DNA of 64,000 nt from an uncultured virus (IMG/VR IMGVR_UViG_3300045974_000588) (lineage: Duplodnaviria; Heunggongvirae; Uroviricota; Caudoviricetes). Both the position numbers and the translations under genes were made by a program. Under the pieces are notes generated by a model that was not told the origin of the DNA, did no database searches, and worked only from the letters and a program-made list of their open reading frames with translations. The stretch lies in IMG/VR virus record IMGVR_UViG_3300045974_000588; one strand, 5' to 3'. Shown here piece after piece: positions 1-64,000 of the stretch. Position 1 is the first letter of the stretch; every line of letters begins with the position of its first letter.

Positions 1-372
1 AATATGCTGACGCAGCGTATCGATGAGCTCATCTTTTGTTACGCCTCCACCACTTCCAGCAGCCGCTGCTTTATTTATCTCCGCTGCATGTTTCGAAACT
101 ACTTTTTCCATGAGAGCTTCTAACATCTCGAGATTTAGTGACAACTCCTTTGGAGCCTGTGTAACTGGTGGGGTTTCCACAGGTCTTGAAGTTTCAGGAT
201 TACCAAGGAATTCGAAGCGAAAAATAGTACCTAAGCGTTCCCAATCTTGTGGAAGCTGTTCTACTGAAACTGTGATGGACATTCCTGGTGATAGATTCCT
301 GGAGCAGATCCAAGCGGATGTAGCACCTTGAGAACTTTCATGAGATATGTTAGTGATTTTTACTATCTGCAT
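1..372 (-). CDS. hypothetical protein, runs off the window start (MQIVKITNISHESSQGATSAW...)
   Basis: Own translation: open frame from ATG at 372 to the window edge, overlapping the stop of 363..617. Confidence 0.6.
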   Translation of the reverse strand, partial: MQIVKITNISHESSQGATSAWICSRNLSPGMSITVSVEQLPQDWERLGTIFRFEFLGNPETSRPVETPPVTQAPKELSLNLEMLEALMEKVVSKHAAEINKAAAAGSGGGVTKDELIDTLRQHI

Positions 373-617
373 AGTTCCAACAAATCGTCTACATCGAGGA
401 CAATTTGAACGCCAAATTTCTCGGTAAACTCTTTCTGAAGCCTTACCACCAGAGTATGAGGTTCTTTGCACTCTTTCAAATCAAATTCGACCAGAGTAAC
501 CCAGCCGCACCGAAGATTGACTGTTTTGTCTTTTCGAATGATATTGAAGGGTTGAGTGCTGTTCCCAACGTGATACTGGTGGTCTTTTGACCAACCGAAG
601 ATCTTTCGTAGAATCAA
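363..617 (-). CDS. hypothetical protein
   Basis: 84-aa ORF, co-directional, with a GAGG RBS upstream. Confidence 0.55.
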   Translation of the reverse strand: MILRKIFGWSKDHQYHVGNSTQPFNIIRKDKTVNLRCGWVTLVEFDLKECKEPHTLVVRLQKEFTEKFGVQIVLDVDDLLELCR

Positions 618-667
618 TTAATCCTCGCTGCCCATTAAAGTCTCCAATACAAGTTTAACCGAGAAAC

Positions 668-2233
668 CTACACGGCATAGATATCGGCTTCTTCTACCGC
701 TTTGCCATCTTCGGTAACTGTGTAGTTCAAAACTGATTCGCAGATTCTTCGGAACTTCTTAGCGCAACCGTAAAGGATTCCGCAGCCACCATCTTTATAG
801 TAGACAGCTTTTGGATCTAACTTGAATGGATAGTCGCGCTGAACACGGCCAATAGCCTGCTCAATGAAGTTCTCATTTGCTGTAGGAGTCGTGATATGAA
901 TGGAACTAATGCAGGGAATATCGGATCCTTCGCTAAACAGTTTAGTTGAAGCACAAAGGACATCGATTCGGTTATTATAGAACTGACCAAGCTTGTGCTT
1001 CACTTCTTGGCTAAGATTCAAATCTGAGATTGCACTGATGAAGTGATCCCAAGTCTTAATCAAATCCCAATCAATGTCCTCAGCGGCAGAAGTCTGAGTC
1101 TTGAGATACTCCATTGCTTTCTCAAGTTGGAAAATCTGATCAAGGATTGCATCTTTGTCTTTCGTTGGGCCAACGATGCATCCAGCCTTAGCGCCCTTCA
1201 CTCTAAGAGCTTCACAAAGGATTTCAGCGTGTTTTACTCTATCCGATAATACGATTACTCGGTGTCCATCAGCAATATCTTTCAAAACGTGATCGATAAT
1301 CTTTTCATTCCTCTTGGCATTCTTAGCGACCGCATTGACAACTGTCACCCAGTTGACATTCGATCCAAACGGAAAATGACCACCTTGAATAATCTCGACA
1401 GCACAGTTATTCTTCAAAGTGCTGGAGAATCTAACAGGACCTAACAAATCAGGAAGCAAAAGATGGTAGTTGTCTTTGCGCTTGGGAGTAGCGGAAACTC
1501 CTACAAACAATAGTGGATTCATATGTTTAATGATTGTAGTCAAGCAATGAGCTGGAGCTCTGTGGCATTCATCCACCAAAACTAGCCCATATCTATTCTG
1601 AATAGCCTTCAAACGTTGTTCAATGTTGTAGTTAACAAGCTGATAAGTGGAAACCGTAATTGGGAAATCAATTGGTTCAACACCATCAAAGGAAAGCTCA
1701 CCAATCAAAGGCTTACCGTATTTCTTCTCTAGCTCATTGATATTGGTAAAGTCTCGCATTCTCTTGATGAACTGGTCTTTCAAATCTGTCTTGTTCACCA
1801 AAAGAAGAGTCCGCTGCTGCTGAAGCGTTACAAACGCATTCATCACAACTGTTTTACCGTATCCAGGCTTCGCTTGGAAGATTCCACCAATGTTAGGATC
1901 AATCAAAGTTTTGAGACCAAGCTTCTGATCATCTTTTAACTTACCTGTGAACTGAAGCGGAATTCCAAGAGGAACGTTACTCCTCTTGTCCACAATCTCC
2001 AATTCATGAAAGAGTCTGTAAATCTTATCTAAATCGCCACGACTGAAGACAACATACTCTCCAACTTCTCGATACATATGAACCCACTCTTCAAGGAATG
2101 GATTTTCGTCGTAATTGTCGTATCCAAAGTCAACTCGTTGCTCAAAACGGTAAGAAAATGACTGCAGAAGGCCTGGATACTGATTTACATACACTTTTGG
2201 AACGTAAAGGCCGTCTGCTAGAAGAGCTTTCAT
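668..2233 (-). CDS. superfamily 2 (DEAD/DEAH-like) DNA helicase
   Basis: Walker A AKPGYGKT, Walker B LVDECH, motif III SAT, motif V SEGSDIP, motif VI QAIGRVQR. Confidence 0.9.
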   Translation of the reverse strand: MKALLADGLYVPKVYVNQYPGLLQSFSYRFEQRVDFGYDNYDENPFLEEWVHMYREVGEYVVFSRGDLDKIYRLFHELEIVDKRSNVPLGIPLQFTGKLKDDQKLGLKTLIDPNIGGIFQAKPGYGKTVVMNAFVTLQQQRTLLLVNKTDLKDQFIKRMRDFTNINELEKKYGKPLIGELSFDGVEPIDFPITVSTYQLVNYNIEQRLKAIQNRYGLVLVDECHRAPAHCLTTIIKHMNPLLFVGVSATPKRKDNYHLLLPDLLGPVRFSSTLKNNCAVEIIQGGHFPFGSNVNWVTVVNAVAKNAKRNEKIIDHVLKDIADGHRVIVLSDRVKHAEILCEALRVKGAKAGCIVGPTKDKDAILDQIFQLEKAMEYLKTQTSAAEDIDWDLIKTWDHFISAISDLNLSQEVKHKLGQFYNNRIDVLCASTKLFSEGSDIPCISSIHITTPTANENFIEQAIGRVQRDYPFKLDPKAVYYKDGGCGILYGCAKKFRRICESVLNYTVTEDGKAVEEADIYAV

Positions 2234-2270
2234 TCTTACCTCACTACACTAGAATAACCCATATTCCTGA

Positions 2271-2305
2271 GAAAAGCTAGGCTCTTTTTAGGAGCCTAGC
2301 TTTTC
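2271..2305. terminator. intrinsic terminator hairpin
   Basis: 14-bp inverted repeat GAAAAGCTAGGCTC/GAGCCTAGCTTTTC just after the SPFH gene stop. Confidence 0.75.
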
Positions 2306-2318
2306 AAAGCTTATCAGT

Positions 2319-3614
2319 TTACTGCTTCTGCTTCTTCTCAGCCTTGGCCTGACCACGCGCCATCGAAAGATCCAAACCAAGATCACGCGCCGCCTTAGCA
2401 GACATCAGATCCATGAACTGAGTTCCAACATTGCCACCGACACCAGAACCACCGCCCCACTGCATAGTAGGAACAAGTGGGTGATCGTGCTTACCAAAGC
2501 CATCGGCCCAATACTTCTGGGATTCAAGCCAAGCAGCCAACTTCTTGTCAAGCGCACCGTCAGCAGTCATGATCAGCTGACGCTTGGTAGCTTCACCCTG
2601 ACCCTCGAGGATCAGCTTCTGTTTGTTGAGCTCGGCAGTCTTTACGCCAAGAGCAGCCACATCCCGTTCCTTTTCAGCCCGGGTAACTTCCGTAGCCTTC
2701 TCAACTTCCTGCTTCCACTTGGCCTTGGCAGCTTCAGCCTCACCATTCTTGGCTGCTGTCAAAGCGTCCTGCTCAGCCTGGAGGGCCTTGCTCTTAGCAG
2801 TCTGGACCGCCATGAAGTTAGACTGCTGATCACTGATCTGCTTCTGAACTGTGTCTTGGAAAGTCACAGCATCAATGGCTGGGGACAGAAGGACGATGCC
2901 AAACTCAGCAACCTGAGAAGAACTCTGTCGCTTTGGCTGATTTTTCTCATCCATCGCAATCTTAACCAGTGAAACAGTCTTCATGATGCCAGTGATAGGG
3001 TCAGGCTGCTTTTCTGAAATCGTCTCCATCTGATAGACACCATTCCGTGCCTGATCTTCGAAGAAGCGTAGCAGGTCAGGCTTGCGAGCCGAATAAGCTT
3101 CTGCTGAAGACATAAGTGGTCCAGTCAGGTAAATCGACCGCTCGATGGCAGGACGAATCAACTGCTGATCAATAGCCGCTTGAGATCCGTAGAGAGTATG
3201 AAGTTTAATGATCTTGTCGTGGGACATTGGCATTTCCCAAGAGATCACACCGCTGACTTTGGCCGTTCCGCCATCGTTAAACTGAACAGGCAGTGATTCA
3301 TCCTTCTTGGAGCCTTGATCTGGCTTGGAGCTAAAAGAAAACTGATCTCGTTTCTTATAGAAGGTGCACTTTCCAAACCACTGAGCTTTCGGGCCGGCGT
3401 CAGTGTAAGAGGTAAGGCCTCCACCAAGACCCTGGACGACGAGAATCTTGTCTGCATCGTTTACCACCACGATGCCAAAGAGGAGGATTACAGCGAGGAT
3501 TCCTCCTGCGATGTATCCGCCGGCCTTCAGCCAACGCTTGAAGTCGATATTACCAAGTTGTGCAAGAGGACCGCTCGGGTCTTGTTCAAAAGTATTGCGA
3601 ACCATTTTATTCAC
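2319..3614 (-). CDS. SPFH/Band 7 (prohibitin-like) membrane protein
   Basis: N-terminal transmembrane helix, SPFH-like core (VQFNDGGTAKVSG...LIRPAIERS), Ala/Glu/Lys coiled coil. Confidence 0.75.
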   Translation of the reverse strand: MNKMVRNTFEQDPSGPLAQLGNIDFKRWLKAGGYIAGGILAVILLFGIVVVNDADKILVVQGLGGGLTSYTDAGPKAQWFGKCTFYKKRDQFSFSSKPDQGSKKDESLPVQFNDGGTAKVSGVISWEMPMSHDKIIKLHTLYGSQAAIDQQLIRPAIERSIYLTGPLMSSAEAYSARKPDLLRFFEDQARNGVYQMETISEKQPDPITGIMKTVSLVKIAMDEKNQPKRQSSSQVAEFGIVLLSPAIDAVTFQDTVQKQISDQQSNFMAVQTAKSKALQAEQDALTAAKNGEAEAAKAKWKQEVEKATEVTRAEKERDVAALGVKTAELNKQKLILEGQGEATKRQLIMTADGALDKKLAAWLESQKYWADGFGKHDHPLVPTMQWGGGSGVGGNVGTQFMDLMSAKAARDLGLDLSMARGQAKAEKKQKQ

Positions 3615-3849
3615 CCTCCTTGGGATGTTTGCGGAGGTTTTCCGCGTGTTTGAGAAGTTCGTCTCGCTCGTTCTCGAGTTCGGCGATTCTTACTTGCTGC
3701 CGTGCAACTTCCAACTCAGCTTCAATGCTGGATCTGGATCTGAAGGCGGGGAAGAATGGAGTTTTCCGGAAGAGTGGTATGAGAACTTGCGTTATCACTA
3801 CCAAGATTACCAGCAGAGCTGATAGAATTTCAAGAACTTGAAAGGGCAT
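3607..3849 (-). CDS. small membrane protein
   Basis: N-terminal hydrophobic helix plus coiled coil; GGAGG RBS; overlaps the SPFH start. Confidence 0.65.
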   Translation of the reverse strand: MPFQVLEILSALLVILVVITQVLIPLFRKTPFFPAFRSRSSIEAELEVARQQVRIAELENERDELLKHAENLRKHPKEGE

Positions 3850-3858
3850 TAAGCCTCC

Positions 3859-4089
3859 TTAGATATCGCCACGAAGAAAAAGAACAGGTTTGATGGGTTC
3901 TTTGACCGTAACAGTTTCTCCACCCTTCTTTAAGGTCAACTGTTTTACACTAGAATCGGCCAAAGTAACTTCAATGTTATGTTTTACCGCTAAAGCCATC
4001 AGTTTTGTTTTAGCGGCCTTCTTCAGCTCAGGGTCCGTTGTCACTAACCAACGGTTTACAGCTGTTCGGAATTCACTAGTAATTCTCAT
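3859..4089 (-). CDS. hypothetical protein
   Basis: ORF with GAGG RBS in a tightly packed operon. Confidence 0.6.
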   Translation of the reverse strand: MRITSEFRTAVNRWLVTTDPELKKAAKTKLMALAVKHNIEVTLADSSVKQLTLKKGGETVTVKEPIKPVLFLRGDI

Positions 4090-4098
4090 ACTTCCTCA

Positions 4099-4494
4099 CT
4101 ATCCCAAACTTAGGGTTTTTAGCCGCCCAAGGAATGATACCTCTGCTGGCTCTTTCTTTGTTTTCGAAAATTCATCTTCTAAGAATTGAAATGTTGGCTC
4201 TTGCTGCAGACACTCTCGAATTAAGCTGGGAATAGCGTCTCTGAGCTCTGAAGGCATATCACTGAAATTGATACAGTGCAAAGGCTGCAGAATCTTATAA
4301 GCCTCTCCGGCAAACTTGGGATCCACGCCAAGAAGTTCTCCCACATTCCGAATGCAGCAGATGTCGAAGTGGCCTTTCTTAAACATGCTGTTTAAAGCCG
4401 TTACTGCCGAGAGTTGTTTAAGATCCACTGGTGACTCCGAGCAGTATTTCTTTGAGCTCTGGTGCAACTTCCATGTATTTCTCGATAAGCGCAA
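4099..4494 (-). CDS. hypothetical protein (true start probably near 4430)
   Basis: Co-directional ORF; its 5' part overlaps the upstream gene. Confidence 0.55.
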   Translation of the reverse strand: MRLSRNTWKLHQSSKKYCSESPVDLKQLSAVTALNSMFKKGHFDICCIRNVGELLGVDPKFAGEAYKILQPLHCINFSDMPSELRDAIPSLIRECLQQEPTFQFLEDEFSKTKKEPAEVSFLGRLKTLSLG

Positions 4495-5011
4495 GCTCTA
4501 CTGCCTGATTCATTTCAAAATCTGGCTCATCTTCTTTGATCTTGTCGTACATTCGAACCATGAATTTGCGAACCATTATAAGAGCGAGGTGCTTTGGAGA
4601 ATCTACGTTAGCTTCGATCTCTTCCCAAGTCTTCCCAAGATTCATCAACTGAAGCATTTTGAGTTCGGTTACGATCTTGACAGCATCTTGGAAACTCTGT
4701 GGCTTGGTTTTCAAGATTTCAGCAGCTATGTATTGGATCGCGTTCTGACAGTTGGCTCGAATCTTTGGATCTTCATGTCCTAGGGCGTTCTTCTGAAGCT
4801 GCCCAATGAGATCAAGCGTCATGGGCTTCTTTTTCTTCCAAGCTTCGAGTTCTTGGAACTGAAGCTTCATTTTCTCTTCTGCTTCATCAACTTCGAGGCA
4901 GTAGTTTGGATTCGTAAGAGGACCGGCTTTAGCTTTCAGATACGCTTCTCGAGCATCAGAAAACTGCTTCTTAGCGTCTTCCAAGCTAATGGCGTGATTC
5001 TTCCAGACCAT
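4418..5011 (-). CDS. hypothetical alpha-helical protein
   Basis: 197-aa ORF abutting its neighbours. Confidence 0.65.
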   Translation of the reverse strand: MVWKNHAISLEDAKKQFSDAREAYLKAKAGPLTNPNYCLEVDEAEEKMKLQFQELEAWKKKKPMTLDLIGQLQKNALGHEDPKIRANCQNAIQYIAAEILKTKPQSFQDAVKIVTELKMLQLMNLGKTWEEIEANVDSPKHLALIMVRKFMVRMYDKIKEDEPDFEMNQAVELALIEKYMEVAPELKEILLGVTSGS

Positions 5012-5308
5012 CTAAGCCACCTTGTTCAAGTGAGTGACAACCAAGCTCTGCATAGATTCCATCCAGTTACGAGTCGCTTCGTTAAACTCAGCATCAGTAA
5101 AAGGGAGATCATCACAAGAGCTGGAAGTCTCGTGATCCATTAGTTGATGCATCAGATCACTGACCATAGGATCTACTTCAGCGATCTGATTCAAAGTGTC
5201 AAAAATTCCTTGAGTGAGAACATCTTCGGGAAAAGGCTTCCCTGCATCAAAATTCTCGATTCCTCTATCCAAGATAGCTTTGATTTTCTCGAGGTCTGAT
5301 GTAATCAT
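5012..5308 (-). CDS. hypothetical protein
   Basis: ORF with GGGAG RBS. Confidence 0.6.
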   Translation of the reverse strand: MITSDLEKIKAILDRGIENFDAGKPFPEDVLTQGIFDTLNQIAEVDPMVSDLMHQLMDHETSSSCDDLPFTDAEFNEATRNWMESMQSLVVTHLNKVA

Positions 5309-5374
5309 TGGATCTCCCTTCCAAAGTAACCCTAGTTCTTTGGCATTTTGATTGGTTCTTGTAGTAAATACAAT

Positions 5375-5551
5375 TTAGGCTTCATCACCAATTCCACAGT
5401 GTGGGCATTTTACCAGCTTCTTGTCTCGACGCTTATCCCAATGCTTGTTGGTAGCAGATTCTTTCTTGCAGCTTAGACAAAGGTAGCGATGTTCTTCGAA
5501 CTTGCCGAGTCGGTCCTCAAAGGCTATTCGAATTCCCCGATGACTCATCAT
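5375..5551 (-). CDS. small zinc-ribbon protein, 58 aa, not in the ORF track
   Basis: Own translation MMSHRGIRIAFEDRLGKFEEHRYLCLSCKK...VKCPHCGIGDEA; two CxxC pairs; GAGGTGG RBS. Confidence 0.6.
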   Translation of the reverse strand: MMSHRGIRIAFEDRLGKFEEHRYLCLSCKKESATNKHWDKRRDKKLVKCPHCGIGDEA

Positions 5552-5567
5552 GGTGCCACCTCGAAAA

Positions 5568-5864
5568 TCATGTGATGTCCTCTACAGATTCAAGAAATTC
5601 AGGATACTTCGTTCCAAGTTTATCGAGCCACTTCACCATCGAAGCATGTTCCGTTGTCACTACCACTCGACGGATACAAGCTTTTTCATCGAAACTACAC
5701 CGCTGAGGATATGCTCGCTCCTTCAAAAGATCTTGAAGAACTTCAGCCCTGAAGAAAGGTTCGGTTTCTTTGTCCTTCTTCGTCCCTTCGTAGCCCCACT
5801 GCATTGCACGATCAGGAACGGGCGTCTTGAAAAGGTTGAAAGCGAATGTAAAACGTTTCATCAT
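5568..5864 (-). CDS. hypothetical protein
   Basis: ORF with ATGA overlap to the upstream gene. Confidence 0.6.
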   Translation of the reverse strand: MMKRFTFAFNLFKTPVPDRAMQWGYEGTKKDKETEPFFRAEVLQDLLKERAYPQRCSFDEKACIRRVVVTTEHASMVKWLDKLGTKYPEFLESVEDIT

Positions 5865-6061
5865 TGGCCGAATTCCCCGCCTTCTTTTCGGAAAGCGTCA
5901 AACCCTTCATGAGTCTTATCCAGCTGAGCAAGCTCTCGCTTTGCACCGTCAATTACTAGCTGGGCTTGAAGAACTTCTTCTCTAAAAGCATGTGGAAGAT
6001 CCCGATGATACTCTGCCTGAGCAATGACCTTTTCGAGTTCTTCGCGAGTGGCCTTAATCAC
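5861..6061 (-). CDS. hypothetical protein
   Basis: ORF with stop/start overlaps at both ends. Confidence 0.6.
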   Translation of the reverse strand: MIKATREELEKVIAQAEYHRDLPHAFREEVLQAQLVIDGAKRELAQLDKTHEGFDAFRKEGGEFGQ

Positions 6062-6300
6062 TGATCTCTCCGAACTGTAGCAGAATGTTTGGAAATCTCT
6101 TCGCCCTGAATATTGAGGCTAGTAGTAGTGTGGGTTGCTCCAATGGATCCAGTAACGATGGCCTCCACTTTGGCATGAGCAGCGTTCGTCATGCACTCGT
6201 GGCAGGCAAGACCATGCTCGGTCTTCGAAATCGTCCAACCATTCCAGCCCTTCACTTTAGCCTCCCTAGTCGTTGAAAATAACAACACGAACTCCAGCAA
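6058..6300 (-). CDS. hypothetical protein
   Basis: Co-directional ORF; start uncertain. Confidence 0.45.
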   Translation of the reverse strand: MLEFVLLFSTTREAKVKGWNGWTISKTEHGLACHECMTNAAHAKVEAIVTGSIGATHTTTSLNIQGEEISKHSATVRRDQ

Positions 6301-6535
6301 CCCGAGGATTACGATCCTCGATAGGATGAAGGACGATATCCATCAGTTCACCTTCAGTGCTTCGATTCACTTCAACCAGCTTGAAACCGATTTCTCGGCC
6401 AGTCCAGTGCGAACGGAGTCGAAGGACCACTTCGTTGCTAGGGACCACAGGAAAAGCGACGAGGCCGATGTCGGAGGCCTCAGCGCTAAGGGTTTTCGTT
6501 TCCTTGTTCCAGCTGAACTGTTCCGTGCTAATCAT
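6266..6535 (-). CDS. hypothetical protein (MISTEQFSW...)
   Basis: ATG at 6535 behind GGAGG and the conserved promoter. Confidence 0.65.
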   Translation of the reverse strand: MISTEQFSWNKETKTLSAEASDIGLVAFPVVPSNEVVLRLRSHWTGREIGFKLVEVNRSTEGELMDIVLHPIEDRNPRVAGVRVVIFND

Positions 6536-6552
6536 ATTTCCTCCGACATTAC

Positions 6553-6585
6553 AATATAAGGTGTCGGTTAGAAATATCAATAGGG
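6553..6585 (-). promoter_or_regulatory. conserved phage promoter, copy 1 (TTGATA-16-TATATT)
   Basis: CCCTATTGATATTTC...TATATT then GGAGG and ATG. Confidence 0.8.
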
Positions 6586-6605
6586 TTTTAAGATTTTATC
6601 TTAGA

Positions 6606-6637
6606 GAATCGGCGCCAAGATTAAGTGGCGCCGATTC
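6606..6637. terminator. terminator-like hairpin
   Basis: 12-bp inverted repeat GAATCGGCGCCA/TGGCGCCGATTC right after the stop of 6643..7548. Confidence 0.7.
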
Positions 6638-6642
6638 AGTCG

Positions 6643-7548
6643 TTAGCCTACGATTTTAGTACCACACTCTACACAAAACTTAGCGTGTGCGGTATTGTGA
6701 GTTCCACAAGCTTGGCAAAGTCCAGGAATGGCCTTCGTATCTCGACCACGAAGTCTGAAAGTGAAGAGTTGAGGTTCTGTTGTGGCATCTCCACGCCAGT
6801 AAGTGGTATCAAAAGTCTGTTGACTATTTGATCCTTCTACTGTAGCTCCAGCTTCGCCAATTACGGCCATATCTGGAACTATCAACGAATCCAGTGTCGA
6901 ACTTCCATAAGATGTAGCTGAGCACATTACTACATCAGATGCCAACATTCCCGTGTGCCCTGCAGATCCTCTAGGTCCAAGCGGACCAACAGATCCCAAC
7001 TTGTTGTCAAAAGCATGAGAAGTATAGACTCCGGGAGGTGCCCAGCCACTCAAATTTCGAGTTGCTCCACCTCCACCAGTGTGACGGAAGCTTGGAGGAG
7101 CTGTTGGAACCGATTTCCTTACTTGCGGCAGTGTTACCCAGTTTGGATCGGCTTTCTCCTTCCACAGCTTGATAATCACATCGCCATTATCAGAGCTAGT
7201 AGGATCTGCAACTGCTTCATGACTACTACGAACGAATTTGAAACGCTTCTTAGAGTCGTGGAAACGCTCTAGAAGGGATTCACCATCGAGAATGATGGAA
7301 TCCGTTACTTTGGCGCCGTCAATCCAAAGTTCAAGCCGACGACGAACCGAATCAGTGAATTTAAAGCCAAGAGCAAACTCTGAATCAAAATCCAAAGTCA
7401 CAGTAGATTGGCTCTTTTCACCAACACGATTGTGTTGATATTCTCGACATACATTCCCGCTGGGAAGCTGTCGAACGGTGACGATAGTACCGTCGTAATG
7501 CATCATTGGGTTCCTCCGTGCCCGTTCCAGGGCGTGAAGCCGTTCCAC
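6643..7548 (-). CDS. hypothetical protein with C-terminal zinc ribbon
   Basis: C-terminal CQACG...FCVECG. Confidence 0.7.
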   Translation of the reverse strand: MERLHALERARRNPMMHYDGTIVTVRQLPSGNVCREYQHNRVGEKSQSTVTLDFDSEFALGFKFTDSVRRRLELWIDGAKVTDSIILDGESLLERFHDSKKRFKFVRSSHEAVADPTSSDNGDVIIKLWKEKADPNWVTLPQVRKSVPTAPPSFRHTGGGGATRNLSGWAPPGVYTSHAFDNKLGSVGPLGPRGSAGHTGMLASDVVMCSATSYGSSTLDSLIVPDMAVIGEAGATVEGSNSQQTFDTTYWRGDATTEPQLFTFRLRGRDTKAIPGLCQACGTHNTAHAKFCVECGTKIVG

Positions 7549-7602
7549 TATCGGCTGGGTTTAAGTGGAAAAGGGAAGGAATTTCCCTGTACCGATTATA
7601 AC

Positions 7603-7917
7603 CTACTTCGCAGATTTCACAAACTGGGCTTCTGCTTCCCGCCTAGTGAGCCAATCTCCTACACCCGTTTCCCACTCTACATGAATTAAAAATCCCTCAG
7701 TAGTTCTTCTTACATCTGTTATCTTTCCGCGAGTTCCAGAAGGTACTAGAGCAAGTGCTGTTGCTGTCACTGAGCTATCCAACAAGTGGTTAGCTTCAGA
7801 AATTGAATAATTTTTACGCATGTAAACTCCCATTCCGATTATAATGGCACTAGGTATGGGGAAGTGTTTTTCAAGCCGGCACAAGGGCAATGTACGGCAG
7901 GAATCAATATTACACAC
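7603..7917 (-). CDS. hypothetical protein (true start probably MRKNY near 7821)
   Basis: ORF with GGGAG RBS and an upstream TATAAT before the internal ATG. Confidence 0.5.
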   Translation of the reverse strand: MCNIDSCRTLPLCRLEKHFPIPSAIIIGMGVYMRKNYSISEANHLLDSSVTATALALVPSGTRGKITDVRRTTEGFLIHVEWETGVGDWLTRREAEAQFVKSAK

Positions 7918-7919
7918 CG

Positions 7920-7943
7920 GGGGCCCGAAACTAATCGGGCCCC
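7920..7943. terminator. terminator-like hairpin
   Basis: GGGGCCCGA/TCGGGCCCC inverted repeat after the stop of 7951..8385. Confidence 0.6.
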
Positions 7944-7950
7944 AGTTTAG

Positions 7951-8385
7951 TTACTTAGCAGCAAGAATTGTTTTTGCTTCTGCCAGCCAATCTGTTGGTT
8001 TTCCAGCTACGTAGGACGAGATAATCCAGTTCATAATTGGACCATCGATTTTCTCTAGGATCATACCCATCCAGCCAGTAAAGACAATCAAGTCGTCCAA
8101 CATCTGAACAGCAGTCGTAAGAGCCAGCTCTTTGTCGAATTTAGAGCCCTCAGGAGCATCAGCCAGGAACTTTTGCTTTGACACTTCGATCGCTGCGCAG
8201 ATCAAACCAACCAAACCCTGCACTTTCTTAATGGTGGCCCACAGCTGGGGTGGCTTAAGAGCTTCTGGGTAGCTAAGAGCCAGCACTTCTCCAGCAGCAC
8301 CAAGAATTGGTGTGGGATCAAAAATTCCCTTGACATCTTTCATAAAAGCATCTTTATCAATCTTTACCACAATAGCATCGGCCAT
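7951..8385 (-). CDS. hypothetical protein
   Basis: 144-aa ORF with strong AGGAGG RBS; amphipathic helices. Confidence 0.7.
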   Translation of the reverse strand: MADAIVVKIDKDAFMKDVKGIFDPTPILGAAGEVLALSYPEALKPPQLWATIKKVQGLVGLICAAIEVSKQKFLADAPEGSKFDKELALTTAVQMLDDLIVFTGWMGMILEKIDGPIMNWIISSYVAGKPTDWLAEAKTILAAK

Positions 8386-8405
8386 TTTGACCTCCTTTGA
8401 ATATG

Positions 8406-10748
8406 TTAACCCACTTCTTCAAGCTGCATCCGGTGCTGCCATGTTGTCTTGGCGTGGGGTATTCTATCTTTCTTTTCTCTCAAAGCTGGTAGAGTCTGAA
8501 CCCAATCAAAATACTGTTGTTCCCTGTTGCATCTTACTGCTGCATACCACAAGCCACTGTCCCACTGACCACTCTGTAACACCTTCGGTAGACCTTTAAA
8601 TGCTCCTGTTTCGTGTAGATCAAATTCAAATGTTCTTCCTTTGTTATTCTTATTTTCGTAGTTACCTAAAGAATGTATCCCCGATTGTAAGATTAATACT
8701 TCTGTTGTCTGCCGCCGTAGGTCTCCTAGTCTGGCTTCTGCTTCTACATAGTGCTCAAACAATTCTTCACTCAAATGGATCGGCTTGCTAGCCTCTAGCT
8801 TCTTAATGATCTGCTCTATACGCTCGCGCTGATGGGTCCCCAGTTCCGGGGTGACCTCTTCCGAGATGGCTGGAGCCCCAACGAAGGCCACTGGAGGATG
8901 CACATGTTTAGGTAACTTAATCTCTGTCAGATCTGGAGGCTTAGGCACAAAGGGCAGCGGTATTACTGGCTCTGGAGCCTTCTTTTTCCAATCCTCAAGA
9001 GCTTTGGTCTTAGGAACATACTCCGGATGCTTAAACAGGCTATTCTTGATGGAAAGCTGTTCCTTCTCCGAGAAGTGATGACGGTGTTTATACAAAAAGC
9101 CAAGCTCTCCGAAGGAGAGTTCCCGGAGCTGAGCCACATCTGTTAGAATCAGATTCTTGTTAGCAACAAAGTCTTTAGCCTTCTTCCCTGCTGTAGAGAC
9201 TCTGAGCCGTCTATCTGGAATGGGAAGGTCTTCTTTAGGAGTAGAGGAAGCAAATACAACACCCTCACCAACCAGTCTCTGTAGCCATTGGATCAGCTGA
9301 GCTCTAAGATTCTCCGGAGACAACGAACCTTCCAGAGTGGTGGGCTCGTAGTTTGGATCCTTCAGCCGAATGTATTCCAATCCAGAGATAGTGTTCTCTA
9401 GATTCTCCAAGTGTTCAGTCAACTCAGTGGCGTGCTTCTGCTTCACACTCTCTGGCAGTATCTGGAGGCAGAACCGCAATTTTTCAAGCTCTATGCTCAA
9501 ACCTACCGTTCTATACTGAATGTGCTGAAACTCTGAAGTGTCGTTTCCATATCTAAAATCGAAGTATCTGAAGACTCTTGCCAGTTTTCCTGTTACTGAA
9601 TAAGTTTTAGCTTTGAAGTTAACTCGGAATTTAGAGTTCAGACACAATAACAACCCTAAATCCTCTAGGAGTTTAAGGTAGCGGTGCGCATACTCAATTG
9701 AGTTATCACAGTAAGTGGCAAGATGCTTCTGACTGATGTCATATCCATGAAGGAAGCCATTACTGGTTCCACTGAGGTAACGAAGTACTTTTGTGAGCCC
9801 TTCAAGCGTTTTTGCGTGTTGCTTATTGCCAGCCTTGAAATTTGGAATCAAACTTCGGACATCTAGGTAGTAGAAATCATCCTCTGGAGGGTTTACTCCA
9901 ATCATATCATCGAAGTGTCTGTTGTCTCTGCGGTAGAATTCCTTCTCTTCTTGCTTCGGGTAGCGGAGAGGTTCTTCTGGATTGTTTGCCACTATCCAAG
10001 GACTGAACGATCTCTGCTTTAAGAATTCTTTGAACGCTGTCTTAGTGAGTAAGCAACGATTCAATGCTGCATGGTTGATGTCCTGAATCTGATTCTTCGC
10101 TAAGAACCAACGATCGTAGTTCTCAATGAGATTCTCGGCCACGCTAGATCGGATAGACAACAGAATTTGATGAAGCAAACGCCTCATTACCTCTACTGTA
10201 TAGGGTGTGTTCCTGGCAATGATGATTGGGAACAAAACCTTCAAGCGTCTGCTTGCTGTTGGAATCACAATTCCATGGTTGGCAAAGATGATCTTCACTT
10301 GGAGCCAAAACTCTACCGCTGGAGTGTCCGCTGGAACTTTATCAAGATCCAAAGCGATGTAGCCCCATCTGTGTTTTGCCAAACTATAATCGCTGCGCTT
10401 ATAAGCATCGTTCAAAGCAGGTTCCACTAGGTGCACTAGAGGTAGATCTTTCTTCTCTTCTGAGTCTAAGTAAGCATTATCTAAGAAATGGTGAATGTTT
10501 ACTTGCTTCAGGATCTTGGAATCAACTCTCCGCCAGTAAAGCTCTTCTGCTACTTGGTGGCTTTGAAAATGTTTCTCAAACTTAGGATCTTGCCAACAGT
10601 AGACATCCCGAAGAAGTCCATCTTCTTCAGAACCTATTTTTCTAGATTTTTGAAATTCTCCGGAATCCAATGCACTAATGTCATCGCTTAGCAGCCAGTA
10701 TGGCGAGGAGAAACCGTCGTTCTCGTTAAAGGCTAAGTTTGAATCCAT
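8406..10748 (-). CDS. large protein, possible primase-polymerase-like domain plus winged helix (replication related)
   Basis: YIALDLD (hhhDxD) followed by TASRRLKVLF; ISQKHLATYC...YLKLLEDLGLL...KAKTY resembles a wHTH. The ORF is solid, the function tentative. Confidence 0.45.
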   Translation of the reverse strand: MDSNLAFNENDGFSSPYWLLSDDISALDSGEFQKSRKIGSEEDGLLRDVYCWQDPKFEKHFQSHQVAEELYWRRVDSKILKQVNIHHFLDNAYLDSEEKKDLPLVHLVEPALNDAYKRSDYSLAKHRWGYIALDLDKVPADTPAVEFWLQVKIIFANHGIVIPTASRRLKVLFPIIIARNTPYTVEVMRRLLHQILLSIRSSVAENLIENYDRWFLAKNQIQDINHAALNRCLLTKTAFKEFLKQRSFSPWIVANNPEEPLRYPKQEEKEFYRRDNRHFDDMIGVNPPEDDFYYLDVRSLIPNFKAGNKQHAKTLEGLTKVLRYLSGTSNGFLHGYDISQKHLATYCDNSIEYAHRYLKLLEDLGLLLCLNSKFRVNFKAKTYSVTGKLARVFRYFDFRYGNDTSEFQHIQYRTVGLSIELEKLRFCLQILPESVKQKHATELTEHLENLENTISGLEYIRLKDPNYEPTTLEGSLSPENLRAQLIQWLQRLVGEGVVFASSTPKEDLPIPDRRLRVSTAGKKAKDFVANKNLILTDVAQLRELSFGELGFLYKHRHHFSEKEQLSIKNSLFKHPEYVPKTKALEDWKKKAPEPVIPLPFVPKPPDLTEIKLPKHVHPPVAFVGAPAISEEVTPELGTHQRERIEQIIKKLEASKPIHLSEELFEHYVEAEARLGDLRRQTTEVLILQSGIHSLGNYENKNNKGRTFEFDLHETGAFKGLPKVLQSGQWDSGLWYAAVRCNREQQYFDWVQTLPALREKKDRIPHAKTTWQHRMQLEEVG

Positions 10749-10811
10749 TAGTTGGATAATCCCGCTGCAAGAGTAAACAAGTCTAGACTACACTAACCAA
10801 CCCGTTCTGGA

Positions 10812-11183
10812 TTAATCGGAGTAGCACTCCCACATGACATCACCTGGGTCCATGTAGCTGAACTCCTCGGCACCGTCATCGTTCGTTATTGCAAATCTGA
10901 CAGCTTCGTAAACTTTATGACCTAGAGCGGTAAGCTCCTTGCTAGCTTCATCCACTCCTGTCATACCTGAGTACAACTGCCAACCGCCCTTTAAATCAGG
11001 AAAAGGCTTACCGTTTTGAGCAGCGTAGATAATCGTTCCAAGAACGTATCTAGGCTCTGTGTCTTCGGCTCCAAACTCCCGATACTTCGTCATAGCTGCT
11101 TGAACAGCTTGAATCGCCTGCTTTACACTCTCTGGGATGTATGTGGCTTTTCTACGAAGACTAGCCTTGATTCGAAGCTTCAT
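10812..11183 (-). CDS. hypothetical protein with MKLRIKA leader
   Basis: Own -10 (TAAAAT) and GAGG RBS; shared N-terminal motif. Confidence 0.7.
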   Translation of the reverse strand: MKLRIKASLRRKATYIPESVKQAIQAVQAAMTKYREFGAEDTEPRYVLGTIIYAAQNGKPFPDLKGGWQLYSGMTGVDEASKELTALGHKVYEAVRFAITNDDGAEEFSYMDPGDVMWECYSD

Positions 11184-11184
11184 A

Positions 11185-11222
11185 CAACCCTCATGTGCCT
11201 AACCCATTTTAACAGAGGGTTG
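11185..11222 (-). promoter_or_regulatory. RBS-sequestering hairpin with a -10 box in the loop
   Basis: Perfect CAACCCTC/GAGGGTTG arms around TGTTAAAAT; the 3' arm contains the RBS. Confidence 0.65.
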
Positions 11223-11239
11223 CAAGATACATCTGATGG

Positions 11240-11617
11240 TCAGCTAACCCACGTAGCGCCTTTCCAGTCGATGATCTTAGCGAATTGTTCGGGAAGTGTG
11301 CAATTCTGGGGAGATTTAGAGAATAGTGGGGCAATCTGCTCGGCAGTAAATCCAGCTAGCCCACAACCGATTGCAGTTACCTCGAAAGTCATTTCAGGAT
11401 TCTTTTCGGCAAATTCAATAAACTGGTCTACAAAATACTTAACTCTTTCTAAAGGTAGTGTCTGGATGTTGTAGTCTTTCGTTGGAATTCCGTAGCTATT
11501 GCCTTGAAGACCTACGCCCTGACTCCAGATGGCGCCCTTTTCTTTGACAGCAAATGCTGCAGCTCCAGCGCCATGAACTCCAGCCAAATTTGAACCAAAA
11601 ACGAAGATCTTGTGCAT
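11240..11617 (-). CDS. A1S_2505-family phage protein (macro-domain-like)
   Basis: IFVFGSNLAGVHGAGAA, SYGIPTK, VTAIGCGLAG. Confidence 0.85.
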   Translation of the reverse strand: MHKIFVFGSNLAGVHGAGAAAFAVKEKGAIWSQGVGLQGNSYGIPTKDYNIQTLPLERVKYFVDQFIEFAEKNPEMTFEVTAIGCGLAGFTAEQIAPLFSKSPQNCTLPEQFAKIIDWKGATWVS

Positions 11618-11853
11618 TAGTCTACCTTCTTCTTTTCCAGTACCACAATTCCACCCTGGCTGGACGCCAGATACTTAACTCCCGTTTCAGTATCCACGAG
11701 AATGCTATACCTCGATCCATTGATAACCCACGCAGACTCACACTGGATGCGTTGAGGCACATTTGGTGGGTTGTCTACGTAGCCCAGGTGCTTGCAGCCA
11801 ACCAAGCTGATAAGAGTTAGAGCAAAGAAAAGCTTTTTCATATTAATCCTCAA
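11617..11853 (-). CDS. small lipoprotein (DUF6440-like)
   Basis: Lipobox LVGC; ILVDTETGVKYL...GGIVVL. Confidence 0.7.
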   Translation of the reverse strand: MRINMKKLFFALTLISLVGCKHLGYVDNPPNVPQRIQCESAWVINGSRYSILVDTETGVKYLASSQGGIVVLEKKKVD

Positions 11854-12478
11854 CCACTACTTCAATGTTGGAAGTCATTACGCCCTGAACTTCCAGAGCC
11901 GCTTTACGGGCTCGAATCTCTCGAAGAACGTCGTTCGATTGATTGATCTTAGCAGCATTCTGAGTCCTAGTCTCCAGAACACTAAGCTGGTAAGCATCGG
12001 CACCCTTTCTAGGTGCCCGCTTCTTCGTCTTCCATTCACCGTAGTAATAATAGGTGTTGATCGTGTCGTCCTCTTCTTCCACATGAAGTCGAATCTCATC
12101 ACCAGAAGTGAAGATGATCATGTTCTCCAGGAGAACTTTGTCCTTCGTGAGAATCATGCAACCCAAGAGCTTAATTTCTCCTTCCGGAAGAATCTGAATG
12201 AACACCTTCTGATCCATCGCTCGATTCTCGTAACAAGTTCCAGCCACCAAAGGCCGAGCCTTGAGGAGAAGAGCTTCGTGATCAGCCCAACCATGCTTCG
12301 TGTGGGTCTTAAGCCACGAGCTAGGAGTGAGCAGATGCTCTAAGAGGTAGCACTTGAGGGTGCCTTCAGGAAGTAGTGTCATTTTAGCCTCTTGCAGCTT
12401 TGATAGCCTTCGTCCATTCTCGAACGAAGTCCATGTCGGGGTCGACCGCAAAAACGCCAGGAACTGTCTCTCTGGCAA
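11843..12478 (-). CDS. hypothetical protein (true start probably MTLLPEG near 12382)
   Basis: ORF; GAGG RBS before the internal ATG. Confidence 0.6.
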   Translation of the reverse strand: MPERQFLAFLRSTPTWTSFENGRRLSKLQEAKMTLLPEGTLKCYLLEHLLTPSSWLKTHTKHGWADHEALLLKARPLVAGTCYENRAMDQKVFIQILPEGEIKLLGCMILTKDKVLLENMIIFTSGDEIRLHVEEEDDTINTYYYYGEWKTKKRAPRKGADAYQLSVLETRTQNAAKINQSNDVLREIRARKAALEVQGVMTSNIEVVVED

Positions 12479-12764
12479 ATGAGTGGAGGTCTTCCGAGTT
12501 GAAAGGAATGTTTAGCTTGTCCTTACCTTCTTCGAGGAAGAAGTCGACGAGCTCCATCGGGTCTTTAGTAGCAAAACCAAGAAGAACTTCAATAAGCAGC
12601 TTGTTTTTGAGGGCATCATTTACATCGCCATGACGATCATTAACCATCTTGATTGTGTCAGTAATAGTTTCTTTACACATCGCATCACCCATGATGATAC
12701 CACTGATCATCGAAGCCGCTGCAAGCTGCGTAAGCTGTTCGTGTGTAAGAAGAATGGACGCCAT
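12384..12764 (-). CDS. hypothetical protein
   Basis: 126-aa co-directional ORF. Confidence 0.6.
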   Translation of the reverse strand: MASILLTHEQLTQLAAASMISGIIMGDAMCKETITDTIKMVNDRHGDVNDALKNKLLIEVLLGFATKDPMELVDFFLEEGKDKLNIPFNSEDLHSFARETVPGVFAVDPDMDFVREWTKAIKAARG

Positions 12765-12915
12765 ATCTATTTAACCCAGTTTTGAGGTCTGATTTTGGGA
12801 GAAACTTGACTTTTCTACTTAAAAATTGCTTCTCCAAAGATTTTAAACATCAAGCTCGTAAAGAGCATGCCGTTGAAAAAGCCAAAGCAGTATAGCGCGA
12901 TCTTCTTTCCAGTGC

Positions 12916-13458
12916 TCATTCAGCCACCTTCTCGAACTTGAACTCGATGTCCTGGAACTTAGTCTTGGTGCCGTTGGCCCGACTCTTCCGAGTGATTTCA
13001 TGAAATTCTTCGACCTGCTCAGGAGTCAGTGTGTCGATGAAATACCAACTGTCGTAGCGGGAATCCAAGCAATTGATGCGATTGGCGAACTCGTTAATGA
13101 TTCGTTCCACACCGTCTGAAGTCCAGCAACTGTCATGGTTGCTGTAGTGGACCCAAGGAGTGGAACCTTCGATGTAGTCGAACCCTTCCAGAAGGCCATC
13201 TCCATCATCGCCAAGCCACTCGGTTCGAATAACTGCCCAATCAAGCTTAGCCATCACTGTGATGTAGTTGCTGCCAGCACCGAAGATCAAGAGGTCCAAG
13301 TGGCGGTAGCCCTCTTCGACATCATAGTCAAGCTTCAAACTGAAACGAACTCGCATTGCGCGTTCAGGATCTGACATCTGCCAGCTCTTGTCTCCCCGCT
13401 TCTGAAACTCTTTCCTGAACTCGTTGCAGATCATGCTGGAAACAACACCGTTCATCAT
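12916..13458 (-). CDS. hypothetical protein
   Basis: ATG behind GGAGG and promoter copy 2. Confidence 0.7.
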   Translation of the reverse strand: MMNGVVSSMICNEFRKEFQKRGDKSWQMSDPERAMRVRFSLKLDYDVEEGYRHLDLLIFGAGSNYITVMAKLDWAVIRTEWLGDDGDGLLEGFDYIEGSTPWVHYSNHDSCWTSDGVERIINEFANRINCLDSRYDSWYFIDTLTPEQVEEFHEITRKSRANGTKTKFQDIEFKFEKVAE

Positions 13459-13479
13459 TGTCTCGTCCTCCAATACTAC

Positions 13480-13512
13480 AGTATACAGTATCCCTGGGAA
13501 TTATCAATAGGG
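13480..13512 (-). promoter_or_regulatory. conserved phage promoter, copy 2 (TTGATA-16-TATACT)
   Basis: CCCTATTGATAATT...TATACT. Confidence 0.8.
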
Positions 13513-13516
13513 GATT

Positions 13517-13816
13517 TTAGAAAGTAGCCAATTCCCTGGCTGGGTACAACTTCGGGTCGGTGGAAATGTCCCAGTTGTGAAGACCCTTAGCTCGAAGGGG
13601 CTCTTCCATCTTGGCCAGTTCGGTGCCAATCTGCATCCTCATATTGCTGGCGTCCTTAGCCAGACCGTGAAGAACAAATCCACCGTCAACCAGCCCAGTT
13701 TTGGCGATGATTGCTGAAGTCATCATGGCCGCGGTCTTGTCCTTTGTGTACACGTGTTGGAAAGTGTTATTGGACAGCCAGACCACGATTCCAGCTTCGT
13801 TAGGATTAACTTTCAT
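13517..13816 (-). CDS. hypothetical protein
   Basis: 99-aa ORF with GGAG RBS. Confidence 0.65.
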   Translation of the reverse strand: MKVNPNEAGIVVWLSNNTFQHVYTKDKTAAMMTSAIIAKTGLVDGGFVLHGLAKDASNMRMQIGTELAKMEEPLRAKGLHNWDISTDPKLYPARELATF

Positions 13817-13827
13817 CTTATCTCCAG

Positions 13828-13855
13828 AAAAATGGGGCGGTCCGAAGACCGCCCC
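13828..13855 (-). terminator. intrinsic terminator with cUUCGg tetraloop
   Basis: GGGGCGGTC-TTCG-GACCGCCCC followed by ATTTTT on the minus strand. Confidence 0.85.
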
Positions 13856-13869
13856 GAAGGTTTGTAATC

Positions 13870-14631
13870 TTACGCTGCGGTCGCAACCTCGCGAGCCATT
13901 TCCCAGAGCCGCTCGTTGATTCCGAGGTTCCGCTGCATGCCTCGGATGGCGGTCACGCGCCGGCCACGACCTTCCATCCCGCCACGGAGAACGTTCTCCT
14001 GGATCCGATTGAACACGGTCCAGAGGTCGTTCGGCTTGTCCTCATCCCGACGAGTCTCGAGGAGCATCTCAGGGGCGACGATCTTCTGATCCTGACCCCA
14101 CCGGATCTCACCGGCCCGAGCCGCCATCTGGAGCTGAACCTTCGCGTCGAGCTCCTTCTTGCCCATCTCGGCGACCATCTCGGCGACCTCAGGCATCTTG
14201 TTCGTAATCTGCATGCTCGCGTCGAGGATGGACTCGAGCGAACCGGCGTGACGGGCCTTGATGGCGCCGAATTCGGCGGTGCTGACGATCAAGCCGTTCT
14301 CGCAGACCAGACGGTAAATGCCCGCCCGGAACTGATAGGCCGAGGTTCGATCGTGCGAGTTCACCATCACCAGCTCGGCCAGCGAATCGCCAATCCGAAT
14401 CTCATTGGCGGGATCCGTCTTGCGGAATCGGATGATATGCTTCTGGAACCCTACGCGCTGGGGCGCCCGGGTCTTGACTTCCTTGCCCCACACTGGCGAC
14501 CAACCGAGGTCGTTGAGGGCACTCACCACCTGAGTGGTGGGAATGAACAAGTACTTCTCACTGGTCCCCGAACCAGCATGCTCGGCCAGGGCCGACTTGG
14601 GGAGTTCGAGCAACGCGGTCTCGTTGGTCAT
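13870..14631 (-). CDS. DUF932/DUF945 family protein
   Basis: SEKYLFIPT, KHIIRFR, NSHDRTSAYQFRAGIYRLVCENG, DLWTVFNRIQEN; start reassigned to the ATG behind GGAGG. Confidence 0.9.
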   Translation of the reverse strand: MTNETALLELPKSALAEHAGSGTSEKYLFIPTTQVVSALNDLGWSPVWGKEVKTRAPQRVGFQKHIIRFRKTDPANEIRIGDSLAELVMVNSHDRTSAYQFRAGIYRLVCENGLIVSTAEFGAIKARHAGSLESILDASMQITNKMPEVAEMVAEMGKKELDAKVQLQMAARAGEIRWGQDQKIVAPEMLLETRRDEDKPNDLWTVFNRIQENVLRGGMEGRGRRVTAIRGMQRNLGINERLWEMAREVATAA

Positions 14632-14651
14632 CTTCTTGCCTCCATAACACA

Positions 14652-14679
14652 AGGATACGGAGTTATAGAAAATTATCAA
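14652..14679 (-). promoter_or_regulatory. conserved phage promoter, copy 3 (TTGATA-16-TATCCT)
   Basis: TTGATAATT...TATCCT upstream of the DUF932 gene. Confidence 0.7.
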
Positions 14680-14856
14680 GATGGGTTTCAATAAATTTCT
14701 AAGTTGTTTTGTTGAGGTCTTGGAAAGTTTCAGACAAGCACTTGATGTTAACGCCTGTTTGCTTCGCAACTTGGTCAAAGATGTGATTCAACTGCTTCAG
14801 AACATCTTCTTTAGAAGCATTTCCATTAGAAGAGAAAACTGTCGTCATCGCTACTT

Positions 14857-15189
14857 TCAAATCGGTCCCCAGTTTGGATAAAATTCATCTGGAAATTTCT
14901 CAAAAGCATCTTGCTCTATCCAGTTCCGAAGCTGGTAATCACCTCTAGCCAGCATTACATCTTTCGTATGGAGTGCTACCTGAACCGTAGCCTCTGCAGG
15001 AAACGCATAATCCGATTGAAACTGAGCATCTACCTCAAACCGCATGCTCATAGTCATGTTGCAGTTTGGCAAAGTCCGAATTTCTTTTATCTGAATACCA
15101 AACTGTGGCCGAATTGATGTATCACAGATTGGTAGCGGAAAAGGTGGAGCTTTGAGCAGATGTTTTACTTCAAGGTCTAGCCAGCTCAT
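14857..15189 (-). CDS. hypothetical protein
   Basis: ATGA overlap with the rdgC-like gene. Confidence 0.6.
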   Translation of the reverse strand: MSWLDLEVKHLLKAPPFPLPICDTSIRPQFGIQIKEIRTLPNCNMTMSMRFEVDAQFQSDYAFPAEATVQVALHTKDVMLARGDYQLRNWIEQDAFEKFPDEFYPNWGPI

Positions 15190-16124
15190 GAAACCAATTT
15201 CCTCACTTGCTGAAGGCTGTAAGTAAGCGCTCTGAGAACTGTCAGCCTGAACTGTAGCCGTTCTGCTGCATTCCCCTTGAATTTGATCGGGAAATTACTC
15301 TTAACTCTGTTGGAATTTACTTGAAGCTTGACATCGAAGTTCGCATGCTCAAGATTGATGATCGCAGAAAGCTGAACGATGTTGGCACCCGCCGAAATTA
15401 AGTTATCACATTCTTCTTCACCGTCAAGACCATCACCTCGGAAAGTGATTTTGCGCTCATCACACTCCAAACTTACTAGTTTTCCATCAGCAGTCAACGA
15501 AACTGGGGATGAAGTTTGCTCAGGAGCGTCTTTAGGTAGATCAATTTCTTTTACAACGTTATCTCGAACCTTCTTCATAGCTTCAGGAGTTGGAATGTAG
15601 GGATTACTGAAAGCGCGAATTCCAATCGTTCCTAGTTGAGAAGAAATCCAATCGAAACTTCCTTCGCAGTACAGAGCCTTCTGATCTAGATCCAAAGCCA
15701 TGCTGTAGAACCTAGGAACTGCTGGAATACTTGGAAGGAGCTTTTCACGAATCCGATCTTTCAAATCTCGCTTATCTGTGCTAGAAAGAATCGTTCCTTG
15801 AGGGAGAGCCCGTAGAGACTGAACATATTCAGCATTGAGGAGAGCCTTTGGAACGCTTTTACGATCAACTCGAACTCCAAAGGCAATCCACTTGTCTGAA
15901 AGAATTGTAGAATCCTCTTGAGGCGGCATGTTGTTGTCAAGAACGTCACAAGTTCCAAAAACTTGCTCATCTTGCGGTCCGCCTGGGCGGAAAGCCAGTG
16001 ATTCCAGCTTCTCGAAAATAGCATCTTTATCAAAAGTGCCTGTTACTTCGAAAACCTGAAGTCCAAAGTTGCCCTTCAATAAGCCCATAAGTGGCCTCCC
16101 ACTTTTGTAACCTTCAAATTTCAA
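15186..16124 (-). CDS. rdgC: RdgC-like recombination-associated protein
   Basis: LAFRP; FGVRVDRKSVPKALL...DLKDRIREKLLP matches the RdgC pattern; divergent. Confidence 0.65.
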   Translation of the reverse strand: MKFEGYKSGRPLMGLLKGNFGLQVFEVTGTFDKDAIFEKLESLAFRPGGPQDEQVFGTCDVLDNNMPPQEDSTILSDKWIAFGVRVDRKSVPKALLNAEYVQSLRALPQGTILSSTDKRDLKDRIREKLLPSIPAVPRFYSMALDLDQKALYCEGSFDWISSQLGTIGIRAFSNPYIPTPEAMKKVRDNVVKEIDLPKDAPEQTSSPVSLTADGKLVSLECDERKITFRGDGLDGEEECDNLISAGANIVQLSAIINLEHANFDVKLQVNSNRVKSNFPIKFKGNAAERLQFRLTVLRALTYSLQQVRKLVS

Positions 16125-16157
16125 GGATCCGGTTACAATAGTAGGTGAGGGATTAGT

Positions 16158-17573
16158 ATGAGCCTTTTCGAAGTCTTCATTGATGCGAATGCCAAACCAA
16201 CCATCGAAGGGTACAATGCGTTAAGCAAAGGAATCCTTCCCAAAGGTATTTACACTGGTGGCGAGATCACACAGGGTCCGGGTCGCTCTGTAAATGTAGC
16301 GGAATTTACGGCTAAATCTCCAGACGGGTTCACGGTCATTGGTCATACTCAGAATTTGACGATTGTAAGTCCTCAAGCAGGTGATTGGGCAATCGTCCTT
16401 TATTCAAGAGCTTGGAAACCTGGAGATGCAGTTAAGCAACACACAGTAGAATTTCGGATTTTACCTTGGGTAACTCAAAGTGTTAATCAGCCGGGGTATA
16501 GCGATTTAGTACACCCTGATCCAGATAGAGATAACTATATTCTTTTTGCGAGAGTGACATCTAGAGCAGTTGCTACCAGCGTTCGGATTGAGCCAAACGA
16601 TATAGACAGCTCGTTTGCTGAGAGAATTCAGATCAATCAACCATCCACTCAAGTTCTTTCTGGAACTGAAAATTTCAATGGTCCTGCTGGCGTTTCAATC
16701 TACCACAACTTAGGACACACCAATTATAGAGTTCAAATTACGCCTTCGCAGCAGCCCAACTTTGGAATTGGTGATATTTGGACAGAGAAATTCCCAACAC
16801 ACTTCGTAGCTAAGTGCAGTGGCGAAGTTACTACCACTCTTGATTGGACTTTGTTCGTAAACTTGAATAAGTTTGGCCTTACACCTCAACAAGTGTATGG
16901 AAGCCGTTATGGTCATGGCCTTATTTCCAGTGCCAATAGCTCAATCATTAGAAATTCAGAAGATTCTCATAATTACTTCACATTTGCAGTAACGGTTGGA
17001 AGTATAGTGAAGCCTTTTGTAGGTTGTCAGAATGACTTCAACCAAGTTACTCTAAGCACGTTAGAAGCGACAAATACTCCAGTAGCTTGGGAAATGGTTT
17101 CTGCAAATGTGGTTAAGAATCTCTTAATTGTTCCAGATGTAACAATACAAAGCAATTCAGCCCAAGTTGTTTTAGATTATGCTGGTCGTGCAGCAAGCGT
17201 TAAAGCGTTCATTATTCCTAAACTAGCATCTAGTTTGGTAAATCCAATCGTAACTTTAACGAACAACGCTGCAGGAAAGCTTGTAGCGCATATTTACGCT
17301 CAAGCAGCTCCGGGAACTTTGTTCACTTTGGTTGTCTTCTTAAATCCTGGAGCTTATGCTAACGGGTCTGTAACAAACTGCACAACATCTTACGAAGTGG
17401 TTCATAACTTAGACTTCAATGCCTATGTTCCAATCATTTCACTAAGAAACATACCTTCTGGAACGGTAACAGGTATGTCAGTAGAAATCAAGCTCAATTC
17501 ATTCAAAGTACATTTTACAGCTGGGGCAGTTGTTAGCTTTGATTGGATTATCGTTCCTGCATTTGTGGAGTAG
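16158..17573 (+). CDS. probable virion structural protein (tail or baseplate associated)
   Basis: Beta-rich, repeated xxHNL...FxV...DW modules typical of phage tail proteins. Confidence 0.55.
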   Translation: MSLFEVFIDANAKPTIEGYNALSKGILPKGIYTGGEITQGPGRSVNVAEFTAKSPDGFTVIGHTQNLTIVSPQAGDWAIVLYSRAWKPGDAVKQHTVEFRILPWVTQSVNQPGYSDLVHPDPDRDNYILFARVTSRAVATSVRIEPNDIDSSFAERIQINQPSTQVLSGTENFNGPAGVSIYHNLGHTNYRVQITPSQQPNFGIGDIWTEKFPTHFVAKCSGEVTTTLDWTLFVNLNKFGLTPQQVYGSRYGHGLISSANSSIIRNSEDSHNYFTFAVTVGSIVKPFVGCQNDFNQVTLSTLEATNTPVAWEMVSANVVKNLLIVPDVTIQSNSAQVVLDYAGRAASVKAFIIPKLASSLVNPIVTLTNNAAGKLVAHIYAQAAPGTLFTLVVFLNPGAYANGSVTNCTTSYEVVHNLDFNAYVPIISLRNIPSGTVTGMSVEIKLNSFKVHFTAGAVVSFDWIIVPAFVE

Positions 17574-17576
17574 TAA

Positions 17577-18368
17577 GTGAAGCTAGTAGCCAAACACCCA
17601 CAGTTGGTATCAGCTAGGCCTCACCTTGCTGGAAGATCTGTAAACCTTAATCGCGGCCAGCATGCGTTTATGCAGCATTTTGCCGCTGCAAATGGAATTC
17701 CACTGCCAGCGAAGCATGAGTTTAGAAAAGCTGCTCGTGTTAGTTTGTATGATTTGATTCGTTACACACCAATGACAATTCGTGAAAACAGGAAGCACAA
17801 CTGCCGCCTATTTTTCTACACTACAGAGTATTTTAAGCGTCCAGGAAAGCGGGGACTTAGAATCTTTGCTTATAAAACTGGTTGTAATAAACATACTTAC
17901 GTAACTCAGTTGGGGTTTGTTGATTGGCGTCGTGGTCTAAAGTCGACCATCTGGTGTCATTGCTCCTGCGATTATTTCAAATACAATGTAGAGTATGTAT
18001 TGGCTCAGCTTGGATCTTCAGAATTGGTTTTCTCATGGAATCAACCTCCTCAGGTTCGGAATCCTGATAGAGTTCCCCATGCTTGCAAGCATATCCTTTT
18101 AGCGGTAGACGATGCTCTTAAACGGTCTCGTCAGTTTGCCAAGATCGATTCAGAAACAGAATTGCAGGATGTTAAGATTGAAGATATCAAAGACAAGAGC
18201 AAAGAATTCAAAGACAAAGATTTACAAGATGAAAAGCGTTTTAGAGAGTTACAAACACCAAAACGGCCAGTGTTTAAGCCTTTCACTCAGCCAGATGGCG
18301 GTCAAGATGGAAATCAGACTCCAACGGGACCACAGAAAAATCAGCAACCACCAACTGGGAAGCCATAA
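17577..18368 (+). CDS. SWIM zinc-finger protein
   Basis: CHCSCDYFKY...HACKH (CxC-xn-CxH). Confidence 0.7.
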   Translation: MKLVAKHPQLVSARPHLAGRSVNLNRGQHAFMQHFAAANGIPLPAKHEFRKAARVSLYDLIRYTPMTIRENRKHNCRLFFYTTEYFKRPGKRGLRIFAYKTGCNKHTYVTQLGFVDWRRGLKSTIWCHCSCDYFKYNVEYVLAQLGSSELVFSWNQPPQVRNPDRVPHACKHILLAVDDALKRSRQFAKIDSETELQDVKIEDIKDKSKEFKDKDLQDEKRFRELQTPKRPVFKPFTQPDGGQDGNQTPTGPQKNQQPPTGKP

Positions 18369-18371
18369 TCT

Positions 18372-20453
18372 ATGTCACATCTAAAAGATTCTCCTGCGTT
18401 CACAGGTATTCCTACAGCTCCTACAGCAACAGCAGGCACTAATACTGCTCAGATTGCTACGTGCGCTTTTGTTACTACAGCTGTTGGCGTTGCCAGTGGT
18501 TGGAGTTTACTTGGAAATGCTGGCACTACTGCTTCTAACTTCATTGGCACAACAGATGCTCAACCTGTAAGAATTAGAGTTAACAATACTGAGCAAGTTC
18601 TTATCGATATCAACGGAGTTATGCATCTTGGTAACACAACTGCTTCAGGCATCACGGGCATGGAGCGTTGGGTAATTAACGATAATACGGGCAGTTATTC
18701 AGATTTCTCATTTGTTGCAGCAGGTGGAGGCTACCCAACATTCAATCTTGGAGCTTCTGGTGGAACTCCAACAGCTAGAACTGCTTTAGCTTCTACTGGG
18801 ATTATGGGAAACCACTTATGGTGGGGTTATGATGGAGCTACTTGGATTCAAACTGGTGAGATTGTAGCTACAGCCACTTCGGTAGCGACTGGATCCATTC
18901 CAACAAGATTTGATTACAAAGTAAATGGTGTTACAGTTCTTTCTTACACTTCGGCAGGAGTCACTTTAAGTGGAACTCCTGCTGCACCAACAGCAACAGC
19001 AGGAACCAATACTACTCAGATCGCGACTACAGCATTCGTAACTGCAGCTGATGCTTTAAAAGCGCCTTTGGCATCACCTGCTTTGACGGGAACTCCCACA
19101 GCTCCTACTCCGGCCACAGCAGATAACTCGACTACAGTTGCTACTACAGCTTACGTTAAGGCTCAGTTAGCTTCGACCCCTTTGACTGGAACTCCTACAG
19201 CTCCTACTGCCGCAGTAGACACAGCTACAACTCAGATAGCTACTACGGCTTTCGTAGTTGGTCAGAGCTACTTGAAAGCAGCCACAGCTACTACAACTTA
19301 CGCTCCACTCGCATCGCCTGCTTTGACTGGAACTCCTACAGCTCCTACTGCCGCAGTAGACACAGCTACAACTCAGCTAGCAACTACAGCATTTGTGATT
19401 GCTCAATTTTCTAGCGAGGGAGTTAACAGACCAACAGCTCAAATTGCATACGGTAATTCGACAGGAACCGGCCTAACAAGTTCAGCTAGTTTTACTTGGG
19501 ATTCGGTGGCTGGTTTGAGTGTGGCAGGTCCGGCTAGTGTTGCAGGTAACTTAACAGTTTCAGCAGATGCACAAATTGCAGTCAAGATTCGCTTGAACGC
19601 CATTTCTGATCCAGCAATTCCTGCAGCAGGGACTGGATATCTTTACGCTAAGTCAGTAGCAGGAAGAGTTCTTCCAAAGTGGATTGGCCCTGCCGGGATT
19701 GATGAAATTCTTCAACCTCATCTTGGACAAGACAAAGTTTGTCAGTGGAGTCCTCCAGGTAACGCCACTACCGTTTCGAATCTGATGGGTGGTGCAGTTG
19801 CGTTTACTGCGGTTGGCACAGCTACGGCTAGAAACGTTGCCACCACAAACATGGCAACCCGAACAAAGCGATTGGGATACGTATCCGCTACAGGTACTGG
19901 AAGCTTAACTTCAATTCGTACAGCCACAGCCCAGTATACGCTTGGAGTTCCAGGAACACCCAACATGGGCGGCTTCTTCTTGGTTATTCGATTTGTTCCT
20001 TCAGATGCTGCCACTACTGCGGCAGAAAGATTCTTCGCAGGAGTATGGTCTACAACAACCGCTCCAACCAACGTTGAACCCAGTACCCTTACAAACTGCA
20101 TTGGATTAGCACAGATTTCATCTTCAAACAATCTACAGATTGTGTATGGTGGATCAGCAGCTCAAACTGCTATTGATCTTGGTGCTAACTTCCCGGCAAA
20201 TACTTTATCGGCTGATCTCTACGAGTTGATTCTTTTTGCTCCACCCAATTCAAACAATACCGTCTATTACAAAGTAAGTCGTTTAAATACTGCTTTCGTG
20301 GCAGAAGGAACTTTGACAGCAGCAACACCTGGAACTCAGCTTCCTCTAAATACAACACTTCTTTCGGCACCCGTTATTTGGAAGAGCAATAATACATCTA
20401 GTACGGCAGTTGGCTTCGACTTAGTCAGTGCTTACATAGAAACGGACCAATAA
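18372..20453 (+). CDS. tail fibre protein
   Basis: Repeated APLASPALTGTPTAPT / TTQIATTAFV fibre motifs; WSLLGNAGT...FIGTTD module; Thr/Ala/Gly rich. Confidence 0.85.
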   Translation: MSHLKDSPAFTGIPTAPTATAGTNTAQIATCAFVTTAVGVASGWSLLGNAGTTASNFIGTTDAQPVRIRVNNTEQVLIDINGVMHLGNTTASGITGMERWVINDNTGSYSDFSFVAAGGGYPTFNLGASGGTPTARTALASTGIMGNHLWWGYDGATWIQTGEIVATATSVATGSIPTRFDYKVNGVTVLSYTSAGVTLSGTPAAPTATAGTNTTQIATTAFVTAADALKAPLASPALTGTPTAPTPATADNSTTVATTAYVKAQLASTPLTGTPTAPTAAVDTATTQIATTAFVVGQSYLKAATATTTYAPLASPALTGTPTAPTAAVDTATTQLATTAFVIAQFSSEGVNRPTAQIAYGNSTGTGLTSSASFTWDSVAGLSVAGPASVAGNLTVSADAQIAVKIRLNAISDPAIPAAGTGYLYAKSVAGRVLPKWIGPAGIDEILQPHLGQDKVCQWSPPGNATTVSNLMGGAVAFTAVGTATARNVATTNMATRTKRLGYVSATGTGSLTSIRTATAQYTLGVPGTPNMGGFFLVIRFVPSDAATTAAERFFAGVWSTTTAPTNVEPSTLTNCIGLAQISSSNNLQIVYGGSAAQTAIDLGANFPANTLSADLYELILFAPPNSNNTVYYKVSRLNTAFVAEGTLTAATPGTQLPLNTTLLSAPVIWKSNNTSSTAVGFDLVSAYIETDQ
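19180..19376 (+). repeat. perfect 56-bp direct repeat inside the tail fibre gene (19180-19235 and 19321-19376)
   Basis: CTTTGACTGGAACTCCTACAGCTCCTACTGCCGCAGTAGACACAGCTACAACTCAG occurs twice. Confidence 0.9.
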
Positions 20454-20454
20454 A

Positions 20455-20901
20455 ATGACATATTCTTACTATCCCGATCATGGCTCCGTAATTAGAGATT
20501 CAGATCGAAAGTTAGTGGCTCCTTGCCAAGCCGCAGACGATCCAGATTTTCTAGACTATCTCGCATGGATTCAAGATGGAAATCAGCCAGCTGATCCGCC
20601 AGATCCTGAACCAGACGATATGAACCAGATGAAACAGGCTCTAATTGACACTGTTCAGACGTATATGGACACCAAAGTAAAAGAACGTGGATACGATACT
20701 ATCCTTTCTCTTTGTTCCTATGCCACTTCAACTGTACCACAATTCAAGGCTGAGGCTCAAGCTGGTGTTTTGTGGAGAGATCAATGCTGGGCCTATGGCT
20801 ACACTGTCTTGGGGCAAGTTTTACAAGGCTTAAGAGCTATTCCCACTATTGAAGAAGTGATGGCTGATCTACCACAACTTGAATGGCCTACGAGCTGGTA
20901 A
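20455..20901 (+). CDS. probable tail fibre assembly chaperone
   Basis: Directly follows the fibre; DYLAWIQDGNQP, RGYDTILSLCSYATS, AGVLWRDQCW. Confidence 0.7.
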   Translation: MTYSYYPDHGSVIRDSDRKLVAPCQAADDPDFLDYLAWIQDGNQPADPPDPEPDDMNQMKQALIDTVQTYMDTKVKERGYDTILSLCSYATSTVPQFKAEAQAGVLWRDQCWAYGYTVLGQVLQGLRAIPTIEEVMADLPQLEWPTSW

Positions 20902-20903
20902 AC

Positions 20904-21311
20904 ATGAAATTTATCATTAAGCAAGCCGCAGAAACTGAGAAAGTTTACAACTGTAGACAGATCTTCTTTGCCAAGAGCAAATACTGTCCAGTTTCTTGGT
21001 TCTTTGATCACGTAGGCTTTGTAGATTCTAGTGGTCGCTTGGTACAAATTAGTACGCACCGGCGCGAAGAAGGAGTTTACGCTCTTCGATTAATAACACA
21101 GGATTCTGCTTTTGCACCTCAAGATCCAGATAAAGTGAATCTACCCAAACCTGTGAAAGTTCCAAGTGAAACTGACCAAGAAAACTGTGCAGCTTTTGTG
21201 GCTAGTGTTTTGCTGGATAACAACATTAAAATCAGAGACACAGATTTAAACAAAATCTTTAAAATGGGCTTGAAATACATTAAATCACCACTAATCAGAG
21301 CCAATAATTAA
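20904..21311 (+). CDS. hypothetical protein, possibly permuted papain/NlpC-like
   Basis: DHVGFV precedes ENCAAFVASVL (His before Cys); starts MKFIIKQAA. Confidence 0.45.
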   Translation: MKFIIKQAAETEKVYNCRQIFFAKSKYCPVSWFFDHVGFVDSSGRLVQISTHRREEGVYALRLITQDSAFAPQDPDKVNLPKPVKVPSETDQENCAAFVASVLLDNNIKIRDTDLNKIFKMGLKYIKSPLIRANN

Positions 21312-22045
21312 GCGCTTTGATTTTCTCGATCTTGGTGGCGTTTTAGGTCTTCTGCTTGAGTCTTTTCATGCCATGTTGGTTCTGCGGCATCATATAGACG
21401 CTTTAGTTCTGGAACAGTGCTTTTTCTGGACCATAAGTCCGGATGAGTATTCCAACCTTTGCTCTTCTTAGGGTCATCTTTGCCTAAGTTAGGAGGATTC
21501 AACCAGAAACTCTTGGCATCTTGGGTTCTGATTAGCTTACAATTGTAGTGGAACTTGTAGCCTCTGATCTTTTTCTTGATGCCTTCAGTGATTCTAGCGC
21601 CATTCTGCCAATAGTAAGAATCTTCTCCTGCCTTGAAGACTAAGATGTAGAACCATTTCTGATTTATGATTACGTCTTCTTCATCTGATTTATCAGTAAC
21701 GTACTTAGCGCCAAGAACTGCGTTAATCTTAGCTGCCAAAGCTTGGAATTGAGGACCGTGATCATCGGAATCTTTATCACCACGCAAGAAGTTAACGTGG
21801 TGGCACATTTCATGGGCAACTGTTCTAGCCAGTGTCTGCTCATGTGAAAAAATGGCTTTGCTTAAGAAGATTATCGTATTCTCTGGGCGCTTTGGACTCC
21901 ACCTGCAGCTGCCTAGAGCCTTTCGATGAATAGAGTTATACACTCTAAGTTGTGGAAGTGGGAGATCCTTCGCATCTAGAATCTCCAGACACTTCCAACA
22001 GGTCTGCAAAACGATTGGAGGGAAGACAGCTGCCACAGTATCCAT
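21308..22045 (-). CDS. SprT-like zinc metalloprotease
   Basis: ALGSC, TVAHEMCHH (HExxH), DDHGPQFQ. Confidence 0.85.
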   Translation of the reverse strand: MDTVAAVFPPIVLQTCWKCLEILDAKDLPLPQLRVYNSIHRKALGSCRWSPKRPENTIIFLSKAIFSHEQTLARTVAHEMCHHVNFLRGDKDSDDHGPQFQALAAKINAVLGAKYVTDKSDEEDVIINQKWFYILVFKAGEDSYYWQNGARITEGIKKKIRGYKFHYNCKLIRTQDAKSFWLNPPNLGKDDPKKSKGWNTHPDLWSRKSTVPELKRLYDAAEPTWHEKTQAEDLKRHQDRENQSA

Positions 22046-22163
22046 ACACCATAATTATAGGAGGAAAATGAAAATCTTTTCTACCAAGATCTAAAGATGG
22101 AACTCAAAATGCTAAGCTTACTCATGATATAACCTAGTTTAACTTACCTATCTGATTTTAGAA

Positions 22164-22201
22164 ACTTTTCTCCAACGTCATTTAAACTATGTTAGAGGAG
22201 T
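22164..22201 (+). promoter_or_regulatory. RBS-sequestering hairpin with -10-like TAAACT in the loop (sheath gene)
   Basis: ACTTTTCT/AGAGGAGT and AACGT/ATGTT pair with G-U wobbles. Confidence 0.5.
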
Positions 22202-22206
22202 AAAAC

Positions 22207-25173
22207 ATGGCGAAAAGACAAAAATTAACGATCACCCGATACGTTCTCCCGGGCACATACGTCGGTCAGGTCTACCGTCCGCACGTTGTAAATCTTGGGA
22301 TGTTCCCAAGAATCATGTGCTACATCGGTCGCGGTGTGCCTTACATCGTGAAAGAGAACATGGAAATCGTTCGCAGCTTCGTTTACAACGAGAAGTGCGA
22401 TTTCCCAACGAACGGACCTTACCTGTCCGTTCTCAATCATTCTTCCAATGGTTCCCAGTTGACGATTTGGGACAGCGCGAAGATTCGACTCTACAACCAG
22501 AATGGTGAGGAAGTAAGCACCAAAGACTGGAAGTTCATGAAGTCGACTCCAAGCGGTCCATTCGATCAGGTGGAAATCTTCTCCAAGGCTTTCAAGCCTA
22601 GCGATACTTACTTCATTGATTATCAGTCAAATGAGACTGACATCTCAGATACCCTTCCCATTCTTGGCACTCGCCAGGTATTGGGTGTGGGCGATCACAA
22701 AGATGAAGTTTCTTATGACGAGCACACAGATTTCGAGAATGTGACAATTCTTGGATCACCTGTGGTGGATCCCAACAACTCCCTCTACCCTCTGATCTAC
22801 ACGGTAGATAAGTCACAGGGCATGGTTGCCAATCTGACCATTCTCCCTCCAGATCCCGTCACCCCCGCGAATGGAACGATTTACGACGGCGCAGTGCCCG
22901 CCAAGTATTCATTCACAGTGGCCAATCTGGTAGTAATGGACTTGGCTGCTACTCCTCCAATTCCTGCGACCACTTTTGATCTCAACTGGACGGATAACGC
23001 ATCACCGGCCAGCACGGGAACAATCAACGTTGTTACCACTGACACCACAGTGGACAACTTGGAACTAGTTAGTGGCATTCATGCCACTCTGGCAAACGTT
23101 CCTCAGTTGATGAATGGTCAAGTATTTACTCTTCGCGTTAAGCAGACAATGGTTAAGCTCAACAAGCTTGCCAAGTATGTTGGACCAGATCGTAATTACT
23201 TCATCACAGTAGAAGGCAATGAACTGACCTCAGTGCCATACTTCGTAGTTTCTCCCAACCCGGGATCGATTACGGTGAATACAGCAGCCATGGTGGCTTC
23301 CGATGGAAGCTCGTTATACACTGGCGCTACTCCAATCAAGTACACAATGACCGTGGCCAACAAAGTGGTTGGTGCAACAACGGCATTCGACTTGAACTGG
23401 ACCGACAATTCGGTAACACCCAACAGTGGAACAGTTCACGTAACTGCAACGCTCAACGATATTGATGTGGTTCTTACCTCAATGGGCGGAATCAGCATTC
23501 ATGTTGATAACGTGGCTGGCTTGATGAATGGCAATACGTTCACATTGGATGTCCAGCAGACACATCGTCTTTACATCAGCTGGTATTCCGATGACTACGT
23601 TAGCGCAAGTGGCATCTTGGACATCGTTGCTAATGGCGATGTTTACGATCAGCTCCTTGAAGCTGGTGTTCGCCTGGACTTCTTGAACATCCAGGGACTG
23701 GTCGAGGGTGACAAGTGGACCATCAAGGCCACCAACACCAATGAGCTCAGCTGGAATTTCACTAGACTCGCAACCAAGGATTTCACTCCTGCGGATATCT
23801 ACTACGACGTAATGGGCCTGGTGACTGGAACTCCTCGCACCTACTACATTACGCTTGACAACACTCCAGTGCCCAGCACGAATCCCTTGATTCCAACAGT
23901 TGGCCTGATTCGCACAGATAACAACGCAGCGATTTCGCACTCGGATATCCCGGGCACACCCTACGTGAAGTTGAACATTACTTCACCCCTTCTGGTTAAC
24001 TTCCGGGCAACTTACCACTACCACAATGCCCCAAGCCCCAGCCAGAAGTACTTCGTTGGAGCCACATACACCCGCCCGAAGGATCAGTACAACGTAGTCA
24101 AGATCTACTCAGACTACCAGACTGCTCTTCAGGAAGTTGGCTACCCGAGCTCAGAGAACCACATCGCGATCATGTTGGACTACGCGTTCAACGTGGCAAA
24201 CAACGACTTCGTTTCCATCTGCCAAGTGTTCGATGCAGATCACGATAGTGTTTACAATCGCGCTGATTACTCAGTAGCATTGGAAGCCACCAAGCGCAAC
24301 AAGGAAGTGACTGATATCTGCATCCTGTCGAAGTTCGAGACTCTGGCAGATCAGATGTCCCAGTCACAGTATTGCAACGATCCTTTGATTGGTGCATTGC
24401 GCCTGTACTACATCGGCTACCCGATTGGCTACCCTCTCGGAACGCCTGGAACTGGTGGATCGATTGCCAACACCTCCCTCAATGTTCTTCAGGTTCAGGG
24501 AGCCAATCCTGCCCACGGCACTTTCATTAGCTGTGGCAACGATTGGGTTAAGAGAACGGTCATCCTTCAGACTGGCAACCCAGTCCAGTTGACCTTGGAC
24601 GGCAGCTTCTTCGCGGGCATGGTCGGCGCCATCAACAATGCCTTCCGCGACCCGAACACCCTGCTCAACAATCAGGTCATTCCTGGAATCGACGACATTC
24701 GCTCCTACACCGACACTCAGATGGAAATCTTGGGTGCATCGAGCAACACATTCGCAAACATCCCAGTTGGTAGCAACGTAGCAAAGATCATCGACGCGGT
24801 TACCACAGACTTCGTTAGCGACGACTACCACGAGATCAATGTGATGTGCGTCAAGCAGTTGGTTTCGAAGCGGATCATTCGCGCGGGTAACGCAGCAGTG
24901 ATTGGCTACGTTCCTCGCAACACAGATGATGGTGTCAGCTTCATTCGCTCCATCATGGCTCGTGAGCTCACAGGAATGGTTGGCGATGGAATCATCGCAG
25001 ACTACAGCGACTCACAGGGTCGTCCCCGCGACATGCGTCCTGAGAGCGATGTGGATGTATGGCGCGACGAAAACGACAAGACCCGCTGGAACTTCACCTA
25101 CTGGTTCAACGCTCGCTACGGCATCAAGCGCCTGACTGGTATGTACAGTGTGGATGAGAACGCTTTCCTCTAA
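22207..25173 (+). CDS. tail sheath protein
   Basis: 988 aa; N-terminal LPGTYV; inserted beta domains; sheath-like C-terminus (KIIDAVTT...EINV...WNFTYWFNARYGIKRL); strong RBS and terminator. Confidence 0.75.
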   Translation: MAKRQKLTITRYVLPGTYVGQVYRPHVVNLGMFPRIMCYIGRGVPYIVKENMEIVRSFVYNEKCDFPTNGPYLSVLNHSSNGSQLTIWDSAKIRLYNQNGEEVSTKDWKFMKSTPSGPFDQVEIFSKAFKPSDTYFIDYQSNETDISDTLPILGTRQVLGVGDHKDEVSYDEHTDFENVTILGSPVVDPNNSLYPLIYTVDKSQGMVANLTILPPDPVTPANGTIYDGAVPAKYSFTVANLVVMDLAATPPIPATTFDLNWTDNASPASTGTINVVTTDTTVDNLELVSGIHATLANVPQLMNGQVFTLRVKQTMVKLNKLAKYVGPDRNYFITVEGNELTSVPYFVVSPNPGSITVNTAAMVASDGSSLYTGATPIKYTMTVANKVVGATTAFDLNWTDNSVTPNSGTVHVTATLNDIDVVLTSMGGISIHVDNVAGLMNGNTFTLDVQQTHRLYISWYSDDYVSASGILDIVANGDVYDQLLEAGVRLDFLNIQGLVEGDKWTIKATNTNELSWNFTRLATKDFTPADIYYDVMGLVTGTPRTYYITLDNTPVPSTNPLIPTVGLIRTDNNAAISHSDIPGTPYVKLNITSPLLVNFRATYHYHNAPSPSQKYFVGATYTRPKDQYNVVKIYSDYQTALQEVGYPSSENHIAIMLDYAFNVANNDFVSICQVFDADHDSVYNRADYSVALEATKRNKEVTDICILSKFETLADQMSQSQYCNDPLIGALRLYYIGYPIGYPLGTPGTGGSIANTSLNVLQVQGANPAHGTFISCGNDWVKRTVILQTGNPVQLTLDGSFFAGMVGAINNAFRDPNTLLNNQVIPGIDDIRSYTDTQMEILGASSNTFANIPVGSNVAKIIDAVTTDFVSDDYHEINVMCVKQLVSKRIIRAGNAAVIGYVPRNTDDGVSFIRSIMARELTGMVGDGIIADYSDSQGRPRDMRPESDVDVWRDENDKTRWNFTYWFNARYGIKRLTGMYSVDENAFL

Positions 25174-25197
25174 ATCGAGACAAGCGACGGAAATGGT

Positions 25198-25226
25198 TCG
25201 GGCCCTTAACGGGGCCCGACCTGTTT
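25198..25226 (+). terminator. terminator after the sheath gene
   Basis: TCGGGCCC/GGGCCCGA stem followed by CCTGTTT. Confidence 0.65.
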
Positions 25227-25239
25227 AAAGAGGTGGAAG

Positions 25240-25608
25240 ATGGGAGCATTATCACCAATCCTCAGGATAGCGAAAAACGAAAGACTTCACTGGTGGTGCC
25301 CAGGCTGCGATGAAGCTCATGGCATTCACTATGGCACGGCTGGAGGTCCTACGTGGACTTGGGATGGTAGCGTAGATAAGCCTACATTCTCTCCTTCAGT
25401 TCTAGTTCAAGGCAGCAAGTTTACAGAAAAAGGCCAAGCAGACTATGACGCTTGGAAGGCTGCCGGTTTTCCAAAGCACGATGATAAATTTGAAAGCATA
25501 GCAACAGTTTGCCACTCATTTGTTAAAGATGGAAAGATGCAATTCTTGGGAGACTGCACTCACCAGCTAGCCAATCAAACAGTAGATATCCCAGTTTGGC
25601 CGTTATAA
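25240..25608 (+). CDS. DUF6527-like protein
   Basis: CPGCDEAH, WTWDGSVDKPTFSPSVL, CHSFVKDG, DCTHQLA. Confidence 0.85.
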   Translation: MGALSPILRIAKNERLHWWCPGCDEAHGIHYGTAGGPTWTWDGSVDKPTFSPSVLVQGSKFTEKGQADYDAWKAAGFPKHDDKFESIATVCHSFVKDGKMQFLGDCTHQLANQTVDIPVWPL

Positions 25609-25637
25609 TTTGATTGGGTTATGAATAAAGGTGAAGT

Positions 25638-25877
25638 ATGAAGCTTAGAATTGTGGCCGCAGTGCAAACTCCTCCAGGATTCATGGAGGATGATGCCATC
25701 ATTCTCAACTATGTTGGTAAAGGCTTGAATGATGAGATGTTGTTCGAAAACATAGTTCAGCAAACAGCCAGTTACAAAATTGCTCAGTATGTCATCAAAC
25801 GTTTGAAAGAACTAGAAGCTTCTTTAGGCAAGGATGAGCTTTGGGCTCGTCATGAAAGGCTAAGGAGTCAGCGATGA
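25638..25877 (+). CDS. small protein with MKLRIVAA leader
   Basis: AGGTGA RBS; shared leader. Confidence 0.7.
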   Translation: MKLRIVAAVQTPPGFMEDDAIILNYVGKGLNDEMLFENIVQQTASYKIAQYVIKRLKELEASLGKDELWARHERLRSQR

Positions 25878-26527
25878 AACTAAGAGTAATAGCTAGACTC
25901 CACCAAGCCGCTCCAAAGTTTAAACTTGGAGATAAAGTAAGAGTTAACAACGTAAACGCTATCTACACTATTACAGCAATCGATGTTAGCAAAGAAAAAG
26001 CCACTGTAGAGACTGACGATCCAAGTGTTAGCGATTTTAGTCGAAAAATTCCAGGCATTGGCTTCAAAGAAATGCGCCTTGCCAATCCTCCAGCTCCAAA
26101 GCCTAAATCCGGTCCTGCCTGTTGGGGTTGTAGTAAAGATTACCTCAGTCGTTGGGACAAGTCGGATATGGTTACGCTTGGGAAAGACAAGCTTTGCCCA
26201 GACTGTTATGAAGAAATTGAAATTAGTCCTGAACAATACTACGACATCGTTAGAGGATCTATTCGTGATGTGGTTGGTTCAGCTTCTGATATGGGAGATC
26301 CCGATAAGAAAGATTGGGATGCTTACGACTACGATGTAGATGTTACTATTCCAGTTAAAATCTCAAAGAGAGACGGAAAACCTTTCGATTCGAATGATCT
26401 AGAGTTGCTACAAAATTGGATTCGGAAAAATTACTCACGCTATATCAAGAAAGAATATCGAATGGAATTTGAAATGCATCCAAACGATAAGAATACTGAA
26501 TTAGTACCTAGCATTTCATTCGTGTAA
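25874..26527 (+). CDS. protein with MKLRVIA leader, SH3/KOW-like domain and CxxC pairs
   Basis: FKLGDKVRV; CWGC...CPDC. Confidence 0.7.
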   Translation: MKLRVIARLHQAAPKFKLGDKVRVNNVNAIYTITAIDVSKEKATVETDDPSVSDFSRKIPGIGFKEMRLANPPAPKPKSGPACWGCSKDYLSRWDKSDMVTLGKDKLCPDCYEEIEISPEQYYDIVRGSIRDVVGSASDMGDPDKKDWDAYDYDVDVTIPVKISKRDGKPFDSNDLELLQNWIRKNYSRYIKKEYRMEFEMHPNDKNTELVPSISFV

Positions 26528-26579
26528 TTCTTGAAATAGTGAATGAAGAAAAGCCTTTTACAATTAAGTTGAGGTGAAC

Positions 26580-27011
26580 ATGAAGATTCGTGTTACTGCC
26601 AAAGTGAAGAAGACATCTGGAGATCTTGGCGCAGCGATTCAGGATCAAGCTTACCGATTCATTCGTCGCCTTACACGTATGTATGAAGTTATCAATTCTC
26701 TTGGCGAGGATAAGGGTAGCACTGCAGAGTTCATGACGAAAGTATCTGGCTGGATTACTGAAGTAAATAAAATTGACGCCGAGATCAAAGTTGAGCAAGT
26801 TAAAGAATCTCCAGATGCTGAGAAGTTAAAGCAGATGGCAGATAGAGTTGCTCAAATTCGTGGCGAAGCAGCCGCAGCAGCTAATAGCGATCCAGAACTG
26901 CTAAAGATTTGGAATGATGCATTCGCTAAAGTCAGCAATAAGCGTAGAATTGCTTCAAAGAAAAAGCCAAACAAGTTAAAAATTTCCGCTAGCAGAAAGA
27001 CAAAAAAGTGA
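26580..27011 (+). CDS. protein with MKIRVTA leader
   Basis: GAGGTGA RBS; basic C-terminus KLKISASRK. Confidence 0.7.
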   Translation: MKIRVTAKVKKTSGDLGAAIQDQAYRFIRRLTRMYEVINSLGEDKGSTAEFMTKVSGWITEVNKIDAEIKVEQVKESPDAEKLKQMADRVAQIRGEAAAAANSDPELLKIWNDAFAKVSNKRRIASKKKPNKLKISASRKTKK

Positions 27012-27403
27012 CTGTTCAGCTAAAGTTTACCGCAGGTTTTGATGCGATCATTCGCAAGAAGCGGTTAGCTAGCTTGCTGGAGATCAAGTCTTATATTGAA
27101 AATCTAAACACTAACAACTTAGCTTTGTCTGATCTAGATTCTCTAGAATCTATTGGACACGAGCTTCAGTCGTTTTATGCATCTACTGCCGCTGCTGATC
27201 AAGCAGCAATTGAAACGCTGTTGAAGCAGTTGAATTCAAGTGTTAGTGTTCTACGAGTAAAAGATCGGAAAGGTTCAATCAATTCCTTGCAAAAGGTGTT
27301 GGCTAAACTCCAATTCCATATGAGTCGAATCATTACTTCTGAACTTACAAAAATGAACAACGGGATCAGTGTGATGGTTAAGCAGCACAAGGATGCCAAG
27401 TGA
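27008..27403 (+). CDS. hypothetical alpha-helical protein
   Basis: GTG start overlapping the previous stop. Confidence 0.6.
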   Translation: MTVQLKFTAGFDAIIRKKRLASLLEIKSYIENLNTNNLALSDLDSLESIGHELQSFYASTAAADQAAIETLLKQLNSSVSVLRVKDRKGSINSLQKVLAKLQFHMSRIITSELTKMNNGISVMVKQHKDAK

Positions 27404-27451
27404 AAATGTCGAAATGTTCTTCCTACAATAAAATGTAGATGGAGGTGTTAA

Positions 27452-27964
27452 ATGGCAGCTCGGAATGACTACGGCGTCACAGTCCCCGCTCTCGCACTGA
27501 ACCTGACCAAGACTTACCACGGGCAGACGCTGATTTCGGAGACTGGCCAGATTGTGGGTCGTATCCAGAACTACACCCCGGTTTTCGCTCAGAGAGCAAC
27601 AAAGCTCGTCTATGAAGTGAACGCCTACACTTGGGGCCGTCCCATTGACATCGTTCCTGGCATTGAGAGTGGTCGTGAGCTTGACTGCACTCGCATTGAA
27701 GTGTGGGAAGAAGAGATGGAACTCGCTTTCGGTCCTTCAGACGACAATGCGCGTCTAGGCGGCATCGAGTGGATCGACCTTTGCGAGCAGACCAAGCCCT
27801 TTATCTTCCAGGAAGCGTTGTTCAGAGCAAACGCTCGTTACCGCTCATGGGAATACTTGGGCTGCTGGTTCCAGTCCAAGACGGTTTCCGCGTATGCAGC
27901 AGATGGCGATGCCGAAGTGATCGCTACAGCGAAGATGCAATACGTTATTCGTCGGTCACTGTAA
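27452..27964 (+). CDS. probable tail tube protein
   Basis: 170 aa, near the sheath; VGRIQNY, IDIVPG, YLGCWFQS tube-like pattern; strong RBS and terminator. Confidence 0.7.
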   Translation: MAARNDYGVTVPALALNLTKTYHGQTLISETGQIVGRIQNYTPVFAQRATKLVYEVNAYTWGRPIDIVPGIESGRELDCTRIEVWEEEMELAFGPSDDNARLGGIEWIDLCEQTKPFIFQEALFRANARYRSWEYLGCWFQSKTVSAYAADGDAEVIATAKMQYVIRRSL

Positions 27965-27981
27965 GAGTTTCAGGTTAAATG

Positions 27982-28007
27982 ATGGCACCTGCTTCGGTGG
28001 GTGCCAT
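27982..28007 (+). terminator. hairpin with cUUCGg loop after the tube gene
   Basis: ATGGCACCTGC-TTCG-GTGGGTGCCAT. Confidence 0.7.
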
Positions 28008-28055
28008 TAAGCTGTATGGGATCTTGCTAGAAATCAATTAAAATGTTAAGAGGAG

Positions 28056-29189
28056 TTGACCATGAGATTACCATTCAAGGCCGCTAGAAAAGATTTTGCT
28101 GATCACCAAGCTTGGGAAGCTGCTGCAAGAGCCTTAGGATTCACAATAGAAATGCACGCCGATGTTGAGAATGGTCCATCAGCTGATGATGTGTTTGAAA
28201 CCTCTTGGGCTTTAAATCCCGAAGGCGAAATCATGGGTTGGTGTTCAGCTGAACCTGTGGACTGGAATGACGCTACAAATACATACACTGAGCTGGAAAC
28301 CAAAGCAGTTCTTTATGATACACATGCAGAAGCTTATGCAGCTCTGAATGACGATGGTGAAGGTTTGGACTGGGTGGCAAAAGTCGCCAAGCTCTTTAAA
28401 AATCGTACCAGCTTTACAATCAAAGCAGTTGAAGATGACTGCCGTTGTGTTTCCTGTGGAGAACAGATGGATTGGTCAAAAGATACAGATCGCCACGATA
28501 CTTGCCCTAGCTGCCGAGATAAAGAAAAGAAGAATCATAGGAGTTCACTGGCTAAGCCTTCAGTAGCTGGCAAGATGAAAGCTATTTGGGAATTCGTAAT
28601 GCAACACCAGGACGGCGATGTATTTACTTCTGAAGAGCTGCTTGGTAAGGTTGGCCAAGAAGGAATGGACTATCTTATCAACGCTGAAGATTTAAAACCT
28701 CTAGAAAATGGATCTTTTGAGCTTAGTAAGAACCCAGAAGATTTCCCAGACGAAGAGGAAGAAGCCGTTGCCAGTGTGACAGCAGCAAGTGTGTCTCCTT
28801 TGACGCTAGCTCAAGAGTTAGCAAACGGTCTTAGCTTGACTGAAGATGAAAGAAAAACAGAGTATGGCACCGAAGGACTTCTTCTAATTGCCAAGAGATT
28901 AGTAGAGGTTCTTAGCTCTGGAGTATCCTCAGAAGCTTCAGTAGATGCAGAAGAAGATCCAAGAATTGACGCTTTTGTCAATGATTGGATGATGGAGTAT
29001 TTAGGAGCTGGAAAGCCTGAAGGAACTGGCCCAACTTGGGAAGCTGAAGTAGCCAAAGCGGGTGAAAAATTCAAGCAGAGGATTCAAGAGATTTCCGTAG
29101 AGATCGATGCTGATCTCAATAACGGTGAGTTTTACATGGCTGCAAGTGTAAAGCCGGAAGCAGAAAATGAAAATCAAAGTAAAAGCTAA
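28056..29189 (+). CDS. acidic multi-module hypothetical protein
   Basis: 377 aa; GAGGAG RBS; CVSC...CPSC finger; Ala-rich linkers. Confidence 0.7.
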   Translation: MTMRLPFKAARKDFADHQAWEAAARALGFTIEMHADVENGPSADDVFETSWALNPEGEIMGWCSAEPVDWNDATNTYTELETKAVLYDTHAEAYAALNDDGEGLDWVAKVAKLFKNRTSFTIKAVEDDCRCVSCGEQMDWSKDTDRHDTCPSCRDKEKKNHRSSLAKPSVAGKMKAIWEFVMQHQDGDVFTSEELLGKVGQEGMDYLINAEDLKPLENGSFELSKNPEDFPDEEEEAVASVTAASVSPLTLAQELANGLSLTEDERKTEYGTEGLLLIAKRLVEVLSSGVSSEASVDAEEDPRIDAFVNDWMMEYLGAGKPEGTGPTWEAEVAKAGEKFKQRIQEISVEIDADLNNGEFYMAASVKPEAENENQSKS

Positions 29190-29559
29190 CATTCGAAAGA
29201 TTGCAGCTCTTGAGATAAACTACGATTACATTGGTGGCGAAAACGACCAGTGGGTAGCTGATGTAGTTGATAAAGATTTCTCAGGAGGCTACTATACGCC
29301 AGCCAATCTTTCAGGTCATCCGGATAATTGGTCACCTGAAGAAGGTGAAGATCCAGATGTAGATGCTACTTTGAATGTTTGGGCATTCCAAGAAGATGGA
29401 AGCGATCCAGCAACTCCAGCAGATCCAAGCAAGCCAGATTTTGTGGTGGAAATAAAGAATGGTTCCGTAGTAACTCCAAATCTTCCAGATGGCATGGTTG
29501 CTTGGATTGAAGGAACTGTTGTCTCTGGTCTGATTAGAGACTTCTGGGACAATCGGTAA
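29167..29559 (+). CDS. acidic protein with MKIKVKA leader
   Basis: Basic leader then Asp/Glu-rich body. Confidence 0.7.
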   Translation: MKIKVKANIRKIAALEINYDYIGGENDQWVADVVDKDFSGGYYTPANLSGHPDNWSPEEGEDPDVDATLNVWAFQEDGSDPATPADPSKPDFVVEIKNGSVVTPNLPDGMVAWIEGTVVSGLIRDFWDNR

Positions 29560-29951
29560 TGTTGATACTTGGCCGCTTCGAGATAAAAGACTTCGAAGAA
29601 GTGCAAGCAGAGAAATTGAGTGTTGGTGATCTTATCTTTGGTAGCGGAGATGATAGCCAAGTAGAGCGAATGCAAGATTGGCTTGGCGTAGATCATGGCC
29701 TTGGTCTCAAGTTTTATCGTGTTATCAAAGTCAACCAGTCCAGCTTTTGGGTGATGGATTTTATCACGAAAACGAAATTCAAATTAGCTAAGTGGTTCTG
29801 GGATGGCTCAGGTCCTATGAAGGTTCGTAGAGTTCCAAAACAATTCATGCAAGAAGTGGAAAGTGAGTTAGTTGATTCTAGTTTGCAGTATAGACTCTTC
29901 CACAAGAAAACTAAACCTGTTGCTAAAGTGCTGATTACCTGCCGCTTCTAG
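29559..29951 (+). CDS. hypothetical protein
   Basis: TAATG-coupled ORF. Confidence 0.6.
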   Translation: MLILGRFEIKDFEEVQAEKLSVGDLIFGSGDDSQVERMQDWLGVDHGLGLKFYRVIKVNQSSFWVMDFITKTKFKLAKWFWDGSGPMKVRRVPKQFMQEVESELVDSSLQYRLFHKKTKPVAKVLITCRF

Positions 29952-29981
29952 TGATTTCCAAGAAATCCTTGTTAGATAGGC

Positions 29982-32900
29982 ATGAGTGACTTCACCCTGC
30001 TAATGACTGAACGGTTGACTCGGTTCGAGAATTTCTTGAACTTGATCACTGAAAAATCCGAAGACGCTACTCCTCCAAAGTCTGGTAGAGGCGTTGTGGC
30101 TTGGAAAACCAATCACACTTCCCGGGAAGATGTGAACTTCTTCTTGAATCAAGCTAAGTGGTTTTCGCATTTGGTTCCGGGTTGGAAGCAGTGTATTACA
30201 GATGAGCATAGAACTCGGTTGGGCGCCATAACTGACACTTTTGCGCAGTTTAACAATTCTTTGACTGGCGAAGAATTTGAACCTTGCAAAGCAATTCTGC
30301 TGAAGATCTTCCACGGCTTCCAACATAACCGCTGGGTGAATGGAATCCTTCGTGATGACCAGCTTCCTGTGGCCCAGCAGAATCGATATTACCTTTCTTG
30401 CCAGCTCACAGATTATGCTACCACTTATTTCAACACTCAAGACGCGTTTTCTGGCGCTAATGATACATTGGATTTCTACCTTAACAATCCAATCTTTCAA
30501 CAAGATTTGAATAACGCTAATCTCGTTGATTCTCCAACTGGCACAGGTAAAACTCGTATTAGTATGGTTTCAAACCTTGGCCAGTTTAGCTGGTCAAATG
30601 AAGAACTTCCTTTCGCTTCTAGGCGTTTGGCAGTATTTGTTAGAACTCGTTCTCAGACTCAGGCATTCTTGAAAGAAGCTAAGCGCTTAGATCTTAGCGT
30701 TGGGTGTCCAATTTCTGTTGGCTTGGGCTGTCAGAGTCACAATGATGCCAACCACAAGTTCCTAGATGCGGTTTTATCTTGGGCTTCATGGATTTCAGGC
30801 TCAATCAAGAATATGATGCCCAACCCATTACCGGGAGTGCCTCTAGAGTTGTTTACTGTATCTGTTCAATCTGAAGACGATTCTTTGAAGGATTTTGCGG
30901 CTAAAGTTAGAGATCTCTTCCCGTTTACTCACCGTTATGACGCTAAGCAGTTCCTAAAAGAAGTGACACCAGATCTCAAGAACTTCTTCAGAGGTCTAAA
31001 TCGAGAATCGGCAGTTTTCCAGCAAGCTCACAGATATCTGACTGAGACACCTAACAAGTGTTCCAGATGTTTCTCCAACGTTGCATTTGTTAGGAAGCAA
31101 GCAAGAGAAGATTCTGAGGCTTTCGAGCAAGAATTGAACGATCTTTGCAAGGATCCGGCTAGCAAGAGTTACTTCTTCAAGAGTGATCATGGCAAGAATG
31201 CTGACATCAACCAGCTAGCAAGAGGTTTTCAAGAATCTTATGGCCACTGTGGTCGTGGTGATAGTATTCGAAATTTAAAAACTGTGGATGTTATCATTTT
31301 CACTTACAACTGGCTTTTGGATTTCAGTATCCGAGAAAACCAAACTACTAGAATCTTGGAAAACAAAGGCACACTAGACGCCGACACTGCAGTAATCTGC
31401 GATGAAGGCCACTTCTTGTTTAGTTACAACCAATCTAATCAATTTGATATCGCGTCAACTCTGCAGCATGTTAAGAAGTTGATTAGTTGGAAAATGAAAT
31501 TCCAGTTTCCTGAATACAAAATTCCAGGAGCTGGCGCCAAAGTGGAAAATCCCTTAGCATCCAATGAATTTTCAACTCTACAGCTTGAAGATGAAGAATT
31601 TTTAGATCGAAACATTGGCAAAGTTACACACTCAGTATTGAAAGCACTTCGAGGAATCCTCAAGCTACAAACTACTTTTGGCCAGATGCCAAACGTGGAC
31701 CAAAGCCCAAAGGTCTTTTATACACTCGTTACAAATAAAGCAAGTAGCGGCTATCCAAAGGACTTGTTTACGAGCTTGGGTGGAATTAAGCTCAAAGACG
31801 ACGGAAACGATCTTGAAAAGCTATTTGATCTAGTCCAGAAGTATACAAAGCGTTTCTACGGTCTGAAAGTAGCTTTGGACGCATCAGCTAGCGTTAGACA
31901 AGACGAAATTGAATCGATGGCTTTGAAGGGTGTGGCTCCTACAAGTCGCTGGCTTTCAAATGTCTACGCGTCTTGGGTTGGCGCAGGCAAGAAGAATCCT
32001 GGCAAGTTTGCAAATGCTTTGATTCATGTGGCAGCTGACCCATTCGCAGAGCTTGGAGCAGCAGTTGGATACATCCTAAACTTTTTAGTGTTGGTCCAAG
32101 AAAACTTATACGCTGAATCATCCAATCTTAGCACAAAGCGAATGCTAGCCATTACATCTGGTGGCACTAATTCAGAAATCTATGGCATGGCTGACTTGCT
32201 TAAGCCTAGATTCATGGATGATTTTAGTGAAGACGGTGTAGCAAAAGAATTCAAGCCATTCTTAGAAACTGTTCATACAGCCCTCTATAAGCCGCCTAAA
32301 AACATCTTCAAAGAACCAATGAAGGTGGCGATGGACTGTAAGGCTCTAGCGTCTACAATGAAAGTTAATCGACCTCTAATTCAAACAGCACTCAGAGGAT
32401 TCGGGTATATCACAATTCTTACTGGCACACCGCCTGATAATACACTCTGGCGCTCAAAGTCCGGTTTCAAGTATTTGTCGGTGAGCAAGTATGGCTTAGT
32501 GAATAATCCATTCACTTTTGAATTCGTCAATGATTATGAACTGAAATTCGAAACTAGAAGTGTGGATCTTTACAAGAAAATTGCCAACGATATCATGACT
32601 CGAACGAAAGATTGCATCACGTTGGTAGGATATCCTAGTGGATTGATTCTTAAGAACATTGTGGAGCAGATGCCGGAAACTTATCGGAATTCGGTGATGA
32701 TTGAGAGTCCAACGATGTCATTGGACGATGTTCAGAAGTATGTAGAAACACACACTTCTGGAGCCATTCACGTTGTTTTAGCTGGTCGATTGGTGGAAGG
32801 CGTTGAATTCTCAGATGAATCTGGTTCTAGCTTAATCAAGAAGGTCATTATCGTAGGAGTTCCTTTCAATCCTCCTTCTGAAGAGCAGAAGCAGATTGAC

Positions 32901-33095
32901 TCTTACTACATGGAGACATTCGGTTGGGATAAGTGGGATGTAATGAGAGCGTTTATGTATGGCCCAGTTTATGTAAAGATTCGTCAAGCCATTGGTAGAA
33001 GCGTTAGAAATCTTACAGATAGGGCAACAGTTGTGTTCTTGGATTCACGATTCCAGAATAGCAAAATGCTAAGGCAGGCTCTTAAACTATTCTAA
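29982..33095 (+). CDS. XPD/Rad3/DinG-family SF2 helicase
   Basis: DSPTGTGKT, DVIIFTYNWLLD, ICDEGH, LTGT, GRLVEGVEF, VGVPF, QAIGRSVRNLTDRATVVFLDSRF. Confidence 0.9.
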   Translation: MSDFTLLMTERLTRFENFLNLITEKSEDATPPKSGRGVVAWKTNHTSREDVNFFLNQAKWFSHLVPGWKQCITDEHRTRLGAITDTFAQFNNSLTGEEFEPCKAILLKIFHGFQHNRWVNGILRDDQLPVAQQNRYYLSCQLTDYATTYFNTQDAFSGANDTLDFYLNNPIFQQDLNNANLVDSPTGTGKTRISMVSNLGQFSWSNEELPFASRRLAVFVRTRSQTQAFLKEAKRLDLSVGCPISVGLGCQSHNDANHKFLDAVLSWASWISGSIKNMMPNPLPGVPLELFTVSVQSEDDSLKDFAAKVRDLFPFTHRYDAKQFLKEVTPDLKNFFRGLNRESAVFQQAHRYLTETPNKCSRCFSNVAFVRKQAREDSEAFEQELNDLCKDPASKSYFFKSDHGKNADINQLARGFQESYGHCGRGDSIRNLKTVDVIIFTYNWLLDFSIRENQTTRILENKGTLDADTAVICDEGHFLFSYNQSNQFDIASTLQHVKKLISWKMKFQFPEYKIPGAGAKVENPLASNEFSTLQLEDEEFLDRNIGKVTHSVLKALRGILKLQTTFGQMPNVDQSPKVFYTLVTNKASSGYPKDLFTSLGGIKLKDDGNDLEKLFDLVQKYTKRFYGLKVALDASASVRQDEIESMALKGVAPTSRWLSNVYASWVGAGKKNPGKFANALIHVAADPFAELGAAVGYILNFLVLVQENLYAESSNLSTKRMLAITSGGTNSEIYGMADLLKPRFMDDFSEDGVAKEFKPFLETVHTALYKPPKNIFKEPMKVAMDCKALASTMKVNRPLIQTALRGFGYITILTGTPPDNTLWRSKSGFKYLSVSKYGLVNNPFTFEFVNDYELKFETRSVDLYKKIANDIMTRTKDCITLVGYPSGLILKNIVEQMPETYRNSVMIESPTMSLDDVQKYVETHTSGAIHVVLAGRLVEGVEFSDESGSSLIKKVIIVGVPFNPPSEEQKQIDSYYMETFGWDKWDVMRAFMYGPVYVKIRQAIGRSVRNLTDRATVVFLDSRFQNSKMLRQALKLF

Positions 33096-33200
33096 TGAAC
33101 TGGAATTCCTGCCCCACACTACCGTTGTAGCCCTTTGCTGACTTCCACTTAAACCCTTGACCTATGGAAACTTCGGTTATACTGATAGGGTGGAGGAGCT

Positions 33201-33671
33201 ATGAAGTTCAAAGTTAAGTTGGCTAGAGATGAGGGCAGGCAGTTAGTTGGGGATGATCTCGCTAATCTTGTAAACGCTGCTCACACACTGGATTCACTTG
33301 GTCTTAAACTAGAGGCTAACTACAAGAAGCTCGTTCTAGTATTCCCAATCGAAGGAAATGAAGGACTTCTAGAATCTAAGTGGAATGATCAGCTTAGCGA
33401 TGAAGATGGGGATGAAGCTGCTGCAGCAGCAAGTTTTCAGCAAAGGTTTAGCCTTTCCAAAGAACAGGTAAAATTCATTGTAGCGGAAATTCCTTGCTAC
33501 GTAGAGGCGATTACTGAATTGGGTCGGCCTTCTTACCAATTCAACTCGGGTGAAGATTTTGGCTTTGCTGCTACGGCTGACAATCTCGAAGTTCGTCAGA
33601 ATAGCTCTTTCTACAGCAGTGATCCAATGAAGCTGGTTAAGCTGATGAGCGTTTACCTTTTCCGAGACTGA
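33201..33671 (+). CDS. acidic protein with MKFKVKLA leader
   Basis: Own TTGACC...TATACT promoter and GGAGG RBS. Confidence 0.7.
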   Translation: MKFKVKLARDEGRQLVGDDLANLVNAAHTLDSLGLKLEANYKKLVLVFPIEGNEGLLESKWNDQLSDEDGDEAAAAASFQQRFSLSKEQVKFIVAEIPCYVEAITELGRPSYQFNSGEDFGFAATADNLEVRQNSSFYSSDPMKLVKLMSVYLFRD

Positions 33672-33682
33672 ACTGAGGCAAC

Positions 33683-34663
33683 ATGACTTTGTTTGATGAA
33701 GTTAAAGATCAACTACTTAACTCTAAAATTGGAACTGGGCAGCTGGATCCGAATGGTTTTTGTAACGCGGGGTGTTGGTTTTGCCCAATCCGCTATGAAG
33801 GAAATCCAAAAGAGTTTTCTAGAGTTATGCCTCTTTCTTTAATGGAGAGGATTTTTCAACAGATTAGAGCTTCCAAGTTTATAGATCACTTAGATTTTCT
33901 ATACACATCTCACTACAACGAAGTGTTGCTTTATCCTCACTTCAAAGAAATGTTAGCTTTGTTTAAACAGTATGGCATTCGAACAATGGTTTTATCAAAT
34001 GGAACTACACTATCTAAATCCAGAGTGGACGCTATCTGTGAATACTCAGATATAGTGCCTGGCGTTTGCTTAAATATCCCAGCGTCAAATCCTACAGATT
34101 GGTCAAGATACTCAGGCTTTGCTCCTGAAGCTTTTGAAGCAGTTTTAACGAATATTGAATACGCAATGGCTAACTTGCCAAGCAACGTACCACTTAGTAT
34201 CCAAGTAAATGGCCTTTCTGGTGTTTACCATGAAAAGCAATCGTTAGCTAATTCAATGGTAATTGGCAAAAGCGAAGACGTACACCATCAAGTAGCGGGT
34301 TGGAAAGAAATCTTTCCATCTTTGAACGCCTACCCACTTTTTGGTTTAAGCGATAGAGCTAGTTTGCTAAGCAAACTGAATGTCATCACAGAAAACATAC
34401 AACCTTTAGAAGCTGATGAAGAAGTTTATGGATGTAAGCATAATGTTGGAACTTCGAATCGGGCTTTTGGAATGCTCCACATAAATGCTAAAGGTGATCT
34501 TTTCTTGTGTTGTAGTGATTTTGGAATGGAACACAGGTTTGGAAATCTTGGAGAATCTACACTGGATGAACTTTGGGCCAGTGACGCACACGTAAACATG
34601 ATTCTCAATGCGTTTAACACAATTTGCGCTGGTTGCTCCAGTAGGGCAGTAAGAAAGCGCTAA
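33683..34663 (+). CDS. radical SAM protein with SPASM/twitch-like C-terminus
   Basis: CNAGCWFC (CxxxCxxC); HINAKGDLFLCC...FGNL...CAGC. Confidence 0.9.
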   Translation: MTLFDEVKDQLLNSKIGTGQLDPNGFCNAGCWFCPIRYEGNPKEFSRVMPLSLMERIFQQIRASKFIDHLDFLYTSHYNEVLLYPHFKEMLALFKQYGIRTMVLSNGTTLSKSRVDAICEYSDIVPGVCLNIPASNPTDWSRYSGFAPEAFEAVLTNIEYAMANLPSNVPLSIQVNGLSGVYHEKQSLANSMVIGKSEDVHHQVAGWKEIFPSLNAYPLFGLSDRASLLSKLNVITENIQPLEADEEVYGCKHNVGTSNRAFGMLHINAKGDLFLCCSDFGMEHRFGNLGESTLDELWASDAHVNMILNAFNTICAGCSSRAVRKR

Positions 34664-34673
34664 TTTCCTCGAA

Positions 34674-34919
34674 ATGCTTGGTTATGCTTTCGAAGGAGCT
34701 TTTGTGATCCAAATGCTGTCAGAGCCTAAGTTGCACTCCCTTCTAGAAGAACACTACGACTACAAAAGGCCTGATATCCGCTGCTTCTGTATGGATTGCT
34801 TGAGTGCTAAGTTCTGGTGGAAGAATCAATACAAAATGAACTTTCCAGCGAGGCCCGATTGGGCCTTTAAATCTGAAAAATTCAAAGCTACTTTTACTTT
34901 TTCTCCGGTTAACACCTAG
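34674..34919 (+). CDS. hypothetical protein
   Basis: Short co-directional ORF with CFCMDC. Confidence 0.5.
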   Translation: MLGYAFEGAFVIQMLSEPKLHSLLEEHYDYKRPDIRCFCMDCLSAKFWWKNQYKMNFPARPDWAFKSEKFKATFTFSPVNT

Positions 34920-34927
34920 AGGAACAA

Positions 34928-35146
34928 ATGGACTCTACTCCTACGAAGCAACTCGAACCTGTTAAGGATTTACAAGTCGTCTTTGTTGGCCCAGATGACT
35001 TTGTAGCTGTTTGCCCTAACTGGTCAGTTCCAATCCCATCTCCTGGAACAGAAATTAAGTTCCATGAAACCTTTAAAATTGCCCAAGTTCGTTGGGAATC
35101 TCCCGTTGCCACTGAAGGGTGGCAGGTTATTATAACTTTGGAGTAG
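34928..35146 (+). CDS. hypothetical protein
   Basis: GAGGA RBS; 72 aa. Confidence 0.6.
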   Translation: MDSTPTKQLEPVKDLQVVFVGPDDFVAVCPNWSVPIPSPGTEIKFHETFKIAQVRWESPVATEGWQVIITLE

Positions 35147-35151
35147 ACAGA

Positions 35152-35829
35152 ATGAATGTAAAGACTGGCAACGATCAGTGTGTCCATTCTCTGATGGATC
35201 TTGATGGTAAAGATCTTCAGAAGATGATCTTCCTGGAAAAGCTACAAAGCAAAGAAGGACGGGAAGCAATGAAGGGCATCAGGGCGATGCTCAAGTTCAT
35301 TGGCGAAGATCCTGATCGTGAGGGACTGCTTGATACTCCTAAGCGTGTAGTGAAAGCGATGCTAGAATTGACTCATGGACTTCATGAAGATCCTTCTACA
35401 GTGCTTGGCACTACATTCAAAGAAGGCATCGCTTATGACGAAGTTGTGCTAGTAAGAGACATTGCATTTACTTCTCTTTGTGAACATCACCTCTTGTCAT
35501 TCTCTGGATTTGCTAGTGTTGGCTATCTTCCAAACCCAAAGCTTGGAGTAGTTGGCCTTTCTAAGCTAGCTCGGTTGGTAGACATTTTTGCTCGCCGTCC
35601 TCAAGTCCAAGAGCGCTTGACTGTTCAGATCGCCGATGCGATTCAAGAGCACCTGAAGCCTCGCGGCATCATTGTTCGTATTGCTAGCAAGCATAGTTGC
35701 ATGAGCTGCCGTGGGATCAAGAAAGAGACGGCGGACATGGTGACTCAGGTTCTGAGAGGAACCTTCAAGAATAAGCCTGCGGCACGGCAGGAAGTTTCGG
35801 ATCTTCTTAATATCCCAAGATTCCGGTAG
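35152..35829 (+). CDS. folE: GTP cyclohydrolase I
   Basis: GEDPDREGLLDTPKRV, SLCEHHLL, GLSKLAR, RRPQVQERLT, HSCMSCRG. Confidence 0.97.
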   Translation: MNVKTGNDQCVHSLMDLDGKDLQKMIFLEKLQSKEGREAMKGIRAMLKFIGEDPDREGLLDTPKRVVKAMLELTHGLHEDPSTVLGTTFKEGIAYDEVVLVRDIAFTSLCEHHLLSFSGFASVGYLPNPKLGVVGLSKLARLVDIFARRPQVQERLTVQIADAIQEHLKPRGIIVRIASKHSCMSCRGIKKETADMVTQVLRGTFKNKPAARQEVSDLLNIPRFR

Positions 35830-35868
35830 TTTTACGAATATACTTGTTAAGAATTTTGGAGGCACTGA

Positions 35869-37530
35869 ATGTTTTCATGGATTCCCAGCGGGGCGCTAAA
35901 AGAGTATCTGACTTTCAATATCTGGATTAAGCCAAAAGCACAGGCTAAACAGTTTGAAATGCTTTCTTTTAGTTCAGAAAAAGTAGACGAGCCTAATCCC
36001 ACTCGTCCTGGGACAATGCAGAAGACAACAATCATCCACGCACCTCACGCTGATATCATCTTTGACAATCAGCGGAGAACTGCTACGGATCGAACGGCTG
36101 ACGGCTACCACTTGGTGAAGGTTGGGCCTTATGAGGATGGAAGTATCCTTCAGGGTAAGCTGGAATGGGTGATGGCCAGTGCTCATTACTTGAACCCTGA
36201 GCAAGGAAACTTTGCAAACAAAGCTGGTTTGAAGATGATCGCGGATTCAGGTGGTGCGCAGATGAAAAAGCGCACGGCTAACTTCGTTGATCCTCATCAT
36301 GTCATCGAAACTTACAACGCTTGCGCAGATTACGGAATGTCGTTGGACGTTCCTCCCCGGTTCGATGTAGATGGCCAGAACAAGAAAGCTTTAGAAATCC
36401 TGGCGCTCGTCCAGAGAAAGAACAACGAGATTTTCAAGGCCAAGCGGCGTCCAGATCTTGGGCTTCTCAATGTTGTTCACGGTGTGACTAGCGATGACAT
36501 TCGTCGCTGGGCAGAAATTGTGAATGATCCAACCCACTTCCAAGGTTGGGCGGTCGGATCGGATTCTTCGACGAATCCAGAATCAGTTTACAAAGCTGCT
36601 TCAATTCTTTACCGCGAGTTTGGAATCAAGGAAAATCAGCAGTGGTTGCACTTGTTTGGTGTGTCCGGTCCTCGAAGCATCCCAGTGATGGCTTGGTTGG
36701 GACGCTACATTCCTTGCTTGACTTCGGATTCGAGTTCGTATCTTGAAGGTGCTCGTCGTCGAACTTACTTTACCACTTTCGGTGGAGCAGTTCGTTCGAT
36801 TGGAACAAGCGCCGACCTTCGGACAAAGAACTTTGGTGATTCCCCTTGGAATAACGAATCGCTCCTCCCTTGCCCTTGCGAATTCTGCACGATGATGAAA
36901 TACTTCGGGACGATTGGAATGTCTCGAGAAGCACCACAGAGTTATCCAGCTATCATTGGTCACGATCTCTTGGCTTTGCGACATGCGGCTAACGAATGGA
37001 ACGCTTTGGCTGCTACTTTGGACCTCAAGCAATACACCAAGCTGGTTTCAAAGAATGTCAGTCCTGAAAGTGCCCTCTACTGCGAGTATGTGGAATCCCT
37101 GGTTCAAGATGGTGTGGACTATGCAGACAAGCACTACAGCCGATTCCTGAATGCTTCCGGTGCTCTTCACGGAGACGCGGTGATGTCCAGGACCAACAAG
37201 CAGATGACTCGTATTCCATTGTTCGCAATCAATGCAGCGGAGAAGAAGGAAGAGGGCTTGATTGGTGGATTGAGCGTTGAAGGATCAAACCTTGAACTGA
37301 TTCCCAACTACTTAGACGATACAGAGCTTCATGACATTCTGGTTCAGTTTGGCTTTGACATGGTGATTGAGGATAGACTAAAGGCAGCAAGAGCCAAGTT
37401 CACTCCACTCCCACAAGGAACTGAAGCAGAGTTCGAAGCTGAAGTTGATGCAGAGCCTCCAACAGTTGTAATAGAAACACCTGTTCAAGCTGTGGACCCT
37501 GCCCCGATTGCGCCCACTCCAGAAGCGTAA
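35869..37530 (+). CDS. tRNA-guanine transglycosylase-fold protein, probable DpdA-like DNA deazaguanine transglycosylase
   Basis: ADSGGAQ, MSLDVPP, VVHG, WAVG, LHLFG, SDSSS, Zn site CPCEFC...H; adjacent to folE. Confidence 0.8.
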   Translation: MFSWIPSGALKEYLTFNIWIKPKAQAKQFEMLSFSSEKVDEPNPTRPGTMQKTTIIHAPHADIIFDNQRRTATDRTADGYHLVKVGPYEDGSILQGKLEWVMASAHYLNPEQGNFANKAGLKMIADSGGAQMKKRTANFVDPHHVIETYNACADYGMSLDVPPRFDVDGQNKKALEILALVQRKNNEIFKAKRRPDLGLLNVVHGVTSDDIRRWAEIVNDPTHFQGWAVGSDSSTNPESVYKAASILYREFGIKENQQWLHLFGVSGPRSIPVMAWLGRYIPCLTSDSSSYLEGARRRTYFTTFGGAVRSIGTSADLRTKNFGDSPWNNESLLPCPCEFCTMMKYFGTIGMSREAPQSYPAIIGHDLLALRHAANEWNALAATLDLKQYTKLVSKNVSPESALYCEYVESLVQDGVDYADKHYSRFLNASGALHGDAVMSRTNKQMTRIPLFAINAAEKKEEGLIGGLSVEGSNLELIPNYLDDTELHDILVQFGFDMVIEDRLKAARAKFTPLPQGTEAEFEAEVDAEPPTVVIETPVQAVDPAPIAPTPEA

Positions 37531-37542
37531 GGTTAGCACCAC

Positions 37543-38199
37543 ATGGCTATCAACGACGCTAAAGCTGCCAAAACTCCTTATGAGAAGTTCCTCCTAAGTC
37601 ATAGGATTCCAAGACAGTTTTGGAAGTATGGCGTGGCTGGAGTAGACTTCGTTCCATATGAAATTGGTCGGAAGATTGACGGTCAGAAGAAGCTCAAGCA
37701 GATTCTGACCGTTTCTGCTGAAGACCAGCAACAGTATTGGCAAGGCCTCTGTAACTACGTTGGCAAGTGGCAACCTGATAGCGCTGATTCTCCAGCAGAG
37801 CAGTTTTTGGTATTCTGTTGTGAAGATGAAAAGACTGCTCAGTATTGCTTGTTCACTCTTGCCCACTACATGTTGCAAGGACTTTTTCGTCGACAATCTA
37901 GATATCGACTAGTGACTCAGAGGAATTACGAACTCTGGAAGATATTGCAATCTGAAGAATCTCTTGATCTTCCGAATGTTATCCTTATTCCTTCAATCAT
38001 GTCAGAGATTACAAACGCTCAGTATGCAACTCTTCGAGAGATGTTTACTTTGTCGTTTAGGATTTTTGCAGCCACTTCACTAAGTCCACAAGAGTTCTTT
38101 GAACGATTCAACTACTTACCGACGAAAATGTTTTACGTAGAATCGATTAAGACGACTTTCGAAGTGGCTAAGACTCTGGGAGTTCAAGATGGCGTATGA
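37543..38199 (+). CDS. hypothetical protein, possible degenerate helicase-loader-like protein
   Basis: Overlaps the dnaB start; RIPRQFW N-terminus; no intact Walker A. Confidence 0.4.
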   Translation: MAINDAKAAKTPYEKFLLSHRIPRQFWKYGVAGVDFVPYEIGRKIDGQKKLKQILTVSAEDQQQYWQGLCNYVGKWQPDSADSPAEQFLVFCCEDEKTAQYCLFTLAHYMLQGLFRRQSRYRLVTQRNYELWKILQSEESLDLPNVILIPSIMSEITNAQYATLREMFTLSFRIFAATSLSPQEFFERFNYLPTKMFYVESIKTTFEVAKTLGVQDGV

Positions 38200-39631
38200 G
38201 TTTCTGGAGAAGGAAAAGCTAATCCTCAATGCACTATTGCATGGTGATGAGGTAGTTAGAGCTTACATCTTGAAGAATTATATTCCTGACCACTTCGTTC
38301 AGTGTTCAGAGTTGTTTGCTTTTGTTCGAGCTAAGATTGGGCTTGGGGATCTTAGTGCTATCGGTTTAGACTCGATGGAAAACAATACGGAATTCAGCCC
38401 ACCACTTCGTGGTATCTTGGGCAGTCTTCGATATGTTCAGATCGTAAATGACCCAGCTCAGATTGAGACAATCGGAAAAGATCTGGTTGAAAATTACAAC
38501 CAAGAGCTTCTGCTTGAAGTGCTTCGTCCGTTTATTGAAAAGCTTCAAGACAAAGAGGTTCAAGCATCAGATTCGCTTAGAACACTTCAGTTGGCTTTGG
38601 AAGCAGCGGGTGTTAAGATAACAAGTAACACAGTGACTCCTGTCGGAATGGGCAAAGAGTCAGATATTGAGTATACGATTGAACGAACGATTAGCGCCAA
38701 TAACAATGTCTTCTTACGGACCGGCATCACAACCTTTGATAAGGCTGTGGGTGGTGTTTCTCGTGGAGACTTGGTAATTCTAGCGGCTCCTTCATCTCAC
38801 GGCAAGACTTTGATGCTCTTGACCTTGATGCTGAATATGTTGTTCGATACGCCACAAGAAAACTCAGCGTTGTTCATCACGATGGAAGTGGGTGAAGAAA
38901 CGATTATGCATCGCTTGGTTGCAAACCGAGAGAAGATGCCACTTAAGCAAGTTCGCGAAATCGTAATGCCTAACGATATGTTGACAGAATATCTGCCCAC
39001 TGAGCGTCATACAATCAAGCTAAGCGAAGTAGAGCAGACTAGAGAGAAGGTCAAGAAGGCTATTCATGGTTTGAATGCTTCGTTAAAAGCTAGAAATAAG
39101 AAGCTGACCATCAAGACCTTCGGCCAGTTTACTCCAGAAGACTTGCTGAAAGAGTTGGCCCTTTATCCGTATGACATTGTTGTCATTGACTACTTGAATC
39201 TGATGTCTACTTCAGGTAGCGCTGGAGAGGCAGATTGGTTGAGGCTTTCTACTTTGGCCCGTGATTTGAAGAACATTGCGACCACTCGTAGACTTTCTTG
39301 CATTACGGCCCAGCAGTTGGACGAGCGGACTCTTCAGATTAGATACTCGAAAGCAGTTAAAGAGCATTGCGACATCTTGATTCAGTGGGAACTGCCTCCT
39401 GATCTCCGAGACGCTGGCGGTGGCACAACTGAAATGAAGGTCATGAAGGGCCGAAATATTGGAACTTTCTCGTTCCCAATGACTTTCGACTTGACAACGC
39501 AGCGAGCATTTGAGCCTGATGGAAGCGAAGACTTTGCTGGCACACCTTTGAATCAACCAGATTTCACTTACACTTTTGGGGATGGTGGTCAAGGACTGAA
39601 TGCCATTGACCCATCTCGAATGTTGGAGTGA
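38189..39631 (+). CDS. dnaB: DnaB-like replicative helicase
   Basis: LAAPSSHGKT, FITMEV, VVIDYLNLM, LARDLKNIA, AQQL, MKGRN. Confidence 0.92.
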   Translation: MAYEFLEKEKLILNALLHGDEVVRAYILKNYIPDHFVQCSELFAFVRAKIGLGDLSAIGLDSMENNTEFSPPLRGILGSLRYVQIVNDPAQIETIGKDLVENYNQELLLEVLRPFIEKLQDKEVQASDSLRTLQLALEAAGVKITSNTVTPVGMGKESDIEYTIERTISANNNVFLRTGITTFDKAVGGVSRGDLVILAAPSSHGKTLMLLTLMLNMLFDTPQENSALFITMEVGEETIMHRLVANREKMPLKQVREIVMPNDMLTEYLPTERHTIKLSEVEQTREKVKKAIHGLNASLKARNKKLTIKTFGQFTPEDLLKELALYPYDIVVIDYLNLMSTSGSAGEADWLRLSTLARDLKNIATTRRLSCITAQQLDERTLQIRYSKAVKEHCDILIQWELPPDLRDAGGGTTEMKVMKGRNIGTFSFPMTFDLTTQRAFEPDGSEDFAGTPLNQPDFTYTFGDGGQGLNAIDPSRMLE

Positions 39632-40293
39632 TGATGTTTAAGAAGTTCTTGAGGTTTGTCACTAGATCGTTATTCTCCAAAGTTGCTGCTAAACAAATTG
39701 CAGAACTTGAAGCTGAAATTGATGACCTAAACTTTAGGCTTTTACAGCATGAAAATCACGCTGCACATTTAAGCCAGCACTTAATTAACGCTGTTCAAGT
39801 GGATCCGATAACTGGTCTTAGGAACAGAAAATACTTCATGGAAATTGAAGCTCCAGTATTTCGTAAGGCCAAGAATTTTAAAGCTACGAACGATACGATT
39901 TTCTATATGATTAGCCTAGATTACTTTCCAATCTTGCTTCAAGACTATGATGCTTGTGTTGGCGAGAATCTCCTTAGGCAGTTCGCTGAGATTTTAAAAA
40001 CGTGCATTCGTGGTTCAGATGTTTTGATAAAATACGATAACGAAGAATTTCTAATCTTAGCAAAAAGAACTAGTAGAGCCTTCGCACCTATTCTAGCTGA
40101 TAGAGTACTACAACTCACTAGAGAGACTGCTTTTAGTGTTTCTGAAACAGTGTCTATTCAGTGCACTTGCTCCATTGGATACGCGTCGTTTTCAGCTAGC
40201 GAATCGAAAGATCGATTAGAGGCAACCATTGCTTTTGCTCTAAACATGCTATTCGAAGCTAAGCAAAAAGGTCGTAATTGTTGGGTAGGCTAA
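39628..40293 (+). CDS. degenerate GGDEF-domain protein
   Basis: DPITGLRNRKYF, GENLLRQFA, IRGSDVLIKYDNEEFL, TCSIG, AKQKGRN. Confidence 0.85.
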   Translation: MMMFKKFLRFVTRSLFSKVAAKQIAELEAEIDDLNFRLLQHENHAAHLSQHLINAVQVDPITGLRNRKYFMEIEAPVFRKAKNFKATNDTIFYMISLDYFPILLQDYDACVGENLLRQFAEILKTCIRGSDVLIKYDNEEFLILAKRTSRAFAPILADRVLQLTRETAFSVSETVSIQCTCSIGYASFSASESKDRLEATIAFALNMLFEAKQKGRNCWVG

Positions 40294-40333
40294 AACTCAT
40301 CAATACGCTGGTTAACTAATTGAGGTGAGTTTT
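40292..40333 (+). promoter_or_regulatory. RBS/start-sequestering hairpin upstream of the exonuclease
   Basis: AAAACTCA/TGAGTTTT (8 bp) plus TCAAT/ATTGA (5 bp) covering GAGGTGAG and most of the TTG start. Confidence 0.65.
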
Positions 40334-41312
40334 GGCTATTCCACTATTTGCTATTGAGCGTGTAACGCTAATCGACACTTCTTGGCTGGTCTATCGGTCT
40401 TTCTGGTCTCCACAAGCCGAAAGCATTTCTAAGTTCACAGGAATTCCAGCAGCAGGCCCTCTGGTGATGTTCTACCAGAGTGTATCCAAGGTGTACAGGG
40501 ACTTCACTAATCCAATCTTTGTGTTGGATAGTTTTCCAATCGATAAGGTAGAGCTGTTTCCCGAATACAAAGGAAACCGCCAAGCAGCTAGAGAGGCTGA
40601 TCCGGACGCGGCAGTAAAGAGTGAAACTCGAAAGAGTCTTCGGAATAGCTTGGTTCAGACCTTGCCAACAGTTGTATCAGTTATTCAAGATCAAGAAGCA
40701 GATGATACGATCGCGTCTATTGCAGTTCAGTTGAAAGCTAAGGGCGTGGATGTTCACATTCTTAGCTCAGATAGAGATTTGTGGCAGCTCCATCAGCAAG
40801 GAATTAAGCTTTGGGTTCCTGGAGACTCTGGCTACAAAGATGTTACAGATATGATGGTTGAAGAAAGCTTTGGAACTCCTGCTATTAAGATTCCGCTCTG
40901 CAAAGCTTGGCTTGGTGACAAATCAGATAACATTCCTAAAATTCCTCGCTTATCTTCTAAGCTAGTCCGAAACATCATCAACCAGAGTGAGACTTTGGAA
41001 GACACGATCAATCTAGTGCACATGCTTCCACCTAGCGAGAAGTGGAAGAAGCCAATGATAGAATTCATTCCGCAAGCTCAGATTAACTACCAGATTGTCA
41101 AGATTCGAACCCAATTAGTTCCTCGGTTTGCCTATTTCCGCTTAGATTCGAAGTACCTTCAAGACATCCTTGATGCTTTCATGGTTCGCAACTTTAACGC
41201 TTATGAGTTATATCAAGCGATGGTTCCAGCACAAGATGCAACTGTTCATTTACTGCATCGCCACGGTATGTTGAATAACAATCTAGCCTGGGAAGAAGTT
41301 TACAAAAACTAG
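40332..41312 (+). CDS. 5'-3' exonuclease / flap endonuclease (Pol I N-terminal or T4 RNase H-like)
   Basis: LIDTSWLVYRSF, YKGNR, EADDTIA, SSDRDLWQL, GDKSDNIP. Confidence 0.92.
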   Translation: MAIPLFAIERVTLIDTSWLVYRSFWSPQAESISKFTGIPAAGPLVMFYQSVSKVYRDFTNPIFVLDSFPIDKVELFPEYKGNRQAAREADPDAAVKSETRKSLRNSLVQTLPTVVSVIQDQEADDTIASIAVQLKAKGVDVHILSSDRDLWQLHQQGIKLWVPGDSGYKDVTDMMVEESFGTPAIKIPLCKAWLGDKSDNIPKIPRLSSKLVRNIINQSETLEDTINLVHMLPPSEKWKKPMIEFIPQAQINYQIVKIRTQLVPRFAYFRLDSKYLQDILDAFMVRNFNAYELYQAMVPAQDATVHLLHRHGMLNNNLAWEEVYKN

Positions 41313-41399
41313 ATCCTACCACCGGCTTAGATTTAGGTAACATGGGGCAGAACTGCCCCTACAACCGTTTGTTGTAGTTTATGGGACCTATGATATATC

Positions 41400-41442
41400 A
41401 GTTGTTAAACCTCCCAATAAAATTGGTGTAGGAGGTACAACT
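41400..41442 (+). promoter_or_regulatory. RBS-sequestering hairpin with TAAAAT at the apex
   Basis: AGTTGT/ACAACT, ACCTCC/GGAGGT and CAAT/ATTG pairings. Confidence 0.7.
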
Positions 41443-41443
41443 T

Positions 41444-42280
41444 ATGGTTTTCGTACAGCGGGTTGCCGAAGCAAAAGAGTTCGGACTCGACGGTGGCGTC
41501 CGTAAAGTAAAGAAATACGGCTGGCATCGTTCACTGCCGGACATGCGGGATCACATGTTCTCGGCTCATCGAGCAATGCTCAATAAGACTCCAGATCTGG
41601 TGGACTTGTCACCCAAGATGCCTCCCGTATATGATCAGGGGCAGTTGGGAAGCTGCACAGCAAATGCATCCGGTGCTGCATTTGAGTACGATCAGATAAA
41701 GCAAGGCATTCCAGCTTGGACGCCTAGCCGCTTAATGATTTACTACCTTGAGCGTCTAATGGAAGGAACAGTGGGAGAAGACGCAGGCGCTCAGATTAGA
41801 GATGCTTTGAAGGTTCTTAGCAAGTACGGCGTTTGTCCAGAATCTCACTGGCCTTACAACGTAGATAAATTCAAGATGAAACCGGATGTGCAAGACTTCA
41901 AAATTGCTTCTATGAACCAAGCTTTGAGGTACGCTTCAGTAAATCAGACTCAAGCAGACTTTGAAGCAGTATTAGCATCTGGATATCCAATCATTGGAGG
42001 CTTTACAGTTTATAGTGGCTTTGAAAGTGCTGAAGCTGAAAAGACTGGCATTGTGCCAATGCCTAAGCCAAAAGAACGGAATCAGGGTGGCCACGCAATT
42101 CTAATTGTTGGCTACGACAGGCCAAAGCAGCAATTCATTGTTCGTAATAGCTGGGGCGCAAGTTGGGGCTTGAAGGGCTACTTCAAGATCCCATACGCTT
42201 ACTTCCTCAACCCCAAGCTAGCTGATGACTTCTGGGTTCTTTACTCAGTAGAAGATGGCGATTCAGTAGACGGTGAATAA
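41444..42280 (+). CDS. papain-family (C1) cysteine peptidase
   Basis: DQGQLGSCTANA, GGHAILIVGY, RNSWGASWG. Confidence 0.95.
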   Translation: MVFVQRVAEAKEFGLDGGVRKVKKYGWHRSLPDMRDHMFSAHRAMLNKTPDLVDLSPKMPPVYDQGQLGSCTANASGAAFEYDQIKQGIPAWTPSRLMIYYLERLMEGTVGEDAGAQIRDALKVLSKYGVCPESHWPYNVDKFKMKPDVQDFKIASMNQALRYASVNQTQADFEAVLASGYPIIGGFTVYSGFESAEAEKTGIVPMPKPKERNQGGHAILIVGYDRPKQQFIVRNSWGASWGLKGYFKIPYAYFLNPKLADDFWVLYSVEDGDSVDGE

Positions 42281-42675
42281 TGCTCAAGCATCTGTATAAC
42301 GTAGCTCATTCACTAATCCGTGAGCACCTTACAAAGCCAGCTAAGAGAAGTGATAAGTGGCCGTTAACTAGACGACACTTCTTAGAATCTCAACCCACTT
42401 GTGAAGCTTGTGGTGGGAATTCAAGGCTTCAGGTTCATCACAAAGTGCCATTCCATGAAGACCCATCTAAAGAATTAGATCCAACAAATCTTCTTGCCCT
42501 TTGTATGGGACCGAAAGAATGCCACTTGGAGATTGGTCACGGCGGCAGCTTCAAGCAATTCAATCCCCACGCTGAGTCTGATGCAGTAGAAGCCCTCGCC
42601 AATCCTGAAAAGTTCACTGACATAGTGGCAAGAGCAGAAGCAAATAGAAAGCCAAACGAACCGGAAGTGAAGTAA
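42280..42675 (+). CDS. HNH endonuclease
   Basis: CEACG, VHHKVP, NLLALC, CHLEIGH. Confidence 0.88.
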   Translation: MLKHLYNVAHSLIREHLTKPAKRSDKWPLTRRHFLESQPTCEACGGNSRLQVHHKVPFHEDPSKELDPTNLLALCMGPKECHLEIGHGGSFKQFNPHAESDAVEALANPEKFTDIVARAEANRKPNEPEVK

Positions 42676-42676
42676 G

Positions 42677-42714
42677 TAGAAGAACGGCCGGCTGATTCGC
42701 CGGCCGTTCTTCTA
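42677..42714. terminator. bidirectional terminator between convergent genes
   Basis: 16-bp inverted repeat TAGAAGAACGGCCGGC/GCCGGCCGTTCTTCTA. Confidence 0.8.
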
Positions 42715-42715
42715 G

Positions 42716-43519
42716 CTACTCGTATTCTTCTTCAAGATCTTCCTCAAACTCTTCGTCGGCTTCGTTGGTGATTGGATCCGCCACGCCTTCTGGTCCAGGA
42801 AGCGCTCCACGGCTGATACTAGCCTTCTTCCCTTTCTGGTAGCCTTCGTGCAGAGCCCCATCATCGCTTGCCGCAGATGAGTGTTCCTTGGTCTCACCAA
42901 CCGTCTCTTCAATCAGCTTCTCGATCTCTTCCTTGCGCTCCACAGTCATCAGCTGGAAGTTCTTCACAGCCGCCTGACACTTCTGGTGAGCTTCAAGGAG
43001 TGCAGTCTCATTGGCCTTTTCCAGCCGCTGACCGATCGCAGTCCTGAAACCGTGGATAAACGACTGGCGGTAAGCCTTGCCATTGGAACCCTTCGGAACT
43101 TCAATCTTGTCCAGTTCGCGATCCAACTGAACCGTGAGACTATTGAAAAGATGCATCACGTAGTCGATGTCACCGGGAAGACCATAGAGGTAGATGGTCG
43201 CGTTCATGTACTCTTCCTTCGAGTAGACGAGATCGCAACGATTGCACTGAGCGATTCGATTAAAAAGAGCCACTCTAGCGGAAAGGTAGTTGGCCTTGAT
43301 CGAAGTCTTGATCATCGTAGCCTTCGACCGCTCCGTAGAAGGCTTGCTGGCCTCAATGTCGGATTCAGTAATGGCGTAAGCCTGCATGAGTTCCTGAGCC
43401 TTCTGGAAGAAAGCTTCTGCCTCAGCCTTGGTGCAGGCCGGATCTTCAGCCTGAGCAAGACAAGCACGAACTCGATTCTTGATAGAGTCTGAGGCCATTG
43501 ATGGGCTCCTTAGCGCCAA
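42716..43519 (-). CDS. DUF2786-domain protein
   Basis: RVRACLAQAEDP...EAEAFFQKAQELMQAYAI; YRQSFIHGF...IGQRL. Confidence 0.85.
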   Translation of the reverse strand: MALRSPSMASDSIKNRVRACLAQAEDPACTKAEAEAFFQKAQELMQAYAITESDIEASKPSTERSKATMIKTSIKANYLSARVALFNRIAQCNRCDLVYSKEEYMNATIYLYGLPGDIDYVMHLFNSLTVQLDRELDKIEVPKGSNGKAYRQSFIHGFRTAIGQRLEKANETALLEAHQKCQAAVKNFQLMTVERKEEIEKLIEETVGETKEHSSAASDDGALHEGYQKGKKASISRGALPGPEGVADPITNEADEEFEEDLEEEYE

Positions 43520-43749
43520 GCGTTCTTGAGAACTTGCTGACCCATGTGGGTAAGCCGATAAGTTTTGATGGGATCAAGCTTCTTCCAGGGCTGCATCTGC
43601 TGCTTAACGTAATTCTGTCGAGCCGGTGCTTCTGTGACGAGGCCATTGTCGATGAGATACTTCAGATCTTGCTGATTGATGGGATCTTCTGAAGTCTTAT
43701 TGGTAATGACCTGAAGCAACCTAACTTGACTGGTGGAAATCGGATCCAT
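43510..43749 (-). CDS. small winged-helix-like protein
   Basis: LKYLIDNGLV...YRLTHMGQQVL; directly behind promoter copy 4. Confidence 0.55.
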   Translation of the reverse strand: MDPISTSQVRLLQVITNKTSEDPINQQDLKYLIDNGLVTEAPARQNYVKQQMQPWKKLDPIKTYRLTHMGQQVLKNAWR

Positions 43750-43778
43750 TTTACCTTCTTTCTGTTTCTTAACAATAC

Positions 43779-43811
43779 ATTATACTGTTAGCCAAGAAAT
43801 TATCAATAGGG
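43779..43811 (-). promoter_or_regulatory. conserved phage promoter, copy 4 (TTGATA-16-TATAAT)
   Basis: CCCTATTGATAATTTC...TATAAT. Confidence 0.85.
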
Positions 43812-43814
43812 AAT

Positions 43815-44363
43815 TTAATCTTCATCACTATCGAAGCAGCCGTCCATGCGCCGAGCATAAAGAGCATCGAAACCAAATACTTCTTCCAACTGAGCCGAAG
43901 TCCAGTACTTCTCTGCTGGACCATCTTCCGTGATAGGTAAACAAACCACAGTATGACACTCGATTGGCTGAGCGTCAGTTCCATGAAGAACACACTTTCC
44001 TTCCTTTACATCTAAGAAACTGCAAGGATGGTCGATATCGAATGATCCAGAAGCGCTAAGGTACCGACCAGCTTCGAAAATCTGATGGTGGCGAATAGGA
44101 ATAAGGACGAATTTGTCTTCTGTAACTCGACCAAGGTCGTGGACCGTTAAATGATTCTCGAAAAGCTCTTTAGGCGTGATACCCAAGAACTTAGCCATTG
44201 GTTCCACATTAGCTTTGGAAAGACCGCCTGGAGCCTTCCAACAGCAGAAGGAACACTTCTGGCAAGTATCTGACTTGACCTTCAAAGCGTACTGAGATTT
44301 CTTCTCTAGAGCTTCCAGCTTTCGATGAAAGTGCATTGAACTCATCAAGCTACCGAACATCAA
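43815..44363 (-). CDS. YkgJ-family cysteine-cluster protein
   Basis: CQKCSFCC ... CSFL...CVLH...QPIEC. Confidence 0.75.
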   Translation of the reverse strand: MMFGSLMSSMHFHRKLEALEKKSQYALKVKSDTCQKCSFCCWKAPGGLSKANVEPMAKFLGITPKELFENHLTVHDLGRVTEDKFVLIPIRHHQIFEAGRYLSASGSFDIDHPCSFLDVKEGKCVLHGTDAQPIECHTVVCLPITEDGPAEKYWTSAQLEEVFGFDALYARRMDGCFDSDED

Positions 44364-44764
44364 TTCTTCTCCATCAATTCTTCATTACTAACGTGACCAG
44401 CGTAGACTATGAAAGGAATACCAAGGAAGTACCAGTACGTAAGCTTCTTGATGTTGTTCTCCACGATGACACCATCAATCTTGAGGTAAGGACCAGTCTT
44501 GAACACTTTCTTCTTGAAAAGGCATCCAAGGGGTTTGATTCCAAGCCACCAGGGAGTCTTTACAATGATTCCAGCGTAAGCCAGAATCTGATGCTTTAGC
44601 GGGAGGAGCTTGTGATATTCCGACATCTTACTCCACAGCTGACCATATAGCTTGAAGTAAACTACATAACCCCCGAATCTTTGAGTGTTCTCGTGTCGAA
44701 TCTCGACTCGTTCCTGGGTTCGGGTTACGGTGCTCATCTTACTGCTCCACCCTGATGAGCTCAC
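44360..44764 (-). CDS. hypothetical protein
   Basis: Co-directional ORF; start probably MSTV near 44737. Confidence 0.55.
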   Translation of the reverse strand: MSSSGWSSKMSTVTRTQERVEIRHENTQRFGGYVVYFKLYGQLWSKMSEYHKLLPLKHQILAYAGIIVKTPWWLGIKPLGCLFKKKVFKTGPYLKIDGVIVENNIKKLTYWYFLGIPFIVYAGHVSNEELMEKN

Positions 44765-45362
44765 CCATCGAGCGGGTAACCGCCACGTACATCAGGTTCC
44801 GCTCCTGGTCCATCTGCCAAGCGGTCCGGGCCCACTTCGAGGGGCAGAGGTCTGGGCGCAACCAGTAGACCCGCTGCCATTCACGACCCTTGCTGCGGTG
44901 GATGGTGCAAAGAGTAAGGCACTTGGCCTTCTCGCCATCTGGGGTGTCGGAAAAGAGTTCTTTGATCCAGTTGACCAGATCCTCGACCTTCGTCTTGCCA
45001 GCTTCGATCAGCATCTCGATGATGCAGGTGATCGTTTCCGCTTTGTCTTCGACCGCTGCGGCTTGGGCTTCCTTGCCCTTCGCCTGCCACTTCTGAGTCT
45101 CACGCTCCTTCCAGCTCTCCACTCGGTCAGCCAGGGTGGCGAGGTTGGTCACCTTCCACTTACGAGCCAGCTGGATCAGGCCGTTGCCGATGTCCCGACC
45201 TTCGACCTTGCAAGCAACGCCCTTCCGAAGAAGGCTGTAGGCGGTCTGCACCAGGGGCTTCGTATTCCGGCACAAGATGGCGTCATCCGCCGTGAAGCTC
45301 TCGTCCCAGAACGAAGGGGTTTCTTCCACTTCTTCCACCTGATTCATCGTCTGCTCGTCCAT
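44739..45362 (-). CDS. UvrD/Rep helicase C-terminal fragment with its own promoter and RBS
   Basis: AILCRNTKPL, TIHRSKGREW, ERNLMYVAVTRS (SF1 motifs IVa, V, VI). Confidence 0.85.
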   Translation of the reverse strand: MDEQTMNQVEEVEETPSFWDESFTADDAILCRNTKPLVQTAYSLLRKGVACKVEGRDIGNGLIQLARKWKVTNLATLADRVESWKERETQKWQAKGKEAQAAAVEDKAETITCIIEMLIEAGKTKVEDLVNWIKELFSDTPDGEKAKCLTLCTIHRSKGREWQRVYWLRPDLCPSKWARTAWQMDQERNLMYVAVTRSMGELIRVEQ

Positions 45363-45382
45363 ATCGTCCCTCCAATACCTTC

Positions 45383-45415
45383 ATTATAGGTATGGCCATG
45401 AAATTATCAATAGGG
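45383..45415 (-). promoter_or_regulatory. conserved phage promoter, copy 5 (TTGATA-16-TATAAT)
   Basis: CCCTATTGATAATTTC...TATAAT. Confidence 0.85.
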
Positions 45416-45426
45416 TTTTGCCTAAA

Positions 45427-45594
45427 TTATCGATTGAGAATAAAGAGAAGAACCACTTTCAAGTCTTCCACACTAGTTGCTGTTTCGATTGCTTCCGTAG
45501 CATTGATGTGCTCGACTCCACGCTTGGCGCAATTCACGCCACAGCTGAACTTTTCTTGGTAGGCTTTGACATCCTCTCGAGTGACTGCTTTCAT
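45427..45594 (-). CDS. 55-aa hypothetical protein inserted between the UvrD fragments, not in the ORF track
   Basis: Own translation MKAVTREDVKAYQEKFSCGVNCAKRGVEHINATEAIETATSVEDLKVVLLFILNR; AGGAG RBS. Confidence 0.65.
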   Translation of the reverse strand: MKAVTREDVKAYQEKFSCGVNCAKRGVEHINATEAIETATSVEDLKVVLLFILNR

Positions 45595-45602
45595 CGTGGC
45601 TC

Positions 45603-46119
45603 CTACTTCTGATTCTTGGGCTTCGAGCTGAGGCTCACGGTCCGGACAACACCTTCCGGGTTGCTCTCGTGGGCCTGAATGTCAGGCACCCAGGTCTGAG
45701 CCAACCGCACCACCGCCTTGGGGCACCGATAGGTCAGGTTCAAGGGGAGCTCGATGCTGCCGAGAGCGCTCTTGATCTGGTCCATGGAGTCGTTGTCCGC
45801 ACCAGTGAAGCCGTAAATGGCCTGATTGGGGTCGCCAACCACCACCATGCGACCTCCAGGCCGAGTTCCCAGCGCTGTGGAGGGTAGAGGCCTTGGCGGT
45901 GCTACCAGCAGCAGCCAACTTGGCAACGATCTCGCCCGCGATCGACTTATTGAACGCACCCAGGAAAACTTGCTGACTGGAGTGGTTCTCGCCAATCCAA
46001 CGAACGAGCGCGAGGAGCGTGAAAGTCTTCCCGCAACCAGCGCGAGCCACGAGGTTCAAGGAGCCCTTACCGCTCTCCGCCCAGTCGATCACTGCTTGCT
46101 GTTGCGTGCTAAGTGCCAT
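45603..46119 (-). pseudogene. UvrD/Rep helicase N-terminal part with internal deletion and frameshift
   Basis: ARAGCGKT, AFNKSIA, STLHS in one frame; VVGDPNQAIYGFTGA and TYRCPKAVV in another; Walker B absent. Confidence 0.85.
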
Positions 46120-46193
46120 GATTATTTCCTCCAACATTACAATATACGGTTGGCCAGGAAATTATCAATAGGGATTACAAAGTTTTTCAAATT
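46114..46193 (-). repeat. 80-bp promoter+RBS+ATG cassette, copy A; contains promoter copy 6 (TTGATA-16-TATATT, 46141-46168)
   Basis: 75/80 identical to 50572-50651 by manual alignment. Confidence 0.9.
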
Positions 46194-46496
46194 CTAATGC
46201 TTATCAAATTCCTGGAAACTATGGAACTTCTCAGCGAAGAGGCGCTTTCCGAGATTGTCCATGAAATCTTTCGCCAGCTTGGCTTCGCAATCCCGTCGAA
46301 GCTGGGCCTTGTAGGAAGTGAGCCAAGTTTCGTAAGAGCACGTTCCCCTTGGATCACCACCTTCAGACTGGCGGTAGAGTGTGATAGGCCTCTCTCGAAT
46401 TTCGAGGAAGATCTGCATTTCACGGATTTCAGCAAGATCTTGATTCATAGCCACCTCAGTCGGAAACCTTTTCGAATTCGGCAATGAAGCGATCAT
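46194..46496 (-). CDS. hypothetical protein
   Basis: ORF; GAGGTGG RBS before MNQDL. Confidence 0.55.
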   Translation of the reverse strand: MIASLPNSKRFPTEVAMNQDLAEIREMQIFLEIRERPITLYRQSEGGDPRGTCSYETWLTSYKAQLRRDCEAKLAKDFMDNLGKRLFAEKFHSFQEFDKH

Positions 46497-46752
46497 ACCT
46501 CATATCGCTCTTGATTTTGTTTGCTTGATTCTGATGCTTTACGTAAGCAGAGTTGTTAGTAGTGCTTCGCCATACTCGTTCAACAACATGCAGAACTCCA
46601 TTAGCCTTTCGCTTCCACGTGCTCTTTGGAAGAACTTCTACGGTGTTGCCTTCGTTGTTAACAAAAGCCTTAATCAGTCGGTTCATATGAAAATCTTCCC
46701 TTTCCACGATTTCGTGAGTAGTGATCGTCTTTCTTAATCGTTCGTCAACCAC
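46456..46752 (-). CDS. hypothetical protein
   Basis: Co-directional packed ORF. Confidence 0.5.
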   Translation of the reverse strand: MVDERLRKTITTHEIVEREDFHMNRLIKAFVNNEGNTVEVLPKSTWKRKANGVLHVVERVWRSTTNNSAYVKHQNQANKIKSDMRYDRFIAEFEKVSD

Positions 46753-46961
46753 TAGCGCCTTCCCATCATCTCAATGACAAACTGATCTTCTTCAGAGCTT
46801 TCTACTTTGAGAGACGTACTTTCGCCATAACAGCGTGGGTCGTTGCAGCGGAAAGTTCCAGCGGAGTTAACTTTCTGGCCAATTAGCTGGGCCATATCTC
46901 GGTGAGATACGGAGTTATCGAAGATAACGATGCCAACGTTTTCGAAATTGATGTACTTCAT
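46752..46961 (-). CDS. hypothetical phage protein
   Basis: MKYI...SAGTF...CYGESTSLKVES pattern common in phages. Confidence 0.65.
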   Translation of the reverse strand: MKYINFENVGIVIFDNSVSHRDMAQLIGQKVNSAGTFRCNDPRCYGESTSLKVESSEEDQFVIEMMGRR

Positions 46962-47218
46962 TTTTCACTCCGCTCAAGAACTGGAATTGGAATGTGATGG
47001 CGAATTCGAAGAGGGGCTTTGGCCCTCTGTTTGGCTATCTCAGCTCGGCGTTCATCTCCCCAACGCTTGGCTAGAAGAAGCATGAGCATCATTGTCAAGA
47101 AGCCGACAGTACTAACTGCGGCGTTCACGATCCAGATGTGGGCAAGAATGAAGTTGTAGAGAGCCATTACGCCGTTACCTCCACAGGCTTGACCCTCTTG
47201 ATATCCTTGCACCACCAA
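46958..47218 (-). CDS. small membrane protein (start probably MALY near 47167)
   Basis: Hydrophobic helix; GGAGG RBS. Confidence 0.55.
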   Translation of the reverse strand: MVVQGYQEGQACGGNGVMALYNFILAHIWIVNAAVSTVGFLTMMLMLLLAKRWGDERRAEIAKQRAKAPLRIRHHIPIPVLERSEK

Positions 47219-47361
47219 CGCTCGCCATTATCCATGTCGACGATGTAGGGAGGATCTGGAGCTTCTGCCATCGTACTGATGTGACTCAGAGTGCCTTCGA
47301 CCGTGAGATACTTGTTGTCCTTGAGGGAAGTTCCCTTGACCCTAGTTCCTAGCTTGATCAC
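47167..47361 (-). CDS. hypothetical protein
   Basis: GGAGG RBS; GTGA overlap. Confidence 0.6.
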   Translation of the reverse strand: MIKLGTRVKGTSLKDNKYLTVEGTLSHISTMAEAPDPPYIVDMDNGERWWCKDIKRVKPVEVTA

Positions 47362-48263
47362 TTTACCTCCACAGGCTTGTTAGCCTTGAGGATGATGCCT
47401 TCGTTCTTGATCCACTGGTCGAGCTGCTCAACCGTATACCAACCAGCGTCGTAAATGTGCTGCTCGCAGGGATTCAACCAGAAGATCACGGGATAGGTTG
47501 TCTTGATTTCACCGTTCTTCGTGCTCTTGATCTCAGTGGACCACTTGGGATCGAGGCAGTAGTGGCGCTTCTTCGCCTGTTCCAGCCGCTTGGCGATTCC
47601 AGTCTTCTCTGCTGCGTCCTTCAACTTGTAGATGTTCTCGTAGCCGGCCTTGAATCCATCCTTCATTTCCTGAGGAACCAGAGATTCGATTCCAAGCAAG
47701 AGGCCCGAAACTGGCTTGAATGGGTTTCCAGTGGTACTGATGTGAAGGACTGCGTCGCCCTTGAGCATCGCGTCCTTGAGCAACTTGAGGAATTCGATTA
47801 TCTCAGGTTCCCGGCTGACGATACCAAAGGAGCTTTCATCCCAGGCCGAATGAGTCTGGCGGGGCTTCCACTTCTCCGTGAGGTCCTTCTTGGTCAGCTT
47901 CTTGGGAATGCCGAGATCGTAAGAAGCAGCCGCCCAAGCCTTGGCGACGGGATCACCAATCTTGAGTTTGTAGCGCTTGAGATCTTTCTCGCTGAAGTTC
48001 CAGTTACGGAATCGGAGGTCGTCAATACCGAGGACAGCCAAACCCTTTTCTTCATACCAGATGACATCTTCGGGCTTGATGCGAATGCGACTGAAGTCGC
48101 AAACTCGCTTGTTATTGGCCTCTTCATCGCTCATCCCACCACAACGGCGACGAAGCGTCGAAACGCCGTGCTCGTGCTCCGAACACCAGTTGTGCTCCAG
48201 GAGAATGGAAATGGGCTTCTGTCCCTCTTCCCCAACCAGCTGCGTGCTCGCGCTACTCCGCAT
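47358..48263 (-). CDS. hypothetical protein
   Basis: 301-aa ORF behind promoter copy 7 and GGAGG. Confidence 0.75.
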   Translation of the reverse strand: MRSSASTQLVGEEGQKPISILLEHNWCSEHEHGVSTLRRRCGGMSDEEANNKRVCDFSRIRIKPEDVIWYEEKGLAVLGIDDLRFRNWNFSEKDLKRYKLKIGDPVAKAWAAASYDLGIPKKLTKKDLTEKWKPRQTHSAWDESSFGIVSREPEIIEFLKLLKDAMLKGDAVLHISTTGNPFKPVSGLLLGIESLVPQEMKDGFKAGYENIYKLKDAAEKTGIAKRLEQAKKRHYCLDPKWSTEIKSTKNGEIKTTYPVIFWLNPCEQHIYDAGWYTVEQLDQWIKNEGIILKANKPVEVK

Positions 48264-48284
48264 CTCTTTTCCTCCAATAAATAC

Positions 48285-48318
48285 AGTATAGGTTTTTGAA
48301 AAGAATTATCAAGAGGGG
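48285..48318 (-). promoter_or_regulatory. conserved phage promoter, copy 7 (TTGATA-16-TATACT)
   Basis: CCCCTCTTGATAATTC...TATACT. Confidence 0.8.
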
Positions 48319-48335
48319 TTCTTATTGAAAATTCG

Positions 48336-48374
48336 AGTTTGAAATCTCAGGTTATAATCTAAGTGAGGTAAACT
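48336..48374 (+). promoter_or_regulatory. RBS-sequestering hairpin with TATAAT in the loop
   Basis: AGTTT/AAACT and ATCTCA/TGAGGT flank GGTTATAAT. Confidence 0.55.
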
Positions 48375-48893
48375 ATGAAACTCAAGATTACTGCAGCGAT
48401 TGGTAAAAAGCCCACCCAACCAAGCCAAGAACTTTTGGATGCTATTGAAAATCGAAAAGCTAATCCAAAAGATATGGCTGCGTTCATTCGTCTCTTTGAC
48501 GCTATAAAGGCAGATTATGACGCTGTCTCAGGCAATGAAGGCTGCTGGCCAATCATGCAACGGCTAGGCATTCTAGATTCAGACATCAATCCGCTACTCG
48601 GCATGTGTAGAGTTTCTCCAGAAGGAAAACACGTTAACGACTACTACGACAAAGTAAACAAAGAATACGATGAAAAGAAACAGAATGGCCGTTTAGAAAA
48701 GTATGGCCCAGAGTTGGTGTCACTAGTAAAGCAAGTCTACAAATTCGCAGAACAGCCTGAAAACTATGAGAATGGTTGGGATTATCTTGCGGAAACTTGG
48801 GACTTTGAAGAAATGGCTGACTTCTTAGAGAAAGATAGCTGCAAGTCACTTGAAGAAGCCGTTGAAAAACTAAAAGAATTCGTGAGGAATTAG
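48375..48893 (+). CDS. protein with MKLKITAA leader
   Basis: Plus-strand island in a minus-strand block; GAGGT RBS. Confidence 0.75.
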   Translation: MKLKITAAIGKKPTQPSQELLDAIENRKANPKDMAAFIRLFDAIKADYDAVSGNEGCWPIMQRLGILDSDINPLLGMCRVSPEGKHVNDYYDKVNKEYDEKKQNGRLEKYGPELVSLVKQVYKFAEQPENYENGWDYLAETWDFEEMADFLEKDSCKSLEEAVEKLKEFVRN

Positions 48894-48894
48894 C

Positions 48895-49083
48895 ATGAAG
48901 CTTCGAATCAACGCCCACCTGAAGAAAGCTAGCGACGACGAGCGGGTAGAGGCATACGGCGTCAAGGGCATGAAATCCACGCCTTGGCGCAAAGTCTTTA
49001 AGAATCAGAAAGCTCTCGAAGCTTGGATGGACAAGAACGATGGCGATGTGGAAGTGAAGGGCACTCGTAAGTACGAAGGCTAG
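48895..49083 (+). CDS. small protein with MKLRINA leader
   Basis: GAGGA RBS; shared leader. Confidence 0.7.
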   Translation: MKLRINAHLKKASDDERVEAYGVKGMKSTPWRKVFKNQKALEAWMDKNDGDVEVKGTRKYEG

Positions 49084-49241
49084 ACTAGCGACGAGTGGTT
49101 CTCTTTTCTATTCCAACGCAGTACCCACCGGATGATTCTACGGGCGTGGGGAGACACATCAAGCCCGCGACTACGGTGGCACCAGCGAGTCGTCTTGGGT
49201 GTTCGTGCCACTGACAAACCTCCTTAGATGTAATCGTTGAA

Positions 49242-49547
49242 TTAGCGACCTCGACCAATTCGGCGCCATCGGAATTTTTCGTAAAGTTTGGCTACAATGA
49301 CAAGGATCACGGCAAGGATTGCGAATCCAACAATGAAGTCACCAGCCATCGTGGGAGTGAAGTAGCCTTCCGACCACCAGAACTCGTCGGCCTGCTGCTC
49401 TCGTTGACTTCGGTAAACGATCACCTTCTGAGGTTCCTTCGCTTGCAGGATCATCGTCCAAACTCCCTTTCGAGGATTGTGTAGGCAGCGCTCAGGCGCT
49501 TGAAGGCCTCTTCTGCAGCCTTTCGTTCCATTCCGTGAATGTTGCAC
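49242..49547 (-). CDS. small membrane protein (start probably MILQ near 49454)
   Basis: C-terminal transmembrane helix. Confidence 0.55.
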   Translation of the reverse strand: MQHSRNGTKGCRRGLQAPERCLHNPRKGVWTMILQAKEPQKVIVYRSQREQQADEFWWSEGYFTPTMAGDFIVGFAILAVILVIVAKLYEKFRWRRIGRGR

Positions 49548-49822
49548 CGATCGGGATGAACCTCCATCGCCTTAGTGCGGTAAGCCTTCTTGATGTCGTC
49601 CCAGGTGGCCTTTGGACCAACGCCCATGATGAACCGAGGGGACTGATCGTCGCCGTGGAGGATCTCTTCCGCTTCCTCGAATCCCATCCGCTGATGGAAC
49701 GCGCCAGCCCACTGATCTTCTGAACCGTAACCCTCGACCTTCGGATCGTAGGTTTTGTATTTGGCGAAGATGTCACCGAATTTCTTGGGTGGCTTGGGCG
49801 TGGTGCTTCGAGCTCGTGCCAT
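49451..49822 (-). CDS. DnaJ (J-domain) protein
   Basis: ATWDDIKKAYRTKAMEVHPD...FKRLSAAYTIL. Confidence 0.9.
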   Translation of the reverse strand: MARARSTTPKPPKKFGDIFAKYKTYDPKVEGYGSEDQWAGAFHQRMGFEEAEEILHGDDQSPRFIMGVGPKATWDDIKKAYRTKAMEVHPDRCNIHGMERKAAEEAFKRLSAAYTILEREFGR

Positions 49823-50310
49823 TACTCCACCTCACCGTAAGCGCTACGAATGTAACCCAGCGCTTCTTTGGAATCGCTCATGTAGAACAGCTTGGTATCG
49901 GGACGGGTTTCCGGGTAGTTGTTGGCGAACCACTGACCGAACCGCTGACCAGAAACTTTCCCATCGAGATCGACCGACCACTTGTGGTAGGCTTCGTCGA
50001 TCTGCCAGATGGGATACTTCTTGATGTTCCAGCTCTTATTCCACTGCTTGATGGTGTCGAGGACGGCAGGCGCGCTCGGGTTCAGGTTGCTCATCGCCTT
50101 CCTGAAGAACTTGCTGACGATCTGAGCGGACCAGCGAAGAGCCAAATCAGGGTTTTCTCCACCATCCGAACTCACCACCTGAGCGAAGTTGTGGCAGTAG
50201 AGGCTTCCCTGAATGCCATGATCGTTGTCCACGCTCTCCTGAATTGCGAGGCAGATGGCGCGGGTTTCAACCGGTCCGGCGTTCTTGGTCAGCTTTGAAA
50301 GGATGGTCAT
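49822..50310 (-). CDS. hypothetical protein
   Basis: GGAG RBS; TAATG coupling. Confidence 0.7.
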   Translation of the reverse strand: MTILSKLTKNAGPVETRAICLAIQESVDNDHGIQGSLYCHNFAQVVSSDGGENPDLALRWSAQIVSKFFRKAMSNLNPSAPAVLDTIKQWNKSWNIKKYPIWQIDEAYHKWSVDLDGKVSGQRFGQWFANNYPETRPDTKLFYMSDSKEALGYIRSAYGEVE

Positions 50311-50334
50311 TTGATCTCCAGGTTGACTTGCGGG

Positions 50335-50577
50335 TTAGCGCATGCTCACTTCGAAGGGGCGGTAGTTGCCGGGGAGGCCGATGCTGGTCAGGTGCTTGCA
50401 GTGCTTGTGCCGAATCCAGCCCGGGCAGCTGCAACCCCAGAACTTGCTGGTCTTGTGCTGGGCGACCGTGTAGACTCGGTTCGAAGAGCTGCTCTTGATC
50501 TCGAAGCGGTTCGTCCACTGACCGTTGTCAGGAAGTGCGACTGAACCTTGAGGACGGGTGACGATTGCGTTTGCCAT
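50335..50577 (-). CDS. small SWIM zinc-finger protein
   Basis: WGCSCPGWIRHKHCKHL. Confidence 0.8.
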   Translation of the reverse strand: MANAIVTRPQGSVALPDNGQWTNRFEIKSSSSNRVYTVAQHKTSKFWGCSCPGWIRHKHCKHLTSIGLPGNYRPFEVSMR

Positions 50578-50651
50578 GATTATTTCCTCCAACATTACAA
50601 TATAAGGTTGGCCCAGAAATTATCAATAGGGTTTTCAAAGTTTTTCAAATT
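50572..50651 (-). repeat. 80-bp promoter+RBS+ATG cassette, copy B; contains promoter copy 8 (TTGATA-16-TATATT, 50599-50626)
   Basis: 75/80 identical to 46114-46193. Confidence 0.9.
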
Positions 50652-50944
50652 TTCTTTAGATATCTGCCTGGAGGTTCTCGAAGCAGTCTTTACATAGAGC
50701 TTCTTTGACCGTAATCCCATCGATATCGTGCTTGTAGGGATTTACCAAAGTCTCTACATCATGCTTTAGCTTGTTGCAGTGTTCGCAACGGCGTCGTCGT
50801 TTAGCTTTCATTTGATCCTCACAGGACACAGAGCTGGAGTAGGTAACCAAAGCATCCTCCGGAGAAAAGAATCTCCAGGGAAACCATGGAAGTATCGTTC
50901 CATTCCAAACGGGAATCGATAGCAGAATGAAAATCGTTTTCGCA

Positions 50945-51655
50945 TTAGGAGTAGGTCTCCACGATGGATCGAACATGCGCTTCCGTTGAGGCTAACATCC
51001 TACCGTGCTCTTCGATGTCGGCATCTTTGACAACCATCTTCAGAGCGTCTAGGAACATGTTCTTCAGATCCGAATCCCGAACCGAATTCTTGTCACGAAC
51101 CTCGGCTAGCATGTGATTCTTCCAGAAGTTGTAGCTCTTACGAAGGGCAGCTTCGAACTCTTCAGAAGCCATGTTCGTAGCCGTACCACCGTCAGCCTTG
51201 AAGTGATTGGCCATCAGCGTGCTAGGGGTCATTGGCTCGGCCTCGTCCGTTGTATGGGCAAGCACCGTGATGATTTCCCAATCAGCTTCGGAAGATCTGT
51301 CGTTGTCTTCAGCCAGAACTTCGTAGCTGTAAAGAACAACGCTAACGCTCTTTGCCAGAGGGAGCTCATCGACCAGAGCGTAAGTACGCTTCCTGGGAGT
51401 CTCACCCTCGACACGACTCTCGTAAGTGGAAACGATCTCCGTATCTGGGGTGATCTCCACCACCGAAGTCTTGATCTGCTTGACCTCGATGGGCACCAAG
51501 ATCACGCCATCCCGGTATCCTGGCTTGGCGAATTCGAAGTTCCGCATGACGGCCTCGATGAGCGTCTTGTCATCGTAGCTCTCGTAGAAGCCCTCAGGCT
51601 TGCGGAAGCCCTTGAAGAAGTTGCTAACTGCGATATCGCAAAATTCGAGGGTCAT
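50945..51655 (-). CDS. DUF3228-like protein
   Basis: PGYRDG, VVLYS, DWEII, EPMTPSTLMAN...GG...SYNFW resemble DUF3228. Confidence 0.55.
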   Translation of the reverse strand: MTLEFCDIAVSNFFKGFRKPEGFYESYDDKTLIEAVMRNFEFAKPGYRDGVILVPIEVKQIKTSVVEITPDTEIVSTYESRVEGETPRKRTYALVDELPLAKSVSVVLYSYEVLAEDNDRSSEADWEIITVLAHTTDEAEPMTPSTLMANHFKADGGTATNMASEEFEAALRKSYNFWKNHMLAEVRDKNSVRDSDLKNMFLDALKMVVKDADIEEHGRMLASTEAHVRSIVETYS

Positions 51656-51810
51656 AAGTCTCCTAGTTGAGAAAGTGTTTGCTTCCAAGTTGTAGTGCTA
51701 AAGTTGCTTCAGGAGGGATAGGTATAGATTGTTTTTGAAGAGAATTTACAAGGTTTTGAAGTGCATTTTGAAGCTTTACTCCTGCTTCGTACATGGATCC
51801 TTCAAGGTGT

Positions 51811-52227
51811 TTAGACATTCTTCACCTCTCGGACATTTGCCTTTCGGAAGTAGTCAAATCGCCAGCAGGGGTAGCCATTGGACACGTTGCAGTATTCCAT
51901 GACCATCGTGAGTTCGAGTTCAGGATCTTCGCACCAATCTCGGAGGAAAGCTTCAATCTTTTCAGGTTCTCGGCTGTCCCAATACTGACTCTTGTTGCCA
52001 AAGTGCTTCATGCAGAGGAGATCGTACTTTGGGAAATCCCACTGCGTAAGACGGTCGGAGTATATAGTCCCGTTCGCCTTGGGCTTGTTGGTGTCCCGCC
52101 ACTGAACGAAACCATCGTAGCTGTAAGGATACTGTTGCTTGGTGCGTTCCACAGGCTGACCATGTTCGTCTACCGGACCAATCACCATTTTGCCCTGATT
52201 GTCTCGGTAAGCAAAAACCGTAAACAT
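51811..52227 (-). CDS. hypothetical phage protein
   Basis: YPYSYD, IYSDRL..WD, NVSNGYPCW; GGAGG RBS. Confidence 0.7.
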   Translation of the reverse strand: MFTVFAYRDNQGKMVIGPVDEHGQPVERTKQQYPYSYDGFVQWRDTNKPKANGTIYSDRLTQWDFPKYDLLCMKHFGNKSQYWDSREPEKIEAFLRDWCEDPELELTMVMEYCNVSNGYPCWRFDYFRKANVREVKNV

Positions 52228-52571
52228 TACTTAGCCTCCAAAGTGGGAAGAGCTGCGATGTGAACCGTAATCCCCATATCCTTGCCACAAAAGAAATCCC
52301 ACTCAATTAAAGCCCAACCAGCTGGGAGTTTGAATTTCGCAGAACTATCACCAGCTTCTGCGTCCAGGAAGATGGATCGAGTAGCTTCTCCAGTTTCCAT
52401 GTTGAGAAGCGCGTATTGGTGAAAAGTGCCACCCTCACAAAAATTATTCAAGAAGCAAGATTCTTGAACTACGCCACGAAACTTACGACCTGTGTAGTCA
52501 GGAAACACACTGGACTTAATGACCTTTCGCAGAGCGGGAATGACTTCGAAATCTCCCATTTTCTGTCCCAT
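52227..52571 (-). CDS. hypothetical protein (MGQKMGDF...)
   Basis: ATG 7 nt behind GGAGG, downstream of promoter copy 9. Confidence 0.7.
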   Translation of the reverse strand: MGQKMGDFEVIPALRKVIKSSVFPDYTGRKFRGVVQESCFLNNFCEGGTFHQYALLNMETGEATRSIFLDAEAGDSSAKFKLPAGWALIEWDFFCGKDMGITVHIAALPTLEAK

Positions 52572-52576
52572 AACAT

Positions 52577-52626
52577 TTCCTCCACAATACCAATTTAGGT
52601 ATTGTGGAGGAATTATCAAGAGGGGT
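52577..52626 (-). promoter_or_regulatory. promoter copy 9 (TTGATA-16-TAAATT) embedded in a perfect 15-bp inverted repeat
   Basis: TTCCTCCACAATACC-TAAATT-GGTATTGTGGAGGAA on the minus strand. Confidence 0.85.
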
Positions 52627-52631
52627 TTTAA

Positions 52632-53186
52632 TTAATTTCGACCCTTGGCGATTTCCGTGTCCAGCTTGGTTAAAGAATCTTCCAGAAGCTTCTGGCTCTT
52701 CAGGTCCTTGATTACCTCGAAACCAGCGTCATCGCCGAGAGACGCTAGCACGAAGAGGTTTCCAGTCTGGTGATCCGTCCAGTAGTTGGTGACTCGCATG
52801 TTCTTAAGCTTGACTGTCACCAGACTACGCATCACGTTACGAGTCTCCTGGGCCATCTGAGTGTTGATCTTCTTCCCGGAGGTGGCCTGAGAAGCGGTCG
52901 TCTCGGCGTAAAGAGCGTCCACGTTGGCCTGAAGCTTGACAGCCAGATTGGCCATCGCGTGATTTACGGCGACAGTTCGCTGAAAGCCAAGATCATGAAG
53001 TGGGTTGTCCTGAGCAATGCCCACTGCAGTGAGCTTCCCGGCTCGATCTCCGTTGTCGACCCACTCAGGCTGAGCTGGGTTGCGGGTGGAACTGGCCTTG
53101 GTAACTTCTTCAGCCACCGTCTTTGGCTTATTACAACCGACGATACCTGCGATGAAGATCAGGGAGAAAAGTAGAGCCTTGCGCAT
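52632..53186 (-). CDS. LPP20-like lipoprotein
   Basis: Lipobox IVGC; QPEWV, AVGIA, AMANLA, YWTD...LFVLA. Confidence 0.75.
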   Translation of the reverse strand: MRKALLFSLIFIAGIVGCNKPKTVAEEVTKASSTRNPAQPEWVDNGDRAGKLTAVGIAQDNPLHDLGFQRTVAVNHAMANLAVKLQANVDALYAETTASQATSGKKINTQMAQETRNVMRSLVTVKLKNMRVTNYWTDHQTGNLFVLASLGDDAGFEVIKDLKSQKLLEDSLTKLDTEIAKGRN

Positions 53187-53194
53187 GTAACCTC

Positions 53195-53812
53195 CTAAGG
53201 TTGGCGCTGAGAGGGTCGCCTCTCGAAAGTTGTGGGTTTTACTGCTGGTTTGTATTTGAGAGCGTTATACGCTTTCTCAAAGGTGAAAACGTAGACTCCA
53301 AGGTTCCGAGCCTTGTTAAGCTTGGCCTTGAATGATGTTGATTTTTCGTTGAAGTAGTATGAATTTGGTTGCATGTAACTCATTTCTGATAAGTATGATT
53401 CTAATTGCCTCCAGTAGAAATCTTGCAGAACCATTCTGTCCAACTGAACTAAGCAGAATGTGATGCCATCTTCATGTTCTAAACGCCGAACAGAAACTCC
53501 CGGAATATCTGAAAGGTATGAAGAAACTTCAATTTCACTATCGTTTTCTTGTTTATCCTTGAAACTGCCGAAGAACGTATTCTTTTGCGATGTACTTCGA
53601 GTTTCCGTTTGAGTGGAATCCACCGTTACAAAAATTCGAGAAGATAAATCTTGAAGTGCTCGAAGCTTCGCTTTTTCAGCGGCTATTGGATCCTTCCCCT
53701 TCACCATCCCAACACCATAATAATAGGCGGGGTTGTTTTGTGGTGGAGTGGAAACCCAGGCTGGAAACATCATCGCACCCAAATCTTTGCGCCGGTTACG
53801 CGCTTTTTGCAT
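53195..53812 (-). CDS. LPP20-like domain protein
   Basis: PAWV, YYYGVG, AKLRALQDLSSRIFVTVDS. Confidence 0.65.
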   Translation of the reverse strand: MQKARNRRKDLGAMMFPAWVSTPPQNNPAYYYGVGMVKGKDPIAAEKAKLRALQDLSSRIFVTVDSTQTETRSTSQKNTFFGSFKDKQENDSEIEVSSYLSDIPGVSVRRLEHEDGITFCLVQLDRMVLQDFYWRQLESYLSEMSYMQPNSYYFNEKSTSFKAKLNKARNLGVYVFTFEKAYNALKYKPAVKPTTFERRPSQRQP

Positions 53813-53943
53813 TCAGGGCAATCAAAACCTACTGTATCTTCTTCTCTTTCATTGGTTCCGGCTTCCAGGACGGTTAGAGTAGCAAGCAAGAGCTCTTCAC
53901 CACACTTGTGGCAAGTTACAAAAGCTGCCTTCTTGATTGCCAT
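53770..53943 (-). CDS. small zinc-ribbon protein
   Basis: CHKC...CPEC; ATG behind GGAGG and promoter copy 10. Confidence 0.65.
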   Translation of the reverse strand: MAIKKAAFVTCHKCGEELLLATLTVLEAGTNEREEDTVGFDCPECKKRVTGAKIWVR

Positions 53944-53961
53944 CCTGGCCTCCATAAACAC

Positions 53962-53995
53962 AGTATAAGTACGGGGTGAGAATTATCAATAGGGG
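53962..53995 (-). promoter_or_regulatory. conserved phage promoter, copy 10 (TTGATA-16-TATACT)
   Basis: CCCCTATTGATAATTC...TATACT. Confidence 0.85.
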
Positions 53996-54126
53996 ATTAG
54001 AAGTTTTTCATATTTATTTTGCTGCCAATTTCCCAAATTTCGGTGTTATAGATACAGGTCGTATTCAAGCAGTTTGATTCGGCATCGAGTCAAATGTTTT
54101 TAGGTTACCAATCTTGGAGGAAGTAA

Positions 54127-55347
54127 ATGGCCAACCCAATTCAGTTCAAACTTCGTTATGGAGCCTTGGCTCCCTATCAGGATCTGGTGCAAGCGATCTC
54201 CAAGATTCCGAATGATGAAGGATCTACCTTTGATTTGATGGTGACTCCGGTTAAGGCCGATGGAAAACCGGATACTTTGGTCCTGGAAGTATCTCGTGAG
54301 AAATCTTACGGCATCGTTCAGATTACTGAGGGTGTGGAGATCATCGCTGGTGAGGGGACATCGTTCCTACTGGCGTCTTCATACTTCGATTCTCTCCCGG
54401 CCATCGAATCTGATGAGCGAATTACGTTTACAGTGGACGATCGAGTCTACGTTGCGTATCCTGAGATCAAGGACATGATGGAGGAGCTCAAGTTCGATTT
54501 CGAATATAGTGACAATCTGGCACTGTTTACTCGGAAAGAAACGGTTCAGCCGGCTTACACACTTACCCAGCCCACCTTGAAGCTTCTTGCAACTTACTTA
54601 AACGCGGCAGCATCTTATGCAGACAAGAAGAAGGCTGATAGCGTTACTTCGTTGGTGAAAGTGACCATTACGCCTGCCACCAAGATCATGACGGTGGAAT
54701 CTACCAATACGACGGACGCTTTCTTCGCAGAAATTCCTTTGACCGTGAACTTCGCAGCCAATACGCCTGTATTCGAAGGGCTCTTGCATCCGACGCATTG
54801 GTCTTCGGTCCTCTTCGTTGGTGACAAGACTGGAACAGATGTGTTCATTGGAATGGACCAGTCTCAGATTTCCATTGTCTCTAATAATATGGTGCTGACC
54901 TTGTCGCTGATGAACCTCAGTGGCTTCCCTGAAATTGGCACTGCGATTCGCACTTGGATTCAGAATGGATCAGATGCGTTTACTGCGATCATCGATCCTA
55001 TTCGTTTCCAGGAACGCCTAAAGTACATTGAATCGATTGGCTTGGCAGCTAAGTCTTACGAGCCTCTTTTCATCATGAATAATACGGCTGGATCTACGCT
55101 AGTTCGTTTGAAGGGCTATCAGAGTAACGGTAGTTCGAAACTGACAGACAAGGCCGCTTTGAACATCAACTGGTCAGAAGGCTCCCATGACATTCGCCTT
55201 CCTGCTCGCCTCTTGGTTCAGGCTCTTAGTATCTCGCAGACACTTGGTTTGACTGAGTTCTACGACCTGAAGGGTCTTACTTCGATTTTCCTGTCGAATC
55301 CTGAAAAGACATGCTTTATCCTTCTGGCTCAAGAAGCTTCAGAGTAA
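54127..55347 (+). CDS. probable DNA sliding clamp (beta-clamp-like)
   Basis: 406 aa with three repeats of beta-alpha-beta pattern; VESTNT, LSGFPEI, LLVQAL, FILLA echo DnaN landmarks. Confidence 0.5.
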   Translation: MANPIQFKLRYGALAPYQDLVQAISKIPNDEGSTFDLMVTPVKADGKPDTLVLEVSREKSYGIVQITEGVEIIAGEGTSFLLASSYFDSLPAIESDERITFTVDDRVYVAYPEIKDMMEELKFDFEYSDNLALFTRKETVQPAYTLTQPTLKLLATYLNAAASYADKKKADSVTSLVKVTITPATKIMTVESTNTTDAFFAEIPLTVNFAANTPVFEGLLHPTHWSSVLFVGDKTGTDVFIGMDQSQISIVSNNMVLTLSLMNLSGFPEIGTAIRTWIQNGSDAFTAIIDPIRFQERLKYIESIGLAAKSYEPLFIMNNTAGSTLVRLKGYQSNGSSKLTDKAALNINWSEGSHDIRLPARLLVQALSISQTLGLTEFYDLKGLTSIFLSNPEKTCFILLAQEASE

Positions 55348-55350
55348 ACA

Positions 55351-55722
55351 ATGGCCGAAGAAGTCGTTAATTGTCAGTTTTGCGATAGTGAAGAAACTGG
55401 TCAGGGTTTTGGAACCCCTTATGGAATCTGCGCTAGTTGCGCTTGTCCAAAGTGTCGGGGGTTCCAATTCTTTGACGATAGAGGATTCCTCTTAACTGGC
55501 CAGCCATTCTTTTCCAAGACTCCTTGCCCAGAGTGCAATGGTTCTGGTCAAAAACCTGTAATTGTACCCACTCAGAAAACAAGAGAAGTTTCTATTCCTT
55601 TTGCTGAAAATGGGAAGACTTTTTCGATTTCAAACAACGAAACCAGAAATCAGCTACCCGTTAAGATAACGTTTACGCTCAGGCCAAATCAATCAGTGGA
55701 TTTGAACTTTCGGAGTTCCTAG
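55351..55722 (+). CDS. cysteine-rich zinc-finger protein
   Basis: CQFC, CASCACPKCRG, CPECNGSG. Confidence 0.65.
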   Translation: MAEEVVNCQFCDSEETGQGFGTPYGICASCACPKCRGFQFFDDRGFLLTGQPFFSKTPCPECNGSGQKPVIVPTQKTREVSIPFAENGKTFSISNNETRNQLPVKITFTLRPNQSVDLNFRSS

Positions 55723-56162
55723 TGGCCATATCTCCTGAAGAGCTTAAACGAATGAGAGCCTGCTCACCACTACTTCCTCCTCCTGGAGACGATGTAGTGG
55801 TGAAACTCTTAGATGAAATCGAGAGACTTAATAAAATCGTAGACGAAAAACCCAAAGAAGGCTTCTCTAGGATAGCAACTTAGTCAGACTCTAGTTATGG
55901 GTTAGACTTGTTGTGGGGAGGGCCAATGGGATCTGTTCGTGATAAGTTAAAAGGCGAACTTGGTTGGCTGGGCAAGAAAGCCCGTAGTCGCATGTTAAGA
56001 ATTCTAAAAGGTCTGATTAATCGTCAAGAACGGCGTAGAGCTAAACAGAATCCGGAGTGTCAGCTCACGTATCGCCGTAAAATTGGTTACGCAGATTAAC
56101 TATCGCACCGTGAATCCCTACAATTTTCAGTAATTTGTTAAAATTAGGTAGTGGAGTGAAAG

Positions 56163-57854
56163 ATGCGAAATCTAAGTATTGCAGGTTTAGAAACTGAAGC
56201 ATCGATTCGGAACCGAAATTTCGTCAAAGACGCGTATTTCGGATCGGGCCCCGGTGGAGCTTGGCAGCTCAATGGGGGCGTAGTACCTGTAGGAGTGGTA
56301 CAGCTACTTAATACTGATGCCACACTCTATACTTCATCATTCCCCTATTCTCTTACTCTACCGTTGCTTGCAGCTGGAGGGAAACCTCCCTACTCGTGGT
56401 CAATCTTACCTTATACACCACTAGCAGGAAAAACAGTTGTTCCTTCTGGTAGTATTAGTGGTAATACTCTTTTTGGAACTTATTCAGCAGCAGCCAGTTC
56501 TCAGGTAATGGTTCAAGTTACGGATTCTTTGGGAAATACAGCTTCTAAAGTTTTAAATGTAAACTTGCTGTATACAGCTACAACACCCCCGCCCACTACA
56601 GCAACAACTACGCCTCTTCCTACAACTACTGCTACTTATTCTACAACGACACTAGCTACGACGACAACACCAGCTACTACAACTGTTACCACTCAAACAA
56701 ATACCACACCAACTGTTACCACTCAAACAAATACCACACCAACGGTAACTACTGCTCAAACAAATACCACTCCTTCACCAACAACGACAACTACAACCAC
56801 GTTAACTACCACGCCTCCACCAACCACACAGGCTCAGACGGTAGAAATCTTAACACCTACGCTAAATCAATCGTTTGCACCATATAGTGGAATTCAAGTA
56901 GATACTCACGTTGCTGGAGTAGGTACGAATAATGTTCAAGTAACGATTTCTGGTTCAGGGGGAACCACTCCTGCTCAGTTAGTTTCAGGAACAGTTTACG
57001 ATGGTGTTTGGAGAACTAGTGTTGGAAGTGGAGTTTCAGGAACTAATTTAATTCATGTTGTAGCTTACGATACTTATAGTAATGTTTTAGGTCAAGCTTC
57101 AGTAAACGTAAACATTCTGGCGGCTACAAATACAACACCGTCACCAACCACTACACTAACAACAACCACACTAACAACCACTACAACACCACCGCCGTCA
57201 GTTACTGCCTTCTCTACCTACTGGAATGCTGCTACAAGTAGCATAGATGTATTTGTCACTGCCACAGCTCAAATGAGAATCAACGTACAGCTAGTAATGC
57301 AGAGTGGTAGAGAAGACGGATTTAATGCACTCACGGGCGGATCACCTTTCGGATCATTTGTAATTAGCGAAAGAAATGAACAAGCAAACGTCCTCTTATA
57401 CGATCAGTTCAATAACTACCTCGGCTACCAGATGTTTGTGGACATACCTGGGAATCCTACTACGACAGCAACAGCAACTACACCTCCCCCAACAACCACA
57501 GTAACGACTACAGTAACTACAACACCTCCTCCAACAACCACTGCGGCTCCCGTAAATTATACGCTTACCGTAACGGGAAACATGGCTGCAGTCGGCCTTG
57601 GTGGAACTCCAGAAATTGGTACTTATGTATATCCCGCAGGAACAGTAGTAGATTACTCTTATTCAGCTTCAGGAATATTTGATGAAGTAGCAGCCAGTAT
57701 AGATGGCAATGTTGATCAACAGGGTGTAGATGTGATGGGAACAGTTACAATGGATGGAAACCACACTCTTAACGCTCGGGGCGTTAAAACAGGTCATCCT
57801 ACAGCTCAAACATTGTTTGCTCCCAATCCTTTCCCAGCTACGAGTATAGGCTAA
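56163..57854 (+). CDS. Ig-like domain protein with Thr/Pro-rich linkers, probable virion surface protein
   Basis: AGGKPPYSWS...VTDSLG Ig-like module; three poly-Thr tracts; C-terminal VTMDGNHTLNA repeat-like domain. Confidence 0.7.
   Translation: MRNLSIAGLETEASIRNRNFVKDAYFGSGPGGAWQLNGGVVPVGVVQLLNTDATLYTSSFPYSLTLPLLAAGGKPPYSWSILPYTPLAGKTVVPSGSISGNTLFGTYSAAASSQVMVQVTDSLGNTASKVLNVNLLYTATTPPPTTATTTPLPTTTATYSTTTLATTTTPATTTVTTQTNTTPTVTTQTNTTPTVTTAQTNTTPSPTTTTTTTLTTTPPPTTQAQTVEILTPTLNQSFAPYSGIQVDTHVAGVGTNNVQVTISGSGGTTPAQLVSGTVYDGVWRTSVGSGVSGTNLIHVVAYDTYSNVLGQASVNVNILAATNTTPSPTTTLTTTTLTTTTTPPPSVTAFSTYWNAATSSIDVFVTATAQMRINVQLVMQSGREDGFNALTGGSPFGSFVISERNEQANVLLYDQFNNYLGYQMFVDIPGNPTTTATATTPPPTTTVTTTVTTTPPPTTTAAPVNYTLTVTGNMAAVGLGGTPEIGTYVYPAGTVVDYSYSASGIFDEVAASIDGNVDQQGVDVMGTVTMDGNHTLNARGVKTGHPTAQTLFAPNPFPATSIG
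56681..56740 (+). repeat. perfect 30-bp tandem duplication (TVTTQTNTTP x2)
   Basis: AACTGTTACCACTCAAACAAATACCACACC twice in tandem. Confidence 0.9.
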
Positions 57855-57857
57855 CAG

Positions 57858-58364
57858 ATGGAAGCTAGAATTAAGTTTAGTCCAGTAAGTGTTAGTTGGT
57901 CGAATCCAAGCTCTGGAGATACTCTGGATTTTGCAAAAGATGGGAATCCTACGCTTATCGCAATGAAAGATGTAAAGCCTGGAGATAAAATAAGATTTAC
58001 CACGCTTGGTCAAACAAATGGTGAATTTAGAGGAATTATTCGGTATCTGGGCAAGTTTAAACCCTTACAAGCCTCACAACCTCTGAGCATTTTAACAGTA
58101 GATTCCGCATACTTGGGAGTCAGATATCCTTACCAAGTCGCTGTTGGCTTACAGGGTTCTGGAGGAGTAGTTCCTTACACTTGGTCAATTGAACCTTGGA
58201 CTCCTGAGCTAGGAAAGCGCCCTCTTACAAATCCTCAGATTGTAGGAGACAGTTTAATTGGCGAGTTAACTAGCGCTACAATTAATCAAGTACGAATTAA
58301 GATGACTGATGCTTTTGGATTCTACGTTGAAAAGATAATCAATCTTAACTCGACTTCGGCTTAG
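57858..58364 (+). CDS. Ig-like domain protein, paralogous to the N-terminal domain of 56163..57854
   Basis: GSGGVVPYTWSIEPWTPELGK versus AAGGKPPYSWSILPYTPLAGK. Confidence 0.7.
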   Translation: MEARIKFSPVSVSWSNPSSGDTLDFAKDGNPTLIAMKDVKPGDKIRFTTLGQTNGEFRGIIRYLGKFKPLQASQPLSILTVDSAYLGVRYPYQVAVGLQGSGGVVPYTWSIEPWTPELGKRPLTNPQIVGDSLIGELTSATINQVRIKMTDAFGFYVEKIINLNSTSA

Positions 58365-58734
58365 TGAGCTCTGCTGCTAACTTGCCATCAAGGATTGTGA
58401 AATCTTTCAATAGCATCGTTTGAAGTGTATCATTCCAAAGTACTTGGAATCGCTTTAGTTCGAACTCAAGCTGGTTCTTTTGAGCGTCTAGATCTAGTAT
58501 GTAACGACTATGCTCAAGAACATGCTTTGGATCTAAAATCCCATTTTCACGCATTATAGATTCTTCAAGATTAGCGTGAGCTCTAAGCATTTTTAGAATT
58601 AGATCCATGTATCGGATAATGCTGCGATCTTCAGATCGGTTGTTAACTAGCTTAGTAGTTTCCTCAAATAACGATAAAATCTCTCTATGGTCTCTGTCAA
58701 TCTCGTCTATTCCGAGGGGATCGTAATCTATCAC
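58345..58734 (-). CDS. hemerythrin-like protein
   Basis: GIDEIDRDHREIL, HANLEESIM, HVLEH; the final His ligand is not evident. Confidence 0.75.
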   Translation of the reverse strand: MIDYDPLGIDEIDRDHREILSLFEETTKLVNNRSEDRSIIRYMDLILKMLRAHANLEESIMRENGILDPKHVLEHSRYILDLDAQKNQLEFELKRFQVLWNDTLQTMLLKDFTILDGKLAAELTKPKSS

Positions 58735-58745
58735 CGTATCTCCCT

Positions 58746-58777
58746 AAAAAGAACCCTCCCAGGCAACTGGGAGGGTT
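58746..58777 (-). terminator. intrinsic terminator after the second tail fibre gene
   Basis: AACCCTCCCAG/CTGGGAGGGTT stem with a following T tract on the minus strand. Confidence 0.8.
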
Positions 58778-58804
58778 TTCTAACCAGCAGAAACTAAGCT
58801 AGGA

Positions 58805-60391
58805 TTAGATAGCCATCCAAGCTGTACCACTGTAAACCAATGTCCAGGCCTGCCACTGAGCGGTAAGCGTGATGCTTGCTACGCCGTCAATGTTCTTGCC
58901 ATTTCCACTAACTGTAACTGCATTGGCCGTGGAATCCACTTTCTTGAATGTGAAGCTCTGACCAGTAACAGGAGCTGCGGGAAGGGTGAACGCGAAGGGT
59001 GCTGTGGTAGCATCGCCCAAGAGTACGTTGTCTGTTCCCAAGACACTGTAGGCGCCGGTCTTGGTGGAAATTGCAACGATATCCTGAGCAGTCTGAGCCA
59101 TCACGAAGGCTGTGGTCGCAACCTGAGTGGTGTTCGTGTTCACCGCTGCTGTAGGAGCAGTGGGAGTGCCGGTCAAGGCAGGTGACGCGAGGGGAGCTGC
59201 ACCACTTACATCTGCTACTGCCAGAGCCAACAGAGTCTTGACCTGAGCCACTGTGAGGTCTGCTGCGTTTGCAGCTGAACCTGTGTTATTGCCCTTGATG
59301 GTGTTTGCTGCCATCTGAGCCAACACCGCGTTTGTCACGGAGTTGTTAACGTAGGCGGCTGTCAGGGTCGTTGTACCGCTACCGGAAAGGACGCCAGCCA
59401 ACGTAATAGTTTGGTTAGCGGTCAGGTAAGCCTGAGCCTTAACGAAAGCTGTGGTTGCAACTGAAGTGCTGTTATCTGCTGTTGCAACGGTAGGAGCAGT
59501 AGGAGTTCCTGTCAGAGCAGGAGAAGCCAAAGGAGCTGCTCCACTTACATCTGCCACTGCCAAGGTAACTGCGCCAATGCGACCAGCAACTGAAACCACA
59601 TCTGAAGCGCCACCCTGTACCTGATCCCAGGTCGTGCCATCGAACACGATCAAGTCGCCAACGGTCCAATTTGCGTTACCGTCGATTGAAGTCGTGCCCG
59701 CTGCTGATACCTTGTAGTAGTAACCCTTGGTTCCTGTACCGGCTACCAAAGTTGGGGTGTTTGTTGAAGCGTTCCAAGTGCCCTGATACTGAAGGGCGCC
59801 AACGATTGCTGCAGGCAGCTGACTGTTGGGAACCTTGCCACCTGAATCCAAGGTCGCAACGCCATTTGCTGCGCCAAGGGCTGAAGTATTAACTGCGTCT
59901 GTGATGCCGTAGCCAGCGAGGGTTGTGGGCTTGCCAGTCACGCTGCTGAATGCAGGCGTAATGGTTACCGCTGATCCTGTTGCCGTAATACGACCTTTTG
60001 CGTCCACTGTGAAAGGAGTCACTGTGGTGGCGGCGTTGTTGTAAGTACCGGCGGTAACACCACTTGCGGCCAAGGTCACAGCGATTGTCGTACCACCTGA
60101 ACCAGTCGCATCACCCGACAGGGTCACGGTCTGGTTGGCGGTCAGGTAAGCTGTTGTGCTAGCAGCGGTAACACGACCCTTTCCATCAACTGTGAAAGTG
60201 TTGTAGCCAGAACCAGCAGTTACTGCTGTGTTGGCCAACACCATCGCGCCCTGGGTACCAGAAACATCACCCGCAAAGGTCTGAGCCTTTACGAACGCTG
60301 TTGTCGCAAGTGTTGTTGAGTTGTCCGCCGTGGCTGGGGTCGGCGCTGTCGGTACGCCAGTAAAGCCAGGACTATTTAAAAGATGGGACAT
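58805..60391 (-). CDS. tail fibre protein
   Basis: APLASPALTGTPTAPT, VDAKGRITA, KPTTLAGYGITDA, YQGTWNASTNTP, VVSVAGRIGAVTL fibre motifs. Confidence 0.88.
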   Translation of the reverse strand: MSHLLNSPGFTGVPTAPTPATADNSTTLATTAFVKAQTFAGDVSGTQGAMVLANTAVTAGSGYNTFTVDGKGRVTAASTTAYLTANQTVTLSGDATGSGGTTIAVTLAASGVTAGTYNNAATTVTPFTVDAKGRITATGSAVTITPAFSSVTGKPTTLAGYGITDAVNTSALGAANGVATLDSGGKVPNSQLPAAIVGALQYQGTWNASTNTPTLVAGTGTKGYYYKVSAAGTTSIDGNANWTVGDLIVFDGTTWDQVQGGASDVVSVAGRIGAVTLAVADVSGAAPLASPALTGTPTAPTVATADNSTSVATTAFVKAQAYLTANQTITLAGVLSGSGTTTLTAAYVNNSVTNAVLAQMAANTIKGNNTGSAANAADLTVAQVKTLLALAVADVSGAAPLASPALTGTPTAPTAAVNTNTTQVATTAFVMAQTAQDIVAISTKTGAYSVLGTDNVLLGDATTAPFAFTLPAAPVTGQSFTFKKVDSTANAVTVSGNGKNIDGVASITLTAQWQAWTLVYSGTAWMAI

Positions 60392-60410
60392 TTAGCTCCT
60401 CCTCAGGAAG

Positions 60411-61139
60411 TTAGAAGATGTACCAGTTGTTTGCAGTGAAAATTAAACTGACCGCGTTTGGTGCAGCTAATTCGTATTGAGAACCCATTTCTACAGTGTT
60501 TGTTCCAGCAGGCTTGATTAGCACTAGGCCCGGGCCCATGTTTCGGATTCTATAAACGACGTTTTCCTCACCAACAGGCATATGAATGTCAGCAGGATTT
60601 GGAGAATTTACGATTACAACACTTTGGTTGCCAGTTAAGACCGTAGTGGAGTTTACCACTTCTACTTGTTGCCTTGTGCCTCCTGTAATGAAAATGCTTG
60701 GTGCTACAATTGTTCCAGTGAAAATTGGATTAGCCGTATCAGCTGGTACAAAACCCAGTGCAGATACGATATCAACTGATTCAATTGTAGCACTGTTGAT
60801 TGCTATGATGCTCCAGCCATCAACTTTGTTACACTTTAAGCAAACAGCTTCATAAGGCTTGTCAAGAAGAAGCTCAGTTTTACCTGCGATCTTATCAGTT
60901 CCGTGGGGTCGAACTGTCACTGTAACACTAGAAGAAAATAGGCCATGATCGTCTACTAACCACACGATTTCATCGCCATCCGTAACTACTGAAGCTGCTG
61001 GCAAATTAGCGTAACGGTTGCTAGTAGCAGATTCCCAAACTACCAGAACATCCTGAGAACGGACATTGTAATCTGTGTCATTTACAGAAGTTCTGTTAAG
61101 TTGAAGTCCAAAAACCTCGGTAGGGCTAAGAATCTTCAT
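60411..61139 (-). CDS. tail-fibre-associated structural protein
   Basis: Two copies of a beta module (NLPAAS...DGWSII; HMPVGE...NNWYIF) similar to the C-terminus of the adjacent fibre. Confidence 0.6.
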   Translation of the reverse strand: MKILSPTEVFGLQLNRTSVNDTDYNVRSQDVLVVWESATSNRYANLPAASVVTDGDEIVWLVDDHGLFSSSVTVTVRPHGTDKIAGKTELLLDKPYEAVCLKCNKVDGWSIIAINSATIESVDIVSALGFVPADTANPIFTGTIVAPSIFITGGTRQQVEVVNSTTVLTGNQSVVIVNSPNPADIHMPVGEENVVYRIRNMGPGLVLIKPAGTNTVEMGSQYELAAPNAVSLIFTANNWYIF

Positions 61140-61173
61140 AGGGCTCCATCCACATCTAATTGTATATGGAAAA

Positions 61174-61197
61174 ATCCCACACTAATCAGTGTGGGAT
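61174..61197 (-). terminator. intrinsic terminator
   Basis: ATCCCACACT/AGTGTGGGAT stem with a T tract on the minus strand. Confidence 0.75.
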
Positions 61198-61215
61198 CTT
61201 CAAAATCGGATGGAT

Positions 61216-61743
61216 TTAGGCGTTAATGTGTCGAAGCCCTGCTAAGAATTGAATATTTTTCTGCTGAGCTGAAAAGTTGTAAGAAGCTTGCTGTAGATTA
61301 TCATGAACAATCTGGAGTTTCTTAGCAGCCAACGTAGCTCGCTCTCTCAAATCTACAATTTCCGGGAAGAGTCTGTCGATGTGTGCCACTCTCTGTTCAT
61401 TAGATCGCATGCTCTCAATTACTGGTTGAGTCATGCAGATACTGTAAGCTAAAGTCCAGTGGCGCTTGATATGATACTCATAAGTTTTCAAGATGGAATC
61501 GTATCTAGCGCAATCATCTCTTTTCTGTTGAATCTGGCCTAGCCAAGCGTTGCCTTCTTTTATCGAGAATTCATTCAAATCCAGCGTAGGAAGAGAAAGA
61601 CCCGCAAGCAGATTTACAACACCCTGCTCAATTACTGGGAGCTGTTCTTTTATCTGCTTGATAGTGGGATCTTCGTTGTAGATCGTTTTCAACGAAACGA
61701 TGTCTTCATTAGCAGCAAGGAGATTAAGAGCTTCTTGTGACAT
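61216..61743 (-). CDS. coiled-coil hypothetical protein
   Basis: 175-aa helical ORF, TAATG-coupled. Confidence 0.65.
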   Translation of the reverse strand: MSQEALNLLAANEDIVSLKTIYNEDPTIKQIKEQLPVIEQGVVNLLAGLSLPTLDLNEFSIKEGNAWLGQIQQKRDDCARYDSILKTYEYHIKRHWTLAYSICMTQPVIESMRSNEQRVAHIDRLFPEIVDLRERATLAAKKLQIVHDNLQQASYNFSAQQKNIQFLAGLRHINA

Positions 61744-62384
61744 TATTTCTCGGGGTCAAAGTTCTCAGGTTTGTAAGTGATTGAAGCCGAAACTCTTGGC
61801 TGGTCATCATCCAGTGCCAATCCAACTAACCAGTGCACATTGGATACACCAACATCACTGAGCATATCAAAAGATACTTCAGAAACCACCACTTGCTCGT
61901 CAGTTGTAGTTTTTACTGAATCAACGTAAGAAGTGTTGAAACACCTGAAATACTGAACTGTCCAGTCTGATCCACGCATTTTGGCAAATTGTTGCCAGTC
62001 ACTAGGTTTGGTTTTGACCCCAGTTTCTTCTTCGAATTCTCGAATCATAGCCTGAATGGCTGTCTCTTTTTCAATTTTACCACCAACGCCATTGAGGCAC
62101 CCTTTCTGCCAATCTGGTCGCTCTTTCTTAATCATCACCACTCTCTGATTATCTTCAGAGAAGCAAAAACCCACAACCATTCGCTTCATTGGCTTCCTCT
62201 TCTGTTTAGTTTCTTTGATCGGCTGTAGAGCTGGAGATGGAACGTAAACAACCTTTTCAACTACACTAAGCTGCTGAGGAGACTTAGTGTTTGTTTTACC
62301 AGTCAAACTAGTAAAAACCGCTACTAAACTTAAAATAATAGCGATGGATGGAAGGGTGTTTTTGCCGAAGCGATATACTCTCAT
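61743..62384 (-). CDS. Nudix hydrolase with N-terminal hydrophobic extension
   Basis: GGKIEKETAIQAMIREFEEETGV Nudix box. Confidence 0.9.
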   Translation of the reverse strand: MRVYRFGKNTLPSIAIILSLVAVFTSLTGKTNTKSPQQLSVVEKVVYVPSPALQPIKETKQKRKPMKRMVVGFCFSEDNQRVVMIKKERPDWQKGCLNGVGGKIEKETAIQAMIREFEEETGVKTKPSDWQQFAKMRGSDWTVQYFRCFNTSYVDSVKTTTDEQVVVSEVSFDMLSDVGVSNVHWLVGLALDDDQPRVSASITYKPENFDPEK

Positions 62385-62425
62385 ACATGAATAACCGGTA
62401 GTAGGTTAGTTTCTAGGGGTAAATC

Positions 62426-63238
62426 ATGCGAAAATCAGTACTTTTTCTACTCTTAGCATTTCCGCTTTTTGCCCAAGAACCGCCTGTGGTAGGTAGCATG
62501 GCATCTCCAGGAAACTGGAGTGACGCTCCAGTAACTGCCACGGTAGACATCAATCGAGTTTACACAACGATTAATAATGCACCTAACGCTGATGGGGCTT
62601 TTCAAGCGCAGTACACTTCCACAGTGTTCAACCTTTTCCTATATCAACGAGAGATTCAAGTTAAAGGCCTTCCCACATTTCCTAAGTGGTTTACAAATGT
62701 GCAAGTTGGTTTTGAAACAATGCCTCAGACTGGCGGAACTACAAGTACTCCTACAACCGTCTTACCTAGTGGCTTTGATCCCAAAGGCATAACTACTGCT
62801 ACAAGAATCTATGGAACAGTTACTTTTGGCTTGGCTACGAATGTTGAGAAAGTAAACCACTCAATTAGAGATACTGGTCCATTCTTAGATCTTCGCCTGT
62901 TCGATTATATCAAGAATGACAACGTCAAAGGAAATGATAGGAGCGGATCTTACCGTCTTGGCTGGGCTTGGATTGTACCGGTAGACGAAGGAAAGAAGAA
63001 TGTAATTGAGATGGAGTTGGCTGGAGCCCACGATAAGTTCTTTGTAGAAGAGCCAAACCGCTTCCAAGGCAGAATCCGCTACAATCTATATCCTGCAGGA
63101 AGTGAAGCAAACTCGATTTTCTTAGAATTCTCTTACAATCGTTCAATGCATAGTAATGGGCCTCTAGAGTTGAAGTATCTAGCAGGCATTCGTTTGAATG
63201 TTCAGAAAGTGGTAACAGGCCTGTTGGGTATAGATTAG
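62426..63238 (+). CDS. secreted or outer-membrane beta-rich protein
   Basis: Sec signal MRKSVLFLLLAFPLFA; alternating beta strands (FQGRIRYNLY, IFLEFSYN, YLAGIRLNV). Confidence 0.6.
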   Translation: MRKSVLFLLLAFPLFAQEPPVVGSMASPGNWSDAPVTATVDINRVYTTINNAPNADGAFQAQYTSTVFNLFLYQREIQVKGLPTFPKWFTNVQVGFETMPQTGGTTSTPTTVLPSGFDPKGITTATRIYGTVTFGLATNVEKVNHSIRDTGPFLDLRLFDYIKNDNVKGNDRSGSYRLGWAWIVPVDEGKKNVIEMELAGAHDKFFVEEPNRFQGRIRYNLYPAGSEANSIFLEFSYNRSMHSNGPLELKYLAGIRLNVQKVVTGLLGID

Positions 63239-63283
63239 TGATTTCGGAAATTTCATTTTACAATCAGTATGTAGAGGGACACC

Positions 63284-63673
63284 ATGGAACTCAAAATCCA
63301 CGTTAGACTTGCAGCTCATACCGTTCCTGATATCATCAAAGATTTCAAGGGCCAATTCGGGGCTGACATCTCAGAAGAATCTGTAAAGGTTGACCTGCTC
63401 CAGAAGGACTACCGTTACAAAGACATCCACGTGAAGGGTCCAATTTCAATGAGGATCTACACGTTCTATTTTGGCTCTGATACTGATTTCGTCACTATTC
63501 TTCACTTGAAAGGCAAGAATCGTCTATTCTATTATAGCTCCGTGTGGGGCATTTCAGACGAAAAAGAAGAAGCAATTTCGAAGTGGATGGCTGGCAAAGG
63601 CGTTGCATCATCTGCTAATTTCAAAGTTCAGTCCGGCAAAGACAGCTTTGAAGCTCAGATCTGGAAAGTATAG
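63284..63673 (+). CDS. protein with MELKIHVRLAA leader
   Basis: TACAAT -10 and GAGGG RBS. Confidence 0.65.
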   Translation: MELKIHVRLAAHTVPDIIKDFKGQFGADISEESVKVDLLQKDYRYKDIHVKGPISMRIYTFYFGSDTDFVTILHLKGKNRLFYYSSVWGISDEKEEAISKWMAGKGVASSANFKVQSGKDSFEAQIWKV

Positions 63674-63679
63674 GACTCA

Positions 63680-64000
63680 GTGAAGCTAGTCTCCACGCTT
63701 TTCCTCACATGCACGCTTTCGTGGGGTGGAGATTTTGATTCAGTTATTCACACACTGAAAAAGACTTGGCCAGATAGAAACTCTATTGGCGTAGTTTGTG
63801 ATTCTAGCGCGTCCAAAGCAAAAATAGATCAGCTAGCGGCTAGCTGTAGTGGATATAGAATTATTGTAATCGATGTTAAAGCTCCACAAGATGTTGGAAA
63901 AGCTATTCCACAGCTAATTTCGAAAGTTGGCGTTCTTCTTTTGATGCCTGGAGACAGAGTTGCTGGAGATGGTCAAACGGGCGCAGCGTTCTTGATTCAA
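63680..64000 (+). CDS. signal-peptide protein, substrate-binding-protein-like, runs off the window end
   Basis: Own translation from GTG: MKLVSTLFLTCTLSWGGDFDSVIHTLKKTWPDRNSIGVVCDSSASK... Confidence 0.55.
   Translation, partial: MKLVSTLFLTCTLSWGGDFDSVIHTLKKTWPDRNSIGVVCDSSASKAKIDQLAASCSGYRIIVIDVKAPQDVGKAIPQLISKVGVLLLMPGDRVAGDGQTGAAFLIQ

Follow-up and report, generated by a model that had tools for sequence, protein, structure and literature searches.

How often does a phage promoter fold back on the translation signals of the gene that it serves? A preliminary description of the stretch of DNA analyzed here (the window; 64,000 nucleotides from an uncultured virus) had listed ten gene starts at which sequence upstream of a −10-like box is complementary to the downstream Shine-Dalgarno (SD) and start region. 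It had proposed that the phage applies generally what T4 does at a few late genes, so that every gene is translated from its own promoter only. The window phage belongs to a jumbo-phage lineage unrelated to T4, with a helicase ∼25% identical to that of the nearest cultured phages. None of 50,697 phage records was a near nucleotide match to the window, and the reads of one DNA sequencing run, probably of the source sample, yielded no informative variants.

We scored 32 promoter-bearing starts in the window, the ten listed ones and 22 others, against two controls. In the first, the part 5′ of the −10 was dinucleotide-shuffled (60 shuffles per site); in the second, 5′ leaders of other promoters, which retain composition and shared consensus, were substituted (60 swaps) and the SD-to-AUG opening energy was scored. 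Transcription start sites and own transcripts were predicted from the promoter consensus, and early and non-early classes were assigned from motifs. In T4, the pipeline recovers I-TevI, I-TevII and 26/51; because it overlooks T4 e, soc and 49 (promoter assignment; 30-nt window), all hairpin fractions given below are lower bounds. Among the genomes compared, Sigma70_r2 domains are present in G004 and G007 and were not found in G001–G003, of which G001 and G002 are fragments; Rctr197k (63% GC) had just 4 promoter-class starts and was uninformative.

Pairing at the ten listed gene starts

All ten stretches had been placed correctly, each just upstream of a real start codon, and each, folded in isolation, gave a hairpin (−5.1 to −25.9 kcal/mol) whose loop contains or adjoins a box resembling TAnnnT. 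Whether the pairing exceeds chance differed by site: it did so robustly at the first three sites below, was borderline at the next three and was at chance level at the last four.

52571–52619, minus strand: strongest hairpin, in an early sigma-70 cassette preceding a 114-aa ORF (site 52571; swap p<0.02)
11183–11224, minus strand: hairpin at a non-early promoter preceding a 123-aa ORF, phrog_16722 (site 11183; swap p 0.02)
40291–40334, plus strand: hairpin ahead of a 5′-3′ exonuclease gene, PF02739 (site 40332; swap p 0.05)
41400–41443, plus strand: moderate hairpin ahead of a papain-like protease gene, PF00112, with −10 TAAAAT at 41418–41423 (site 41444; swap p 0.08)
56115–56155, plus strand: borderline hairpin ahead of a 563-aa ORF, with −10 TAAAAT at 56139–56144 (site 56163; swap p 0.08 for opening, 0.05 for join)
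22164–22201, plus strand: weak hairpin (−6.3 kcal/mol) ahead of a 988-aa structural gene, listed as "sheath" (site 22207; swap p 0.05, on the SD-to-AUG footprint only)
27418–27445, plus strand: chance-level pairing ahead of a 170-aa tail gene, listed as "tube" (site 27452; swap p 0.52)
33142–33196, plus strand: 9-bp long-range stem, within controls (site 33201; z 0.4, swap p 0.18)
48336–48374, plus strand: chance-level pairing (site 48375; swap p 0.40)
61145–61170, minus strand: chance-level pairing (site 61139; swap p 0.93)

Shuffling gave p≤0.05 at 52571 (z 5.0), 40332 (z 3.1) and 11183 (z 2.6); the other seven had z of −0.9 to +1.3. At 52571, the −35 TTGATA (52619–52614) is followed by a 16-nt spacer that serves as the 5′ arm (52618–52598), the −10 TAAATT (52597–52592) is the loop, and the 3′ arm (52591–52571) holds the SD and start. 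This hairpin has 20 pairs with a mean pair probability of 0.98 (−29.4 kcal/mol), and opening the SD costs 18.6 kcal/mol in a long transcript and 0.0 kcal/mol in the predicted own transcript. The 11183 hairpin comprises a 5′ arm (11224–11212), a −10 TAAAAT (11211–11206) and a 3′ arm that includes the SD (11196–11183), with opening energies of 12.0 (long) and 4.3 kcal/mol (own transcript); its gene lies downstream of, and co-directional with, an early cassette at 13507. Atlas searches found no function for the ORFs behind 52571 and 11183. At 40332, arms 40291–40301 and 40324–40334 enclose a loop that holds a GGTTAACT box.

Among the borderline sites, 41444, whose gene is followed by an HNH endonuclease gene, is counted by our fixed criterion (join −11, SD opening 6) and has a shuffle z of 0.07; 56163 has a z of 1.25. 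At 22207 (z −0.5) the SD opening is just 2.4 kcal/mol, and the site fails both the shuffle and the permutation test. No switch is predicted at 27452, since occlusion is virtually equal in its own and its long transcript (7.7 and 7.8 kcal/mol). Read-through itself is doubtful at 61139, because a strong terminator-like hairpin immediately precedes it, and at 22207 and 48375, because the upstream neighbor is divergent. Neither the "sheath" nor the "tube" label was confirmed, no PHROG, Pfam or PDB match being found (predicted fold pLDDT 45). One homologue of the "tube" carries the UniRef name "Phage tail protein".

Early cassettes and a divergent pair

Repeated cassettes of a sigma-70 promoter, SD and ATG stand ahead of small variable ORFs at 10 places in the window and 5 in G002, with a −35/−10 spacing of 16 nt in 15/15 copies; pattern scans found a multi-copy early cassette in no genome beyond G002. 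Judged against spacer shuffles, the stem is strong in half of the window cassettes (5/10), which make up the most clear-cut set of sites, and in 1/5 of those in G002. Four early cassettes absent from the preliminary description pass the swap control, as does 16088, a gene of a divergent pair (SD opening in kcal/mol, long transcript vs predicted own transcript).

46119–46168, minus strand: early cassette hairpin, arms 46167–46145 and 46139–46119, −10 TATATT at 46146–46141, ahead of a truncated UvrD-like helicase N-terminal ORF (site 46119; shuffle z 4.3, SD opening 11.9 vs 0.5, swap p 0.03)
50577–50626, minus strand: early cassette hairpin, arms 50625–50603 and 50597–50577, 80-aa ORF (site 50577; z 3.5, SD opening 9.1 vs 0.6, swap p 0.03)
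6534–6580, minus strand: early cassette hairpin, arms 6577–6557 and 6551–6534, 89-aa ORF (site 6535; z 3.2, SD opening 11.5 vs 0.7, swap p 0.02)
14630–14679, minus strand: early cassette hairpin, arms 14673–14656 and 14646–14630, DUF932 gene (site 14631; z 3.9, SD opening 8.3 vs 2.4, swap p 0.05)
43754–43810, minus strand: early cassette with the hairpin kept and the SD outside the stem (site 43749; join −10, SD opening 1–2 kcal/mol)
13456–13507, minus strand: early cassette without a significant SD-hiding hairpin, by spacer shuffles
16086–16160, no strand assigned: inverted repeat of a divergent pair, with a 69-nt gap between 16088 (minus) and 16158 (plus)

In the 13456–13507 cassette and in those with a −35 at 45410, 48312 and 53989, spacer shuffles were equally strong in a fraction of 0.35–0.87. 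As a class, early promoters exceeded the swap control (p 0.0005–0.003; p 0.075 once 52571 and 50577 were removed), and a fixed structure applied to the cassettes was 68.5% paired compared with 61.8% after shuffling (2 of 500). Arm sequences do differ between sites, as had been described, and so does the register. RNAalifold returned no consensus structure for the 15 cassettes, and the covariation score of the fixed structure (0.30) was almost equalled by that of a slid control (0.29). Conservation was poor, the hairpin being lost in the G002 orthologue of 40332 and weaker (3.8) in that of 50577; the latter protein is 97.5% identical. The G002 counterpart of the 52571 cassette, the one case of changed downstream content, has kept and extended its hairpin (19.3) ahead of an ORF that is a 33-aa remnant.

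In the 16088/16158 gap, two back-to-back GGTTACAA promoters and their SDs form a single inverted repeat, which would hide each SD on read-through (swap p 0.03 at 16088; join p 0.03 at 16158). Among homologues of 16158, those in G001 and G003 have hairpins that hide the SD but are unrelated in sequence, and two in G008 have none. The T4 genes 26/51 are arranged likewise, as a divergent pair with a common inverted repeat.

These cassettes resemble the PeSL cassettes of RB49/phi1, PST and nt-1, which, in the accessible text of those reports, also repeat an A/T-rich region, −35, −10, SD and ATG before small ORFans in variable regions, have a stem-loop over the −10 and are retained as the ORF changes (PMC2839356; PMC4122927). 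One alternative is PeSL-type attenuation or processing, with the stems acting as terminators, pause sites or RNase III substrates for upstream transcripts, insulation at the RNA level and SD hiding secondary. PeSL stem-loops often overlap the −10, and one lowered lacZ expression like rrnB T1 (PMC2839356, accessible text). The ten early cassettes of the window are PeSL-like repeats, one of which persists while its ORF changes, and at 43749 the stem has been retained with the SD lying beyond it. The longest stem is ∼20 bp, and the majority would be too short and bulged for RNase III. PeSL stems, as far as the accessible text describes them, are G/C tracts that were interpreted and tested as terminators, whereas here the spacer pairs with the SD, no U-tract lies 3′ of the 3′ arms, none of the hairpin sites in 40001–60000 was called terminator-like, and the stems extend into the SD and AUG. 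The PeSL-like cassettes here also have the 16-nt spacing in every copy and a strong stem in about half. We consider attenuation or processing unlikely as the principal role; it is compatible with translational control, since Rho could also end untranslated read-through RNA.

Frequency and strand bias of SD-hiding hairpins

In the window, nine of the 32 promoter starts surpass 95% of swapped-leader controls in hiding the region from SD to start (p=2×10⁻⁵); the other 23 do not. The excess was present among unlisted starts (5/22; p=0.004) and was not detected at the 11 of these that are non-early (p=0.24). The fixed criterion counted 25 of 210 promoter-bearing starts (12.5 expected) and 5 of 332 operon-internal ones (11.6 expected). 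In three independent relatives the figures were 16/161 and 3/276 (Fisher p=2×10⁻⁵), and G004 showed no excess (1/29). No excess at operon-internal starts was seen by shuffles (3/53) or by permutation (p 0.45–0.77). These numbers do not support a general design: 8/32 starts in the window and 16/161 in the relatives are counted by the fixed criterion, and the typical promoter is not shifted (Wilcoxon p 0.38–0.89 in five genomes; strict promoter rule, median tests).

Could the pairing be an unselected by-product of purine-rich SDs lying beside pyrimidine-rich spacers, of cassette duplication and of promoters placed back to back? Chance of this kind accounts for 4/10 of the listed sites, the unlisted non-early starts, the flat medians and much of the 16088/16158 repeat, and the cassettes are not independent because they are paralogues. 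For the strong tail of sites, however, it is already refuted: native pairs beat the swap controls, perfect stems of 15–16 bp occur, and the result was replicated in three distant genomes. In addition, a strand-symmetric stem search found 21 G·T and 2 A·C pairs in 48/220 native promoter stems and 22 and 21 in 97/772 chimeras (p=0.001). We regard a by-product as a quite improbable account of the whole.

Stems that tolerate G-U and not A-C act in mRNA. The same asymmetry, lying on the sense strand, argues against a DNA-level role, in which the repeats would extrude cruciforms or hairpins presenting the −10, as in N4, or bind a dimeric regulator. Such a role would fit the −10 at the loop center, the similar folding of both DNA strands under DNA parameters and a conserved palindrome across the −35 of G001 early promoters; given also that the arms vary in sequence and register and that most promoters of each class lack a stem, we think it very improbable.

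The upstream gene was co-directional for 24/25 promoter-class hairpins. Differences in the expected direction, neither significant, were seen for orientation (24/176 co-directional vs 1/33 divergent; p=0.14) and for early promoters upstream (9/57 vs 10/119; p=0.19), and upstream terminators had no effect on hairpin frequency (5/35 vs 19/141). In G003, hairpins were found, post hoc, at 3/5 endonuclease genes and 12/128 others (p=0.010; promoter class, 3/3 and 4/57). Of the guarded endonucleases, two are LAGLIDADG homing enzymes and the third is endonuclease VII. Hairpins also occur at genes for Hoc-like, head-decoration and tail-fibre proteins.

A probable fold-back switch at a minority of promoters

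Probably, then, a minority of promoters (at least ∼1/4 in the window and ∼1/10 in relatives) use T4-type fold-back control of translation. The sequence upstream of the promoter, either the −35/−10 spacer (early cassettes) or the 10–20 nt preceding a −10-only box, is complementary to a stretch that begins just past the −10, includes the SD and often reaches the AUG. Transcripts entering from upstream would contain both arms and bury the SD, and those begun ∼6–7 nt past the −10 would lack the 5′ arm and leave the SD open. The −10 falls in the loop because its own sequence must be kept and it lies between the arms. The analysis shows that the arms are complementary, more often than in controls, that the stems are biased toward the mRNA strand and which kinds of gene are guarded in one relative; that the promoters are active, where their transcripts start, that read-through occurs and that translation responds to it are inferred. 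The −10 boxes are in or at the loops and the predicted own transcripts are open, with SD opening at strong sites of 8–19 kcal/mol in long and 0–2.4 kcal/mol in predicted own transcripts. The proposed T4 logic is thus supported for a subset of genes by the G-U bias, the promoter-only excess, the endonuclease and virion targets of the relative and the long-versus-short difference predicted at strong sites.

Comparison with T4 and other systems

RBS-sequestering hairpins are described for T4 e, soc, 49, I-TevI/II/III, segB and 26 and for Aeh1 mobE in the accessible text of two sources (PMC3014915; PMC2988022). As in T4, the promoter lies inside the hairpin, the SD is in the 3′ arm and the own transcript (predicted here) would lack the 5′ arm; in one relative the targets again include endonuclease and virion-protein genes, the G003 set matching I-TevI/II, 49 and soc as far as those sources list them. 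Unlike in T4, the non-early boxes of this lineage are GGTTA.. and TAnAAT, not TATAAATA, and early sigma-70 cassettes make up half of the window cases. With timing classes assigned from motifs, 11183 would fit the guarding of a late gene against early expression, as would the endonuclease and virion genes of G003. The five early cassettes do not fit it, and to these the T4 late-gene timing rationale does not apply. In IS10 and IS50, fold-back inhibition blocks translation on transcripts from outside promoters, with one transposase gene per element.

The device is thus the fold-back of T4 e, 49 and I-TevI combined with PeSL-like cassettes, and neither a new mechanism nor a genome-wide design has been shown. 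Insulation of shuffled cassettes, also proposed for the window, has already been published for PeSLs as termination (PMC2839356, accessible text). In a literature search of main texts, with few subscription papers, no account of such a design emerged for jumbo phages or at the scale of a genome; PeSL figures and supplements may show SD-covering stems. What is added is the extension of a device known from T4-like phages to a jumbo-phage lineage that is uncultured and unrelated to them, where guarding of the same kinds of gene points to convergence.

The supposed contrast between few genes in T4 and general use here disappears when both are scored by one pipeline (T4 13/78, window 8/32; p=0.42). 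The T4 reviews, in their accessible text, cover late genes only (PMC3014915; PMC2988022). In a blind test, T4 early promoters, including regB and denV, had hairpins at about an equal rate (7/20). With 1/3–1/2 of early cassettes pairing the −35/spacer with the SD and start, both in this lineage and in T4 when tested identically, self-silencing cassettes might be a widespread, convergent and mostly unrecognized form of phage control, in which the output of a mobile cassette would be set by its own promoter anywhere and PeSL "terminator" insulation would be largely translational; we offer this extension as speculative and rather doubtful. The 52571 cassette (∼50 nt, with a predicted difference of 18 kcal/mol) is a compact candidate insulator part.

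The phage, its relatives and their promoters

The window covers part of the genome of an uncultured jumbo phage whose helicase shares ~25% identity with those of Lu11/RSL1/Yoloswag-type phages, and among named phages Rctr197k is the sole match for two of its structural genes. It was compared with the related genomes G002 (37 kb; 67-93% nucleotide identity), G001 (105 kb), G003 (307 kb, 98% complete), G004 (262 kb) and G008:C38, a 253-kb Ewingella contig. Assemblies of Ewingella americana, Yersinia ruckeri and/or Salmonella enterica contain members of the family as contigs of 246-253 kb, possibly phage-plasmids, a carrier state or contamination. Gene starts were curated in the window (n=98) and taken elsewhere from a simple gene caller, which agreed with the curated window list at 78/84 starts.

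Promoter classes were drawn from sequence and expression timing was inferred. Ten copies of an early cassette in the window (five in G002) stand in front of small minus-strand ORFs and consist of TTGATA, 16 nt, TAnnnT and then an SD usually ~8 nt on. The 16-nt spacing holds in 15/15 cassettes of the two genomes, many with an overlapping 18-nt register, and several have a second promoter-like match just 5′. About 20 other window starts have a -10-like box alone, either GGTTA.. (often at replication genes) or TAnAAT (often at structural genes). A UvrD/Dda-like helicase (44739-46119, minus strand) is divided between two ORFs, both of which follow an early cassette of their own; the ORF for the N-terminal part has 145 aa in the window versus 334 aa in G002.

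Early promoters and early gene starts
Window early cassettes, -35 at 6580, 13507, 14679, 43806, 45410, 46168, 48312, 50626, 52619, 53989
G001 palindromic early promoters (examples), G001:C1:1035-1065, 4086-4116, 100973-101003
G003 early genes with a shared start motif (examples), G003:C1:506, 87373, 183208, 218481

In G001, the stem is placed differently from that of the window cassettes: the early promoters are palindromic across the -35 and spacer, with TTGACA repeated in inverted orientation after 5-6 nt and TATATT next, an arrangement that may be operator-like or bidirectional. G003 early genes share a start motif in which AAATCC and ATG come after the SD; it has an echo 5′ of the promoter and is possibly a repressor or nuclease site.

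A minority of promoters hide the SD beyond chance

The preliminary description placed a hairpin, with the -10 in or at its loop and its 3′ arm over the SD, at many gene starts and gave ten examples. Nine of these have a -10 only and one (52571) has an early cassette. When the 5′ part was shuffled and SD occlusion scored per start, p≤0.05 was reached at 5/11 early, 3/20 non-early and 3/53 operon-internal starts and at 2/14 others. We also exchanged 5′ halves among genes of one class, which preserves composition and consensus. Early (n=10; permutation p 0.0005-0.003) and non-early starts (n=20; p 0.00015-0.02) exceeded these swaps, and internal starts did not (n=53; p 0.45-0.77). The non-early signal stems from the nine sites picked beforehand (p=0.0002), the eleven others showing no excess (p=0.24). 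Individually, 9/32 promoter starts exceeded 95% of swaps (4/10 of the described sites, 5/22 of the rest). Robust across the tests were 52571, 11183 and 40332 among the ten, together with 6535, 14631, 46119, 50577 and 16088; 41444, 56163 and 22207 were borderline, and 27452, 33201, 48375 and 61139 stayed at chance level.

Across genomes we applied a mechanical promoter rule and fixed cut-offs for joining energy (≤ -8 kcal/mol) and SD opening (≥ 6 kcal/mol), which were set after the distributions had been seen; starts lacking a recognisable SD were removed beforehand (10 promoter, 16 internal and 14 other intergenic rows). Promoter starts passed in 25/210 cases (12.5 expected), internal starts in 5/332 (11.6 expected) and other intergenic starts in 17/263 (9.2 expected). 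G001, G003 and G008 alone gave 16/161 promoter versus 3/276 internal starts. G004 showed no excess (1/29). SD hairpins at early promoters numbered 0/14 in G001, G003 and G008 versus 5/10 in the window (p=0.006). Medians were not shifted in any genome tested; the effect is a tail of strong hairpins and not a property of all promoters, and the proposal of a general design is not supported. That the hairpins are a by-product seems improbable to us, and we conclude that the feature is real, under selection at the mRNA level and confined to a minority of promoters.

Stem mismatches point to mRNA

Using a strand-symmetric stem search, we counted sense-strand mismatches as G.T or A.C. Stems at 48/220 promoter starts had 21 G.T versus 2 A.C, compared with 22 versus 21 in chimeras (native vs chimeras, p=0.001); the ratio was 7:0 at internal and 12:8 at other intergenic starts. 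This G.T excess on the sense strand points to mRNA as the acting level, and we hold a DNA-level role to be very unlikely.

In PeSL cassettes, too, stem-loops lie across the -10; they have been described as insulating cassettes that are shuffled, and have been interpreted as terminators (PMC2839356; PMC4122927). We looked for a U-tract 3′ of the stems and found none; attenuation or processing is conceivable but rather unlikely. We think it probable that the hairpins work like T4 fold-back translational control, in which the SD would be hidden in read-through mRNA and free in the promoter's own transcript, which lacks the 5′ arm. By their sequence features they would belong to the T4 type.

Comparison with T4

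RBS hairpins in T4 have been described for e, soc, 49 and I-TevI (PMC3014915) and for I-TevII/III, segB, mobE and 26, among others (PMC2988022). Run through the identical pipeline, which for this purpose also included the T4 late and early boxes, T4 had hairpins at 13/78 promoter starts (3.3% expected) and 2/96 internal starts, by class at 7/20 early-like and 4/19 late-like promoters. Matches include I-TevI, I-TevII, regB, denV and the divergent pair 26/51.

T4 early-type promoters in SD-hiding hairpins (including regB, denV, mrh.2)
NC_000866 8161, 15232, 53885, 62740, 65355, 123032, 130253, 166749

The pipeline missed e, soc and 49, and hairpin fractions are thus lower bounds for all genomes. 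Because the T4 frequency does not differ significantly from that of the window (p=0.42), the supposed contrast between a few late genes in T4 and general use here fails. A search within a review of T4 prereplicative transcription turned up no passage on SD hairpins at early promoters (PMC2988021). The device is already known, and the jumbo phage probably adds an example; the papers searched yielded no report of SD-hiding promoter hairpins in jumbo phages.

Genes behind the hairpins and their conservation

Hairpin targets in the window are a 5′-3′ exonuclease, a papain-like protease, DUF932, a helicase fragment and ORFans. Among 133 intergenic starts of G003 (proteins of 90-450 aa), hairpins preceded 3/5 endonuclease genes (two LAGLIDADG homing endonucleases and an endonuclease VII) versus 12/128 others (p=0.010, post hoc), and likewise Hoc-like, head-decoration and tail-fibre genes; in G008 a YafO-like gene has one. 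Hairpins were found at 24/176 starts with a co-directional upstream neighbour versus 1/33 with a divergent one, and at 9/57 starts downstream of an early promoter versus 10/119; both differences have the expected direction and are not significant.

Conservation is mixed. In G002 the 52571 cassette retains a block of 19 kcal/mol; one A-U has changed to G-U, the outer stem is longer, and a 33-aa remnant stands in place of the ORF downstream of the cassette. Homologues of 16158 have hairpins of unrelated sequence in G001 and G003 and none in G008, and the hairpins of 40332 and 50577 are lost or weakened in their G002 orthologues. Over 15 cassettes, a named structure was only weakly favoured (68.5% paired versus 61.8% in shuffles; covariation score 0.30 versus 0.29 in a slid control), and RNAalifold found no consensus structure.

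On the plus strand, the stretch 33683-35829 includes a GTP cyclohydrolase gene and a weak match to radical-SAM proteins, which suggest 7-deazaguanine DNA modification.
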